Below, one piece after another: positions 1 to 64,000 of a DNA stretch of 64,000 nucleotides. The notes beneath the pieces are model-generated. The model made no database searches and was not told the origin of the DNA. It was given only the letters and a program-made list of their open reading frames with translations. Within the stretch, counting starts at the first letter, position 1; each line of letters starts with the position of its first letter. Both the position numbers and the translations under genes were made by a program. This stretch comes from an uncultured delta proteobacterium. GTDB taxonomy: Bacteria; Myxococcota_A; Polyangia; Polyangiales; Polyangiaceae. The stretch is from positions 128,001 through 192,000 of the forward strand of contig CAVQUB010000001.1 of NCBI GenBank assembly GCA_963716725.1, in the 5' to 3' direction.

Positions 1-2
1 AG

Positions 3-1141
3 AGCCACATCCGTCGTGTTTCGCTGTTCCTGCTGCTCTTCACCGCGTGTTCCTCAGATCCGGATCCAACCAATGCCGGGCGTGCGGACGGTGGTTTGAG
101 CCCTGATGCCGCGACGGACTCGCCCGAGTTGGACGGGGCTGGCGATCCAGATGGACCGGACGCGGCTACCTGTGTGGATCGCGTCAGCTCCCTCTTCGCG
201 GAGCGCTTTGGCTACGGCGCTCAGACAACCGGCGGTGAGGGTGGGATCTTCACCAAGATCACTAGCTTGACTGGCGATTCGCTGCTCACGGCACTGACGG
301 ATGACAAGGCACGCTGGATCTACTTTGACCCGGCGCTTGATGGTCAAACGTGGTCCGTCCCGGAATCGGTGGCGCTCGGCCCCAACAAGACGATCGACGG
401 ACGGGGCGTAAAGATCACTTGGCAGTACGGTTATCCGAACAACAACCTGAGCATCAACTCTCCGCCGGTCACTGCACCCGCGAAGAACGGGCAACTCAAC
501 GCGCAGCGCGGCAACTTGATCATGACCGGCATCCGCCACGTGGGCGACCTGGGTTGGCCCTACACCTACGAGAGTCCGTACTTTTCGAATGGTGCGACGG
601 ATGGTCTCGAGATTTGGTCGGGGAAGAAATACTGGATCCACAAGAACACTTGGTCCCGCATGTCGGATGAGAGCCTTGGCATCTATCACCTCAACGACGC
701 CGACCCGGACAACATCACCTTCAGCCACAACTTGTTTATCGAAACGAAGACGGCTTCCCTCATCGGCGCGAATGGGATTCAACCGAACAAGGGTCGCGTA
801 ACGCTCGCATTCAACGACTTCCGAGAAATGGTGAACGGACGCGCGCCCGGTGAGTTTCGCAACATGTTCGCTCACGTGTTCAACAATGTAGTGAACTACG
901 TGAACGATGAAGGGGTCCGTGTCGCGGAGGGAGCCACCGTCTACTCCCAGTTCAACTATCTGAACCTGGGCTGCAATCCAGGCGTCTCAGGTCCCCGCTT
1001 TGCATTGGGCGTTCTCGACCCCAATCCTGCCCTCGGCGAAACCGGCGTTCTCTTTTCCGATGGCGACATCGTGCCGAAGGAAGTCGCGAACTGCATGTTC
1101 ACCACCAACTCCGGCTACAGCTCACCACCCGCGGCGCCTCC
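3..1141 (+). pseudogene. Pectate lyase (PL1-like) lipoprotein, 5' part; starts before the window and is interrupted by a transposon
   Basis: Open frame from base 3 (SHIRRVSLFLLLFTAC lipobox). Motifs FGYGAQTTGGEGG, NKTIDGRG, WIHKNTW, ITFSHNLF, HVFNN are typical of pectate lyases. Frame is broken at 1142 by the element. Confidence 0.8.
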
Positions 1142-1293
1142 TGTAGGCCGTCACCCTCCGTCGTGATCCCCCGCGGTCGTGGTGTCGGTCTGGGCGCTCG
1201 TTGTTTCGGGTGAGCCGGGTTCGGACTCCGGAGAGCTTCGCCGTTCTTTTTTCCTGAGAGGCTGATCCGCGGAAAGCTGATCGCCGGAGAAGG

Positions 1294-1971
1294 TTGGTCC
1301 GTCGCGGTAGCACCCGCACGGACCCGGCCAGCGAAGGATTGGTTGTCCGTTACGAGACGACCCTCACCAGCGAGCGGTACGTTACCGAGCAGGCGTGGCG
1401 GGCCGCAAGTTTGGAGCGGTGCCCGCTGCACCCGGAGGGCGGCTGCGGTCTCGCGGGGCACGGGAGCTACGGTCGGGTCCGCCCCGTCGGCGTCCGCGTC
1501 GCCCGGTTCTGGTGCCCGCGGGCTCGGGTGACTATCAGCCTTTTGCCTGATTTTCTGGCTTCCCGACTGTCGGGCACGCTCGAGGAGGTCGAGCGGGCCG
1601 TCGAGGTGGCCGAGGGCGCCAAGAGTCTGGAGGCGGTCGCCGAGAAGGTGCGCCCCGCGATCGCAGCGGACGCGGTGACGCTTCCAAGCGCGCTGCGGTG
1701 GCTCCGGCGGCGGCGTGTTGCTGTCCACGCGGCGCTCGTGGCGGCAGTGACGCTGGTGCCGGCGCTCACGGGCTGCCCGGCGACGCTTGGCGCGGTGCGG
1801 CAACGACTCGGGGTGTCGGATGCGCTCGTGGCGCTGCGGTCGGCCGCGGCCATTCACCTGGCCGCCATGCCAGCGCCGGTCGGACTGCGGGCGCGAGGGC
1901 GAGCGCGGCAAGCATCGCGAGAGCCGACCCCACACGAAACGGGGCCGGACCCTCCTCGGCGGGACCGATAG
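1294..1971 (+). CDS. Transposon accessory protein with putative Zn-binding motif (DUF6431-like)
   Basis: CPLH-x4-C, HGSYGR, RFWC and LLPDFL motifs; present in both element copies. Start codon uncertain. Confidence 0.65.
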   Translation: MVRRGSTRTDPASEGLVVRYETTLTSERYVTEQAWRAASLERCPLHPEGGCGLAGHGSYGRVRPVGVRVARFWCPRARVTISLLPDFLASRLSGTLEEVERAVEVAEGAKSLEAVAEKVRPAIAADAVTLPSALRWLRRRRVAVHAALVAAVTLVPALTGCPATLGAVRQRLGVSDALVALRSAAAIHLAAMPAPVGLRARGRARQASREPTPHETGPDPPRRDR

Positions 1972-2022
1972 CGGGTTGGTGTGCCCGGGACGGACCCGGG
2001 CCGACACCGAAAGAGAACTCCG

Positions 2023-3426
2023 ATGAGGACACCGACCCCCGAAAACGAACGCACGCTCGCTGACGCCGAGCGCAGAAAGCAGATCGCGCTGTTCCGTTAT
2101 GGCGTGATCGCAGATCTGCTCCACCTCGAGCGCGGTGCGCGCGGCATGTACGCGAAGCTGCGCGAGAAGGCGGAGAAGGACTGGGAGATCCCCGGAACGC
2201 TCCGGCGGAAGGTCCAGGCCGAAACGATCCGCGGATGGCTTGCGGACTACCGACGCGGCGGCTTCGACGCCCTTGTCCCGAAGATCCGACGGGACGAGGG
2301 CTCGGCTCGCGCCATTCCCCGGGAGATCGCGGATCTGCTCTGCGAGACGAAAGAGCAGCACGCGGACTTCAGCGTCGGACTCGTCATCGCGCACGTGACG
2401 CGCTTCGCGAAGATCCCGGAGGGGGTCACGCTTGCGCCATCGACGGTGCACCGGATCTTGTCTCGGGCCGGACTCATGCAGAAGAAGCAGGGCGAGCCGA
2501 CGGCGAAGGACCGCCGACGCTTCGCCTTCGAGAAGGCGGGCGAACTGTGGATGAGCGACGTGATGCACGGCCCCGCCGTCGCCGTGTCCGGGCGGCAGCG
2601 GAAGACGTACCTGCTCGCCGTCATCGACGACGCGACACGGATGGTGCCGTATGCGGCCTTCGCGCTCAGCGAGAACGCCGCGACCCTTCTCAGCGTGCTC
2701 GAGCAAGGGATCTGCCGCCGCGGGATCCCCAAGCGGCTTTACGTCGACAACGGTGCCGCCTTCAAAGCACAGCACCTGGCGCTCGTGTGCGCGAAGCTCG
2801 GCATCACCTTGATCCACGCGCGTCCCTACACGCCCCAGGGAAAAGGAAAGATGGAGCGGTGGTTTCGGACCGTGCGTCTTCAGCTCCTGCCGACGCTCCA
2901 GCCCGAGGACAGGCGGAGTCTCGAAGCACTCAACCGCCGTCTCTGGGCGTGGGTCGAGGGTGAGTATCATCGGAGTCCCCACCGCGGACTCGACGGTGAG
3001 ACGCCCGCGGATCGCTGGGCGATGCGCTCAGACGAGGTGCGCCAGTCGTCGAGCGACCTCGCCGATCTGTTTCTCTTCGAGCAGAAGCGCCGTGTGCAGG
3101 CCGACCGCACCGTGTCGCTCGACAGCGTGGCCTACGAAGTGGACGCGATGCTCGTCGGCGAGACCGTCGTCCTTCGCTTCGATCCGGCGCGTCCGCGAGA
3201 GACACGTGCCGTCCAGGTCTGGCATCGCGGAAAGCAGATCCAGATCGCTCGCCGTGTCGACGTCTACGCCAACTGTTTCGTCCGACGCGATCACACGACG
3301 AAGGCCCTGCATCCATCTCAGCCCGTGGACGAGCCGCCCCCCGGCATGCGCTTGAGCGACTTCGACTTCGATGTCGGGGACAACCAGCAGGGCGGCGCTG
3401 GCGACGACGAGGGGGACCTCCTCTGA
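2023..3426 (+). CDS. DDE transposase (rve core, Mu-transposase-like C-terminus)
   Basis: WMSDVMHG, VIDDATR, LYVDNGAAF, GKGKMERWFRT; an alternative GTG start lies at 1981. Confidence 0.93.
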   Translation: MRTPTPENERTLADAERRKQIALFRYGVIADLLHLERGARGMYAKLREKAEKDWEIPGTLRRKVQAETIRGWLADYRRGGFDALVPKIRRDEGSARAIPREIADLLCETKEQHADFSVGLVIAHVTRFAKIPEGVTLAPSTVHRILSRAGLMQKKQGEPTAKDRRRFAFEKAGELWMSDVMHGPAVAVSGRQRKTYLLAVIDDATRMVPYAAFALSENAATLLSVLEQGICRRGIPKRLYVDNGAAFKAQHLALVCAKLGITLIHARPYTPQGKGKMERWFRTVRLQLLPTLQPEDRRSLEALNRRLWAWVEGEYHRSPHRGLDGETPADRWAMRSDEVRQSSSDLADLFLFEQKRRVQADRTVSLDSVAYEVDAMLVGETVVLRFDPARPRETRAVQVWHRGKQIQIARRVDVYANCFVRRDHTTKALHPSQPVDEPPPGMRLSDFDFDVGDNQQGGAGDDEGDLL

Positions 3427-4223
3427 TGTACCGCAAGCACTTCGGCCTCACCCGCCACCCCTTCGCCAAAAACATCGAGCCCGACGAGCTCTTCGCCTCC
3501 GGTGCGCTCCGAGAACTCGACGCCCGGCTCGCCCATCTCCTCGACTTGCGCGGCATCGGTGTGGTCACCGGTGAGAGCGGCAGCGGCAAGACCACCGCGT
3601 GTCGGAAGATCGTCGCCGGTCTCCACACGGGTCTGCACCGCGTCCTCTACGTGTCGCTCACCACCGGCAACGTGATGGATCTCTACAAGACCATCGCCTG
3701 GGAGATCGGCCTACCCACCGAGCGCAACCGCGCCGCACTGTTCCGGCAGATCCGGACCGAGGTGACGCGGCTCTGCAGCGAGGCCCGGCAGAAACCGATC
3801 CTGATCGTGGACGAAGCTCATCACCTCAGGAGCGACGTGCTCGAGGACCTGCGCCTGCTCACCAACTACGCGATGGACTCCGACAACCGCCTCTGCCTGG
3901 TCCTCGTCGGACACCCGGAACTGCGCCGCCGCCTCGGCATGGCGGTGCACGAGGCGCTCTCGCAGCGCGTCGTCGTGCGCGCTCACGTCCCGGGTCTTGC
4001 CCGTGACGAGCTCGGCCCGTACCTCACGCACCTGCTCCGACTCGCCGGAACCGAGCTCGAACTCTTCGAGCCCGCAACCCAGGAGGCGATCTTCCAGGCG
4101 TCGAACGGCCTGCCCCGGAAGGTGAACCTGCTCGCTCACCACGCGCTCATGGCCGCCGCGCTCACCAAGAGCAGGACCGTCACGACCGAGCACATCCAGT
4201 CCGCCATGGCCGAAGTCACCTGA
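3426..4223 (+). CDS. ExeA-family AAA ATPase (transposition helper)
   Basis: MYRKHFGLTRHPF N-terminus, Walker A GESGSGKT, Walker B LIVDEAH, GLPRKVN; start overlaps the transposase stop. Confidence 0.92.
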   Translation: MYRKHFGLTRHPFAKNIEPDELFASGALRELDARLAHLLDLRGIGVVTGESGSGKTTACRKIVAGLHTGLHRVLYVSLTTGNVMDLYKTIAWEIGLPTERNRAALFRQIRTEVTRLCSEARQKPILIVDEAHHLRSDVLEDLRLLTNYAMDSDNRLCLVLVGHPELRRRLGMAVHEALSQRVVVRAHVPGLARDELGPYLTHLLRLAGTELELFEPATQEAIFQASNGLPRKVNLLAHHALMAAALTKSRTVTTEHIQSAMAEVT

Positions 4224-4399
4224 GCCCAGCGCCCGGCGACGGTCCACAAGGCCCGGCGGAGATCCACGTCTCCGTCGGGCCGCTCCCTTTCTGCCACCAC
4301 CTCGCCACGCCCACTCGACCACCGCACTCCGGGAAACCACCCCGAGGGCATCACGAAAATGCCCGGGATTCGGGCGGGGGAAGAGCGTGGGAAACTACA

Positions 4400-4540
4400 C
4401 CTCCCTTCGCGATCCCCACGGACGCGGCGTACCAAAACTACACACTGCTGACGGGAACCGGTCCTGAGATCGACGCTTTTGTCACGGCGAACTCGGGGGC
4501 AGGCTCCGCAACCAGCCACGCATTCTGCGACCCGCCGTAG
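4400..4540 (+). pseudogene. 3' remainder of the interrupted pectate lyase
   Basis: Removing the element and one TSD restores the frame: ...PPFAIPTDAAYQNYTLLTGTGPEIDAFVTANSGAG...CDPP*, with TAG at 4538-4540. Confidence 0.8.
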
Positions 4541-4617
4541 GCACGTCGACTCGCTGCCTGCGATCCACGTTCGCGGGCGTGCCCGTCCATCTCGCAGAAC
4601 CGCTTTCCGTGCCTTCG

Positions 4618-5919
4618 CTACGGCCCATGAGACAACACGAAATCCCTATACTTCGTGGTCTGATTCCAAGTCGACGTATAGACAACCTGAGTCCCGCTTG
4701 GCGACGCCGAGAGCTTAGGTTGTGCGTCGTAGTCATAGTTGTTGTAGTCGGCCACGTATTCACGGACAAATCCCCAGTCCTCATACGTCGTCGTCGATTC
4801 GTAATCCAAGCGTATCGAGATGGCTTTCTGGCCTCCACGGGCTGTGGATAGATAGGCCCACCCAGGACGCTTGTAGTTCGTACAACTGACGTGACCGTTT
4901 CCCGTCTTGAAGGTCTGTTTCGTGTGGTGAAGCCCGTCCTTCAATCGAACAAATGTCACGGTATTGCCTGTGTCGAAAAGGACGGCCACCTGGTCGCCGT
5001 TCACGTCCACACACAGGTCCGTATGCCCGGACATTTTGGTGTGTACAACGTTGTCAAAATTCCGATCCGAATAGCGAGTGACGCCTCCCGACAGCCAAAC
5101 CAAGAATTGGCCGTCCTGTGATATGTCGGCCCCGTTGAGCCCCCCGGTCACGGTGTATGGCCCCGAAATGACTTTCTTGTTTTGTATGTCGAGCACGCGA
5201 AGCCGCTGCCCGGAGTCCACAAGAGCGAATCGGTCGTCCGTACTGATGCCACCTTCCCATTGCCCTAGCAGTATGGGTTCGCCCACGTCCACGATCAGCT
5301 CGGTAGCGCCTGTGCTGATCCTCCCCCTCAAGAACTGAGATCCAGAGGTGCCATAAATCAGGTCGGGATCAGAGTGAGAGGGAACCCACTCGGATGACAT
5401 CATTGTCTTGATATCTCGTACGATTGACAGATCGGAAACTCTGAGTGCTTTCTCGCCGATGTATAGAATCGTTTCATCCGAGTTCCAGGCTTGGCGCCGA
5501 GAATACTGGTGACGTTGGCCAGGCGCACTTACGCCGCGAATGCACGTTCCTGGAAGATCACCTTGAATGGTTTGACCCACACCAGGAACTGTTAACGCCT
5601 TTTCCGTGAGCAGAGGAGACTGCGTCACGGGTGGGTATGGCGCCCCTACTCCGTCCGGCCAGCCGCAGGGCGACTGCCAAACCGCACCAGCGGAACCAGC
5701 GTAGCCACCGCCGACGCCGGCACCACCACCGCCGACGCCGGCACCACCACCACCGACGCCGGCACCACCCACGTGGCTTCCGCCCGCGTCGCAGCTGGAA
5801 CAGCCCCCCGAGCCGCCGCTGGGGGAAACATCACTTCCCGCGCTGTCGCCGCAAGCTGCGACGCTGACAGCGGACAAGACGAAGCTCGTGACGTAGCCAA
5901 GCGTCTTGCGGTTGTTCAT
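4618..5919 (-). CDS. Secreted lipoprotein with Gly-rich linker and probable beta-propeller domain
   Basis: Lipobox VAAC; GGGGAGV repeats; propeller-like segments (ISTDDRF, ISQDGQF, SPSGTQVVY); lower GC than its flanks. Confidence 0.7.
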   Translation of the reverse strand: MNNRKTLGYVTSFVLSAVSVAACGDSAGSDVSPSGGSGGCSSCDAGGSHVGGAGVGGGGAGVGGGGAGVGGGYAGSAGAVWQSPCGWPDGVGAPYPPVTQSPLLTEKALTVPGVGQTIQGDLPGTCIRGVSAPGQRHQYSRRQAWNSDETILYIGEKALRVSDLSIVRDIKTMMSSEWVPSHSDPDLIYGTSGSQFLRGRISTGATELIVDVGEPILLGQWEGGISTDDRFALVDSGQRLRVLDIQNKKVISGPYTVTGGLNGADISQDGQFLVWLSGGVTRYSDRNFDNVVHTKMSGHTDLCVDVNGDQVAVLFDTGNTVTFVRLKDGLHHTKQTFKTGNGHVSCTNYKRPGWAYLSTARGGQKAISIRLDYESTTTYEDWGFVREYVADYNNYDYDAQPKLSASPSGTQVVYTSTWNQTTKYRDFVLSHGP

Positions 5920-5961
5920 GGTCCGATGGATTGAGCAAACACCGTGCCAGACGCTCGACAC

Positions 5962-6420
5962 TCGGGCGCATAGTCGTCAGGGACGACCGCGAGCGAGAAG
6001 TGCCCCATGAACCCTTGGCCTGCCATGCCCACCCTGCCGAGCCCCTGGCGCTTATCGCCCAAGAACCGAAACTCCGTCGTGTCGTGGATCACGATCACCT
6101 CGTCGTGCTCCGCAACCCGACGCACTGTGGCGCTGACGTGCGGCCGGAGCACCTCGTCGAAGCTCACCTTCTCGTTCCGAACGAAGCGGGAGAAGCCTTC
6201 GAGTTCTGCCTCAGAGCCCATCATGTCGGGAAAGGCATCGCGCGGATTCGCGTCCGCTGCTCGCGCGATCCGCTCCAGTCGGGCGTTCAGCCGCCGATCC
6301 CCAAGCTCAGCCCCTTCGAACTCCGTCGCCACAGACACTCGCACCTTCGCCTTCGCTCTTGCCATGCTCTCCGGACGCACCGGAGGACGAAACTGATCAA
6401 AAGATGTGACTGGTCGTGAG
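5962..6420 (-). mobile_element. IS4-family (Tn5-like) transposase N-terminal remnant
   Basis: ATG at 6365; EFEGAELGDRRLNARL, FSRFVRNEKV, VIHDTT, GFMGHFSLAV; truncated after ~135 aa. Confidence 0.8.
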
Positions 6421-6705
6421 CCGACGGGGGATGACGGGGGCCCGCTGCCATTGCGGCCACAGTCGGCGAAGCGCAACCCAGAGCAAACGGTCCGAGCGGG
6501 TGATCCGAGGCCGCTTCGCCTGTCGGTGGAGCACGGCCAGCTGGTGGCGCAGTGCGACGCTCTCGAGCGCGACGGACTGGTGAGAACGCAGGAAGGACAG
6601 GGCGGAGTGAAGCAGCGCAAGGAGGACCGCACGCATGGGGAACCGAGTCTCATCTCTTGCCGGGAAAGCGCAAGGACCCCACGACGCACTGGGTCGCCAC
6701 CCACA
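6421..6705 (-). mobile_element. Left-end remnant of integrase-core IS 'family A' (TIR TGTGGGTGGYGAAAACCC)
   Basis: End at 6705 plus transposase N-terminus ALRHQLAVLHRQAKRPRITRSDRLLWV. Confidence 0.8.
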
Positions 6706-7011
6706 GGGGCTGGTGCTGCTCGGCGGTGGCATTTACGCGTGGCAGTGGGTCGGCGGCGGCTTCGCCAGGGGGCGGGGTTGACGGTGCTCGGCCTGCTCTT
6801 CATCAAGCGCGACTGGGCGCAGGGGCTGAGTCTCACGTTGATTTGTTTGTGTGCCGAGGCGCTGGTCATCGACACCTTTTCCGAGCGCCGAGCACGGATC
6901 TTTGCCGCAACCATCGGTGGTGGAGCGTCCGCCACCGCCGAAGCCAAGAACTAGGCTGGCCACCGTGTCGCAACGACAACCGCCGGACGGGCGGTAGGGA
7001 CCCCACCGAGA

Positions 7012-8400
7012 ATGCGAAAAGGCCTAGCTATAGCGTTGCTGCTCGCGTTGACGGCGTGCGACCGGTCGTCGCGCGCGCCGGCGCCGGTCGCCAGCACGTC
7101 GGCATCGTCGAAGGTTACGAGTACCGCCCTCGACGCGGCTGAGATGGCAAAAGCAACGAAGCGCGCCGAACGGGTCGCCAAGTGTGTGGGAAACGTGGCC
7201 CAGTCGGAAACGATCTGGGCTGACACCTGCCTGGTCCGCGACCTGCCGCTCGACGTCGTCGACCACGTGCCTCGCATCGCGCCGCGGGGCACTTTGCACG
7301 CTGCGGCAGCAACGCTTTCGTTCTCGTTGGCGATGGACTTCGAATCCGCCGCCTACCGCCCCACGCTGCTGCTGCATGACGGGGACCGCGTTGCGGTGCT
7401 CGGCATGTTCGAGGCAAGGGGAGGCTCGATCGCCGTTCCGGCGGCGGGCACGTTGGCGCTCGACGACAAGAGCCGCATTAGCGCGGCGCGTCTCTGGTTC
7501 GATCAGCGCGTGGCGCGGGGGCAGGTGACCGGCCGGCCGTCGGCGGATGCTGGCGTTTCGGCCGCCCTGGGCGCCAAACTGCGCATCGTGGTGGCGAAGC
7601 GGGACGCCGCAGAAGCCGCGCGGTTGGCGGTCTTCGGTCGCGCCCTGGCGGCAACTCGCGAAGGCAAGACGTCGGCGCTGGCTGGGCTGTACGCCGAAAC
7701 CGCGACGCTTCACGACCTGGGCCCGGGAACGCGGCTGCGCGGAGCGCACGAGATCGCCGCGCTGCTCGGCCGCGAGCGCGTCGTCGACGTTGACCGTCGC
7801 TGGGCCGCTGGCAACTATGTGGTGGCGGAGTTGCGGCGTCGCGGCGCTGCGGGGCCGGCCACTGCTTCCCTGGAGGTCATGGCCTTCGACGCGGGCCGCA
7901 TCAGCGAGCACTGGCTGTTTCGCAATCGCTTGCGGGCGGACCTGGCGGCCGGCCTGGCGCAGCCCCCGCCGGCCCGCAACAACGCGGCGTCGGTGCGCGC
8001 CGCGGGCAGCCCGACGCTACTGGAAGGCTTGCCGCACCCGGGCGGTGAGGCCGAACTCTTGGCGGCGGAGAAGCAGAAGCGCGTCCTCGAGCTGCACGGT
8101 CATCCTTTCTACACGGAGCGGATCGAGCCCAAGGCCGCCGACGCCGTTTGGCTCACAGAACTACTCGTCGACGCGACGGCGTTGCGGCCCTTTTCCGGTG
8201 AGAAGAAATGTGGCGGGTTCCATCCCGACTTCGCTGTCCGCTGGCAGCACGGCGCGAAACGCTACGACGCGCTGGTGTGCTTCGGCTGCGGGGAACTGAA
8301 GTGGATCGTCGACGGTAAGAGCACGCGCTACGACATGGCGCACTGGGCTCGCCTCAACTTGGAAACCGCACTGCGCGGGTATCGCAATCAGCGGCCCTAA
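7012..8400 (+). CDS. Lipoprotein with SnoaL/NTF2-like domains
   Basis: Lipobox LTAC; LAGLYAETATLHD...FDAGRISEHW pattern; C-terminal KKCGGFHPDF...CFGC domain. Confidence 0.65.
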   Translation: MRKGLAIALLLALTACDRSSRAPAPVASTSASSKVTSTALDAAEMAKATKRAERVAKCVGNVAQSETIWADTCLVRDLPLDVVDHVPRIAPRGTLHAAAATLSFSLAMDFESAAYRPTLLLHDGDRVAVLGMFEARGGSIAVPAAGTLALDDKSRISAARLWFDQRVARGQVTGRPSADAGVSAALGAKLRIVVAKRDAAEAARLAVFGRALAATREGKTSALAGLYAETATLHDLGPGTRLRGAHEIAALLGRERVVDVDRRWAAGNYVVAELRRRGAAGPATASLEVMAFDAGRISEHWLFRNRLRADLAAGLAQPPPARNNAASVRAAGSPTLLEGLPHPGGEAELLAAEKQKRVLELHGHPFYTERIEPKAADAVWLTELLVDATALRPFSGEKKCGGFHPDFAVRWQHGAKRYDALVCFGCGELKWIVDGKSTRYDMAHWARLNLETALRGYRNQRP

Positions 8401-8840
8401 AATCGGCCCTGGACGAGCACCCGGCTTGGACCGACCCCGACCTCCGAACGCGCTCAACTTGAGCTGCTCCTCTCCCGACGGGCGCGTCATTTTACGCGTC
8501 TACCAGCTGGATGCGTACGTGGTGATGGAGGTCCACGGAAAGGGCGATGTGGCTCCGTCGCTGCCTGCAATCAATCGCTTCAAGTTGCCACAGGATGCGG
8601 GCGTTCGCTTGCGGACGCGTGTCACGACGCGGGTCGAACTGAATCCGTCGGGCGGGCCCTAGTTTGCACGGGAACGGCTCAATCGCGTCGGGCCTGCCGG
8701 CAGCGGTCGCGCCTTTCGCGTGGGCCAGCCGCTGATCGGCATTGGGGATTTGTGGTCAGCGGAAGGCAGGACTCGAGCCGCCATCCCACTTCACCGTGCA
8801 GACGCGGCTGTCCGGCGTAGCGCACAGAGCGGTGGGTGCG

Positions 8841-9428
8841 CTACGATTTGATGTAGCCGAAGACATAACGGCAGTTCGTGAGAACCGTGCCGTTCTCGTT
8901 CTTGACGATATAATTCACCGTCCCAGACAGGACGCCATTGGCCACCGTGAAGAAGAAGAGCTTCGTGAGCGTGTTGCCCTGAGCGTCGGGCGGTGAGGCG
9001 CACGTCTTCTCGGAGCCGCAGGCTTCTGGCGTGGCGCTCGTGGTGCAACTCGCACCCGAGTCCAGGAACGCCGTCCCCTGGCTGGCGGCGACCGTCACGG
9101 TGTGATCGGGAACGGCTGGGCACTTTTCGGGCGGCGAGAGCGAGTTGCTCTCGGTAAAATGACCCGCGTACGTCCCCGGAGCGAGATCACAGACGTCGTT
9201 CGAATTGCCATCGTCACTTGCGTCCTGACCCGTGTCCGGACCGTCCGTGGGCCCGCTACCACCGCTGCTGTTCGCGTCGAGGACGCTGGCATCGCCGGCG
9301 CCGGCGCCGGTGCCGGTGCCGGTGCCAGCACCCGAGCAGCTGGCAACGAGCACGACGGCCAGTGCGAGCAGAAAAACTTTGGGACGCAAGTCGACGAGGC
9401 TCACTGAAGTACGGATTTCCGCGTGCAC
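8841..9428 (-). CDS. Cys-containing hypothetical lipoprotein
   Basis: Hydrophobic signal ending VASC followed by a Gly/Asp linker; true start is probably downstream of 9428. Confidence 0.6.
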   Translation of the reverse strand: MHAEIRTSVSLVDLRPKVFLLALAVVLVASCSGAGTGTGTGAGAGDASVLDANSSGGSGPTDGPDTGQDASDDGNSNDVCDLAPGTYAGHFTESNSLSPPEKCPAVPDHTVTVAASQGTAFLDSGASCTTSATPEACGSEKTCASPPDAQGNTLTKLFFFTVANGVLSGTVNYIVKNENGTVLTNCRYVFGYIKS

Positions 9429-9587
9429 GCTGGCAGTTCGGGCGAGGTGAGAGGGGTTGAGCGCATGGAGGTAGTCCGTTCCAGCTCTCTTACGCCTTTC
9501 ACGTCACAGATCTTCCGGAGTTGCGTGGTGGACGGGAAAGCCAAACAGGGGCGCTCGTGGGGTTGCCCTGCGATTCGTAACAGAAGG

Positions 9588-9749
9588 GATGGAGTGGCGA
9601 GCCCACTGCATAGCGCTTCGCTCACGGCGCTCGCGATGGCGGGAGGGGTCATCACGACCATCGCTCGCCACGCTGGCGCGTGCTGCGGCTGCCCGCCGCG
9701 CTCGTGGCGCGGGACATCGCCGAAGCGGTGCGTCGGGTGGGCGAGGCCC
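9588..9749 (+). pseudogene. DUF559-like endonuclease C-terminal remnant
   Basis: WRVLRLPAALVARDIAEAVRRVGEAL matches the 46252 remnant (GWRVLRLEAELVLREPEGAVERVREAL). Confidence 0.6.
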
Positions 9750-9798
9750 TCAGCCCTTCGCCCCCATCAACCGCGCCGCCTCGATCGCGCCATACGTA
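9750..9798 (-). repeat. 49-bp copy of the hemB 3' end
   Basis: TCAGCCCTTCGCCCCCATCAA...CGCCATACGTA matches 51929-51977 and encodes [15 protein letters not shown]. Confidence 0.92.
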
Positions 9799-9990
9799 TT
9801 GTCCTGCCTCCCCCGGTCGTTGCTCGCGGCGCTGCGCGCCGCTGTGCGCCGCCTGCCCCCTCCTTGTCCGGCAAGCGCCGCCAGCGGTCGAGAGCTACGA
9901 GCAGGTGGAGTTGCTCCGCGGCTGAGTCGCCGACACGACCGCCGCCGACGCTTGCGCGGACGGAGGGGGCGCGTTGATCCGGGACCGTGT
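9799..9990. repeat. Hairpin element segment A (begins TTGTCCTGCCTCCCCC)
   Basis: Near-identical to 45713-45931; paired arms GCCCCCTCC/GGAGGGGGC and GCAAGCG/CGCTTGC. Confidence 0.8.
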
Positions 9991-9994
9991 GAGC

Positions 9995-10546
9995 TGTCGC
10001 GGCTACTTCGCACATCCGCAACATGCAGTCCGTTCAGAACGGGGCTCCCGACCACGGCTCCGCGTCCCGTCGCCGCCGATGACCGCCCGATCGGGATGAG
10101 CTGACCAATCCCCCGGTGAGTTCGCCCGCGATCGAAATCCTGGCGCTACTCGATCAACAGTTCGAGCAGGTGTCGCTCGCCGAGTACGACGACCCTGGGA
10201 CGATCCTTGGAAGTACCCGGAGGGGTAAGTCCCAGAAGTGGGATGATGTGATCGAGGCAGTCGCGGCGCACGCTGCCCAGGAACCGCTCGCAGAACGCGT
10301 TGGCCTTCGGAGCTCGCACCGGCGTCTTCAAGACCTTCGTCCCGACACCGCGGGCGATGCGGTCGAACTCTCCGCCGTACTTGTCGTCCCGGTCTCGGAT
10401 CAAGAACCGAGGTCCCACACCGAGATCCGTTGCGTTCCGGAGTTGCTGCGAGACCCAAGTCGAGTCGGGGTTGTGGGGAACCGAGTCTCATCTCTTGCCG
10501 GGAAAGCGCAAGGATCACGCGACGCACTGGGTTTTCGCCACCCACA
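9995..10546 (-). mobile_element. Composite IS remnant: 'family B' right end with integrase-core fragment, joined to a 'family A' left end
   Basis: TGTCGCGGCTACTTCGCACATCCG at 9995 (compare 33993); PRFLIRDRDDKYG...ANAFCERFLGSVRRDCLDH; family A end at 10546. Confidence 0.78.
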
Positions 10547-10803
10547 GGGTGTCGCCGGTGAACGCAGAGATCCCGGTGAGCCGGACCGGCTACGAGCTCA
10601 GGCTCTGGCTGCCGGCATGGCGAAGAGCGCCGCTGAAGCCCAACGCTTCGAGGTCTGCGCGGGAGCGCCCACCGGCGGCGCGGCAACCTTGACACTCTCG
10701 TCGACGCCGCCCTATCGGCTCGTGAAATACCCGGGAGCTGAGGCCACCAACGACTTGGCCTTACAACTGCCGGGATCGGCCTCGTCGTGGTAGGCTTCGA
10801 GCG

Positions 10804-11037
10804 GTGGACACGGAGGCTCGATCCCGACGGGACGCACGCAAGCATTGGCGGGGGAGGATCTTTCGTTCCTGGGAGGACGCCGAGCGTTTCGACGTGTTGT
10901 TCTGGAACGAAATCCCGATTGACGAAAGAGCGCGAGTCACTTGGGAGCTGAGCCTGGAGCTGCATCGGCTGGCGCGCCCGGGCGAGCAGTATGAACCCCG
11001 ACTTTCTCGACATACTGCGCGCGTTACTCGCCGCTAA
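10804..11037 (+). CDS. Small protein, putative antitoxin partner
   Basis: 77 aa (SWEDAERFDVLFW...ERARVTWELS); overlaps the downstream nucleotidyltransferase. Confidence 0.55.
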   Translation: MDTEARSRRDARKHWRGRIFRSWEDAERFDVLFWNEIPIDERARVTWELSLELHRLARPGEQYEPRLSRHTARVTRR

Positions 11038-11461
11038 TGCACGTTTCATGGTCGTGGGCGCCTATTCCGTGGGCGTGCACGGGCGGCCTCGCGCCACGAA
11101 GGATCTCGACGTATGGGTGGAGGCGAGCGCGGAGAATGCGCCGAGGGTCATTCGCGCTCTCGAAGAGTTTGGCGCCCCGCTCATGGGGCTGACCGTGGCG
11201 GACCTCGAAACGCCCGGAGTCGGTCTGCAAATCGGGCGTGAACCACTCCGAATCGACATCCTCACGAAGTTGTCTGGACCCTCGTTTCTCGACGCGTGGC
11301 CGGATCACATCGAAGCCGACTTTGGCGAAGGAGTGCGCTGTCCCGTAATTGGTCTTGCTGCACTGCTGGCGAACAAGCGAGCGGCAGGGCGTCCGCAGGA
11401 CCTCGCCGACGTCGACGCACTCGAAAAGCTCTCCGCTGCTCTTAGGGACCGGAAATCCTGA
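10991..11461 (+). CDS. Nucleotidyltransferase (MNT/DUF6036-like), putative TA component
   Basis: VVGAYSV...RATKDLD, RIDIL, NKRAAGRPQDLAD. Confidence 0.8.
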   Translation: MNPDFLDILRALLAANARFMVVGAYSVGVHGRPRATKDLDVWVEASAENAPRVIRALEEFGAPLMGLTVADLETPGVGLQIGREPLRIDILTKLSGPSFLDAWPDHIEADFGEGVRCPVIGLAALLANKRAAGRPQDLADVDALEKLSAALRDRKS

Positions 11462-11617
11462 GCCCCCAATCGCACCCCACGACGAACACCGCTGGGCTCC
11501 GTCGCCGCTCGGGCGGTGGGCGGAGCGACCCGATGGGCGGCGAGGCGCCAGGCGCTGGGCTCGCACGCATCGTGGGCGTGAGCTCGAAGCGTGGGCGCGA
11601 CAAGCGTGCACCGCCGG

Positions 11618-11811
11618 CGCCTGTCACGCCTCCTGCGCCGTGAGTGGGCAAAGCCCGGCCGCAGCGCCGGACAGGAGTGGTGCTGCCTCCCCTCGCGTCG
11701 CTTCGCTCCGCGGTCCCCTCCAAGCCCGGTGCGCGCGATCGGAGGCGCCTTGCCAAGATCACTAGCGCCGTTTCGATGCTCGCGCGCACGCGGGCGGAGG
11801 GGACGCGTCGT
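11618..11811. repeat. Hairpin element segments C-D
   Basis: Matches 34582-34780, 28630-28752 and 32199-32335; GTCCCCTCC...GGAGGGGAC long stem. Confidence 0.8.
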
Positions 11812-12177
11812 CGAGAGAATGTGTGAGCGCGTGCGCGGACTCCGACATCGCCGAGGTCGACTCGCGCGCCCGCGCACACCGACGCGCCGGGAAAGCGCAA
11901 GGAGCGCGCGCCGCACCGGGTTTCCGCCAGGCACACCTTCGTTCGGGAGGACCCGACGCCGCGGCGCAGTGGCTCGCCCGGCACCAACACGACAAGCGCG
12001 TACGGGTCGAACAGAAGGCGACCGGCACGTTCGTCGCCGTGGTGGTCGCCACTCTGATCACGGCAGTGATCGCCGGGGGCATCATCGCGCTCGCGGTCTT
12101 CGTGAGGTGCTGACACTGATACGCGAAGGTGCGAGCAGGGGTTGTACCGTCCGGGAACCGTGTCGTAGGCTCCGCGC

Positions 12178-13380
12178 GTGAAGACATTCGCAGAGCTCGA
12201 GAAGGCCATCGCAGATCTCCCGGAGGCCGACTTCCGCGTCGTCATCGACCCATCGAACGCGCGCAGTGTGGACGCCGTGCCACCCGAACTCGCGAAGCTG
12301 TACGCGAAGTGGGGCTCGCTCGCGATCGAAGTGAACGAGTCGGTCTGGCCACGACCGAAGGAGTTCGAGGTCTTGCCGGCGTGGCGCTCCGCATTCGCCT
12401 TCCGGGTCTTCCCGCCGGAGAAGGCGCATCGCGTGTTCCTTCGACGTGTCGGAGCGCCCTGGAGCTTCGTCCTCACCGATACGGGCGTCGCGACGTGGCA
12501 GGAAGGCCAGGATCTCGAGCCAGAACCGGTCGACGCGATCGCGTGTATCGGGCGTGAGATCGACGCTCTGAAGCAGGGCCTCGATCTCCTTCGTCAGGAG
12601 TCGATGACTGCCGAACTCCTCGTCGATGCGGGGCGGAAGGCGCAGTGGACCGGCCCATCGATCGGACCTCTGCTGGAGAACCTGAAGCAGCGACCGGCGA
12701 ACGAGCTCGCGCCACACCTGCCTGAGCTGGTCGATGCGCTGCTCGCCGGCGATCAGTTCTCGATGGGCGTCCTCGACATCGTGGCCGCAGCCGGCCCGGA
12801 GGCGTTTCGTACGGTCGCGGAGTCGGTCTACGCGTACGAGGGCGCCCGACCCTACGTGATCGAGCTGCTGGGCAAGCTCGCCGACGCGTCGGCGCCGGCG
12901 ATCGCGATCTATCGCTCGGCGTTCGAGGGCGACGACGACGACGAGATCGATCACGCCCTCACGGCGGTGACCGCGATCGCGGCCACACCAGCCGCGAAGG
13001 CGCTCCTTCCGGTGCTGCGAGAGAAGGTCGCGACATGGGAGCCCGATCCGATGGGCATTGGGATCGCGCTGCTCGGCCATCTCGGTGAACCGCTAGCGCC
13101 GCTCGTGGAGCCTGTGCTTGCGGGCTTCAGCGGTAGCGAGCTTGGCGGTCTGCTGCGCGCGATGAAGGGGCTCTCGGTCGCAGACCTCGCTCCCGCGCTG
13201 CTCGCGAAGTTTCAGACGCTCGATCCGAAGGACCGCGGCACGATCGAAGCGATCGAAGGGCTCGTGGGCGTCGGCATCGAGGACCGCGCGCGTATGGAGT
13301 CGATCCTGCGCGACCACTTCATACCGCGCGGCGGTCGGTGGCAGGCGCGATCTGAGGCCGTGCTCGCGCGGTGGAAGTAG
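12178..13380 (+). CDS. Hypothetical protein with alpha-helical (HEAT-like) C-terminal part
   Basis: 400-aa ORF with coding-like codon bias; no motif recognised with certainty. Confidence 0.65.
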   Translation: MKTFAELEKAIADLPEADFRVVIDPSNARSVDAVPPELAKLYAKWGSLAIEVNESVWPRPKEFEVLPAWRSAFAFRVFPPEKAHRVFLRRVGAPWSFVLTDTGVATWQEGQDLEPEPVDAIACIGREIDALKQGLDLLRQESMTAELLVDAGRKAQWTGPSIGPLLENLKQRPANELAPHLPELVDALLAGDQFSMGVLDIVAAAGPEAFRTVAESVYAYEGARPYVIELLGKLADASAPAIAIYRSAFEGDDDDEIDHALTAVTAIAATPAAKALLPVLREKVATWEPDPMGIGIALLGHLGEPLAPLVEPVLAGFSGSELGGLLRAMKGLSVADLAPALLAKFQTLDPKDRGTIEAIEGLVGVGIEDRARMESILRDHFIPRGGRWQARSEAVLARWK

Positions 13381-13386
13381 CGCTCT

Positions 13387-13832
13387 TCAGAGGTCGAGGT
13401 CGTGCGCCTCGACGGCCTGCGCTCCATCCATGATGAAGCGGAAGCGCGGCGCGGGGTCTTTGCCCATCGGCTCATTGAGGATGCGATCCGTCTCGAGCTC
13501 ACCCTCGATCGTCACGCGCAACGCGCGGCGGCGCTTCGGGTCGAGCGTTGTGACCTTGAGGTCGGCGGCGTCCATCTCGCCGAGGCCCTTGAAGCGGCTG
13601 ACGTCGGGTTTGACGTTCTTCGGGAGCGCCGCGAGTATCTTGTCCCTCTCCGCGTCGTCGAGCGCGAAGTAGGTCTCTTTGCCCGCGTCGATGCGGTAAA
13701 GCGGCGGCATCGCGATGAAGACGTGGCCGTTGCGGATGAGCGCCGGCAGCACGCGATAGAAGAACGTGAGCAGCAGCGTCGAGATGTGGCAGCCGTCGCT
13801 GTCGGCGTCCATCAGCAGAAAGATGCGGCCGC
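13387..13832 (-). pseudogene. C-terminal fragment of a type IIA topoisomerase B subunit (ParE/GyrB)
   Basis: [26 protein letters not shown] (TOPRIM), [13 protein letters not shown]; 5' end replaced by an IS remnant. Confidence 0.88.
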
Positions 13833-13970
13833 GGCGGCCTGGCGGGACCGCAGGAACGACAGGACGAAGTGGAGCAGCGCAAGGAGGACCGCAGGCACGG
13901 GGAACCGAGTCTCATCTCTTGCCGGGAAAGCGCAAGGATCACGCGAGGCGCTGGGTTTTCGCCACCCACA
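13833..13970 (-). mobile_element. IS family A left-end remnant
   Basis: GGGGAACCGAGTCTCATCTCTTGCCGGGAAAGCGCAAGG...GCCACCCACA, ending at 13970. Confidence 0.85.
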
Positions 13971-14062
13971 GGTGCTCCATGCCCGGTGGCGTCTTCTGCC
14001 TCGCAGTGACGGTCCGCAGGGGCAATCATTGCTCAGCCAGCCACCCGGACCTGCCTCTCGAT

Positions 14063-14125
14063 CTCCAACCGACACGCGCGTACCCTGAGCTCAGTGGGTT
14101 TTGGCAGATGGAATTTCCTACGCGC
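14063..14125 (+). repeat. Direct repeat, putative IS91/ISCR oriIS-like end, copy 1
   Basis: Same as 15339-15406; ends GGAATTTCCTACGC, resembling the ISCR oriIS GAACTTCCTATAC. Confidence 0.6.
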
Positions 14126-15008
14126 ATCTCTCGGATCCACGCGTACGCGCACCTCGGCCCATGATATCGTTGCCGCTGGAGCCGCGATGTCTCGGTCGAA
14201 GCGGAATCTTGCATGGTTACCACGCTCCCGGCGCGGCACCGCCGGGCTCGCTCCGGCAATTGCCCACGGGCTGGCGAGGTTGGGGACACTGACGCTGTTG
14301 GCGTCGAGCTTCGATTGTAGCGGTGCGACGCGGGGCGGGAACTCGAACGCCTCGTCCCTGGCAGCGGTCACTCAGCGACCGCTGCCAAACGTGCCCGTCG
14401 ACGCAAGGGGCCCCGAGACCGGAGCGGAACCCTCGCTCAGCGCCGACGCGGGGCGCTCGGACGCTTCCGGTTCCCCGGCCGGTGGTGACGCCGCGCTCGC
14501 TAACGGCGCCTCAGATTCAGCTGGGATCATCGAGTCCGAAGAGCCGCTCGACGAGACGCCGACACGGCCGAAAGGGCAGCGTTACCAACCGCGGGGCAAG
14601 TGTGTGAACCCGCAACGTCACGCCGCGGCGCGAGTGGCCCAATCGATCCGCGGCGCGAAGACCGACGACTTCCTCGACTTCGTCAACATCATTGGGAAGG
14701 CCGACCTCGACGGTGATGGCACCCCGGATCAGATGCGATCTGGCGGTGGGGCAAACATGACGGAAACCTACTTGATCTATGTGATGCGAGGAGGCTACGG
14801 ACACTTTGTCGGCAGTATCGACGTGAACGCGAGCCTCAGCGCCCTCGAGGGTTACAGCAACGGCCTGCGCAGCCTCGGGGGGTTCGCGGGGTGCCAGCCG
14901 GCATGCTGTGAAAAACTCATGTGGACCGAGCTTCGATATGACGGTCGTCAATACCGCGTCGAGGAACAGCAACTGCGGCGAGTCAACGACTGCTCGAGCC
15001 TCCCGTGA
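14094..15008 (+). CDS. Hypothetical secreted protein or lipoprotein
   Basis: Hydrophobic stretch ending in Cys; ADLDGDGTPD motif; true start is likely downstream of the repeat. Confidence 0.6.
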   Translation: MGFGRWNFLRASLGSTRTRTSAHDIVAAGAAMSRSKRNLAWLPRSRRGTAGLAPAIAHGLARLGTLTLLASSFDCSGATRGGNSNASSLAAVTQRPLPNVPVDARGPETGAEPSLSADAGRSDASGSPAGGDAALANGASDSAGIIESEEPLDETPTRPKGQRYQPRGKCVNPQRHAAARVAQSIRGAKTDDFLDFVNIIGKADLDGDGTPDQMRSGGGANMTETYLIYVMRGGYGHFVGSIDVNASLSALEGYSNGLRSLGGFAGCQPACCEKLMWTELRYDGRQYRVEEQQLRRVNDCSSLP

Positions 15009-15009
15009 C

Positions 15010-15406
15010 CAAGCTCATCCCGCGCTGAGCCGGCCGCGCGACCCTCACCAGTCGTTGGCTTCGAGCCAGTTGACGTCGTCGTCGCCCCCGCCTGATCGAC
15101 GAACCCATCGCCGAGGTGCGCGGCATCAGCATCCGCGCCGCTCAGGGCGTGGATCCGCCCGCGGCGATCAGCTCGAGCTGCTTGGCGAGAAGGACGACGC
15201 GCCGGTGCAGCGCAAACGATGGGCAATCTGCGTCGCGCGGCTGCGTGAGCAGCGACGCTCGTGACGCATGGGCGCAGTGCGCCAGACATCGCTCAGTTGA
15301 TGCCCGTCAACCCGGCGGCGGTCTCGTTGGCCGCCGCGCTCCAACCGACACGCGCGTACCGTACCCTGAGCTCGGTGGGTTTTGGCAGATGGAATTTCCT
15401 ACGCGC
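15010..15406 (+). mobile_element. IS91-like 3' remnant ending in oriIS-like repeat copy 2 (15339-15406)
   Basis: PALSRPRDP-like C-terminal tail; the repeat carries a duplicated GTACC. Confidence 0.5.
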
Positions 15407-15645
15407 CGCGCCCACGCCTCGTCGCAACCCCAAGCTCGCACCGCGAATCCCACCATCGCCGGAGATACTGCCGATGCTCGCCGACACCCCCCAACTGCCC
15501 CAGCTACCGGCTCCGACAATGCGCGACATCATGCGTCACGGCCGAGACCGAGGGCACGATCGCAAGGGCGTGAGCGAGAGCCGCAACGGAGCCGAGCCTT
15601 GCGGACAATTGACTCCTGGGTCAGGCGAGCCGAGCGTGGTCGGTA

Positions 15646-18258
15646 ATGACGCTCGGGTGTGAGCGGTTTACTAGCCTCGTGGAGCACGGTCACTTCATCG
15701 GTCTTCTCTCGGCATTGGGCTTGTCGTGCGCCCCATCATCAGCGCCGCGTGCCAGCGAGCCCGCGCCAGCGCGCGTTGCTGCGAGCCCCTGCGGCGCCGC
15801 CATCGAGCTGACGAAATCGCTGAGATCCGAGGGCCGTCTCGATCGCGCGGCTCGCACGCTCGAGCGCGTGATCCCGAGTTGCAACGGGTCCGAGCAGAGC
15901 GTCGCGCGCGCTCTCCAGCGCGAGGTTCTCGTCGAGCTCGGACCGGGTCCGGTATCGAAGGCCCAGCAGGCCGAGCCGCTCGCACCGCTGCGTGAGCCGG
16001 ACGCGGCCATGGTGAAGGGTGACGCGCAGGCGGCCCTCGCCGCGTACGAGAGCGCCTGGAAGAAGCAACAGTGGCATGCCCAGGCGCTGATCGGCGCGGG
16101 CTTCGCGGCTCGGATGCTGGGCAACGAGCGGCTCGCTCGCGCTCACTTCGACCGCGCGCTCACCGCGCTCGAGGCGCCGAACGGGGCGCGAGCGAGAGCG
16201 ACTCAGCTCCGAAACCCATTCGGGTCGCCTCCGGTGGTGAGCTTCAGCGCGCCGAACGAGTTCACCGGCGCCTCAATTCTCATGCGCCGCCATGGGCAGC
16301 GCTGGCTCCCCATGCAGATGCTCCCGGGCGGAGTTCACGGCTGGAGTCGGGGACTACAGGCAGCTCCGGCGGGTGACCGGCTTCGCTTGGTGGACCGGGA
16401 CGGCGTGGAAGTGATCACTCTCGACGGCTACACGAACTTCGTGGTCGCGTCCGACGACCAGCGCCTCGCAGCATGGTCGGACTCGAGGCAAGCGCTGTAC
16501 GATCTGCGAACCGGCAAGGTGATCGCCGAGCGTGCAGGCAAGGGCAGTCTCGCGTTCGGAGGAGCGGACGACAAGTGGCTGCTCGACACGGACGGTGGCG
16601 ACACGATCGTCCTCGACGGCCGATCGCTCGCCGAGCGGGTTCGAATTCGGGCGACGGAGCTGATTTTCCTCGACTCGCTCGAGCGCGTCGTGGCTCTCGT
16701 GCGCGACGCCGAGGGCCTCAGTTTCGCGCTGGAGCTCTGGGATCTCGGCAAGCGCGAGCGCATCAAGCGGTTTGCCGCGCGTGCGCAGGGAGATGGCATG
16801 TTCACCCACACCCTCGACGAGGAGAACAAGCGCTTCCTCTGGTGGGGAAGAGAGCTGGGCAGCCTCGATCTCGCGTCGGCGAATATCGCCATCCTCGGGC
16901 CTGCTCCGCACAACGGCGGGGACGGTGGCATTGCAGTAGAGGACGGTGGCAGGCGACTTTGCCTGGGATCCACTTTGCAGGGCTTCCGGATCTTGCCGAG
17001 CAAGCCCCGCCCCGGGTTCCGGCAGCGGTGCTATCGGAACTACCACACCAGGGGGCTCACCATCGCGGAGCTTCCGGAGCCCGCGAAAGGTCGCGCGCAC
17101 GTCGATCGCGCTCAGATGCTCACGGGCAGCTTTCTCATGGAAGACTACGAGGTCCTGAGCCCAGGCAGCGACTTGGTCGCGCGCCTGGAGCAGTCCTCTG
17201 CGAAGGAGCGCTACTTCGTCGCGATCTATTCGGTATCCACCGGAAAGCTCGTGCGCTTGCTGGACGTGGCCCCCGCCGGATCGGCAGCAGCGCCGGTGCT
17301 GCGTTTCTCCGCCGACGGCACTCACGTGCGGGCGAGGGGTTCGCAAGGTTCGCTCGTAGCCTGGGACATCCGGACCGGGGCTTCGAAGAGCGTCGAGGAA
17401 GAGGACGACCCGCCCGAGCGCTCGGAGCTGCCCGCTCAGCCCGCGAAACCCGAGGGCAGACTCCAATTCCGCGGAATGAGCTTCATTTGGAGCGGTAAGG
17501 CAGGGTGGTCTTGGTGGGATTTGGCCCGCGGGGTGCGCATCCACGGAGAGCGCCGCGGCTACGATGCGGTGCTGCTGTCTCCGGGTGGGCGCCGCGTCGG
17601 GCTCGTGGAACGAAAACGTCGGCCGCCAGACCACCGGGCGGCCTCGCTGACCGTGGTGGATGACACCGGAAAGTCCTCCCCGCCGCTCGCGGCGAGCGTC
17701 GACGGTCTCGAGTTTCGCCTGAGCGATGTGGGCCGGGTCGCGTGGTGGGGCACGGGTGGCAACTGGGTCGCGGATCTCGCAGCGCACGGCTGGCGCAAGC
17801 GGCAGATCGATTCGAAGGGCTACCCGGTCTTCATTTCTGCGGACGGCAAGTGGCTTGCGCTCGAGGGCCAGCATTACGTCGTCGAGAGCACCGACACCGG
17901 AGAAGTGGTCCCGTCGGGCCCGGCCTACAACGACTACGAGGTGTTCGTACGGGACTCCGACAAGACTCGATCTACCGACGGCAAGTGGTCCTTCGAAATG
18001 GAGCTCGGACGCACCGCAGCGGCCATCCGTCTCACTGCCACGGGCGAGGTCCGCGCCACAGTCCTGCCAACGGGTCCGGAGAGCGTGGTCGTGCTGCTCG
18101 ACGGCGGCGCCGTCGAGCGCCTCGGTCCGGCTGGACCGGCCGAGAACTTGGCCTGCGTCATCGGCAGCGGAATCGCGCCGTTCGAGGTCTGCGAGGAGCG
18201 CTTGCTCGTCCGGGGAGCGCTACCGAAGCTCGAGACCAAAACCTATCTCGATCCCTGA
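15646..18258 (+). CDS. Lipoprotein with TPR-like N-terminus and WD40-like propellers
   Basis: GLSC lipobox; LYDLRTGK, LWDLGK, FSADG, AWDIRTG repeats. Confidence 0.75.
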   Translation: MTLGCERFTSLVEHGHFIGLLSALGLSCAPSSAPRASEPAPARVAASPCGAAIELTKSLRSEGRLDRAARTLERVIPSCNGSEQSVARALQREVLVELGPGPVSKAQQAEPLAPLREPDAAMVKGDAQAALAAYESAWKKQQWHAQALIGAGFAARMLGNERLARAHFDRALTALEAPNGARARATQLRNPFGSPPVVSFSAPNEFTGASILMRRHGQRWLPMQMLPGGVHGWSRGLQAAPAGDRLRLVDRDGVEVITLDGYTNFVVASDDQRLAAWSDSRQALYDLRTGKVIAERAGKGSLAFGGADDKWLLDTDGGDTIVLDGRSLAERVRIRATELIFLDSLERVVALVRDAEGLSFALELWDLGKRERIKRFAARAQGDGMFTHTLDEENKRFLWWGRELGSLDLASANIAILGPAPHNGGDGGIAVEDGGRRLCLGSTLQGFRILPSKPRPGFRQRCYRNYHTRGLTIAELPEPAKGRAHVDRAQMLTGSFLMEDYEVLSPGSDLVARLEQSSAKERYFVAIYSVSTGKLVRLLDVAPAGSAAAPVLRFSADGTHVRARGSQGSLVAWDIRTGASKSVEEEDDPPERSELPAQPAKPEGRLQFRGMSFIWSGKAGWSWWDLARGVRIHGERRGYDAVLLSPGGRRVGLVERKRRPPDHRAASLTVVDDTGKSSPPLAASVDGLEFRLSDVGRVAWWGTGGNWVADLAAHGWRKRQIDSKGYPVFISADGKWLALEGQHYVVESTDTGEVVPSGPAYNDYEVFVRDSDKTRSTDGKWSFEMELGRTAAAIRLTATGEVRATVLPTGPESVVVLLDGGAVERLGPAGPAENLACVIGSGIAPFEVCEERLLVRGALPKLETKTYLDP

Positions 18259-18375
18259 CGAACGTGAGTGCTCGGCGGAGCATCCTGAACCTGGCGGCGG
18301 TAGGCAACGAGCGGCAGACGGAGCTCTCAGATGGTCGAGGCTCTCTCTTCCCGGCCGCCGTGATATGGGGCAAGT

Positions 18376-19521
18376 GTGCGCGTCTTGACGGGACTCCTGT
18401 GCGGGGGGCTTTGCTCGGCCGTCGCGTGCGAATCGAAGCAATCCATCGAGCGATCGCCGTCCAGCCCGCCTCCGATCGCGATGCAGCCCGCCGTGGAAGC
18501 CGGCCCGACCGTCCCGCCGGAGCGCCGAGCCGGGATCCGCATCGTGGTGGATGCCGAGCGGCTCTCCGTCGATGGGCGTCCCGTCGGAGCTCGGAGCGAG
18601 CTCGGGGCGGGGGAAAAGAAGCTGGTAAAGAGCCTGGCGCGGGCGTCGGCCGAGCGCCGCGGGCTGTGGGACGACCTCCACCCCGGCGAGCCGTTCGACG
18701 CTTCGAGCGACTCGACCGTGCCGCCGGATCTCACCTGGATGGAGGGAGCCAACTTGGTCGCCACGCTGGCTTTCGCCCACCATCCAGGCCCGCACACGGT
18801 GCACAGCGGCGACAAGAGCTTCACGTTCGACTTCTACGTTCGGCCACCACCCGAAGCGCCGCAGCAGCCGAAGCGCTTCGTCGAGCTTTGTCGGTCGACC
18901 GAGGGGTGGTCCGTGCGCTCCGCCGAGGACCGGTACGTGCCGATTCACGAGCTCGTCTTTTCGCCGTGGCGACCGCTCACGAATGCCACGCTGGGCAAGC
19001 TCCTGGGCGAAGAATGCGCGGCAGGGTGCTCCAGCTTCTCCATCGGCGCAGCGAGCGCGGTTCACCCCTGGCGGGACGTGCTCGAGATGATCGCGGCTGT
19101 TCGGCGCGCGAAGCCCGACCCTGCTCTGCCGCTCACGTTCACGGACTGCGAGCGGCCGCCTGCCGAGCAGACACCGGCGCGCGTCGTCAAGCAGGGAAAG
19201 GTGTTGCCGGGCGAGATTTCCGTGAAGGGCGCCCTCCCCGCGGAGGTCGTGAGCCGCATCGTGCGCCAGAACTTCGGACGCTTTCGTTTCTGCTACGGGG
19301 ACGGTCTCGCGCGCGATCCGAGGCTCAAGGGAAGCGTGACTGCGCGCATGACGATCGACTCGACCGGCGCCGTGTCGAACGTCGCGAACGCGGGCTCGAA
19401 GCTTCCGGACGCGGCCATGGTCAAGTGCGTGCTCGGGGCTTTCCACGGACTGACCTTCCCCCGGCCGGACCACGGCAGCGTGACGGTGATCTACCCCCTC
19501 ACGTTCGGGCCCGCGCCCTGA
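18376..19521 (+). CDS. Lipoprotein with AgmX/PglI-type TonB-like C-terminal domain
   Basis: AVAC lipobox; IVRQNFGRFRFCY...GLARDPRLKG...CVLGAFHGLTFPRP...VIYP. Confidence 0.82.
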   Translation: MRVLTGLLCGGLCSAVACESKQSIERSPSSPPPIAMQPAVEAGPTVPPERRAGIRIVVDAERLSVDGRPVGARSELGAGEKKLVKSLARASAERRGLWDDLHPGEPFDASSDSTVPPDLTWMEGANLVATLAFAHHPGPHTVHSGDKSFTFDFYVRPPPEAPQQPKRFVELCRSTEGWSVRSAEDRYVPIHELVFSPWRPLTNATLGKLLGEECAAGCSSFSIGAASAVHPWRDVLEMIAAVRRAKPDPALPLTFTDCERPPAEQTPARVVKQGKVLPGEISVKGALPAEVVSRIVRQNFGRFRFCYGDGLARDPRLKGSVTARMTIDSTGAVSNVANAGSKLPDAAMVKCVLGAFHGLTFPRPDHGSVTVIYPLTFGPAP

Positions 19522-19595
19522 GTGGGCTCCTGCTCGCGGCGTACGTCGTGCGTGGTCGAGCAGGGCCTCGAGGGGCCTTGGAGGCGGCGTGATCG

Positions 19596-20309
19596 TGTGG
19601 GTGGCGAAAACCCAGTGCGTCGCGTGATCCTTGCGCTTTCCCGACAAGAGATGAGACTCGGTTCCCCAATGCGTGCGGATCGGAGTCCGCGTCAGCGACT
19701 CGACGGTGCGGAAGTACAAGCCAAAGCGTCGAGGGCCGCCGTCCCAAACATGGCGGACGTTCCTCGAGAACCACCTGGACTGCACCGTCGGCATTGACTT
19801 CTTCGTGGTCGTGACCGCGACCTTTCGCATTCTGTACGTGCTCGTCATCGTTTCGCACGAGCGCAGGCGCGTCGTGTACTTCGACGTCACCTCGAGCCCG
19901 TCGGCGCAGTGGACTGCGCAGCAGGTGGTCCAGGCCTTTCCATTCGACACGGCCCCCAGGTTTCTCATCCGAGACCGACGCGCTGCGCGACGACCCTGGG
20001 AAGTCCCTGGCGAGCTGGCGAGGGATACCCGAAGGGGTGCGACAGCATTTACGGCGCGTTCCTGCGAAAGCGCATCGGCGATCTCGGAATCGAGGAAGTG
20101 CTCACGGCCAACCGCTCGCCGTGGCAAAATCCATACTGCGAGCGCTGGATCGGGACGGCTCGTCGCGACTTGCCCCTCCGGGCACTTCCCAGGGTCGTCG
20201 GTAGGTCGCGTCGTCGAGCTTCCGAGGGTCGGCGGATTGCACCACCGAAACACGAGGCTCGCAGCGTGATCACGATTCTGCCGGCGAAGTTGGGTTTTCA
20301 CCACCCACA
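19596..20309 (+). mobile_element. IS family A, internally deleted copy with both TIRs
   Basis: TGTGGGTGGCGAAAACCCA...TGGGTTTTCACCACCCACA; transposase pieces SQTWRTFLENH, IDFFVV, SPWQNPYCERWIGT. Confidence 0.85.
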
Positions 20310-20733
20310 GGAGGCAATTAGGTACTACAAGAACCGCCGCGACGCGCTCTTCCGATTCGTCGACGACCCCATGGTCCCCATCGACAACTCTCCCACCGAG
20401 CGGGAGTTTCAGAATGTCGCCAAGCTCCGCCTCAACATGCTCTTCGCCGGCAGCACCGAGGGCGCACACCGCGCCTGCGTCCTCCTCGGCATCGTTGCCA
20501 CCTGCCGCGCCCAGGGCGTCCCCGCGCAGGCGTAGCTCGCCTGGGCTCTCGAGCGCCTCGGTACCCACCGCGACAGCTTTGCGCTGCCGCTCGAGGCCAT
20601 GACGCCTGCGGCCTTCAAGAAAGCGCTGGGCTGATCCCCACGCACGATTCTTCGCGACCCGCATCCCGGCGTCGCTGATGGGTCACGTTCTTCCAGCTTG
20701 CCGAGTGGCGCATGTCTGCGACGGCCAGTTGAC
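20310..20733 (+). mobile_element. IS66-family TnpC C-terminal remnant
   Basis: PIDNSPTEREFQNVAKLRLNMLFAGSTEG...IVATCR; in-frame TAG at 20532-20535. Confidence 0.8.
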
Positions 20734-20822
20734 TTGGGGGAGCCCCGGCTCGGCAGTCGCGGCGCGCACCCACGCGATTTCGCTTCACCACCTAGCACCC
20801 GGTCCGGCGTACGCTGGCCTCC

Positions 20823-21584
20823 ATGACTCTTCTTCACGTCGAAGCTCGCGGTGTGGGTGCGCCCGTCGTGCTCTTGCACGGATCCCCGACTACTCCCGCG
20901 CACTTGCGCCCGCTCGCGGCGCGGCTGTCGGTGCGCTACCGGACCTTGCTGGTGCACCTGCCGGGCTACGGCGAAAGCGCCGCGCTCGAGCCGTACAATC
21001 TGGCCGCGAGCCACGGGCTCGTCGAGGACTCGCTCGCTGCAAGCGGCCTATCCGAGGCGCATTTTGTAGGCTTTTCGGGCGGTGCCTACCGGGCGTTCGC
21101 CATCGCCACGCGCGCCAGGCTGCGCGTGCTGTCCATCGTGGGTCTCGCCGCAATCGCTGAGGTCTCGCGCGTGGAGGGGGCGACGCTCGCGGGCTTCGCG
21201 CAGATGCTCCGCGCAGGCGGGGTCGATCCGGGTCCGATCCTCGAGCAGCGTATGCTCTCGCCGGAGGGTCGGATGAACCGGGCCTGGGTCGCGGACGTCA
21301 TATCTTGGGGTGCCGCGATCGCGCCGCCCCACCTCGCAAGCGAACTCGAAGCTTTCGCGTCGGCCCCCGACCTCCGCGTCGCGGTCGCGAAACTGGACGT
21401 TCCTGTTCTCCTTCGCGTCGGCGCGCTCGACGTGGCTTCGCCGCCTGCGCGCTCGACACTCATCGCGGCGGTCGCGAAGCGAGCTACCCTCGAGGAGGTC
21501 GCGGGCGCCGGGCACGCGCTCCTTTGCGAGGACTTCGACGCGACGGCGGCGTCGATCGAGCGCCACCTGCGCGCGGCCGAATAG
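20823..21584 (+). CDS. Alpha/beta-fold hydrolase
   Basis: VVLLHG, LPGYGES, nucleophile elbow GFSGG, GALD, AGH. Confidence 0.88.
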   Translation: MTLLHVEARGVGAPVVLLHGSPTTPAHLRPLAARLSVRYRTLLVHLPGYGESAALEPYNLAASHGLVEDSLAASGLSEAHFVGFSGGAYRAFAIATRARLRVLSIVGLAAIAEVSRVEGATLAGFAQMLRAGGVDPGPILEQRMLSPEGRMNRAWVADVISWGAAIAPPHLASELEAFASAPDLRVAVAKLDVPVLLRVGALDVASPPARSTLIAAVAKRATLEEVAGAGHALLCEDFDATAASIERHLRAAE

Positions 21585-21599
21585 CTACCGAGTGGGAGT

Positions 21600-21980
21600 T
21601 CAGCAATTCGACCAGAGGGCGGCGATGAGCTGAGCGCGGTTCTCGCAAACCGCCTTCTGGAGCAACGCGGTCACGTGAAGCTCAACCGTGCCTTCGACGC
21701 ATCCGAGCGATGCGGCAATCGTCTTGTTCGCATACCCGCGCGCGAGCAACGCGAGGACGTCGGTCTGGCGGGGAGTCAGTCGCCACTTTGTTGCCGCACG
21801 GAGGACGCGGGCTCGCGAGCTGACGGCCGCTTCCCGGAAGAAAACGAAGAAATGGTCCGGCATCCCGCGGGCGACGACCCTCCTGACGTCCACGCCGGGG
21901 GTTTGGCTGCGCAAGCAACTCGCCAATGTGCGTTGGAGGTCCTGGCGGTCCGCCTCGAGCAACGTGCGGCCCGTGCGGCG
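21600..21980 (-). pseudogene. LuxR-type HTH regulator, N-terminally truncated
   Basis: LTPRQTDVLALLARGYANKTIAASLG...TVELHV; the 5' side is joined to unrelated Gly-rich and IS sequence. Confidence 0.7.
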
Positions 21981-22068
21981 GAGCAGCAATCCCCGCCGTT
22001 GGATCCGCACTGGCCGCCGGTGCCACCGGTGCCGCCGGTGCCGCCACCCCCGCCGCCTCCGCTCCCCC

Positions 22069-22535
22069 TCTGGGTGGCGAAAACCCGGTGCGCGGCGTGA
22101 TCTGCGCTTTCCCGGCAAGAGATGAGACTCGGTTCCCGATGCCTGCGGTGGGGTGCGACAGTATTTGCGGCGCGTTCCTGCGAAAGCGCATCGGCGACCT
22201 CGGAGTCGAGGAAGTGGTCACGGCCTACCGCTCGCCGTGGCAAAATCCATACTGCGTGCGCTGGATCGGGACGGCTCGTCGCGACTGTCTCGACCACGTG
22301 ATCGTCTGGAACAAGGCCCAAGTGCGACGGACGCTTCATGAATTTCTCAGCTACTACCACTCGGATCGGACGCGCCAGGGCCTCGCCAACGACTGCCCGG
22401 AGTCGCGTCCCGTCGAGCCTCGCTCGCTGGGTCGAGTCGTCGAGCTTCCGAGGGTCGGTGGACTGCACCACCGAAACACGAGGCTCGCAGCGTGCTCACG
22501 ATTCTGCCGGCGAGGCTGGGTTTTCACCACCCACA
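22069..22535 (+). mobile_element. IS family A, internally deleted copy with both ends
   Basis: TGGGTGGCGAAAACCC...TTTTCACCACCCACA; RSPWQNPYC...RRDCLDHVI...YYHSDRTRQGL. Confidence 0.85.
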
Positions 22536-22599
22536 GCCCGGCACGTGGTGGCGTCGCCGTTCCCGAGTAGACTCGCTGCCCGCCGGACCGGGCGAACGC

Positions 22600-25464
22600 A
22601 TGGACCCGCAGCGACTTCCCCCTCCGCGCCTGTCCCGCGTGCTGCGCCGCACGCGACTCGAGCGCGCCCTCGCGGAAGCGGCGCTCTCGGGCGGCGTCTA
22701 CCTCCAAGGCATCGCGGGCTCGGGGAAGACGACGCTGGTCGCGAGCTGGCTGCGCGCGGAGCGTCGACCCGCGCTGTGGTATCGGGTCAGCCCGACGGAC
22801 GAGGATCCGGCTCGCTGCTTCGAGAGCTTGGGGGCGGCGGTAGCTCCGGCGCTCGAACCTTACACCCCGGGTGCGCCGGCCCCTCGCTTCTTCGCGGAGC
22901 TCTTCTCGCGCCTGCGTCGCCGCACGGCGCTCGTGTTCGAGGACTTCCACCAGGTCGCGCCGGACGGTGCCGTCGCTCGCGCTGCCGCGATCGCGCTCGA
23001 CCAGGCGTCGCGCGATCACCCAGTCGTGCTGGTGAGCCGCGCGGCTCCCCCGCCCGGCGTTGCGCGCGCCCTCGCCCTGCGCGGAGCTCCTTCACTGCCG
23101 TCGCGCGAGCTTCTGCTGACGCACGACGAGCTGGACCGCCTCATGCAATTGCGCCCGGAGTGGCGCCGCTCTGGTCAGTCCGCGAGCGAGCTCATGAGCC
23201 GGACGCGGGGCTGGCTCGCCGCGGTGATCCTGGCGCTGTCGGCGCGGGACCGCGTCGGGCGGGAGACGGCGGGGTATCCGGAGTCGGAGCTGTTCGCGCT
23301 GCTGGCCGAGGACGTGCTCGACGAGCTCGACGCGGAAACACGTAGTGCGCTCGGAGGCGTGGCTTTCTTGCCGGACTTCACTCTCGACGAGGCGGCGCGA
23401 CAGGCCGGAGCCGGTGCTGCCTCGGCGGTCTCCGAGCTCTTCCGCCACGGAGCGCTGATCGAGCAGATCGGCGCCCACCGCATGCGCTTCCACCCGTTGC
23501 TGCAGGCCTTCCTTCGCGAGCGCGTGCCTCCCGCGCGAGCGCGAGAGCTTCGCCAGCGGGCCGCGCTCCACCTGCGGGAGGTCGGCCGTGTGGAGGATGC
23601 CGTCGCGCTCTTGATCGAGAGCGCGAGCGAGCCCGAGCGCGCGAGCGTGGTGCTCGATTGCGCCGACGCGCTCTGGGGCGGCGGGCGCTGGGTCACGCTG
23701 GGGAAGCTGCTCAGCGGGCTCGCGGTCCGCGCTGGCGAGGACCCTTGGCTCGACTTCTGGCGCGCGCGCTTGGCGCTCACCAGCGACTTTGCGAGCGCGG
23801 CGCGGGGTTTCGAACGAGCGAGTCGGGCTTTCGTCGAGCGGCACGATGCTCGTGGGGTGGCGCGTTGCATCATCGGTCGCATTCAGGCCGTCCTGTACGA
23901 AGGCGCGAGCTTCGCCGCGCTCGCGCCCGTCCTCGATGAGCTGGACGAGCTCGACGAGGCGTACGCATCGTTACCGCCCGAGATCCAGGCCGAGCTCGCC
24001 GCTTTCGTGCTGATCGCCATCTGGAATTCTGGGGCCCTGCGGGCACATCTCCCTCGCTGGGCGGCGCGCGCGCACGCGGTGCTCGCTTCGGAAGCGTCAC
24101 CGACGGCTCGCGTGCTCGTCGGCTGCGCGCTGGTCACACACCTCACGTTCGAAGGAGCGGTGGCCGAAGCCGAGGCGGTCCGTCGCTTGACCGCGATCCT
24201 CGCGGACGAGGAGCCGGGGTTGGCCGCCAGCGTCGCCTTTGATCTGGCATCTGCGCGCCTCGACCTGCTCTCGGGTGAGGCGCGCGCGGCGGCCAACTCG
24301 GTCGAACGTGGGCTCTCGCGTCTCCAGCGCTCGGGTCTCAACTTCTGGCGCGACAGCTTGGTATCGACCGGGCTGACCATCGCCCTCACGCTGGGGGATC
24401 TGGCGCGGGCGGAGCAGCACCTAGTGGCCATCAATCAGCTCGCAGCGCGCGGCCGAACCATCGACGTGGGCAATGCGCTCTACGGTGCCACGCTGATCGC
24501 CGTCCACCGCGGCGATTGGCCCGCCGCTGACGCGCTCGCGTTCCGAACCTCCGAGCACGCGGACGCGCTGGGGTTCCCGGCCGCGCAGACGCTCTCGCGG
24601 GCACTGCTCGCGACCTGCCGCCGGCACACCGGCAGAGCCGACGAAGCGCGCGATCTCATGCGGCGGGCGCGCAGCGTCGAGGGCGTACCCCGCGCCTGGC
24701 CCGGCCTTCTGTCCCTGATGGAGGCCGCGTGGGACGACCCACCGCGCCTGGAGCTTCTGCAGAGCGGGTTCGGCACGCTCCGGGAAGCGGGCACTTCAGG
24801 CTTCGTCGCGCTGCTCCGCCCTGTCGATCTGGCGTTGCTGTGCGCGGCGGCGCTCCGCCAGGGCGTCGAGGCAGAACATGTCCGCGCGGTGATCCGCAAG
24901 TACGACCTCGTGCCCCCGGATCCGAGCGTCGAGGGTTGGCCCTGGCGGCTCGAGATCCGAGTGCTCGGAGGTCTCCGCATCGACCCGACGCCGGCCTGGG
25001 GTCGCAAGCGACCCCGTGTGCCGCTTGCGCTTCTCGAGCTCCTGGCGCAGCTCGGCCGGCCGCGGGATCGCCGGGTCTCCCCAGAGAAGCTGATCGATGC
25101 GCTCTGGCCGGACGCGGAAGGCGACGCGGGGCAGCACAGTCTCGAGGTTGCAATCCACCGACTGCGCAAGCTCCTCGGCGACTCGAGCACGGTCCTCGTC
25201 GACCGCGAGGGTGTAGGCCTCGACCCGGCGCGCACCTGGGTGGACGTCTGGCAGCTCGAGCGGCTGGTGGGGGAGGCACCCTGCCCGGAGCGCCAGCGCC
25301 GGATTGCGGCGCTGTACGTCGGTCCGCCCCCGATCCCGCTGGCGCCCGCGCTCGAGCGGGCCATGGCGCGCGCCCTGGCCGGAGCGAGCCCGGAGGTCTG
25401 GGCGGCGATCGCGACCGGAGACCGCGGACTTCGCGGTCGGCTCGAATCGGTGAGCCATCGGTGA
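22600..25464 (+). CDS. MalT-like ATP-dependent regulator with C-terminal SARP/BTAD-type DNA-binding region
   Basis: Walker A GIAGSGKTT, TRGW, RFHPLL, TPR-like helices, EKLIDALWPD...IHRLRKLLG. Confidence 0.82.
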   Translation: MDPQRLPPPRLSRVLRRTRLERALAEAALSGGVYLQGIAGSGKTTLVASWLRAERRPALWYRVSPTDEDPARCFESLGAAVAPALEPYTPGAPAPRFFAELFSRLRRRTALVFEDFHQVAPDGAVARAAAIALDQASRDHPVVLVSRAAPPPGVARALALRGAPSLPSRELLLTHDELDRLMQLRPEWRRSGQSASELMSRTRGWLAAVILALSARDRVGRETAGYPESELFALLAEDVLDELDAETRSALGGVAFLPDFTLDEAARQAGAGAASAVSELFRHGALIEQIGAHRMRFHPLLQAFLRERVPPARARELRQRAALHLREVGRVEDAVALLIESASEPERASVVLDCADALWGGGRWVTLGKLLSGLAVRAGEDPWLDFWRARLALTSDFASAARGFERASRAFVERHDARGVARCIIGRIQAVLYEGASFAALAPVLDELDELDEAYASLPPEIQAELAAFVLIAIWNSGALRAHLPRWAARAHAVLASEASPTARVLVGCALVTHLTFEGAVAEAEAVRRLTAILADEEPGLAASVAFDLASARLDLLSGEARAAANSVERGLSRLQRSGLNFWRDSLVSTGLTIALTLGDLARAEQHLVAINQLAARGRTIDVGNALYGATLIAVHRGDWPAADALAFRTSEHADALGFPAAQTLSRALLATCRRHTGRADEARDLMRRARSVEGVPRAWPGLLSLMEAAWDDPPRLELLQSGFGTLREAGTSGFVALLRPVDLALLCAAALRQGVEAEHVRAVIRKYDLVPPDPSVEGWPWRLEIRVLGGLRIDPTPAWGRKRPRVPLALLELLAQLGRPRDRRVSPEKLIDALWPDAEGDAGQHSLEVAIHRLRKLLGDSSTVLVDREGVGLDPARTWVDVWQLERLVGEAPCPERQRRIAALYVGPPPIPLAPALERAMARALAGASPEVWAAIATGDRGLRGRLESVSHR

Positions 25465-25491
25465 GCGCTCGCGTGGGAGGGTGCAGGCACC

Positions 25492-26829
25492 ATGAAGACC
25501 GACACTACCGGGGTGCGACTCGCGGCGGCTTTGCTCTCTGTTCTTTCGACGGTCGCGGCGTGCGGCGGCGACGACGACGGTGGCGGTGGCGGTAGCGGCG
25601 GGAGTGGAGGAGCAAAGGGCGGCTCGGGCGGCGCGACAGGTGGCAGCGGCGGAGCGTCCGGCGGCAGCGGCGGCTCGGGAGGTTCGACGGGCGGAACGGC
25701 CGGCAGCGGTGGCAGCGGCGGCGCGAGCGGTGGCAGCGGCGGCGCGAGCGGTGGCAGCGGCGGCGCGAGCGGTGGCAGCGGCGGCGCGAGCGGTGGCAGC
25801 GGCGGCGCGAGCGGTGGCAGCGGCGGCGCGAGCGGTGGCAGCGGCGGCGCGTCGGGCGGCAGCGGCGGCGCGTCGGGCGGCAGCGGTGGCGCGTCGGGCG
25901 GCAGCGGTGGCACCGGCGGCGGGGGCGTTCAGCTCACCAGCGTCGCAACCGTGACGGGCTCTCACATGGCGCAGGACCAAACCAACCTCTACGTCGCAAC
26001 GGACGGCGGCGTGAAGAAGATCGTGAAGAGCAGCGGCGCGGTCTCGGATCTGTTCACCCTGACCGGGAGCGGGCCCGATTGCAGCATGGTCGCCGTGAAC
26101 GGCAGCACGGTCGTGGCGATTTGTGCCGTGGTCTCGCCACCCCCCGCGCTACCGATACCAAAAATGGTGGTGTTACGCGCGCCGACCTCCGGCGGCACAC
26201 CCACCGAGGCCTACGTCGCCGCCATGGGCAGCATGAGCGTCGGCGGGCTCACCACGGACGGGTTCAACGGCAGTGCGCCGGGTCCTAACGCCTACTTCCA
26301 TGACGGAAACCAGCTGATGAAGATCCCAGCGGCGGCCGGCGCTGCGACAACCCTCGGAACTGCCACCAGCACCGACCTCAGCCAGGGCTCCAAGTATGCC
26401 GCGCTGGACTCCGGGGCGTACTACGTCGTGGGTAACTCCCAGATCTTGAGCGTTCCGTTGTCGGGGGGAACGGTCACGAAGGTCACCGGCCTCAGCAATA
26501 ACTGGGCAGGCCTCCATGCCGATGGCACGAACGTCTATTTCGTGGAGCAGGGCTCCTGGTTGTGGAAGGTCCCGAAGGGAGGCGGGACCAAGGTCAACCT
26601 CACGCCGAGCGGTTCGCTGTTCACGATGTGCAACTTCGGCGTGCATCCGGATGGAACGTTCGCGTACGGGGTTGCCGACAGTACCGTCGTCAAGCACCCG
26701 TTGGGCGGCGGGGCTCCCACCACGGTGGCGACGGGCTACGCGAGCTCGAACGCCAACTCCGTCTTGTTGGTCGACACGAGCTCGGTGTGGGTGCTCACGT
26801 CACTCGGCCTCTTCAAGGCGCCGAAGTAG
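25492..26829 (+). CDS. Gly/Ser-rich lipoprotein with beta-propeller domain
   Basis: VAAC lipobox; (GGSGGAS)9 linker; DQTNLY, DGTNVYF and VPKGGG propeller repeats. Confidence 0.8.
   Translation: MKTDTTGVRLAAALLSVLSTVAACGGDDDGGGGGSGGSGGAKGGSGGATGGSGGASGGSGGSGGSTGGTAGSGGSGGASGGSGGASGGSGGASGGSGGASGGSGGASGGSGGASGGSGGASGGSGGASGGSGGASGGSGGTGGGGVQLTSVATVTGSHMAQDQTNLYVATDGGVKKIVKSSGAVSDLFTLTGSGPDCSMVAVNGSTVVAICAVVSPPPALPIPKMVVLRAPTSGGTPTEAYVAAMGSMSVGGLTTDGFNGSAPGPNAYFHDGNQLMKIPAAAGAATTLGTATSTDLSQGSKYAALDSGAYYVVGNSQILSVPLSGGTVTKVTGLSNNWAGLHADGTNVYFVEQGSWLWKVPKGGGTKVNLTPSGSLFTMCNFGVHPDGTFAYGVADSTVVKHPLGGGAPTTVATGYASSNANSVLLVDTSSVWVLTSLGLFKAPK
25708..25896 (+). repeat. In-frame 21-bp tandem repeat (9 units)
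   Basis: GGTGGCAGCGGCGGCGCGAGC x6 exact plus 3 variants. Confidence 0.9.
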
Positions 26830-26884
26830 GGCGGCGGGTGAGCGCAGGGGATCCGGCTGCGCCGCCGGCGGGGGTGCCTGGTGC

Positions 26885-27135
26885 TGTGGGTGGCGAAAAC
26901 CCAGTGCGTCGCGTGATCCTTGCGCTTTCCCGGCAAGAGATGAGACTCGGTTCCCCACTGCGTGCGGTCCTCGTTGCGCTGCTTCACTCCGCCCTGTCCT
27001 TCCTGCGTTCTCACCAGTCCGTCGCGCTCGAGATCGTCGCGCTGCGCCACCAGCTCGCCGTGCTCCGCCGACAGGCGAAGCGGCCTCGGATCACCCGCTC
27101 GGACCGGATGCTCTGGGTCGCACTTCGCCGACTGA
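26885..27135 (+). mobile_element. IS family A left end with transposase N-terminal remnant
   Basis: TGTGGGTGGCGAAAACCCAG; ALRHQLAVLRRQAKRPRITRSDR. Confidence 0.85.
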
Positions 27136-27282
27136 CCCCCCGGCAGCTCCGAGGCACCCGTGCTCAGCGTCGGCTGACACGCCGTGCCGGCGTCAGCGAT
27201 TGCGGGGCCGCTTGGCGACCTCTCCTCGGCCGTCGGTTGCGCCGACAAGAAGTTGGCCCAGCTGCGGCGAGGACATGCCATC

Positions 27283-27621
27283 ATGAGCACAGTGGAGGAG
27301 ATAGACTTCGACGCGCTTCGACTGGAGCAGCAGCGGCGCGGTGAGTTCGAGACGCGCCGCGATTTCTGGCTCACGGCGGCGGTAATGACCGCGTTGCTGG
27401 TCCCCATCGGGTCGCTGTTCGGGATTGCAGCGCTGGTGGTGGCCAAAGGATCGCGCGCTGCCATCGACAAGACGGACTGGACGACGGTCGGGACGAAGCT
27501 GGGTCTTTGCCGGGTGCTGGTTGTGGTCGGGACAATCCTCGGCGTGGCTCTCCTCCTCTATCAGGGAGCTTCGGGATTTGCGCTCGTCTTTTCGAGGCCG
27601 GAGTTCGGGAGCATGCGATGA
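27283..27621 (+). CDS. Small membrane protein
   Basis: Two hydrophobic segments; stop overlaps the next ATG. Confidence 0.6.
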   Translation: MSTVEEIDFDALRLEQQRRGEFETRRDFWLTAAVMTALLVPIGSLFGIAALVVAKGSRAAIDKTDWTTVGTKLGLCRVLVVVGTILGVALLLYQGASGFALVFSRPEFGSMR

Positions 27622-28094
27622 TCAGGCCGCGGATCGCTTCCGTCGTCAGCGTGGTGTGGCTCTATCTCGGTTCGGCGTGGGTGCTGATCGGCGCTCTCGG
27701 GCTCTACGGCTACTACTCGATGCAGGGAGCCCTCGATGCGCTCGGAGCCCACAAGGCAGAAGTCCCCACGATCTACCTTTGGTTTCCCCTGCTCACCTTG
27801 GTGCTCGGTGCTGCTGGGATCGTCGGCGCACGAGGTCTGCTCAAATGCAAAGAATCGGGCCGGAAGCTTCTCCGCGGCGTGAGCTTCGGAACGGTAGCGC
27901 TTCTCTTCGCGTTCACCTGGAGCGTTGCTCTGGCCGTCACCAACGCCGGCGACCGCCACTACAGCTCGGACGTCAGCTGGGAGCAGATGAAACTGGCCAT
28001 CGCGGGAATCGTGGTCGGAGGGCTGACGGCAATTCCGTTCATCATCATGGGTCGAAAGCTCGGAAGCGCCCATCTCAGGGTTCAGATGAAGTAA
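27618..28094 (+). CDS. Membrane protein (about 4 TM segments)
   Basis: Four hydrophobic segments. Confidence 0.65.
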   Translation: MIRPRIASVVSVVWLYLGSAWVLIGALGLYGYYSMQGALDALGAHKAEVPTIYLWFPLLTLVLGAAGIVGARGLLKCKESGRKLLRGVSFGTVALLFAFTWSVALAVTNAGDRHYSSDVSWEQMKLAIAGIVVGGLTAIPFIIMGRKLGSAHLRVQMK

Positions 28095-28331
28095 CCGAGA
28101 GCGGGCAGCAGCGACGCCGTTTCAGCTTCTCCTCAGCGAAACCGCGCCACCATGCCGGCGCTCGTCGACCAGCTCACGGCCGACACTTGGTGCACGACGA
28201 CCTCGGGCTTTTCGAGCACGAACTCGTGGCGGGTGAGCGGGAAGCCCAAGGCAGCTTCGACGCCGAAGGCGAGGCCCGGGTCCGGAGAGAGCTCGAGGCG
28301 GCCGAGCGAGTGGGCCGCGAACTACGGCTCC

Positions 28332-28752
28332 CAGCTACGGCGCTGAACATTCTGTAGCCATCACGATGCAATCGCGCGAGGCGAAAACATTCGCTTTTTT
28401 CCGACTCTACGCGCGCCGATGCTGACGCGCCTGTGCGTGCTCTGCTCACGACATGAACAGCCGCTCCGGCCGCGCCTACGACCACCGGATCAAGGAGCAA
28501 CTCGTACGGACCAGAAACCCGGACCTGTTCCCGGAGCTCGGCATCCCGCGATGGACAGCGGAGCGCGGCGGGGCTCAGCCCTTCGCCCCCATCAACCTCG
28601 CCGCCTCGATCGCTCCATACGTATTGTCCTGCCTCCCCTCGCGTCGCTTCGCTCCGCGGTCCCCTCCAAGCCCGGTGCGCGCGAGCGGAGGCGCCTTGCC
28701 AAGACCACCGGCGCCGTTCCGATGCTCCCGCGCACGCGGGCGGAGGGGACGC
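28332..28752. repeat. Composite repeat: IS 'family C' left end + 49-bp hemB 3' copy (28575-28623) + hairpin D
   Basis: Near-identical to 31903-32335; the first ~290 bp match 51686-51977. Confidence 0.9.
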
Positions 28753-28913
28753 TTCGCTGCCCCTCATGGCGCAGTCGGCGCGCCGAGCCCGTCCGCCCGC
28801 TGCGACGCTGCTCGTCGCACGAGCCGAGGCCCACTTCCGCGCACCCCCGCGCACGAAACCGCGAGGCAGCTCGCCGACCCGGTTGATGCGCGCGCGGCAG
28901 TCGGCGAAACTCC

Positions 28914-31254
28914 ATGGCAAGACGAAACGGGGCAGCACGGAGGGCGGGACATGACAGCACGCAGCACGCAGCACGCAGCACGCATCCCAGCAGGCTTGGG
29001 CACGTCGCCGTAGCGCTTGCGCTGCCCATGGTGATCACTTGCAACGACACGCGTGGTAGCGGGAACCACGAGGCACAGCGCAACACCGTTGAGTTCGCCT
29101 CAGCCGGAAGCCTGCTGCCGAGCGAACCCCGATGGGACGACGCGATGGGCGGAGAGGAGCACGTGGTGGACTCCGCCGGTGCTGTCGTCGCGTCCCGGCA
29201 GTTTCCACTTTCCGCAGAGGACGCAGCTGCCGCTGACTCGTTGATGAACGCCGACACAGCGGCCCCGGCGCTCTCAGTCTCGGGGACGCGGTTGGTTCCA
29301 ATCCAGGGTCTTTCCTTCGACGCGGGCGTCCTTCAGGCGTACAGGTATTTGCTGCGCGTGCCGGTGAGTTTTGCAGCGTCTGGCGCAAAGGGGGAGGGCG
29401 CTTCGGGGCCCGCTCCGGAGCAGATCGACGTCGTGAGTCCGGAGCTCGGGGCAGAACTCGCCAAGTCCGACTCGAGCAAACTGATCCGGGTTTCGGTGGC
29501 TCTGCACGAGAAGCCAAAGACGTCACTCGCGAGACGTTTCGTGGCGGTCGAAGCCGCAAGTTTCTTGGCGCCTGCTGCGAGCGACCGGGCCCAACGCATC
29601 GCCGCTCGCGCCTCCGAGGTTGAGTTGCTTCACTCGCCCCTCCGGTCGAGGCTGAACCAAGCAGGAGTTGCCCCGTCGCGTCTCGTGTCCTTCTGGCTTA
29701 CCGGCGGGCTGGCGGGACGGCTGACCGCGAGTGAGGTGGAGGCACTCGCTAGCGATCCGGACGTGCGTTCGATCAGCCTCGACGAGCCTACGTCGGGATC
29801 CCTCGCGAACACATGGGATGGGACGAACGCGTATGTGGGCGGCACCGACGGACTCAATGCGATGCGGTACTGGAATGCCGGCCACTACGGCAATGGCTGG
29901 AACCAAGTGGATGCACGGTACCTTCGACTCGGCCTTGTCGGCGACGGTTTCTACTTCAACCATTCCGCCTTTCGGGACACGCCCGGCGGCCCCTCCCGCT
30001 TCGTGAAGAACTGGGACTGCCGAGACGCGACGTGCATCCAAATCTTCACACCGCTGGGCACCGGCACACACGAAACGCTCGTTTCTTCCGCCGCGGGAGC
30101 AGATGCACTCGAAGGGCAAGTTCCCGGCGTCACCGTCTTGTGGGACCAACTCGACAGGACCGGAGTTGCAAGGGAGGCGCGCATGTTCAGCGCGGAGGGG
30201 ACTTCGCACACGGAGATGATCGCCGCACTACAAAAGATGACCGCTGAAGGTGTTGACGTCGTGAACTTTTCGCGGGGCGACTACGGCGGGGGAGAGAATG
30301 TCTGCGACTACGACTCCATCGTCGAAGACTGGAGTGTGGCAGTGACGCAAGCGCACGACGCTGGGGTTCTGGTTGTCTCGAACGCGGGCAACGTCGGCAA
30401 CCCGCAAGGCACGTGCAGCATCACTCGCTGGGCACAGGCCACGTCGGCTTTCGTCGTCTCCGGCACCGTCGATCCACCGGACAATGGCTACGCCACGAGC
30501 GCCCGCAACGCGGCGTATTCGATAGGCCCGATGAGCGCAAGGGTGTACACGCCGGCGGGAACCTACCAACAGTTCGCCGGAGTCCTCACCGCCATCGATG
30601 CACTCGTGCCGAGTTCTTGGCGATTCGCCGCGACGACTCCAGACAACTTCGTGCTGGGGGGTGGGACGAGCGTTGCCGCACCCCAGGTTGCCGGCGGCGC
30701 GATGCTCGTCAAGAACTCCTTTCTGACGAACGGGTTGACCTACATCGACAGCCCAGGCGTGCTGTTCACGACGATGCTCTCGATGACGGACCGCGCCTTT
30801 GGTACGGGCGCCACGTACGCGGCTTCCAGGTTCGATCCTGCGTGGGGCGGCGGTCGCATGCAACTCCGCTACTTCATGGGCAGCAGCGACCACCCTGCCG
30901 GCGGCGCATGGGGCTTCGACCTGTGGGAGGTGATGGTCTACAACGGCAACGTGATCGACATTCCCGTGCGCGGAACCGGCTGCCATCCAGCAGTTCAAGG
31001 TCTACGCGATGGTGTTCGAGCAGAGCTGGCAGACGGTGGCCGACGTCGACTTGTATGTACGCGACAAGAATTGCGGAGCCGGAAGTGTGGAACTGGGCAA
31101 GGACGAGAGCCGCGACACCAAGAGCATGGTCCGGGTCGGGAGCGTGGCGGCTGGCAAGCAGCTTTGCGTCAGACTCCGTGGCCACGCCGTGCCTCCCGGC
31201 GGGCGTCGGGTCGTGCTCGCGAGCTACTTCAGCGTCGACACACAAACGCGGTGA
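28914..31254 (+). pseudogene. S8 (subtilisin-like) peptidase, frameshifted near 30975
   Basis: GTHET, NAGN, GGTSVAAPQVAG; C-terminus continues in another frame (QQFKVYAMVFE...VDLYV). Start uncertain. Confidence 0.78.
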
Positions 31255-31266
31255 GGAGGTTCGACC

Positions 31267-31854
31267 ATGCGACCGCTGCTGTCATGTGCGTTTCTGGCGA
31301 TCCTTCTGCCTGCGCTCCACCTCTCGTCGTGCGCTGAAGAGACGAACGAGACGAACGACTCCGGTGTCCACCCGGTCGTTTGCACGGAGCTCGACGAGGC
31401 GGCCTGCGTTGGTGCTCCGGCCTGTGCGTGGCGACCAGACGGCTGCCACCCCACCGACGCCGGAATTTCTGACGCCGCAGCGGAGTGCGGCGCCGACACC
31501 TGCCCCCCGGACGCGTGCGGATGGGTGCTCGCCGACGGCCAGTTGATCTGCATCTCGAAGCCGGACTGCACCGGGCTCGACGAGGCGACCTGCTCGGCGA
31601 CCGTGGGCTGCGTCGCCGTCAAGGGACGCCTCGCCACCGATCCACCCGGGACGATGAAGTACGTTGGATGCGGTGATGGCACCGGAACGCCGGGAGCCCT
31701 GATTACATGCACTGCACCTGGCCCGGAGGGACCCTGCTGGGTCATCCAGGTCACCTGGGTGCCCGCGGGATGGCCGAAATGGGCCTGCGGTGACCACCCG
31801 ACAACCACCGAGGAGTGCATGCAGCAGGCCCCATTCGACGCAGGCTCGGACTGA
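31267..31854 (+). CDS. Cys-rich lipoprotein
   Basis: RBS GAGGAGG; LSSC lipobox; repeated CT(E/G)LDEA(A/T)C. Confidence 0.72.
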   Translation: MRPLLSCAFLAILLPALHLSSCAEETNETNDSGVHPVVCTELDEAACVGAPACAWRPDGCHPTDAGISDAAAECGADTCPPDACGWVLADGQLICISKPDCTGLDEATCSATVGCVAVKGRLATDPPGTMKYVGCGDGTGTPGALITCTAPGPEGPCWVIQVTWVPAGWPKWACGDHPTTTEECMQQAPFDAGSD

Positions 31855-31902
31855 AGCCCCCCGTTTCTCCCGGCGCGCCCCCTCGACCGGCTCACCCCAG
31901 CC

Positions 31903-32387
31903 CAGCTACGGCGCTGAACATTCTGTAGCCATCACGATACAATCGCGCGAGGCGAAAACCTTCGCTTTTTTCCGACTCTACGCGCGCCGATACTGACGCG
32001 CCCGTGCGTGCTCTTCACGACATGAGCAGCCGCTCCGGCCGCGCCTACGACCACCGGATCAAGGAGCAACTCGTACGGACCCGAAACTCGGACCTGTTCC
32101 CGGAGCTCGGCATCCCGCGATCGACAGCGGAGCGCGGCGGGGCTCAGCCCTTCGCCCCCATCAACCTCGCCGCCTCGATCGCTCCATACGTATTGTCCTG
32201 CCTCCCCTCGCGTCGCTTCGCTCCGCGGTCCCCTCCAAGCCCGGTGCGCGCGAGCGGAGGCGCCTTGCCAAGATCACCAGCGCCGTTTCGATGCTCGCGC
32301 GCACGCGGGCGCACGCGGGCGGAGGGGACGCGTCGTTCCGATCTCGGCGCCTGGTCGTGACTCGGGAGCAGGGGAGGCTCCGCGCTC
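31903..32387. repeat. Composite repeat: IS family C left end + 49-bp hemB 3' copy (32144-32192) + hairpin D-E
   Basis: Direct repeat of 28332-28752; segment E is shared with 34780-34830. Confidence 0.9.
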
Positions 32388-32395
32388 CCTCGTCA

Positions 32396-32551
32396 GGGAC
32401 TTGCCCCTCCGGGCACTTCCCAGGGTCGTCCCAGGGTCGTCGGTAGGTCGCGTCGTCGAGCTTCCGAGGGTCGGCGGATTGCACCACCGATACACGAGGC
32501 TCGCTGCTTGATTACGATTCTGCCGGCGAAGTTGGGTTTTCACCACCCACA
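32396..32551 (+). mobile_element. IS family A right-end remnant with REP-like insert
   Basis: Matches 20167-20309; ends GGGTTTTCACCACCCACA. Confidence 0.8.
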
Positions 32552-32767
32552 GCCAGAACTTCGACGTGATCAGGACGGAATCCCATGGTTGGCTGGCGTC
32601 GCAGCATCGGACGAATCGCGATGTGCCGCGTTGACCCGAACGCGTGCGCCTACACTGGTCAGGTGGCAACGGACACTAATCTCTTCGCCAGGCTGCCCGC
32701 GGCGTGAACATGACGCTTCTTCCAAACGGATGGGTCAGGTAGCCATGACAGGAAATTGCCAATGCCG

Positions 32768-33421
32768 CTAGTCCGGCGCGGCGGCGCGGCGAAGGCGGCG
32801 TACTAGGTCGGCGATGTAGCTGCGGAGCTCTCCGGCTTCGACGTTTGCGGGCAAGGAGACGCCATCCGGGATCTCAACCTGCGACAGCAACCATGCGAGC
32901 GTCGCTGGCGTGCAACCGCCGTCTTTGTCGAGCGCGGCCGACAGCGCATTTTCCACTCGGTATCCGGCGCGTTCGAGCAACATGACATCAATGACGTCGC
33001 GCTCTTCCGCGCGACTGACCAGTGTGTTCAGCTTGTTGGCTAAGATCTCCTCAGGAGGGTCGACCAGCACGCCATCGTGATCCGGTTTGTCCGCGCAGAG
33101 CTGCTTGACGCGCTCCAGCACCAAGTCGACCAGCAGCGTTTCGCCGCTTCGGGAAACGCCGTAGCGACGAAAGCCTGGTGCGTCCTGGAGGATTTCCAAT
33201 TCGGCGGCTAGCGACTCCGCTAGGTCCGCCATCACGTGGCGTCCGCGCTCGAACGCGATCGGATCCATGGTGAACAGGTCCAGGTCCGTTGTGGTTCTGT
33301 GCCGCAAATGAAAACCGGCCAACGCCCCGCCACCAGTGAGAAAGAAGCCGCGCTCACGTTCGAAGAACGCCCCGAGCACCTCGCCCTGCAGGGGGCTCAG
33401 TAGGCCGAGCTCTTTTTTCAC
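32768..33421 (-). CDS. AbiEii/AbiGii-family nucleotidyltransferase toxin
   Basis: FLTGGGALAGFHLRHRTTTDLDLF; ANKL...RAEERDVID. Confidence 0.85.
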   Translation of the reverse strand: MKKELGLLSPLQGEVLGAFFERERGFFLTGGGALAGFHLRHRTTTDLDLFTMDPIAFERGRHVMADLAESLAAELEILQDAPGFRRYGVSRSGETLLVDLVLERVKQLCADKPDHDGVLVDPPEEILANKLNTLVSRAEERDVIDVMLLERAGYRVENALSAALDKDGGCTPATLAWLLSQVEIPDGVSLPANVEAGELRSYIADLVRRLRRAAAPD

Positions 33422-33451
33422 TCCGAATTCAACCTCGGCATCGGTCGGCGC

Positions 33452-33748
33452 TCATGCCGCGATGATGCCGTCCTCGCGCCAACCGTTTATGAGAAACTCC
33501 CAGAACGCGCGGCGGCGACCGAGCGTTCGACCAAGGGCAGGCAGCTCACGCGCAACCTCTTCGGGAGTTGTGAACAGCCACACGTCGATATCCCGAGCCT
33601 CCCGCAGCATCTTGCCCAACAGACGGAGGCGCTCCCGCTCGTCATCGCCGCTGAGCTTGGCGCGCAACTCGTCGATGGAGACGTCCTCGTCCCAAAGGAA
33701 ATACGGGCGCTTGTCCCCTTTGGAAAAGTCCGTCGTGAGCGGGCGCAT
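33452..33748 (-). CDS. Putative antitoxin upstream of the AbiEii-like toxin
   Basis: ~98 aa, PYFLWDED...LREAR..DVWLF...RAFWEFL; co-oriented and 30 bp upstream of the toxin. Confidence 0.7.
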   Translation of the reverse strand: MRPLTTDFSKGDKRPYFLWDEDVSIDELRAKLSGDDERERLRLLGKMLREARDIDVWLFTTPEEVARELPALGRTLGRRRAFWEFLINGWREDGIIAA

Positions 33749-33992
33749 GCGTTTCAAAGCTTATCACGCACCTCGTAGCTGGACGAGGTTTTCCCGTGGC
33801 ACTGCCATCGCCCTGGTCGCCCGGCGGTTTGTCCGTGCAAGCGATGAACACGATCGAGTCCTTCTTGGGCGTGTCACTGCCGACGAAGCGCAGGTTGCGC
33901 TGAGGGTGGCAGTCCTTCACCAACTCCGGATTGCCCTCCACGACCGCACACGTCGGTCGACGTGCTGCCGTCCGGGTTCCGTGTGATCCTCC

Positions 33993-34236
33993 TGTGGTGG
34001 CTACTTCGCACATCCGCGACATGATCGCGCCGAAAGCGGCCGAGAACAAGACTTGAAGATGTCGTGGGCGTGACCGACAACTCGAGCGTGGTCACGCTGC
34101 TCATCGAACGGATCCGCGGCGCCGTGGCCGGGCTGCTCGCCCGAGGTCGGGCGGTCGCGCGGGAAGCGGCGCGACCCAGGCCAGTGCTGATCGGCCTGGC
34201 GGTCGATGCGTTCCGATCACGCGAGGAGCTTTTGGT
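33993..34236 (+). mobile_element. IS family B left end with transposase N-terminal remnant
   Basis: TGTGGTGGCTACTTCGCACATCCG; ...DAFRSREELL. Confidence 0.65.
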
Positions 34237-34264
34237 CGACGACCCTGGGAAGTCCCACCCCTTC

Positions 34265-34375
34265 GGCTCATGATTGATCGGATCTCGTGAGGGACGGGGC
34301 TACCAGAAGCTCCTCGACTACGAGATCGGCTTCCGAGCTGCCCGGTCCCAGATGGGATCCGATCAATCATGAGCC
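34265..34375. mobile_element. 111-bp MITE
   Basis: Perfect 20-bp TIR GGCTCATGATTGATCGGATC / GATCCGATCAATCATGAGCC, flanked by CTTC on both sides. Confidence 0.8.
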
Positions 34376-34445
34376 CTTCGGGTATCGCGAAGCGCGTCTC
34401 ACAGCGCGCATCATCGCACGGCGAGGGCTGGCAGCGCGTTGAGTC

Positions 34446-34830
34446 TCGATGCCGTTCGGTCTTCCCCGGCGCCGCGTCCGGGCTGTGCCCGGGTGGCGCA
34501 CGGGTCGCGCCAGGCGCGTCGGAACGGTGAAGCATCAAGCTAGTTTTGGGAGAACTGCCCATCGCGCTCCGTCGCGCTCCGCGCCTGTCACGCCCCCTGC
34601 GCCGTGATCGGGCAAAGCCCGGACGCGACGCCGGGGGGCCAGGAGTGGTGCTGCCTCCCCTCGTCTCGCTTCGCTCGCCGGTCCCCTCCAAGCCCGGTGC
34701 GCGCGAGCGGGTGGCGCCTTGCCAAGACCCCACACGCCTTGCCGATGATCGCGCGCACGCGGGCGGAGGGGACGCGCCGTTCCGATCTCGGCGCCTGGTC
34801 GTGACTCGGGAGCAGGGGAGGCTCCGCGCT
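34446..34830. repeat. Hairpin element segments B-C-D-E
   Basis: 34446-34613 matches 46084-46251; the remainder matches the 11618 and 32199 copies. Confidence 0.82.
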
Positions 34831-35053
34831 CGAGGCCACTCACTTCGATGACGGCATCGTGAGCTTCCGAGCCGAAGGCACGGCGTGGTCACAGCTCTCC
34901 CGACGAGTTTGGGTTTTCGCCACCCATAGGAACTGCGCTCGCGCTCGTGGCCTCCGCGCAGGCCCTCCGACGTCGGTGGTGGCGGTGGGGGGATTTGCAC
35001 CCCGGTGCCTTCTGGCACAGAGTGGCTCCGGCCGAACGATGGGGAGGGCGAAG

Positions 35054-35746
35054 ATGTCAGGAAGCATGCTTCGTCACACGGTGGTCATCGCGGTAGCAAC
35101 GATCGCGGCGAGTCTCTCTGGTTGCTCGTGCGACGACGAAAGCGGCGCGACGAAGAAGCAGCAGCCACCGGCATGCAGCGCCCACCCGTCGAATCCCGCA
35201 TGCTTTCAGTGCGCTCAGAGCGCCTCGGGTGAGTGCGACTGCTTCTACCCCGACTATACGAGCTGCGCGGGCAGCTTGCCGCCCGATCCCGCGCCGCTCG
35301 GACGGCAGGTGAGCTTTCTCTCGACGGGGAAACCCTCGATCCAGGCGGATGCGACCGGAACCAGCGTGAGCTCGAAGCTCGACGCGGTGCGCGTGAGCGT
35401 GATCGCTGGGACGGTCAACGGCCCAACCGGAAAGGCCGCGAAGCTCAGCGGCCTCCCCGGTGCGACGGTCAAGGTCGTCAGCGATCCGAGCCTCGGCCAA
35501 GTCCAGACCGAGTGGGGAAGCCCCGATGCCTCGGTGACACCAACGGGTCGCTTTTTCATAGCGGTGAATGCCGGGGTCCCCGTGCGCCTGCGCTTCGAGA
35601 AGGCTGGGTTTCTGAGCGCCGAGCGGGTGGTCGATCCCGTGGCGGGCCAGTACGTGAAGCTGGATCCAGTAGAGCTCGTTCGACTCGACTCCGAGACGTC
35701 GGTCACGCCCGGGGCCGCGACCTGGACGGTCGTGTCGGGCCTCGAG
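35054..35746 (+). pseudogene. Teneurin-like (TLP/RHS) lipoprotein N-terminus, truncated by the transposon
   Basis: LSGC lipobox; VSVIAGTV...LPGATVKV...GRFFIAVNAG...LRFEKAGFLSAER resembles the teneurin carboxypeptidase-like/FN-plug region. Confidence 0.62.
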
Positions 35747-35922
35747 TGTAGTTTCCCACGCTCTTCCCCCGCCTGAATCCCGGGCATTTTCGTGATGCCC
35801 TCGGGGTGGTTTCCCGGAGTGCGGTGGTCGAGTGGGCGTGGCGAGGTGGTGGCAGAAAGAGAGCGGCCCGACGGAGACGTGGATCTCCGCCGGGCCTTGT
35901 GGACCGTCGCCGGGCGCTGGGC

Positions 35923-36720
35923 TCAGGTGACTTCGGCCATGGCGGACTGGATGTGCTCGGTCGTGACGGTCCTGCTCTTGGTGAGCGCGGCGGCCATGAG
36001 CGCGTGGTGAGCGAGCAGGTTCACCTTCCGGGGCAGGCCGTTCGACGCCTGGAAGATCGCCTCCTGGGTTGCGGGCTCGAAGAGTTCGAGCTCGGTTCCG
36101 GCGAGTCGGAGCAGGTGCGTGAGGTACGGGCCGAGCTCGTCACGGGCAAGACCCGGGACGTGAGCGCGCACGACGACGCGCTGCGAGAGTGCCTCGTGCA
36201 CCGCCATGCCGAGGCGGCGGCGCAGTTCCGGGTGTCCGACGAGGACCAGGCAGAGGCGGTTGTCGGAGTCCATCGCGTAGTTGGTGAGCAGGCGCAGGTC
36301 CTCGAGCACGTCGCTCCTGAGGTGATGAGCTTCGTCCACGATCAGGATCGGTTTCTGCCGGGCCTCGCTGCAGAGCCGCGTCACCTCGGTCCGGATCTGC
36401 CGGAACAGTGCGGCGCGGTTGCGCTCGGTGGGTAGGCCGATCTCCCAGGCGATGGTCTTGTAGAGATCCATCACGTTGCCGGTGGTGAGCGACACGTAGA
36501 GGACGCGGTGCAGACCCGTGTGGAGACCGGCGACGATCTTCCGACACGCGGTGGTCTTGCCGCTGCCGCTCTCACCGGTGACCACACCGATGCCGCGCAA
36601 GTCGAGGAGATGGGCGAGCCGGGCGTCGAGTTCTCGGAGCGCACCGGAGGCGAAGAGCTCGTCGGGCTCGATGTTTTTGGCGAAGGGGTGGCGGGTGAGG
36701 CCGAAGTGCTTGCGGTACAT
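35923..36720 (-). CDS. ExeA-family AAA ATPase
   Basis: Protein identical to 3426..4223. Confidence 0.92.
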   Translation of the reverse strand: MYRKHFGLTRHPFAKNIEPDELFASGALRELDARLAHLLDLRGIGVVTGESGSGKTTACRKIVAGLHTGLHRVLYVSLTTGNVMDLYKTIAWEIGLPTERNRAALFRQIRTEVTRLCSEARQKPILIVDEAHHLRSDVLEDLRLLTNYAMDSDNRLCLVLVGHPELRRRLGMAVHEALSQRVVVRAHVPGLARDELGPYLTHLLRLAGTELELFEPATQEAIFQASNGLPRKVNLLAHHALMAAALTKSRTVTTEHIQSAMAEVT

Positions 36721-38123
36721 CAGAGGAGGTCCCCCTCGTCGTCGCCAGCGCCGCCCTGCTGGTTGTCCCCGACATCGAAGTCGAAGTCGCTCAAGCGCAT
36801 GCCGGGGGGCGGCTCGTCCACGGGCTGAGATGGATGCAGGGCCTTCGTCGTGTGATCGCGTCGGACGAAACAGTTGGCGTAGACGTCGACACGGCGAGCG
36901 ATCTGGATCTGCTTTCCGCGATGCCAGACCTGGACGGCACGTGTCTCTCGCGGACGCGCCGGATCGAAGCGAAGGACGACGGTCTCGCCGACGAGCATCG
37001 CGTCCACTTCGTAGGCCACGCTGTCGAGCGACACGGTGCGGTCGGCCTGCACACGGCGCTTCTGCTCGAAGAGAAACAGATCGGCGAGGTCGCTCGACGA
37101 CTGGCGCACCTCGTCTGAGCGCATCGCCCAGCGATCCGCGGGCGTCTCACCGTCGAGTCCGCGGTGGGGACTCCGATGATACTCACCCTCGACCCACGCC
37201 CAGAGACGGCGGTTGAGTGCTTCGAGACTCCGCCTGTCCTCGGGCTGGAGCGTCGGCAGGAGCTGAAGACGCACGGTCCGAAACCACCGCTCCATCTTTC
37301 CTTTTCCCTGGGGCGTGTAGGGACGCGCGTGGATCAAGGTGATGCCGAGCTTCGCGCACACGAGCGCCAGGTGCTGTGCTTTGAAGGCGGCACCGTTGTC
37401 GACGTAAAGCCGCTTGGGGATCCCGCGGCGGCAGATCCCTTGCTCGAGCACGCTGAGAAGGGTCGCGGCGTTCTCGCTGAGCGCGAAGGCCGCATACGGC
37501 ACCATCCGTGTCGCGTCGTCGATGACGGCGAGCAGGTACGTCTTCCGCTGCCGCCCGGACACGGCGACGGCGGGGCCGTGCATCACGTCGCTCATCCACA
37601 GTTCGCCCGCCTTCTCGAAGGCGAAGCGTCGGCGGTCCTTCGCCGTCGGCTCGCCCTGCTTCTTCTGCATGAGTCCGGCCCGAGACAAGATCCGGTGCAC
37701 CGTCGATGGCGCAAGCGTGACCCCCTCCGGGATCTTCGCGAAGCGCGTCACGTGCGCGATGACGAGTCCGACGCTGAAGTCCGCGTGCTGCTCTTTCGTC
37801 TCGCAGAGCAGATCCGCGATCTCCCGGGGAATGGCGCGAGCCGAGCCCTCGTCCCGTCGGATCTTCGGGACAAGGGCGTCGAAGCCGCCGCGTCGGTAGT
37901 CCGCAAGCCATCCGCGGATCGTTTCGGCCTGGACCTTCCGCCGGAGCGTTCCGGGGATCTCCCAGTCCTTCTCCGCCTTCTCGCGCAGCTTCGCGTACAT
38001 GCCGCGCGCACCGCGCTCGAGGTGGAGCAGATCTGCGATCACGCCATAACGGAACAGCGCGATCTGCTTTCTGCGCTCGGCGTCAGCGAGCGTGCGTTCG
38101 TTTTCGGGGGTCGGTGTCCTCAT
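36720..38123 (-). CDS. DDE transposase
   Basis: Protein identical to copy 1. Confidence 0.93.
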   Translation of the reverse strand: MRTPTPENERTLADAERRKQIALFRYGVIADLLHLERGARGMYAKLREKAEKDWEIPGTLRRKVQAETIRGWLADYRRGGFDALVPKIRRDEGSARAIPREIADLLCETKEQHADFSVGLVIAHVTRFAKIPEGVTLAPSTVHRILSRAGLMQKKQGEPTAKDRRRFAFEKAGELWMSDVMHGPAVAVSGRQRKTYLLAVIDDATRMVPYAAFALSENAATLLSVLEQGICRRGIPKRLYVDNGAAFKAQHLALVCAKLGITLIHARPYTPQGKGKMERWFRTVRLQLLPTLQPEDRRSLEALNRRLWAWVEGEYHRSPHRGLDGETPADRWAMRSDEVRQSSSDLADLFLFEQKRRVQADRTVSLDSVAYEVDAMLVGETVVLRFDPARPRETRAVQVWHRGKQIQIARRVDVYANCFVRRDHTTKALHPSQPVDEPPPGMRLSDFDFDVGDNQQGGAGDDEGDLL

Positions 38124-38174
38124 CGGAGTTCTCTTTCGGTGTCGGCCCGGGTCCGTCCCGGGCACACCAACCCG

Positions 38175-38852
38175 CTATCGGTCCCGCCGAGGAGGGTCCG
38201 GCCCCGTTTCGTGTGGGGTCGGCTCTCGCGATGCTTGCCGCGCTCGCCCTCGCGCCCGCAGTCCGACCGGCGCTGGCATGGCGGCCAGGTGAATGGCCGC
38301 GGCCGACCGCAGCGCCACGAGCGCATCCGACACCCCGAGTCGTTGCCGCACCGCGCCGAGCGTCGCCGGGCAGCCCGTGAGCGCCGGCACCAGCGTCACT
38401 GCCGCCACGAGCGCCGCGTGGACAGCAACACGCCGCCGCCGGAGCCACCGCAGCGCGCTTGGAAGCGTCACCGCGTCCGCTGCGATCGCGGGGCGCACCT
38501 TCTCGGCGACCGCCTCCAGACTCTTGGCGCTCTCGGCCACCTCGACGGCCCGCTCGACCTCCTCGAGCGTGCCCGACAGTCGGGAAGCCAGAAAATCAGG
38601 CAAAAGGCTGATAGTCACCCGAGCCCGCGGGCACCAGAACCGGGCGACGCGGACGCCGACGGGGCGGACCCGACCGTAGCTCCCGCGCCCCGCGAGACCG
38701 CAGCCGCCCTCCGGGTGCAGCGGGCACCGCTCCAAACTTGCGGCCCGCCACGCCTGCTCGGTAACGTACCGCTCGCTGGTGAGGGTCGTCTCGTAACGGA
38801 CAACCAATCCTTCGCTGGCCGGGTCCGTGCGGGTGCTACCGCGACGGACCAA
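38175..38852 (-). CDS. Transposon accessory protein (DUF6431-like)
   Basis: Differs from copy 1 at H>R (GHGSY/GRGSY) and G>S. Confidence 0.65.
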   Translation of the reverse strand: MVRRGSTRTDPASEGLVVRYETTLTSERYVTEQAWRAASLERCPLHPEGGCGLAGRGSYGRVRPVGVRVARFWCPRARVTISLLPDFLASRLSGTLEEVERAVEVAESAKSLEAVAEKVRPAIAADAVTLPSALRWLRRRRVAVHAALVAAVTLVPALTGCPATLGAVRQRLGVSDALVALRSAAAIHLAAMPAPVGLRARGRARQASREPTPHETGPDPPRRDR

Positions 38853-39397
38853 CCTTCTCCGGCGATCAGCTTTCCGCGGATCAGCCTCTCAGGAAAAAAG
38901 AACGGCGAAGCTCTCCGGAGTCCGAACCCGGCTCACCCGAAACAACGAGCGCCCAGACCGACACCACGACCGCGGGGGATCACGACGGAGGGTGACGGCC
39001 TACACCCCCCATACCCTCCGACGCGCCCTGCGACCACCTCCCGCGCCGAAATCTCTCCTCGGCGCCGCTGCCCGCTGCGCGCTGCCCGCTGCCGCCCACA
39101 TCCTCCAGGCCACCACCGACGCGGGCTTGTAACACCTACGCGCTCGCTCGGTTGGTCAGCTGTGCCATCGTCACCCCTCCGGTTTCGGTGTTCTGACCTC
39201 TCACCTCTCAGCGGTAAGTTCGGAGCGGGCTCGGGTCAACGCGCGGAATCGACAAATGTCGATCGAGCTCCCTCGCGATGGGCAGCCCGCGACGCCTTCC
39301 GGAAAGGGCTTCGTGCCGCGAGTCGCGGCCCTGCAGGACCCCCACAACCGCTTGCGCGCGTTTCATGCCGGGCGTAGCCTGCATGGGGGAGGGCACA

Positions 39398-39769
39398 ATG
39401 CAGCTATTCCACGTGCTCGTTTTCGACGACGCGCTCGAAGACACGACCTCGGTGTACATCGATCCGAAGTTCAACGCAGATCTTGCTGCGGCCGACAATC
39501 TTCAGATCATGGGTGTCGCGACGCAGATCAGCGGCACGACGCCCACGCTCACCGTCCAGGTCGAGCACTCGCCCGACAATCGACACTTCGCTCCCAAGAG
39601 CCGCACGGCGGAAATCGGTGCTGCCTCCCTCGCTTCACCGCCCGTCCTCGTCAGCGGCACCGACCCTGGGACGGTCCCATCCGGAGGGTTCGTGCGCCTC
39701 CGAATCGCGCTGGGCGGGACTGCTCCAAAAGCGAGACTCCGTCTCTGGGTCACCGGGCGGTCCTTCTAG
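39398..39769 (+). CDS. Small beta-rich hypothetical protein
   Basis: RBS GGGGAGGG before the ATG; TPTLTVQVEHSPD...FVRLRIAL. Confidence 0.65.
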   Translation: MQLFHVLVFDDALEDTTSVYIDPKFNADLAAADNLQIMGVATQISGTTPTLTVQVEHSPDNRHFAPKSRTAEIGAASLASPPVLVSGTDPGTVPSGGFVRLRIALGGTAPKARLRLWVTGRSF

Positions 39770-39834
39770 CCCGGCGGCACCCGCCGTGGCCGAGTCGCGC
39801 GGTGGATGCGTGACCTGATCGGATAGTCGGTCGC

Positions 39835-42403
39835 ATGTGGAGCTTCTACCAGGTCATCTACAATCTCGCGCCCGAGGCAAGGACGCGGAACCGCTTGCTC
39901 GTGGCGGCAAGTGTGGCTTCGGCGGACGTCGCGACGCGTCGGGTGACGTCGGACCTCACGGGGGAGGCGGCCGCGCGATTCGTGGGGCTCGCGCTGCATG
40001 GGCCGCGGATCCCAGCTGCGCCGAGGGACGAGCGAACTTCGACCGAAAGGCCACTCACGCTCGCGCGGCCTCGGATCTCCAGGAGTCAGCGCGGGCCGAT
40101 TGCAGTACCCAAGGTCCCGAACCTGCCTCGTACATATCCCCTCGCCGCTCCGGGCCCCGGGACGGGTGAAGCCCCGCCAAGCGGCCCCATCGCAATTCCC
40201 GTTCCGCTCGAAGCGCGCATCGCGAACGCGATCTGGACCCACGTGAAGGGCGTGGGAGATGGCATCGATGTGGGCGTGGGCGGACGCTGGGTCTGGTTCC
40301 TGCGCAAGAGCGGCTCGGTTTGGAAGGTGGACGGCAGCAACGCGCATCAGGTCGAGTCTTTTCCCAATCCCGTCCTGCAAAACTACGGGCTCGGCATCTA
40401 CCCGGACCCCGTTCGGATCTCGGGGAGCCGACCTTTCGCTGACTCGGGAAATGAAAAGAGCGCGTTCGTCGCGGCCGGCAACTTGACCCTCTTCGGCGTC
40501 AAGATCGTTACCGACACCCCGGTGCTCGTCGATATCAGCGCTCAAGAGTTCGACGAGGACTACCTCAAGGACGGCGGTATCTTCGATGTCTTCGGCGTCG
40601 GCACCAAGGGCGAACTGCTCGCTCTCGTCCGCAACAGCGGCTTGACCTACTGGATGCCGATCAGCCTCGGCTACAAAGTGAAGGCCGTGCGTGTCGCCTC
40701 CGCGCGCAAGAACCCGCACCAGACGAATCCACTTGGCCTGAGCGAGGTCTGGTTCATACGCGACGATGACGAAGTCGCGAATTTGGTCGATCCCTCCGTC
40801 GGATTGGGTCCGTCGTCCGGCGGGGCGTGGGATCTCGGCGTGGGAGCCGATGGAATCGTATGGGCTGTCGGAACCTACGAGTCCTCAGACCCAGGCTCTC
40901 ACGGCAGTCTGCTCTGGCGATTCGACCCCGAGATCTCGCGGTGGGACTGGGTCTCGCCGGGTTGGGGCGTCGCCGTGGACGTGGACTCCGAGGGCAACCC
41001 ATGGGTGCTCGACGACCAGGGCAAGCTCTTCGTGCGCGGCCTCCGCGTGCTCGGGATCAACCGCGACATGCCGCGCGGTGAGCCACACCCGAATCAGAGT
41101 TGGGACAATTACTTCATCGAATTGGCCTGGCACGTCCTGGAGAGCGGGAAGATGCAGCCGCTCTCGACCGAGGCCGCAGCACGAACACGGGCACTCGGCG
41201 CAGGCGGGGCCACTTCACTGCACGCGTGGGACAAGGTGGACAACCTGCTCGCGTTCCTGCCTCCCTACGTGTCGCGCGATCCAGGTTTCGAGACTCTGTT
41301 CTGCCTCGCACCGATCTTCACCACTCGCCACCACATCCCGAACGAGGTTCGCCAGCAGGTCCCTGACGCTTTCGCGTCCGTCCAACTCCCGGGCGGAGGT
41401 GCGTTCGAACGCATCGACTTCTTGAAGCTGGTGCAATCTTTCCTCGTCAGCTTGCTCCAGCTTTCGTCGATTCCTGGCTTCAGGGACCGCGTTCGCTACT
41501 TGTCGTTGGGGAACGAGGTGGATGTCTACTTCAAGGACGTGTTCAACAAGCTGCCCGCAGGCGATGGGGCGAAGGTGCTCGGTAGCTACATCGAGTTCTG
41601 CAAGCAGGTGATCTCGAAAATCAGGATGACGCTGCCGAATACCAAGATTGGCGTATCCCTGACGCACCGGGCAGTATCCGAAGCGGTCGATGGAGGAGCA
41701 TGGGCGAGCACGTGGCACGCGATGGCCGACCTGTCCGATGTCGTGATCGTCACCTACCTACGCGGTGGACCAGGCCCTCAAGCCGGTCTCGCCCGCGCAG
41801 TACCAAGCCACGTTCGAGAAGCTCCTGAAGTTCGCTGGAGCGCACGGCAAGCCGCTGGTCTTGCAGGAGGTCGGCATGCCGACATACGGCACCGCTTTCG
41901 CCCAAGCCCAAGCGGATTTCGTCGATTACGTCTTCGACCGGTGGGAGAGCGAGGGGGGAAAAATCCGCTTCCTGTCCTGGTGGCCCCTGTTCGACTACTT
42001 CTACGATCCGTTCTTGGCGGTCGAGCTGACTGACCCCAACGACGTCTTTTCGCCCGTCAAGGTGATCGGAAGCTCACCGCCCATCGGCGGAAAGCCTGCT
42101 GTGCCGAAGACAATCACACTGGGCGGGCAGGACACCGGGTTGCCGTTCATCGGAGCGGGCAACGCCATCGCGCCGTTCTTCAATGGCCCGCGGCCGGGAA
42201 AACTGCCCTTCGAATTGTATGTGAACAACATCGACGTCGCCTACTGGCTCAATCAGAACGCGGTCGCAGGGCCAACGAAAGCGTTTTGCCAATTCCTTTC
42301 GACCTGCCGGCTGGCTAGCTCGGACGGAACGCAGAAGCCAGCGTGGGCCCGCTACCACGAGCGCGCCACGCAGCTCGGTTTCCAGTCGGTCGCGTCGCCA
42401 TGA
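39835..42403 (+). pseudogene. Tectonin-like propeller + clan GH-A-like glycoside hydrolase; frameshift near 41760
   Basis: DLGVGADGIVWAV and VDVDSEGNPWVLD repeats; SLGNEVD (acid/base); KPLVLQEVG (nucleophile) lies in the second frame 41765..42403. Confidence 0.65.
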
Positions 42404-43557
42404 CGGGCCGATTCGGACTCTGGTCGGTGAGGTTGGCCGGCGCCGGGCTGATGGCCGCCGCTTGCGGCGGGATCACGGGGCATCAGGACCGGACTGGGGC
42501 AGGTGGTACGTCTTCGGACGCTCAGGACGCAGGTGCCGGTCTGGACGGCCCATGGGATGGAACCGGCCAAACGGACTCCATGCCAGATGCGGGCGAGCAG
42601 GATGCGGGGGATGGCCATGTCGAGCCGAGTTGTCCCGTGCTCGCACCGGGAGGGAGCGCGCCGAAGTGCGCCGTTGCTGGCGTCAAGTGCGGGTGCGGAC
42701 TCGACTGCTGCGACCAGCGGTTCATTCCAGGCGGATCGTTCATGATGGGCCGAAGTCTGAACGGCACTGACGCGTACTCTCTCGGGCTCGACTTCGAGCT
42801 GCCGGAGCACCCGACAAACGTCTCGGACTTCTACCTGGACACGTTCGAGGTCACAGTGGCCCGCTTTCGTCCGTTCGTTCTCGGCTACCCGGACACCCTC
42901 CCCAAGGAGGGCGAAGGCGCTCACCCGAAGAAGCCAGGCACCGGATGGCAGAGCGCGTGGATCGCCGCTTTCGCTGCGCTGCCCGCGACGCGCGCCAAGC
43001 TGGAGACCCAGCTCACGTGCCCGGGCGAGAATCCGGGTATCGTCGAACCAACGTACGCCGCCGAGCCCGGCCCGAACGACGCGCTACCGATCAACTGCGT
43101 GAACTGGTACGAAGCGTTCGCCTTCTGCGTGTGGGAGGGCGGAAGGCTGTCCACGGAGGCCGAGTGGGAGTACGCGGCGGCTGGAGGCGCAGAGAACCGT
43201 CTCTACCCCTGGGGTGCCGAGCCGCCGGATTGGCCGTTCTTCAAGCGCTCTTGCCTGCATTCCAGCTGCATCGGGAAGTACGGAACCGTGGCTGGCGCGA
43301 GTCGTTGGGGGAACTTCGACCTTGCCGGCTCTCTGATGGAGATCGTCCTCGACACTCCGGCTGCCTATTCGCCAGACGAGTGCACGGACTGCATCGTGTA
43401 CGATCCGACGAAGTTCGGGAAGGATTCTCAGGTGATAACGGCACGGGGAGGGGCCTTCATCAGCAGCGAGTCTGAGCAGCGCGCAGCCTGGAGGGGTTCT
43501 GGGCTTCCGTGGATGTGGAGCGTTGGTTCGGGGTTTCGGTGCGCGCGCTCCCCATGA
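42400..43557 (+). CDS. Formylglycine-generating-enzyme (SUMF1) domain lipoprotein
   Basis: AAAC lipobox; IPGGSFMMG, FYLDTFEVTV, RLSTEAEWEYAA, GFRCAR. Confidence 0.88.
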   Translation: MTGRFGLWSVRLAGAGLMAAACGGITGHQDRTGAGGTSSDAQDAGAGLDGPWDGTGQTDSMPDAGEQDAGDGHVEPSCPVLAPGGSAPKCAVAGVKCGCGLDCCDQRFIPGGSFMMGRSLNGTDAYSLGLDFELPEHPTNVSDFYLDTFEVTVARFRPFVLGYPDTLPKEGEGAHPKKPGTGWQSAWIAAFAALPATRAKLETQLTCPGENPGIVEPTYAAEPGPNDALPINCVNWYEAFAFCVWEGGRLSTEAEWEYAAAGGAENRLYPWGAEPPDWPFFKRSCLHSSCIGKYGTVAGASRWGNFDLAGSLMEIVLDTPAAYSPDECTDCIVYDPTKFGKDSQVITARGGAFISSESEQRAAWRGSGLPWMWSVGSGFRCARSP

Positions 43558-43644
43558 GCGCCGCGACCGCCATGCCTGTGCCCCCCGGTCCTCGGTTGTG
43601 GCGACGGCATCGGCTCCCCGGGGACGATGATCACGTGCACCTCG

Positions 43645-45089
43645 CAGCTGCGGCGCCGAACATCTTGGAGTCGGCGCGATGCAATTGCACGCCGCGCAGC
43701 TGCGGCGCCGAACCTTCTGGAGCTGACGCTGTGCAACTGCGCTCGCCAGAACTCCCGGTCGAAAGCAGCGTACGCTTCATGCGGCGACGTCCTCCTCGTG
43801 TTGACGGGAGCACCGGTCGCACGCTTGTTGACGATTGTGGTCCAGCCGCCGCTTGCGCGCCTCTTGCCGCCGAGCAGCGAGCTCGTCAGGCACTCGAGCC
43901 CCGCGCCCGAAGTACATCTCGTCCGGGGTCTGCCCGTCGAACGCACTGTGGGGCATCCGCTCGTTGTGCTCGACCACGTAGAACTCCACGAGCCTCTTGA
44001 CGGTCGCGATGCTGTCGAGTTGGTGCAGGAACAGCCACTGAGTTTTGAGGGAGCGCCACCACGATTCGATCATCGAGTTCGAGAAGCTCACGTCGATCTG
44101 CGCGATGACGCGGCGAAGGACACCTTCACTGAAGAGCGGGTCCACGCTGGCGTTGAGGTTCTCGACGCCGGAGTCCATGTAGACCTCTGCTGTCATCGGC
44201 CCCTCCAGGTTGCTCGCCGCCCTCACAAGCACGTCGCGGGTGTTCATGGGATCGAGTCGGTCGGCGATCGTCCAGGCGAGGATTCTCCGAGAGAAGTTGT
44301 CGATGACCGCGTGCAAGTGCGCTTTCGTTCCATCGAGCAGCTTGATGATCGTGACATCCACGTGCCACGCGGCGTTCGGCGCGAGCGCGCGCACGCCGAC
44401 CTTGGGTTTCGGTGGGTAGAGACGGAGTCTCGGCCGCCGCCAGCCGTAGCGTCGGATGAGCTTGCCCCAGTTTGCCGGGTGAGCGAGGACTTCACCGACG
44501 CGCTGGGCGTGCAAGGCAAGCGCTCGGATGGACATGTGGCGATGTTCCTTGGACTGAACCAGGCTGCCGATTGCCTCGACCTCCGGCTGGGTCAGTCGCT
44601 GCGGCACAGTGCGCGGACAGCTTGGGCGGTCGTCGAGATCGCATGCTTTTTCGGCTCGAAACCAGACGTGATTGCGCGCTCGGGAGAGGCGGAGCACTCG
44701 GAGCGCCGCGGACAAGGCCATGCAGAAGCAGTCGAACAACTGTGATGAGCACCGCGGTCCGCCGCTCGAGCACGACGACACGAGCGCGAAGCTCGCCCTC
44801 CGCGCCAAGGTTCGGCTCCAGACAGACGACGCTCCCCATGCCTCGCCGGATCCAGCTCCGAACTGTCGAGCGCGGGATCTCGAACTCCGGAAACAGCCCC
44901 GGATCCCCGGTCTCGGCGATCTGCTGCTTGATGCGGTGGTCGTACGTACGGCGGGAGCGAGTGCTCATGTCGTCAGCAGAGCATGCACGGGCGCGTCAGT
45001 ATCGGCGCGCGGAGAGTCGGAAAAAAGCGAAGGTTTTCGCGGTGTGCAATTGCATCGTGACGGCTACAGAATGTTCAGCGCCGTAGCTG
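43645..45089 (-). mobile_element. IS family C (integrase-core DDE, IS3/IS481-like), full-length ends but broken transposase
   Basis: ~50-bp imperfect IRs CAGCT(A/G)CGGCGC(T/C)GAACAT; one end tandemly doubled (43645 and 43697); ORFs 44492..44968 and 43777..44808 with WHVDVT, IDNFSR, NSMIE. Confidence 0.85.
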
Positions 45090-45256
45090 GGCTTCTGCGC
45101 ACACCAACAGGTTCGGCTTCCAGCGTGCTCGCCGTTGGGCCCGGGGCTTGCTCCCGACTAGCAGTGCCCGGAGCAAGAACGCCCGTGGTTACCGCCTTCC
45201 AGTTCCACGAATTGGAGATCGGATCCCTCAGCATCAGCAGCGAGGGTGGTGCCCGC

Positions 45257-45400
45257 CTGACGCGTCGTGCGCTGCCCCACCGAGGAAGCGAGGAAGCTCC
45301 GTGGCTGGGCATCAGGGCCAGTGCGTTCGGCGCCCTCGTTCGTCGCCTGCACGTCGTCGGTCGGCACATCGCCGAGGCGGTCCGCAGGTGCGGGCCGCGC
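45257..45400 (+). pseudogene. DUF559-like endonuclease remnant (internally deleted)
   Basis: SEEAPWLGIRASAFGALVRRLHVVGRHIA resembles the DUF559 SE..LW..IR...FRRQ..VG..I N-terminus, joined to an IAEAVRR C-terminal piece. Confidence 0.6.
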
Positions 45401-46251
<851 letters not shown>

Positions 46252-46452
46252 GTGGTCGACCTCGCGGTGCGAGCTGCGAAGCTGGCCATCGAAGCCGATG
46301 GCGCGAGTCACGCGGGGCGCGCCGCCGCCGATGCCCGCCGCGACCGCAAGCTCGCGCGGCTCGGGTGGCGCGTGCTTCGGCTCGAGGCGGAGCTCGTGCT
46401 CCGCGAGCCGGAGGGCGCGGTCGAGCGGGTGCGGGAGGCGCTCAAGCGGTGA
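46252..46452 (+). pseudogene. DUF559 (Vsr-like) endonuclease C-terminal half
   Basis: VDL...KLAIEADGASH...DARRDRKLARLGWRVLRL. Confidence 0.82.
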
Positions 46453-46631
46453 ATGCGAGCGCCGGGCTCGACGCGCCTCGCGTGCACCGCGATCCTCACG
46501 CCGGTGAACGCTCGCCTCCTGCTCCCGGGACTTCCAAGTCCAAGGGGTCATCTCGATCCCGTTGCCGCGCCATGGTCGCTGAACCGGGACACCCGACCAC
46601 CGAGCAAGACGGGCGCTAGTCCCCTTCGGTG

Positions 46632-49600
46632 TCAGAACGCGCAGCGGGGGTCGCCATTCTTCGCGAACGCGCTCGGAGCAACCGTGCAGCCGGGAGTCGC
46701 GGCCTTGGGCACGCTCACGCTCGCGGTCGCCTGGCTCACGTTGCCGGCGGCGTCGCGGGCCTCGAGGGTCACCGTGTAGATCCGGCCAGAGCCGGTCCCG
46801 AGGCGGGACGCGCGCAGGCAGGTGCTGTCGGCGTCGAAACCGAGGTCTGCTGGCTCGTTGCTGGTGATTCCCACGATGCGCACCTGCGGATGCGGATCGC
46901 AGGCGTCACTCACGGCGTACTGGATGGTCGAACCGAGCTCGTCCCCCGTCGGGGACTTCCCAAGGTCGTAGGCGACGAGCTTGCCGTTGGGTGGCCAGAG
47001 GCAGGCGGGTGCGATCGTCAACGAACCGAGCACCGGGGGCGTCAGATCCGGCAGGCAGTCGAATCGAGTCCCGCCCGCGAGCACCAGTTTTCCGGCGTAC
47101 CGCGGGGGAGCCTGGGTGCGCGGCACGAACGCTGGTCGCGCCTTCGTGATCACGGCACCGAAGAGCGCATCGCGGCGAGGTGGCGCTTCGACGAGCTCGA
47201 TGACTTTGTCAGCAGCCAGTTCATTGCCGATGCCGAGTGTCGCGGAGTCCTTGACGCGGATGATCGCGGACCACCCGGTTTGTGGCAGCTCCGGCGCTCC
47301 GGTGCTGGGTGCGACATCCTCCCAGGCCGCCCCGATCACGATGACGCCGTTGCTGGTGCCTCCGACGCTCCAGCCAAAGCGATCGCCCGGAGACAGCGGG
47401 TTCGGGTTCGGCGGGGTCTCGCCTTGGTCGGGGATCGGCGCGGTCCCTTGCCGCCACAGCGCTTGCCCTGCCGCCGTGATGCCGTTCGGGCCGCCGCGCA
47501 GCACGTGCGCTGCACCCTTCGTGGTGTCCTCGTTGAACGCGCCGATGATGAGGTCGTCGTAGCGATCGAGGTCGGCGCGCGTGATCGCGAGATGCGCGCC
47601 AAACCCGTCATCCGGCTCACTCGCGTCCTTGATGGTCGTCCCGTCCGCGGCAGGGCCGCCCTGGACCAAATGCTGGCTCCCGGTGAGCCGCAACCCATCG
47701 CTGCTCCCGTACAGGACGTAGACCGCGCCGTTGCTGATGGAACCGCTCCCCTCGCCCGAGTGGACCGCGAGATCGACGCACGGACGACCGGCGTGGGAGT
47801 CGCCGTTGAAATTGCCGGCGGCGAGCTCACCGCCGCCGAAGAAGCGGCTGTTCGGAGGAGTTCCACCGATCAGAGCCAGATCGACGCGCTGGCGCAGGTT
47901 CTTGTCGAGGCCTGCCGCGCTTCCATAGAGGATCATCACCGCGCCGGCTCCAAGAATCACGCCCGCGTCGGGGTCGGCGGGCGTCGCCGCTTCCAACGGG
48001 TCGCCCACCGCGAGATCCTCGAAGCCGTCGCAGTTGAAGTCCCCCGTGGTCAACCCTCCGTTGATCGCTGGCGGCGAGGCCAGACCGAGGTCGGCGCTGG
48101 TGAAGATCGGCTCATTGCCGGTTGCCTGGAGACCAACGCCCTGGACTCCGTACATGATCTGCACGTCGGTCCCGGTGCGGATTGCCAGGTCATCCCTAGA
48201 ATCGCCGTTGAAGTCCCCAGCCGCGAGATCCTGGCCGAGACCCGCATCCGTGGCTGGAGCGCCCGAGAGCGGACCGCGATCGAACGCGACCGCCGTGAAC
48301 AAGCTCGGGGAGCTGGGCTCGTGGCGCAACGTCGCTATGATGCCTGCGCTCGACAAGCCCGAGACCGTGACGCCCGGAGCGCCGATCACCAGATCCTGGC
48401 GATCCGGGCTTCCATCGAAGTTTCCCCACGCGAGCGCGCGGCCGAACAAGTCACCGAGCGTCGATTTGTAGGTGAACGCGGCGGGGGAGCCGGCCGCGAG
48501 AAAGTCTAGCGTCACGGCTTGGACTTCCAGACCGTCCCAGACGACGTTCGTCAGGTTGTCTGTCGCCAGGCTGACCTGGCCGATCACCGGCTGGATGCCA
48601 ACCCCGCCCTGGCAGAACTTCTCGACACCGGCATCGGCGTCGGTGCCGGCATCTTCGCCAGCGTCGGCGCCGGCGCCGGCCCCTGCGTCCGGTGGATACG
48701 CGCACGTGCCTCCGGCGCAGCACTGCGCGTCGAGCGTGCAGGCCTGGCCGTTGGCCTTGCAGTCATAGATGCCAGGCGCCGAGATCGCGAAGGCCTCCTC
48801 GTCGCCGGGCCCATACCAGTTGAAGCCGCGTGGGACGAACTGCGCAGGCACGGTGAGCCCAACTCCTGACTTGCCCAGGAACACGTCTTCGCTCCCATCA
48901 AATCGGACGGCTGCGGTGTCGTCGATGCTGTCGCCGTCGAACCGCCCGACGGTGTAGTACTCGTACGGCCCCGCTGGCGTCCACGCGGCCGGGTTGTTCG
49001 AGAGCGTGAAGCTCGACGAGAACGAGTTCGGCGAGGTCCCGTTGAAGTAGAGAGGTAGCGCAGCGAGCACGCCGCCAATCGTCGAGACGATGTCCGCGTC
49101 ACCGTCACCGTCGAAATCGCCGTGGAACATGCAGCCGACATCCGCCGATACCGTTGGGAATGGCGTGTCGAGGAGGAATTGCTCCGTGCCGTTGTTGAAC
49201 GTCGCAGCGAGCTGGAGGTTGCCGAGAGGCGAGCTGCGGATCCCGATGGAATCGTCGGCTTGCCCATCACCGTCGAGGTCGCACGGAGTCAAGCTGACTC
49301 GCTTGTGCAAGCGGCAGCGCAACCAATTGCGGAACCCCGGCGCCGCGGAATAGTGCCCGAATGCCGGGGCAGGTGGGCCAGCATCATTGCCCAAGCGCGT
49401 GGGATCGCCTTCTTTGTAGATGCCGACGACGTCCCCGGCCACCCCGGTCGTGTGCTCGATGCACGGTCCGCCGGAGTCCCCGCCGACCGGCATCGCGGCA
49501 TAGGCACTGCTGTCTGGCTCGTACACCGTCGGAGTCGGTGTCACCTCGCCCCCGCGGCTCACCGCGAACATCGTGTCGGTGCGCTGGAGCGACGGAAACT

Positions 49601-50315
49601 TCGTCACCAATGGGTGCGGGTACTCCAGGACGGTGAAATCCGCCTTGCGCAACTGCCCGATAGTGGTCGCTCCACCCAGTGGTGCGCTGGCGGCCATGCC
49701 ATAGCAGGTCACCTTCTTCTGGTAGAAAGCCGAGGTCGGTTTCTGCGTGACCGCACGCTCGTAGAGACTGCCGATCCCGTTCACGGGGAGAGTCCCGAAG
49801 TTCATGATCGCGGCGACGTCTTGCCCGCGGTTATTGGCAAAATAGGAATCGTCCGAGCCAATGGGTGACACGTATCCTGGCGGGAACTTCGCGCCACAGC
49901 CCTCCTTCTTCTTCTTGGGGTCAGGAATCGAGGAGTCGCCGCACGAGACGAGTCTCTGCTGAACGCCACTGGCATCCGGCATCCTGATGCGCAGGTAGTT
50001 TGGCGCCGCGCCCTGGTTGGCCAAGCACGTCTTCTTGGCGAGCGTGTAGTCGGCGACGTGACCCGCGGTCAGGATGACGTCGTTCGCAACCAGCACACCC
50101 GTTCCCAGCGAGCAGCCGACCGGGTCGTTCTGGTTGATCACGTGCTCCAGCCACACGATCCCGAATTGACTTGCGACCGGGACCGCCGTGCCGCCGTAGA
50201 GCGCAGACGAGCCCTTGTTCGCAGGTTCATCTCGCGTGTCGCCACACGCGAAAGCCGTCAGCCCGATGCAAACAAACAGGGCGCTCGGGATGACGCGCCA
50301 GAAAGTGCTCCCCAT
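46632..50315 (-). CDS. Lipoprotein: trypsin-like protease + FG-GAP/integrin-alpha repeats + C-terminal Ig-like domain
   Basis: AFAC lipobox; LTAGH, GQDVA, GDSGGP triad; FGRALAWGNFDG, GDFNGD, DLVIGAP repeats; CLWPPN...GRIYTV. Confidence 0.88.
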   Translation of the reverse strand: MGSTFWRVIPSALFVCIGLTAFACGDTRDEPANKGSSALYGGTAVPVASQFGIVWLEHVINQNDPVGCSLGTGVLVANDVILTAGHVADYTLAKKTCLANQGAAPNYLRIRMPDASGVQQRLVSCGDSSIPDPKKKKEGCGAKFPPGYVSPIGSDDSYFANNRGQDVAAIMNFGTLPVNGIGSLYERAVTQKPTSAFYQKKVTCYGMAASAPLGGATTIGQLRKADFTVLEYPHPLVTKFPSLQRTDTMFAVSRGGEVTPTPTVYEPDSSAYAAMPVGGDSGGPCIEHTTGVAGDVVGIYKEGDPTRLGNDAGPPAPAFGHYSAAPGFRNWLRCRLHKRVSLTPCDLDGDGQADDSIGIRSSPLGNLQLAATFNNGTEQFLLDTPFPTVSADVGCMFHGDFDGDGDADIVSTIGGVLAALPLYFNGTSPNSFSSSFTLSNNPAAWTPAGPYEYYTVGRFDGDSIDDTAAVRFDGSEDVFLGKSGVGLTVPAQFVPRGFNWYGPGDEEAFAISAPGIYDCKANGQACTLDAQCCAGGTCAYPPDAGAGAGADAGEDAGTDADAGVEKFCQGGVGIQPVIGQVSLATDNLTNVVWDGLEVQAVTLDFLAAGSPAAFTYKSTLGDLFGRALAWGNFDGSPDRQDLVIGAPGVTVSGLSSAGIIATLRHEPSSPSLFTAVAFDRGPLSGAPATDAGLGQDLAAGDFNGDSRDDLAIRTGTDVQIMYGVQGVGLQATGNEPIFTSADLGLASPPAINGGLTTGDFNCDGFEDLAVGDPLEAATPADPDAGVILGAGAVMILYGSAAGLDKNLRQRVDLALIGGTPPNSRFFGGGELAAGNFNGDSHAGRPCVDLAVHSGEGSGSISNGAVYVLYGSSDGLRLTGSQHLVQGGPAADGTTIKDASEPDDGFGAHLAITRADLDRYDDLIIGAFNEDTTKGAAHVLRGGPNGITAAGQALWRQGTAPIPDQGETPPNPNPLSPGDRFGWSVGGTSNGVIVIGAAWEDVAPSTGAPELPQTGWSAIIRVKDSATLGIGNELAADKVIELVEAPPRRDALFGAVITKARPAFVPRTQAPPRYAGKLVLAGGTRFDCLPDLTPPVLGSLTIAPACLWPPNGKLVAYDLGKSPTGDELGSTIQYAVSDACDPHPQVRIVGITSNEPADLGFDADSTCLRASRLGTGSGRIYTVTLEARDAAGNVSQATASVSVPKAATPGCTVAPSAFAKNGDPRCAF

Positions 50316-50361
50316 GACAACATGCTTCGCATTTTTTTTTTCGCGTGTCACGCTGCGTTTG

Positions 50362-51597
50362 ATGAAGGTGCGCTGTTGCACGTCGGGTCGGTCGAGCGGT
50401 CGCCTGGGTGCGAGAGTGTGGTTGGCCGCGTTGCTCACGCTCGCCACGAGCTGCACCACCAGCTCGACGACGCCGACTGGCCACCCGCCGCGACCGACTG
50501 CGCCACCGTCGGCGTCCGCGCAGCCGACTGCGCCGCGCCACGCGCTTCGCGATACCCGAAGGGGTGGAGCCACGTGCCCGAAGGCCGCACCCGGACCGTA
50601 TCCCGCACTCAGCCGCAGCTTTCATCAGATCGCGTTGCCTGCCGAGGTCGCTTTCGAGCAGCTCGTCGGTTGGGACAATCGCGCGTGGCTGTTGTCTGGC
50701 GAGCGCCTGTTCGTGCACGACGGGAACACCATTGTCAGCGAGGTCCAGCTTTGCCCCGGCGCGGTCCCGAGCCGCGGCAGGTCGTACGGTCTCAGCGTCG
50801 GGTTGTCTGGAGTGTTCGCGGTCGGAATGGACGTGCGAGAAGATTTTGTCCTGGCGCGCGTCGCGAAAGACGGGTCCGTGAGCTGCCAGAACGTGCCGCG
50901 ACTGCCGGCAGGCAGCCTGCAACTCACGCTCGCACTCTGGCCGCAGAAAGATGTGATCGCCCCGCTCCCGCGTGACACGCGACCGTATCTGGGCCTGTCA
51001 ATCCCGTCCCCGCCGGTTGGTTGGGAGGTCGGTTGGTTCCTCTCCACCAGTCCCCGCTCCGCGTGGTTGCAGATGCCCGAAGTTCTGAACCGACGCATGT
51101 GGACCTTCCACTTCGACGGGCAGCGCTGGGCGCCCGCACCGGACGTGCCCTTCGGCCTGGCCGGCGACATGTGGGAGGATCCCACGGGCGTGACTTGGGC
51201 CATCCCCGAGCGCGGACCACGGCTGGCTCTGTTGATCCCCGGCGAAGTCTACTCAAGCTGCCCGGCCAAATACGATGGGAAGACCTGGAGTCTGGTTCCA
51301 GCCGCGGGAGAGAACTGGTTTCAGCCGCATTGGCTGACCGGAACCGCGGCGGATGACATGTGGTTCGTGGGCAGAAAGATCGTATTGCAGTGGGACGGCG
51401 GGCAGTGGCGGGTCGAGAGCTTCGAGGAGGACCTGGAGCGCCGCAGGCTGGTCGGGGCGTCGTTCGAGAGCCAGCCCTTCATGGACCAGTCGGGCTCCCT
51501 GTGGCTTCTGGGCAGGGATCATGCAGACGGAAAGCAGAAGCTCTATCGGACCGATCCGAAGCCGCCCAATGCTCCGCGAGGAAAGCCACCGGGCTGA
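50362..51597 (+). CDS. Hypothetical lipoprotein (propeller-like)
   Basis: ATSC lipobox; HFDGQRW, KYDGKTW, QWDGGQW repeats. Start uncertain. Confidence 0.65.
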   Translation: MKVRCCTSGRSSGRLGARVWLAALLTLATSCTTSSTTPTGHPPRPTAPPSASAQPTAPRHALRDTRRGGATCPKAAPGPYPALSRSFHQIALPAEVAFEQLVGWDNRAWLLSGERLFVHDGNTIVSEVQLCPGAVPSRGRSYGLSVGLSGVFAVGMDVREDFVLARVAKDGSVSCQNVPRLPAGSLQLTLALWPQKDVIAPLPRDTRPYLGLSIPSPPVGWEVGWFLSTSPRSAWLQMPEVLNRRMWTFHFDGQRWAPAPDVPFGLAGDMWEDPTGVTWAIPERGPRLALLIPGEVYSSCPAKYDGKTWSLVPAAGENWFQPHWLTGTAADDMWFVGRKIVLQWDGGQWRVESFEEDLERRRLVGASFESQPFMDQSGSLWLLGRDHADGKQKLYRTDPKPPNAPRGKPPG

Positions 51598-51685
51598 GGC
51601 GCCAAGGGCCAGTGCCGTTCACTGGGCGGTCCGACGCGAGGTTGGGCGGCGCTTTCGTGCGTAGTTGCTCATCTTGATCTTCACG

Positions 51686-51928
51686 CAGCTGCGGCGCTGA
51701 ACATTCTGTAGCCATCACGATGCAATTGCGCGAGGCGAAAACATTCGCCTTTTTCCGACTCTACGCGCGCCGATACTGACGCGCCCGTGCGTGCTCTGCT
51801 CACCACATGAACAGCCGCTCCGGCCGCGCCTACGACCACCGGATCAAGGAGCAACTCGTACGGACCAGAAACCCGGCCCTGTTCCCGGAGCTCGGCATCC
51901 CGCGATCGACAGCGGAGCGCGGCGGGGC
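51686..51928 (+). mobile_element. IS family C left-end remnant abutting the hemB stop
   Basis: Same junction as at 28332 and 31903; RAYDHRIKEQ N-terminus. Confidence 0.85.
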
Positions 51929-52906
51929 TCAGCCCTTCGCCCCCATCAACCTCGCCGCCTCGATCGCGCCATACGTAAAAATAATATCCGCGCCCGCTCT
52001 CCGCAGGCACAGCAAGCTCTCGAGCAGGCACCGGTCGAACTCCATCCAGCCGTTCTGCGCGGCGGCCTTGAGCATCGCGTATTCGCCGCTCACGTGATAC
52101 GCGGCGACGGGCAGCTCGGAGATCTCGGATACCGCGCGCACCACGTCCGCGTAAGGCAGCCCCGGCTTGACCATCAACCAGTCCGCGCCCTCCTCTTCGT
52201 CCAGGCGCACTTCGCGCAAGCATTCGCGGATGTTGGCTGGGTCCATCTGGTACGTCTTCTTGTCTCCGGCGCGTGGGGCCGAATCCAGGGCGTCGCGGAA
52301 GGGGCCGTAGAAGCCCGAGGCGTACTTCACGCAGTAGCTGCAGATCAGCACGTCGGTGTGGCCGGCCTCGTCCAAGGCCGCGCGGATGGCGCCGACGCGG
52401 CCGTCCATCATGTCGCTGGGAGCCACGACGTCGGCGCCGGCGGCGGCCTGGGCGACAGCCATCTTCGCCAGGAGCGGGACCGTCTCGTCGTTGTCGATGA
52501 GCCCGTCGATGACCACGCCGTCGTGGCCGTCCGACGAATACGGGTCCAGGGCGACGTCGGTGATCACCACCAGCTCCGGCAGCGCGGCCTTGAGCGCGCG
52601 GACGGCGCGCTGGAGCAGGCCGGAGGCGTTCAGGCTCTCGGTGCCGCGCTGGTTCTTCAACGCGTCGGTGAGGGCGGGGAAGAGCGCGACCGCGGGCACG
52701 CCGAGCTCGAACGCTTCGCGAGATTTTTGCACCAGGAGCTCGAGGTCGAGGCGCGCGTGGCCCGGCATGCTCGCGATGGGATGCGCGCCGGGACCTTCGT
52801 GGACGAAGAGCGGCAGGACCAGGTGCTCCGGTCCGAGCGCGGTCTCGCGCACGAGCCCTCGGATCCCGGCGCTCACTCGGTTACGTCGCGGTCGGTTCAT
52901 CGGCAT
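51929..52906 (-). CDS. hemB: Porphobilinogen synthase (delta-aminolevulinate dehydratase)
   Basis: DVALDPYSSDGHDG, APSDMMDGRV, KYASGFYGPFRDA, YQMDPAN, MVKPG, YHVSGEY. Confidence 0.97.
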   Translation of the reverse strand: MPMNRPRRNRVSAGIRGLVRETALGPEHLVLPLFVHEGPGAHPIASMPGHARLDLELLVQKSREAFELGVPAVALFPALTDALKNQRGTESLNASGLLQRAVRALKAALPELVVITDVALDPYSSDGHDGVVIDGLIDNDETVPLLAKMAVAQAAAGADVVAPSDMMDGRVGAIRAALDEAGHTDVLICSYCVKYASGFYGPFRDALDSAPRAGDKKTYQMDPANIRECLREVRLDEEEGADWLMVKPGLPYADVVRAVSEISELPVAAYHVSGEYAMLKAAAQNGWMEFDRCLLESLLCLRRAGADIIFTYGAIEAARLMGAKG

Positions 52907-52972
52907 GGCCGGGATCTACCGCACTTCCATCGGCGTGCGAACAGCCCGCCCGCGGTGTGGTAGCCTCCTCGA

Positions 52973-54103
52973 ATGGCGGGGCGTCAAACGGTCCGGTTCG
53001 CAGTTCGGTTTTCTTTGGCCGGCATGCTCGCACTGTGTGCGCTGCACTGCTCGGCGGGTGGAGACAGCGGCGGGGGCAACGGAGCCACGAGCGGCACGGG
53101 GGCCGGCGGTTCTGGCGGCAGCGGCGCGAAGGGAACCGGCGGTGACTCGGGGCTGATCATTCCCTTCGACGGAGAGGCGCCGGACTACTCGACGGACGCG
53201 TTCTTCGCGGTCGATCCTCCGCCACCCGACTGCAGCGACTCGGGCGCAAAGCCCATCAAGCCTGGTGGCACGCCGGAGTGCCCCGACGACAAGAACCTCC
53301 AGGGCTGTCCCTGCCCGACCGCGGGCGCCACCGCGCCCTGCTGGCCCGGCAAGCGCAAGAACCGAAACCGCGGCGCGTGCAAGGACGGCGTCACGACCTG
53401 CGCGGGCAGCTCCGAGTTCAAGCTCGCCTGGGGCGAGTGCAAGGGCTTCGCGGGCATCGCTCCGCCGACCTTCGAACCGGCGCCGGGCGCGACGGGCGCC
53501 GCGGCCTGCACCTGCTTCAGCGGCGGTTACTGGGACGTCAAGAATACGAGCCCGTGCTTCTACACCGACGCCGGCGGCAAGGTCATCGGCGGAGTCTCGA
53601 CCATCGTCGACGCGAGTGGGCCGCGCTGCCCGACCGAGAGCGAGATGAGCTTCACCACGGGCACGCCGCCGGCGCAGCCCTTCAGCGCCAACACGCTCAA
53701 GGTCGACTGCAACGGCTACTTCAAGCTCTGCTTCACGCTGCAGGCTTTGTCGCAGAAGGGCGCCGCCAAGAATCAGGGCTCCGACTGCCAGGTGATGCAG
53801 GTCTGCAGCGAGGGCCACTACGGCGAGGCCGGCAAAGGCCCGAACGGCACCGACGGCGTGCAGACGATGCCGGACCTGCCCGGGTGGATCACCAAGACCT
53901 CGGCCGAGACCGCCTGCGCCGGATCGTTCTACACCAACGGCGGCTACGGGACGTTCAGCGTCGAGGGCATCAGCGACGAGTGCGATCAGGTGAAGAAGGG
54001 CTTCTTGACCTTCGACTACTGCCCCATCTACTGCAACGAGCCGGCGAACAAGAGCAAGCCCGAGTGCGTGAACTGCAAGACGGGCAGCGGCGGGCCGTTC
54101 TGA
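52973..54103 (+). CDS. Cys-rich myxobacterial lipoprotein
   Basis: ALHC lipobox; Gly linker; many Cys (GACKDGVTTC...WGEC). Confidence 0.75.
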   Translation: MAGRQTVRFAVRFSLAGMLALCALHCSAGGDSGGGNGATSGTGAGGSGGSGAKGTGGDSGLIIPFDGEAPDYSTDAFFAVDPPPPDCSDSGAKPIKPGGTPECPDDKNLQGCPCPTAGATAPCWPGKRKNRNRGACKDGVTTCAGSSEFKLAWGECKGFAGIAPPTFEPAPGATGAAACTCFSGGYWDVKNTSPCFYTDAGGKVIGGVSTIVDASGPRCPTESEMSFTTGTPPAQPFSANTLKVDCNGYFKLCFTLQALSQKGAAKNQGSDCQVMQVCSEGHYGEAGKGPNGTDGVQTMPDLPGWITKTSAETACAGSFYTNGGYGTFSVEGISDECDQVKKGFLTFDYCPIYCNEPANKSKPECVNCKTGSGGPF

Positions 54104-54120
54104 GCTAGGATCGGCCGACC

Positions 54121-54747
54121 TTGGGCATCCTCTACCTGGCCGCGCTGATCATCGGCTTCGGCACCATCGCGCTCCAGCTCGCCATGGGCGGCGAGTCGGA
54201 CGCGGACGCGGACGCCGACGCGGACGTGCACCTCGACGCGGAGCTCGACGCTGACGCGGACGCGGACGCGGACGGCGATCACGGCCACGCCGACCACGGC
54301 CACGGCGACGGCGGCTTCCTGCCGATCTTCCTGTCGCTCCGCTTCTGGACCTTCACCTTCATGGCCTTCGGGCTCAGTGGATCGCTGATCCACTATCTGG
54401 ACTTGGCAAACTCGGCGGTGGCGCTGATCATCGCGATCGCGCTGGGTCTCGGCGCTGGCCTGCTGGCGTCGCTGACCTTCCGGGCACTCTCCAACAGCGA
54501 AGCGAACTCCGGGGCCACGGATCGTGACGCGGTGGGCACGGTCGGGAAGGTGCTGCTGCCGCTTGGCAAGGGCGCACGCGGCAAGATCCGCATCCAGCTC
54601 AAGGGGCAGACGGTGGATTTCGTCGCCACCACGGACGACGAGCAAATCGAGAGCGGGCAGCTGGTGATGATCGAGGAAATGCGCGAGACCACAGCGCACG
54701 TTTCCCGCGCTCCGGTCGAGCTGCTTCCGCCGAAGCGCGAGCCGTAG
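54121..54747 (+). CDS. NfeD-like membrane protein
   Basis: N-terminal TM, Asp/His-rich loop, further TMs and an OB-fold C-terminus; lies upstream of flotillins. Confidence 0.8.
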   Translation: MGILYLAALIIGFGTIALQLAMGGESDADADADADVHLDAELDADADADADGDHGHADHGHGDGGFLPIFLSLRFWTFTFMAFGLSGSLIHYLDLANSAVALIIAIALGLGAGLLASLTFRALSNSEANSGATDRDAVGTVGKVLLPLGKGARGKIRIQLKGQTVDFVATTDDEQIESGQLVMIEEMRETTAHVSRAPVELLPPKREP

Positions 54748-54781
54748 CGCGCCGCGCAGAGCTCGCCTATGCTCGCGAGCC

Positions 54782-56083
54782 ATGCAATCCCAATTGCCGC
54801 CGGAGCTGGGGCTGGATCCGGATTCGATGATGGTGCTGCTCGGGGCAGCGGGCATCGTCTTCGGACTCGCTTTCCTGATCTTCTTGTTGTCGCGTCTGCT
54901 TGTGATTTGTAAGCCGAACGAGATCGTGGTCATCAGCGGGCGCAAGCACCAGCTCGCCGACGGCTCGACCGTCGGCTACAAGGTGCTGCACGGCGGCCGC
55001 GGGTTCCGCATCCCCCTGCTCGAGCAGGTCAACCGCATGGACATGCGGCTGATCCCGGTGCAGGTCGAGGTGCACAACGCCTACTCGCGCGGTGGCATCC
55101 CGCTGATGGTGCACGCCATCGCCAACGTGAAGATCTCCAGCCAGCCGGGCCTGGCTCGCAACGCCATCGAGCGGTCGCTCAACATGACTCCGAGACAGAT
55201 CGGGGCGGTGGCGCAGCAGACCCTGGAAGGCGTGTTGCGCGAGGTGGTCGCGGAGCTGACGCCCGAGGAGGTCAACGAAGACCGGCTCAAGTTCGCTGGC
55301 ACGCTGATCCGCCACGCCAAGGACGACTTCGACAAACTCGGGATTGAGCTCGACGTGCTCAAGGTGCAGAGCGTCAGCGACGAGCAGAAGTACCTCGCGA
55401 ACCTGGGCCGCGCGCGCATCGCTCGCATGATCCGCGACGCGCAGAACGCCGAGAACAGCGCGAACCAGGCCATCGCCGAGGCGCAGGCGACCAACCGCCA
55501 ACGCGCCGAGACCGCCCAGAAACAATCCGAGGCGCAGGTGCTCACCAAGCGCAACGAGCTTCGAGCGGAGCTCGCTCGCCTCGAGGCGCAATCCAAGTCC
55601 ATCGAGAACGAGGCGGACGTCGCCGCACAGACCGCGCGGTCCGAAGCGGAGCAAGAGCTCCAGCAGTTGCGCGCGGAGTTCGAGCGCCTGCGCCTGGAAT
55701 GTGACGTGTTTTTGCCGGCAGAAGCCGATCGCCTCGCCTCCGAGGCGGACGCCCGCGGTCACGCCGCGCCCGTCGTCGAGAGCGGAAAGGCGTCGGCAGA
55801 GGCCCTGCGCATGGTGGCGCACGAGTGGCAAGCCGCGGGTCGGGATGGTCGCGATCTCTACGTGCTCCAGCACCTGCGCCAGTTCGTCGAAGCCGCGGTC
55901 GCCCGCGTCACCCGGGCCAAGATCGGGGAGCTGAATGTCGTGGATGGTGGTGACGGTGCCAGCTTCACCGGAACGGTGGCCAGCTTCCCCGCCGCCGTGT
56001 CTCAGGTCCTGCAGGAGACTGGAAACGCCCTCGGCGTGGACATGAAATCACTGCTCGAAGGCAAGAAGGAGGCAGGACGATGA
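54782..56083 (+). CDS. Flotillin/SPFH family protein
   Basis: PNEIVVISG, GGRGFRIPLLE, TLEGVLR, LTPEEVNEDR, AEA-rich coil. Confidence 0.9.
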   Translation: MQSQLPPELGLDPDSMMVLLGAAGIVFGLAFLIFLLSRLLVICKPNEIVVISGRKHQLADGSTVGYKVLHGGRGFRIPLLEQVNRMDMRLIPVQVEVHNAYSRGGIPLMVHAIANVKISSQPGLARNAIERSLNMTPRQIGAVAQQTLEGVLREVVAELTPEEVNEDRLKFAGTLIRHAKDDFDKLGIELDVLKVQSVSDEQKYLANLGRARIARMIRDAQNAENSANQAIAEAQATNRQRAETAQKQSEAQVLTKRNELRAELARLEAQSKSIENEADVAAQTARSEAEQELQQLRAEFERLRLECDVFLPAEADRLASEADARGHAAPVVESGKASAEALRMVAHEWQAAGRDGRDLYVLQHLRQFVEAAVARVTRAKIGELNVVDGGDGASFTGTVASFPAAVSQVLQETGNALGVDMKSLLEGKKEAGR

Positions 56084-57319
56084 CCGGTCTACTCATGGTT
56101 GGCGCGATCACGGTCTTCGTCGTTTTTGTCGCGCTCTACTTGATGGTGAAGAAGTTGCTCTGGGTCTCCACGCCCAACGAAGCGCTGATCTTCAGCGGCA
56201 CGACCCGGCAGCTCGGCGACGGTCGAAGCGTCGGATTTCAGATTCGTGCGTGGCGGTCGCGCCTTGCGTCGACCGCTGGTCGAGAAGGTCGACGTGCTGG
56301 ACCTCAGCATGTTCACCGTGGTGGTGAACGTGACTGCGGCGTTCTCCAAGGGCGGCATCCCGCTGACCGTGCAGGGCGTGGCCAACGTCAAGCTGCCCGG
56401 AGAAGATCCCTTGCTCTCGAACACGGTGGAGCGCTTCTTGGGGCGCTCGCGTGAAGAGATCTATTACATCGCGAAGGAGACTCTCGAAGGCAACCTGCGC
56501 GGGGTGCTCGCGAGTCTGACTCCCGAAGAGGTCAACGAGGACAAGCAGGCATTCGCGACCAAGCTCTTGGACGAGGCCGAGCACGACATGAGCCGCATCG
56601 GCCTCGTGCTCGACACGCTCAAGATCCAGAACGTCACCGACGAGGTGAACTACCTGCAGAGCATCGGTCGCATCCGCGGCGCGGGCCAGAATCAGCTCCA
56701 GGCCATCGCCGAGGCCGAGGCGCGGGCGGACGCATCGGTGCAGCAGGCGTCCAACTGGGCCGCCTCCGAGGTGGCCAAGGTCGACGCGGACGTGCAGATC
56801 GCGCGGCAAGAGACCGCCAAGCGCATCGCCGAAGCGACCAGCCGGCGCGAGGCGATGATCCAAGAGTCGCGCGGCCAGGTTCTGGCTCAGATCGCCCAAG
56901 TGCGCGCCGAGATCGATCGGCAGAAGGCTCGAGCGCCTCAAGAGAAACGCCGACTCGACGCTGACGTGGTGCAGCCGGCCATCGCGCGCCAGCGCGCTGC
57001 GGAAGAATCGGCGAAGGGCGACGCAGCCTCGACCATCGAGCGTGGGCGCGCCGAAGCGGCCTCACTCAAGCAACTGGTCGAGGCCTATCGTCAGGGCGGG
57101 ACGGCGTCCCGGGACGTGCTCGCCTTGCAGAATCTGATGCCGCTGCTGGCTCACGTGTCCGGCGCGCACCACTCGCTCAGCATCGGCAAGCTCACGGTGT
57201 TGCCGACCCGCGAGGCCGAGGGCAGCGACGTCGCCCGCAAGGCGATTGGCGCGGCGGAGCAGATCCGGGCCGCGACCGGCGTGGATCTGGCGGGAGTCGC
57301 CAAGAAACTCGGAGGCTGA
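56080..57319 (+). CDS. Second flotillin/SPFH protein; single frameshift near 56236, possibly a sequencing error
   Basis: PNEALIFSG in one frame; GGR...TLEGNLRG...LTPEEVNED in 56246..57319; extra T in GGATTTCAGA. Confidence 0.82.
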
Positions 57320-57336
57320 TCGCGGTCAGCCTCGCG

Positions 57337-58167
57337 GTGGCGCGTCGCGCCGGAACCGCGCATACTGCCTGGGCCTTGCGAAAGCTTATTTCGATCTGGG
57401 GCCCGGGCTGGGCGCGCCGCTGGACCGTGCTCGGCGCGATCGGCGCAGCACTTGCGTTTGGCGGCTGCGACTTGAATCCTCAGCCCGAGGTGCCGAGCAA
57501 CACCGCGGGCGGTGGCGGCGGCATCGGCGGCGCTGGCGGTGGTGCCGGCGGCGTTGCGTCCGGCGGCGCGCCGACCGGCGGCGGAGGCGGCCTGGCTGGC
57601 GGCGGTGCTGGCGGCGGGGCCGGCGGGGCCGGCGGGGCGGGTGGCGGTACGTCGAAGTGCAATGGCGGCTGCGCTCTGGGCGAGCTGTGCAACGAAGGCA
57701 AGTGTGCGGACGATCCCTGCGCGCCGAACTCGTGCATGTCGGACCAAGCCTGCAAACCCAGCGCCGACTTCACGGCGTCGAACTGCGTCGAGTCGTGCGC
57801 GGACGTCGTGTGCAATGCCGGCGAGACCTGCACAGACGGAGCCTGCAAACCCACGGGTTGTGCCGTTCCCTGCGCGTCCGGCGAGGTGTGCGCGCAGAAC
57901 ACCGATGGCGGCGGCGGGTGCGTGCCGGATCTCTGCGCGGGTGACGCGGCGATCTCGTGCGGGCTGGGTGAAAGCTGCGCGCCGACATCGGGCGTCTGCT
58001 CGCCTGACCCGTGCAACGGGGTGAAGTGCCCAGCGCAGCAGATCTGCGCCGCGGGTGAGTGCCGATGGTCGGGTGACGGCGGCGCGGCGGACGGTGGCGC
58101 GGGCGACGCGGGCGACGCGGGCGACGCGAGCGAGGCGAGCGACGCGAGCGACGCGAGCGCGGACTGA
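57337..58167 (+). CDS. Gly/Cys-rich lipoprotein
   Basis: FGGC lipobox; LNPQPEVP motif; Cys-rich repeats. Confidence 0.7.
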   Translation: MARRAGTAHTAWALRKLISIWGPGWARRWTVLGAIGAALAFGGCDLNPQPEVPSNTAGGGGGIGGAGGGAGGVASGGAPTGGGGGLAGGGAGGGAGGAGGAGGGTSKCNGGCALGELCNEGKCADDPCAPNSCMSDQACKPSADFTASNCVESCADVVCNAGETCTDGACKPTGCAVPCASGEVCAQNTDGGGGCVPDLCAGDAAISCGLGESCAPTSGVCSPDPCNGVKCPAQQICAAGECRWSGDGGAADGGAGDAGDAGDASEASDASDASAD

Positions 58168-58234
58168 AGCGCATTTTGCAGGCAGACGGGCCACTCCCGC
58201 CGCCTGCCGCAATGTGCCAGAATGCGGCTTCAGC

Positions 58235-59359
<1,125 letters not shown>

Positions 59360-59362
59360 CGC

Positions 59363-62133
<2,771 letters not shown>

Positions 62134-62137
62134 GGCC

Positions 62138-63382
62138 ATGACGCCGCGACCTCTCGCGTACCTTCTGATCGCCGGCGTGGTGGCCTGCGGCGAGTCGCGT
62201 CCTGCCGAGTCTGCGCCGCAGGGTGCTCGCAGCAACGCGCCCCCACCGCCCGGTCTCTACTCGGAGATGCACGCGCCCGCGCCTGCGCCGCCGCCTCTGG
62301 GCACCGCGCCGAGCTGCGTGCCCGGCGTGCCCTGCGCTCCCGGCATTGCCGCGCCTGCGCCAGCGAGCGCCACGCCGCCCCCGCCGCCCGCGCCAGCAAC
62401 GCCCGAGCCGCCCAAGGCGGGCAAGATGCCCGGCGGGCTGTCCCGCGGCACCGGAGACGCGCTCGACGCCGCGCTCTTCGAGGGGGACAAGGCCTACGCT
62501 GCCGATCAGCTCGCCGCCGCTGAGCAGCACTACACACGCGCGAAGAAGCTCGCGCCCAGAGATCCGGCGCCGGAAGTCGGCCTGGTGCGCGTGGCGCTGT
62601 CCAGGTCCGGAGTCGCAACCGACTACGCGGCGGCGCCCAAGGACAAGAAGATAGGCGCCCTGGAAAAACGCGTGAGCGCCGTGATCCGGGCGCATGCGAG
62701 CTATGGGCCCGCGCGCGTCGAGCGCGGCCGCCTGCTCTTGATCTTGGGTCTGGCCGACCAAGCGCTGTCCGAGCTCGAACAGGCGGTCACCCTCGAGCCC
62801 AACGATCCCGAGTCGCACTCGGCGCTGGGCGTTGCGCTGCTCGCGACCGGCAAGGCCGATCAGGCCCTGGCGCGGTTCCGGCGCGCGGCGGAGCTGGACC
62901 GCGACAACCCCGCGCGGCTCACGAACCTGGGGACGGCGCACATGATGCGCGGTCAGGTCGAGGACGCCATCAAGGCCTACGAGCGCGCGGTCGCGCTGGC
63001 GCCGAACGACGCGCGCGCGCGGGGCGATCTCGGTACGGCGCTGCTCTCCGCAAACCGCCCGGACCACGCGCTGCCGCACCTGGAGGCAGCGGTCAAGCTC
63101 GCGCCCGAGCGCGCCACCTTCCTCTCGAACCTCGGCTACGCACAACAGCAGCGTGGCAAGCTCGACCAGGCCATCGACACCTACAAGCTCGCGCTCAAGA
63201 AAGATCCCAAGCTGGGATCGGCGTGGATCAACCTGGGCACCGCTCTCGCGCAGAAGGGCAAGCTCGACGAAGCCGAAGCGGCTTTCAAGAAGGCGCAGGC
63301 GCTCGACGCCAGCGACCCGCGCGTGAAGGCCAATCTGGACGAGCTGGCGGAGCTGCGGAAGAAGACCAAGCCGAAGCCCTGA
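62138..63382 (+). CDS. TPR-repeat lipoprotein
   Basis: VVAC lipobox; Pro-rich linker; repeated NLG...A...Y..A...P. Confidence 0.88.
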   Translation: MTPRPLAYLLIAGVVACGESRPAESAPQGARSNAPPPPGLYSEMHAPAPAPPPLGTAPSCVPGVPCAPGIAAPAPASATPPPPPAPATPEPPKAGKMPGGLSRGTGDALDAALFEGDKAYAADQLAAAEQHYTRAKKLAPRDPAPEVGLVRVALSRSGVATDYAAAPKDKKIGALEKRVSAVIRAHASYGPARVERGRLLLILGLADQALSELEQAVTLEPNDPESHSALGVALLATGKADQALARFRRAAELDRDNPARLTNLGTAHMMRGQVEDAIKAYERAVALAPNDARARGDLGTALLSANRPDHALPHLEAAVKLAPERATFLSNLGYAQQQRGKLDQAIDTYKLALKKDPKLGSAWINLGTALAQKGKLDEAEAAFKKAQALDASDPRVKANLDELAELRKKTKPKP

Positions 63383-63398
63383 GCGCGCGGCCGCTGCC

Positions 63399-64000
63399 TC
63401 AGTTGTGGCGTTCCCAAGGGTGGTCCCGCCGCGCGGCCCGGACCCCCGAAATCTCGAGCCCCGGCAGAGCCTGGTATTCGAGGGGCTCGACCAGTCGTAC
63501 GAGCTGGTCTCTGGTGACCAAATAGGGTCGGCCGTCGACCTGGATGAACGCCGTTGCCCAGAATGCGTCGAGGTCCTTCTCTCCGGACCTCACCACCACG
63601 TAGCCCTCGCGCACGTGCCTCAACGTGAGCGTCGCGCCTGGCACCTGGTTGACGACCAACTGCCGTCGCGCCTCGCCCAGGCCGTCGCTCTGGGTGTCCA
63701 TGCCCTCCCAGTTGGGCAGGTAGGTGAACGCTTTCACCTCGGCGTGGGGCGGGCTCGGCACCGCCACGCGCGGCAGAAGCTCGCTGCAATTTGCAGCGCG
63801 CCACGCGCGGCAGCTCGTGCCCTGCTCCCTGCTCTCACCCCGCGCGAGCAAGAGCTCCGCGCGCGCCCGCGTCTTCTGTCGGCACACCGACTGGGCTCCC
63901 ACCAGAAAGAAGGTCACTTCGTTCTCGGCATCGGGCAACGGCCGATAGCCCAAGATGACGCCCGCCGCCGCCGACTCTCCGAAGCAATCCGAGTCGGGCA
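63399..64000 (-). CDS. Hypothetical protein, 5' end outside the window
   Basis: Open frame ending at 63399 and extending toward the window edge; no motif recognised. Confidence 0.5.
   Translation of the reverse strand, partial: PDSDCFGESAAAGVILGYRPLPDAENEVTFFLVGAQSVCRQKTRARAELLLARGESREQGTSCRAWRAANCSELLPRVAVPSPPHAEVKAFTYLPNWEGMDTQSDGLGEARRQLVVNQVPGATLTLRHVREGYVVVRSGEKDLDAFWATAFIQVDGRPYLVTRDQLVRLVEPLEYQALPGLEISGVRAARRDHPWERHN

Follow-up and report, generated by a model that had tools for sequence, protein, structure and literature searches.

The zone behind hemB in this uncultured Polyangiaceae genome carries an array of displaced hemB 3′ ends, each joined to the same terminus of a hairpin-rich repeat (HR). 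We explain it, with confidence about evenly balanced, as a zone of accretion that started from a small selfish element, E0, and grew by tandem duplication in which a specific break at the HR terminus serves as the anchor. The joints combine one fixed with one variable breakpoint and are head-to-tail in content, they recur across loci and genomes, and no recombinase accompanies them in the array.

Displaced hemB 3′ ends behind the intact gene

The window, by which we mean the whole stretch of 64,000 nucleotides analysed, contains the sole full copy of hemB in the genome, and the initial annotation was right to describe an array at its 3′ end that leaves the gene intact. The repeated segment is the terminal 49 nt of hemB (51929-51977 in the native gene), which matches at 9750, 28575, 32144, 45401 and 51929 with 0-3 mismatches (n = 5 within the window); none of 100 dinucleotide shuffles matched. 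Searches of the window and the genome with this 49-mer bear out the recurrences reported earlier and show them to be confined to the locus, as all six BLAST matches in the whole 7.9 Mb genome lie at C1:118516-179977. The sixth, C1:118516-118564 (window -9484..-9436), lies about 9.5 kb left of the window.

51929-52906, minus strand: hemB (delta-aminolevulinic acid dehydratase), intact; Pfam PF00490 ALAD, E=3.8e-131
45401-45712, minus strand: displaced copy b, 312 nt, sharing 92.5% identity with the native hemB end; HR-A joined at hemB position 312
32144-32192, minus strand: displaced copy c, 49 nt, 1 mismatch; IS-end remnant (31901-32143) on the left, HR-B on the right
28575-28623, minus strand: displaced copy d, 49 nt, 1 mismatch; IS-end remnant on the left, HR-B on the right
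9750-9798, minus strand: displaced copy e, 49 nt, 1 mismatch; DUF559 remnant on the left, HR-A on the right

Copy b is still recognised as an ALAD C-terminus (Pfam E=1.6e-38). Its 312-nt piece is 92.8% identical to the hemB of its own genome, compared with 81-87% for the congeners' genes, and the same comparison gave 97.3% for the displaced piece of congener G001 against its own hemB. Since displaced pieces are nearest to the hemB of their own genome, the duplications arose within the lineage. To the right of each displaced copy stand six nucleotides, TTGTCC (TTTTGT after the 312-nt copy), and then the common HR start TGCCTCCCC, as previously noted. To the left, three different neighbours stop exactly at the hemB stop codon.

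9620-9749, plus strand: C-terminal remnant of DUF559 that meets the stop codon of copy e tail-to-tail; tblastn E=3e-5
45354-45400, plus strand: short DUF559 3′-end remnant ahead of copy b; 82% nucleotide identity to 9702-9749
28330-28574, unstranded: IS-end remnant touching the stop codon of copy d, by sequence comparison
31901-32143, unstranded: IS-end remnant touching copy c, by sequence comparison
51684-51928, unstranded: IS-end remnant touching the native hemB stop codon, by sequence comparison

The left flanks had been assigned to DUF559 or IS-end remnants throughout. This holds for the three IS-end remnants and for DUF559 at ~9620-9749, and at the level of nucleotide likeness for 45354-45400, where tblastn gave no protein-level match. 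The IS-end remnants are mutually 95.5-96.9% alike and 83% alike, in inverted orientation, to one end of the IS at 43640-45093.

The hairpin repeat and the E0 module

The HR 5′ terminus consists of a T-rich hexamer followed by TGCCYCCCC, about 35 nt ahead of a conserved hairpin in which 11 of 26 predicted pairs show double changes, that is, covariation. This single fixed terminus meets many different left neighbours.

9799-9994, plus strand: HR-A, the element's hairpin-rich 5′ end; its terminus is TTGTCC-TGCCTCCCC, by repeat and sequence comparison
45713-46049, plus strand: HR-A of unit A, 90% identical to C1:118572-118902, left of the window
28624-28760, plus strand: HR-B, ~130 nt, with the long hairpin GTCCCCTCC...GGAGGGGAC, by sequence comparison
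32193-32387, plus strand: HR-B of unit B, by sequence comparison
11680-11811, plus strand: HR-B inside unit D; a DUF559 leader fragment (11617-11679), and not hemB, adjoins it on the left
34648-34831, plus strand: HR-B inside unit B; its left neighbour is a DUF559 leader fragment (34443-34647), without hemB

HR also occurs beyond the hemB locus: a motif listing gave 24 matches genome-wide, so that HR is scattered whereas the hemB 49-mer is not. A BLAST of HR flanks took in 22 HR matches. Congener G002 contains tandem partial repeats of HR.

E0 is a dispersed module of about 0.7 kb in which HR forms the 5′ part, followed by a conserved leader and a DUF559 gene. The gene, convergent to hemB, encodes a ~120-aa protein of the Vsr/EDxHD-like PD-(D/E)xK type; its relatives include, according to two published accounts, Vsr nickases and the EDxHD homing endonuclease I-Bth0305I (PMC3239194, PMC9403480). 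In seven of nine DUF559 loci HR lies ~355-390 nt upstream of the DUF559 start (counted by eye). E0 is multicopy in most congeners searched and is sharply bounded, 23 of 25 rows in G002 falling inside query positions 1841-2553; the E0 search gave no row for G006, a congener with an empty hemB site. The DUF559/hairpin element is the common denominator of the joints, in agreement with the initial annotation.

46081-46452, plus strand: DUF559 leader (46081-46251) fused to a DUF559 ORF (46252-46449) that has lost its N-terminal part; PF04480 E=3.4e-14

This ORF covers PF04480 profile positions 45-108 only and, judged from its sequence, is a pseudogene of the element's nuclease. Since DUF559 is represented in the array only by this pseudogene and by remnants, any activity must come in trans, from eight other loci.

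Joints at other genes and in other genomes

At the joints, the DUF559 3′ end is followed by the hemB 3′ end and then by HR; the HR terminus is fixed and the other breakpoint varies. Its depth in hemB is 49, 50 or 312 nt in this genome, 51 or 321 nt in G001 and 51 nt in G002. At least 10 of the 24 HR motif matches adjoin a copy of a segment situated to their right in the same orientation: hemB (five joints), a cyclase (contig C12), RHS (C13), an ArsA-like gene (C32) and a gene on C5 (two joints). The cyclase piece C12:99849-99929 is identical to C12:103053-103133 (81/81 nt), and its breakpoint lies at 81 nt here versus 108 nt in G001; the joint at C13:99716 coincides exactly with the RHS orphan. 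In 4 of 11 full E0 copies elsewhere, the left flank repeats the 3′ part of E0 together with the right flank as far as a point J, with J at 81, ~167, 261 and ~1130 nt. Joints of this kind also occur at hemB in the two congeners G001 and G002, and in other Myxococcota MAGs an upstream copy of the downstream segment was found at two of the three loci with enough flank.

The insertion directed to a site in hemB that had been proposed initially is not supported by these data. Since the breakpoint varies and the same HR end is found at other genes, the process is not specific to hemB, not a site-specific insertion of the integron type and not an integrase att duplication; and since the element's own 3′ end precedes the hemB piece, the joint is a head-to-tail duplication joint and not an insertion joint.

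An assembly artefact, with the joints as collapsed or chimeric repeats, is extremely improbable. The genome is indeed a 35-contig draft, 84% complete, and the matching public contigs are all short; however, diagnostic substitutions distinguish the joints, 3.3 kb IS copies that are 100% alike were resolved inside contigs, equivalent joints were assembled independently in two congeners, and the short contigs from public runs hold the IS-remnant/hemB joint and one hemB-HR-A joint.

As had been reported, no integrase was found. Profile searches detected no tyrosine or serine recombinase in the ~125 kb variable zone, PF00589 had no match at the hemB arrays of G001 and G002, and PF00239 had none in this 84% complete genome. 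Among 19 PF00589 matches in the genome, the only ones on C1 are two at 194758-196452, on the other side of hemB. This tyrosine recombinase pair (window 66758-68452, 15 kb past hemB) would serve classical tandem island accretion, in which an integrase, since lost or acting in trans, recombines an attP carrying the hemB 3′ end with an attB in hemB. Direct repeats of a gene's 3′ end at the island flanks are the signature of such accretion, and the 49-nt block does end at an identical base in copies c, d and e. We nevertheless regard this reading, including its expectation of attP-like hybrids at internal joints, as highly improbable: the two recombinases are part of a 3.7 kb repeat that recurs on C31 and C33, the block end varies (49/50/51/312/321 nt), an identical HR arm sits on unrelated genes at variable points, and 0.7 kb modules without a recombinase show the same flanking repeats.

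A homing origin is quite unlikely. Here DUF559 or Uma2 would cut a gene near its 3′ end, and repair would copy in the nuclease gene with a new 3′ end, leaving the old one displaced. PMC6279837 describes free-standing homing endonuclease genes of this sort at fungal mitochondrial atp6 and cob, with displaced C-terminal host-gene duplications and the endonuclease ORFs in between; the hemB locus likewise has an intact essential gene with a small nuclease ORF downstream and a dead 3′ copy beyond that, and as in the fungal case several copies can accumulate. A nuclease gene lies between intact hemB and the displaced piece in G002 (DUF559) and G001 (Uma2), and Uma2 lies between the cyclase and its 208-nt pseudo-end. 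Congeners show presence/absence polymorphism, hemB positions 49-51 are reused in three species, and in the hemB of this genome five synonymous AT-rich codons stand exactly at the junction. The array nuclease also shares the Vsr-like fold of EDxHD homing endonucleases, as PMC3239194 describes it. Unlike in homing, however, what stays constant is the HR terminus, within the element's hairpin leader, and not a target site, the displaced pieces come from the own lineage with no foreign donor, and the dead left copy holds the 3′ end of the element itself, which would not be expected from homing. The ~120-aa nuclease is moreover devoid of a recognisable DNA-binding domain such as that of I-Bth0305I (described in PMC3239194), and, unlike the fungal genes, the array lies on a bacterial chromosome and such arrays reach tens of kb with unrelated cargo.

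Units, cargo and insertion sequences

The division into four units with different cargo (D, 9799-28574; C, 28624-32143; B, 32193-45400; A, 45713-51928) is borne out by Pfam annotation. The units are real; the extent of ~42 kb given for them is not the whole, as the array continues leftward beyond the window, with at least five units over at least 61 kb, and the two internal HR copies lack hemB.

1142-4400, plus strand: 3259-nt IS within unit E (rve, Mu-transposase C-terminus and AAA_22 ATPase), by Pfam and repeat comparison
13387-13812, minus strand: stray gyrB C-terminal fragment in unit D; Pfam PF00986 E=3.5e-20
13971-14133 and 15080-15225: IS91-type repeat remnants beside the gyrB fragment, unit D, from the repeat map
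29028-31337, plus strand: S8 subtilase-like protein, 769 aa, cargo of unit C; Pfam PF00082 E=4.4e-15
32768-33421, minus strand: AbiEii-type toxin gene, cargo of unit B; Pfam PF08843 E=6.3e-10
35746-39004, minus strand: second 3259-nt IS, inverted twin of 1142-4400, within unit B, by Pfam and repeat comparison
43640-45093, minus strand: IS with rve-type transposase (IS481/IS3-like); Pfam rve E=2.2e-12
46632-50459, minus strand: FG-GAP repeat protein, 1275 aa, cargo of unit A; Pfam PF01839 E=5.5e-8

The 3259-nt IS has nine copies in the genome (99.8-100% identity), and the IS at 43640-45093 has copies on C10 and C32 (99%). A stray urocanase 3′ fragment also lies in the array near IS91-type repeat remnants. 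Since the cargo of neighbouring units is unrelated, tandem duplication alone is insufficient for the present array.

An alternative account does without dedicated machinery. A handful of old illegitimate joints would have been followed by unequal exchange dependent on RecA, by the looping-out of circles and by their Campbell re-entry, with HR, IS ends and hemB pieces serving as the dispersed repeats of a recombination hot spot. The zone is rich in IS and gene debris, the duplicated pieces are of in-lineage origin, and the joints of copies c and d form a 413-nt block (31901-32311 versus 28330-28742, 96.6% identity) around 3.2 kb of cargo, which fits circle entry by homology. This account is unlikely all the same, as it leaves both the identical HR terminus as breakpoint at different genes, positions and genera and the tandem HR partial repeats unaccounted for.

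Very unlikely is an action in trans of IS91/ISCR-type rolling-circle transposases on HR as an origin-like end, with one-ended copying through hemB and re-entry by homology, as has been proposed for ISCR1 and complex class 1 integrons. PF04986 (Y2_Tnp) has 14 matches in the genome versus none in 14 control genomes, and the IS91-type remnants lie beside the stray gyrB and urocanase fragments. The pattern is also that of ISCR1/IS91 capture as set out in PMC3575428, where one end of the element is constant and the other falls at differing points in the adjoining DNA, the conserved segment next to it is duplicated in part, and unrelated genes line up in arrays. Against this, only 2 of the 14 Y2_Tnp loci have HR within 4 kb and no HUH transposase is linked to HR, the right end of the genome's IS91-like repeat differs in sequence and lacks HR, and E0 disperses without a linked transposase, its sole ORF being a PD-(D/E)xK-type nuclease.

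The likeness to integrons drawn initially holds loosely, for unrelated, often single-gene cargo (including toxin-antitoxin genes) between structured hairpin repeats. IntI and an attC-type core are absent, however, every hemB joint also carries a hemB piece, and the hairpin lies 5′ of the cargo. The integron attC core motif is GTTRRRY, which the HR terminus does not match by eye. Rhs/polymorphic toxin orphan C-terminal modules are similar in that displaced 3′ gene fragments are heaped downstream of a full gene; unlike these, the pieces here are near-identical tails of housekeeping or signalling genes without a variable toxin tip, and their boundary is the HR terminus.

Proposed tandem duplication anchored at HR

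Several observations stand against duplication anchored at HR. The head-to-tail signature is present in only 4 of 11 full E0 copies; the most diverged copy, b, is nearest to hemB, contrary to simple proximal accretion; and the array's DUF559 copy is a pseudogene. HR-B also stands at the head of cassettes that have no DUF559, those of the S8 peptidase and AbiE in this genome and that of AbiE in G001, and one HR-A/Uma2 segment of G001, flanked on either side by GTGAA, looks as if it had simply been inserted into a displaced hemB copy. The exact abutment of three left neighbours on the stop codon is not general for intact E0 copies, 1 of 24 rows lying within 3 nt of one.

For the duplication itself, we infer that the HR terminus is cut site-specifically, most likely through a nick by a DUF559 enzyme at the extruded hairpin; a DUF559 nickase is the favoured candidate for making the break. 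A one-ended break or a rolling-circle-like copy would then be rejoined downstream. If the HR 5′ terminus is the fixed breakpoint and joins head-to-tail with a point J, whose position downstream of the element varies, a J located 49-51 or 312-321 nt inside hemB would yield a duplicated segment running from HR through the DUF559 3′ end to hemB from its stop codon to J. Repeated rounds, together with RecA-type exchange between joints of ~300-430 nt and later insertion of IS elements and accessory genes, may have produced the present long array. The left copy would hold a dead hemB tail and the next HR, and because the rightmost copy would still be continuous with the hemB body, hemB would survive.

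The 3′ end of hemB is repeated along one contig

The source genome (G000) is a 7.9 Mb draft in 35 contigs with 67.8% G+C, and its hemB gene lies on contig C1, within the window, which spans C1:128001–192000:

51929–52906, minus strand, hemB (PF00490, E = 3.8e-131)

The terminal 49 nt of the gene, stop codon included, recur with 0–3 mismatches at 9750, 28575, 32144, 45401 and 51929, the last being the native end; the displaced copies are called e, d, c and b in that order. None of 100 shuffled sequences matched this 49-mer, and a genome-wide BLASTN search returned six matches, all on C1, the contig of the hemB locus. The sixth (C1:118516–118564) lies outside the window, 9.5 kb to its left. Copy b is 312 nt long, has 92.5% identity to the native hemB end and was recognised in a Pfam scan as the C-terminus of ALAD. 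To the right of every displaced copy stands a T-rich hexamer followed by TGCCTCCCC, the start of a hairpin repeat (HR). The left neighbours are of two types. One is the last ~245 nt of an IS (starting at 28330, 31901 and 51684), and these remnants are mutually 95.5–96.9% alike; the IS at 43640–45093 has an inverted end that matches them at 83%. The other comes from the C-terminus of a convergently oriented DUF559 gene, identified at 9620–9749 by tblastn (E = 3e-5) and at 45354–45400 solely by 82% nucleotide likeness to the 9620–9749 copy.

Coordinates, BLAST and shuffles thus agree with the repeated hemB ends and flanks described in the initial annotation, and our ORF and Pfam scan returned its four units (cargo stretches between joints) with unlike cargo; a fifth extends from C1:118566 to window position 9749. 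Copy b is closest to the hemB of its own genome (92.8%, versus 81–87% to congeners), and a displaced piece in the congener G001 is likewise closest to the hemB of G001 (97.3%). The junction with HR falls at hemB position 49 in copies c, d and e, at 50 in the copy left of the window and at 312 in copy b. Among public sequencing runs, 20 rows from 7 studies contain part of 27500–33500; four runs compared with the region yielded short contigs only, which gave no evidence of circles, and parts lacking cover in two wastewater runs are uninformative.

HR and DUF559 form a bounded module

HR occurs as three sequence types, among them HR-A and HR-B; all have TGCCYCCCC as their terminus, along with a small hairpin and a long hairpin with the base GTCCCCYCC...GGRGGGGAC. 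In an alignment of 12 HR copies, one of them out of register, 11 of the 26 predicted pairs are maintained through changes on both sides. At seven of the nine DUF559 loci of G000, HR lies ~355–390 nt upstream of the DUF559 start codon (counted by eye), and at DUF559 loci a conserved leader comes after it, with a ribosome-binding site at the leader's end. When 4.5 kb around one DUF559 locus was searched against the congeners, matches started at the HR terminus (query position 1841/1850) and stopped at the DUF559 stop codon (2521–2533). In G002, 23 of 25 match rows fell inside this part of the query, and G006, whose hemB site is empty, returned no row. These sharp limits define a bounded, dispersed module of ~0.7 kb (HR, leader and DUF559 nuclease gene), termed E0.

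The E0 protein of ~120 aa belongs to PF04480 (DUF559), a family with proven homing members, matches an endonuclease-like protein (PDB 3HRL, E = 3.4e-10) and has a Vsr-like fold. Passages in two sources describe Vsr as a nickase and a Vsr-like fold for the EDxHD homing endonuclease I-Bth0305I (PMC3239194; PMC9403480), and a passage in the latter links DUF559 to the EDxHD family. Close relatives, at 57–66% identity, were found in MAGs that bear the labels Polyangiaceae, Myxococcales or Myxococcota. HR itself evolves fast, which limits BLAST: with HR-B as query, four of 61 genomes of the family had a match, two of them weak. No Rfam family reached its gathering score in the window, E0 gave chance-level Rfam rows only (E 0.04–0.76, far under gathering), and a simple promoter and terminator scan of E0 found 0 sites. 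HR was also considered as the sequence ahead of a leftward gene, supplying its ribosome-binding site and spacer; this was rejected, as a start codon opening a long frame stands near the terminus in few of the 24 copies. Small Cys/Gly-rich ORFs (VTAPKQGFGQDASTGVKHGCGAGGCTY...) begin 5–11 nt from the HR-B terminus at four positions, and one copy has a 29-nt deletion ending precisely at that terminus:

C5:11900–11978, strand not given, Cys/Gly-rich ORF at HR-B
C5:16640–16714, strand not given, Cys/Gly-rich ORF at HR-B
C8:400440–400515, strand not given, Cys/Gly-rich ORF at HR-B
C8:408310–408388, strand not given, Cys/Gly-rich ORF at HR-B

Head-to-tail joints occur at several genes

The HR terminus adjoins unrelated sequences in different copies. 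For at least 10 of the 24 matches in the full HR motif listing (left flanks of 22 were searched by BLAST), the sequence directly to the left is a copy of a segment found further right in the same orientation. Joints were found at the following genes:

C1, hemB, five joints, copy of the hemB 3′ end left of HR
C12, guanylate cyclase gene, 81 of 81 nt identical
C32, ArsA-like gene, HR joint
C13, RHS gene, HR joint
C5, unnamed gene, two HR joints

A second cyclase copy on C12 (208 nt, 94% alike) lies behind a Uma2 gene, and the HR joint of the cyclase falls at 81 nt in G000 versus 108 nt in G001. Where the left copy is readable, at hemB and in four of 11 full E0 copies, the 3′ end of the element itself precedes the flanking piece; in these four, the downstream point joined to HR (J) lies 81, ~167, 261 and ~1130 nt beyond the module. 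Two tandem partial HR repeats of 305–312 nt stand ahead of a full module in G002. Among other Myxococcota MAGs, two of three loci with enough flank carry an upstream copy of a downstream segment (94–95% identity), and two of three with enough upstream flank an HR-like hairpin; the same crude test found neither at seven loci of other phyla. Direct repeats flanking nine DUF559 modules were clear in two only (short-word self-BLAST).

Judged from sequence, each repeated hemB tail is the scar of a duplication that ran from the HR terminus to a variable downstream point. The joint structure, the multiple targets and the in-lineage origin of the pieces argue that they are neither att sites nor target duplications of insertion, and a long target-site duplication made on insertion was dropped for those joints that hold the element's own 3′ end. 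An array that had grown by repeated site-directed insertion at hemB, with no integrase, had been proposed at the outset; the array without an integrase stands, but the repeated insertion is not supported, since the joints are head-to-tail duplications.

Comparison of the DNA downstream of hemB across congeners showed such joints in G001 and G002. Behind its hemB, G001 has three partial copies of the gene: two, each of 51 nt, adjoin HR-A and one (positions 47–321) adjoins HR-B, so that junctions fall at 51 and also at 321 nt; a Uma2 nuclease gene follows HR-A, and AbiEi/AbiEii follow HR-B. The single 51-nt copy in G002 is joined to HR-A, and the unit between it and hemB consists of HR-A, leader and an intact DUF559 gene, with HR-A split by a group II intron bearing an RVT_1 ORF. 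This intron lies at L017:13961–15932 (ORF 14416–15849, start GTGCG), just past the HR-A terminus; a related reverse transcriptase (62% identity) is encoded on G001:C132 upstream of a DUF559-like ORF. Neither a hemB 3′ copy nor HR was found in the hemB-downstream stretches examined in G004, G005 and G006, and G004 and G005 have different DNA behind hemB. In G006, hemB is ~390 nt from a conserved block that lies at C1:~54395 in G000, which gives a variable zone of ~125 kb in the latter.

No integrase accompanies the array

PF00589 has 19 matches in G000. Two are on C1, both at 194758–196452, past the 5′ side of hemB, and a six-frame family search found none on C1 below 194758. A 3.7 kb repeat with two tyrosine recombinase genes occupies C1:194468–198151 (window 66468–70151, past the right edge of the window); C31 and C33 have copies that are 99.5% alike. 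PF00239 had 0 matches in a six-frame search of the genome, which is 84% complete. Among 57 ORFs of the window and 31 ORFs left of it, Pfam scans found rve-type IS transposases and no integrase. No PF00589 match was found near hemB on the stretches scanned in G001 and G002, and no tRNA or tmRNA target in the window.

C1 has further features of note. Within the SpoVR-like gene at 59976–62130 is an intein whose endonuclease domain is of the LAGLIDADG type (PF14528, E = 1.5e-19; PF14890, E = 2e-10), and a 76-aa SpoVR piece lies directly upstream of it. A monomeric isocitrate dehydrogenase is encoded in two frames (L001:573–2807, C1:95573–97807) covering profile positions 1–361 and 625–734, the gap between them perhaps reflecting a break, frameshift or insertion.

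Comparison with known systems

Integrase-mobilised islands carry their own integrase gene, whereas Pfam and six-frame searches found none in the hemB array, and their att core is constant, whereas hemB blocks of 49, 50, 51, 312 and 321 nt and cyclase blocks of 81, 108 and 208 nt are joined to the same HR arm. Integrons have an IntI-type tyrosine recombinase beside the array, and their attC sites are imperfect palindromes with RYYYAAC/GTTRRRY cores 3′ of each cassette. The hemB array has no PF00589 match nearby, its HR hairpin sits 5′ of the cargo genes, not 3′, and the boundary hexamers TTGTCC, TTTTCC and TCTTCC are unlike the attC core. The array is thus neither an integron nor an integrase island, and the description "integron-like" fits it loosely at best.

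IS91/ISCR elements have one fixed end and a variable other end and capture flanking DNA, as is likewise seen at the HR joints. They carry a Y2 HUH transposase in or beside the element, whereas only 2 of 14 PF04986 loci have an HR within 4 kb, and since the end of the IS91-like repeats also differs, HR was rejected as that end. IS91-family elements are expanded in G000, with 14 PF04986 matches versus none in 14 control genomes; Y2_Tnp elements lie at C8:414066–417546, C13:110109–114477 and C5:10130–11311 and include tandem partial copies ~1180 nt apart. A stray gyrB 3′ fragment (13387–13812) and a stray urocanase 3′ fragment (L002:3353–3580, C1:113353–113580) adjoin IS91-like repeat ends and may be captured flanks.

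MITEs and other terminal-inverted-repeat transposons have both ends conserved, a short constant target duplication and empty sites. HR segments are conserved at the left end only; the G001 HR-A/Uma2 segment has no conserved right end, its right side being unique. One possible 5-nt duplication is seen in a G001 segment that resembles a simple insertion and has GTGAA at either side, and two HR-B copies contain the inverted pair TGCCTCCCC...GGGGAGGCT. Free-standing homing endonucleases share their nuclease family with E0, whose presence at hemB varies among congeners; cleavage of an element-free target allele by E0, with copying by repair, is putative. An excerpt of one report describes free-standing homing endonuclease genes in fungal mitochondria that leave displaced C-terminal gene copies (PMC6279837), and part of another describes one-ended capture by ISCR with partial duplication of an adjacent conserved segment (PMC3575428). 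By analogy, the hemB/HR pattern is most like these two and a member of neither. In the literature searched (main article texts outside subscription journals), no account of a DUF559/hairpin element or a hemB-linked array in bacteria came to light.

A proposed mechanism

The HR terminus is fixed to the base in many independent joints, which argues for a specific cut there, while the variable joint partner points to non-specific rejoining or read-through. A specific cut at the HR terminus would be followed by rejoining at a variable point J, so that the segment from HR to J would be duplicated; hemB would stay intact because the right-hand copy remains continuous with the gene body. Once two joints were present, units could be gained, lost or swapped by homologous exchange. 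The 413-nt block found at both c and d (96.6% alike) flanks 3.2 kb of S8-peptidase cargo, an arrangement that suggests either the entry of a circle by homology or a unit remaining from unequal exchange. An array in G001 (L028, G001:C149) resembles the last ~94 aa of this S8 protein together with the next ORF (30955–31851). In that array, two shorter C-terminal fragments come after a 796-aa protein, and a variable small ORF accompanies each fragment, a layout like that of a polymorphic toxin with orphans.

Units were later enlarged by IS elements: a 3259-nt element, an rve-type IS, and IS91-like and IS66 debris. The 3259-nt element (1142–4400 and 35746–39004) has TGTAG...CTACA ends and encodes an rve/Mu-type transposase and an AAA_22 ATPase; its nine genome copies are 99.8–100% alike, which indicates very recent activity.

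As the sole protein of E0, a DUF559 nickase acting at the extruded hairpin is our favoured candidate for the cutting enzyme; the DUF559 copy in the hemB array is a pseudogene. It is possible, if on balance unlikely, that E0 represents a new class of recombinase-free mobile element and gene-accretion platform. Its sole protein, a Vsr-like nickase, would then cut the foot of the module's own conserved hairpin, and a one-ended break or strand-displacement copy would be rejoined downstream, amplifying E0 head-to-tail together with the end of the gene next to it. Accessory genes would then collect at the joints as at landing pads, and in Polyangiaceae the platform would occupy the 3′ ends of conserved genes.

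Several observations are left unexplained by the proposed model: adjoining units have no cargo in common, the copy nearest hemB is the most diverged, HR-B also heads cassettes that have no DUF559, and three different left neighbours stop precisely at the hemB stop codon. Intact E0 copies usually lie 88–159 nt from a convergent gene. The idea that E0 generally lies tail-to-tail against a convergent stop codon was discarded: the spacing was ≤3 nt in 1 of 24 rows and 88–159 nt in 8, and 15 had no such frame within 200 nt. Also outside the model are the GTGAA-flanked segment in G001 and five AT-rich synonymous codons situated precisely at the 49-nt junction of native hemB (51978–51992), which reads ATT ATT TTT ACG TAT versus ATC ATC TTC ACG TAC in four congeners; the same AT-rich patch is present in the displaced 312-nt copy.

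Implications

The covarying, conserved hairpin and the base-precise breakpoint offer a defined biochemical substrate, and in annotation, dead 3′ gene tails beside HR should be treated as scars, not genes. If the new-element reading is true, a selfish module with a nuclease alone would build tens of kb of accessory DNA beside an essential gene, by accretion that needs no integrase, transposase of known type or tRNA target. This would extend the mitochondrial pattern of an endonuclease plus duplicated gene tail to bacterial chromosomes, and would offer a concrete, testable origin for certain hypervariable "hot spots" that lie behind core genes.
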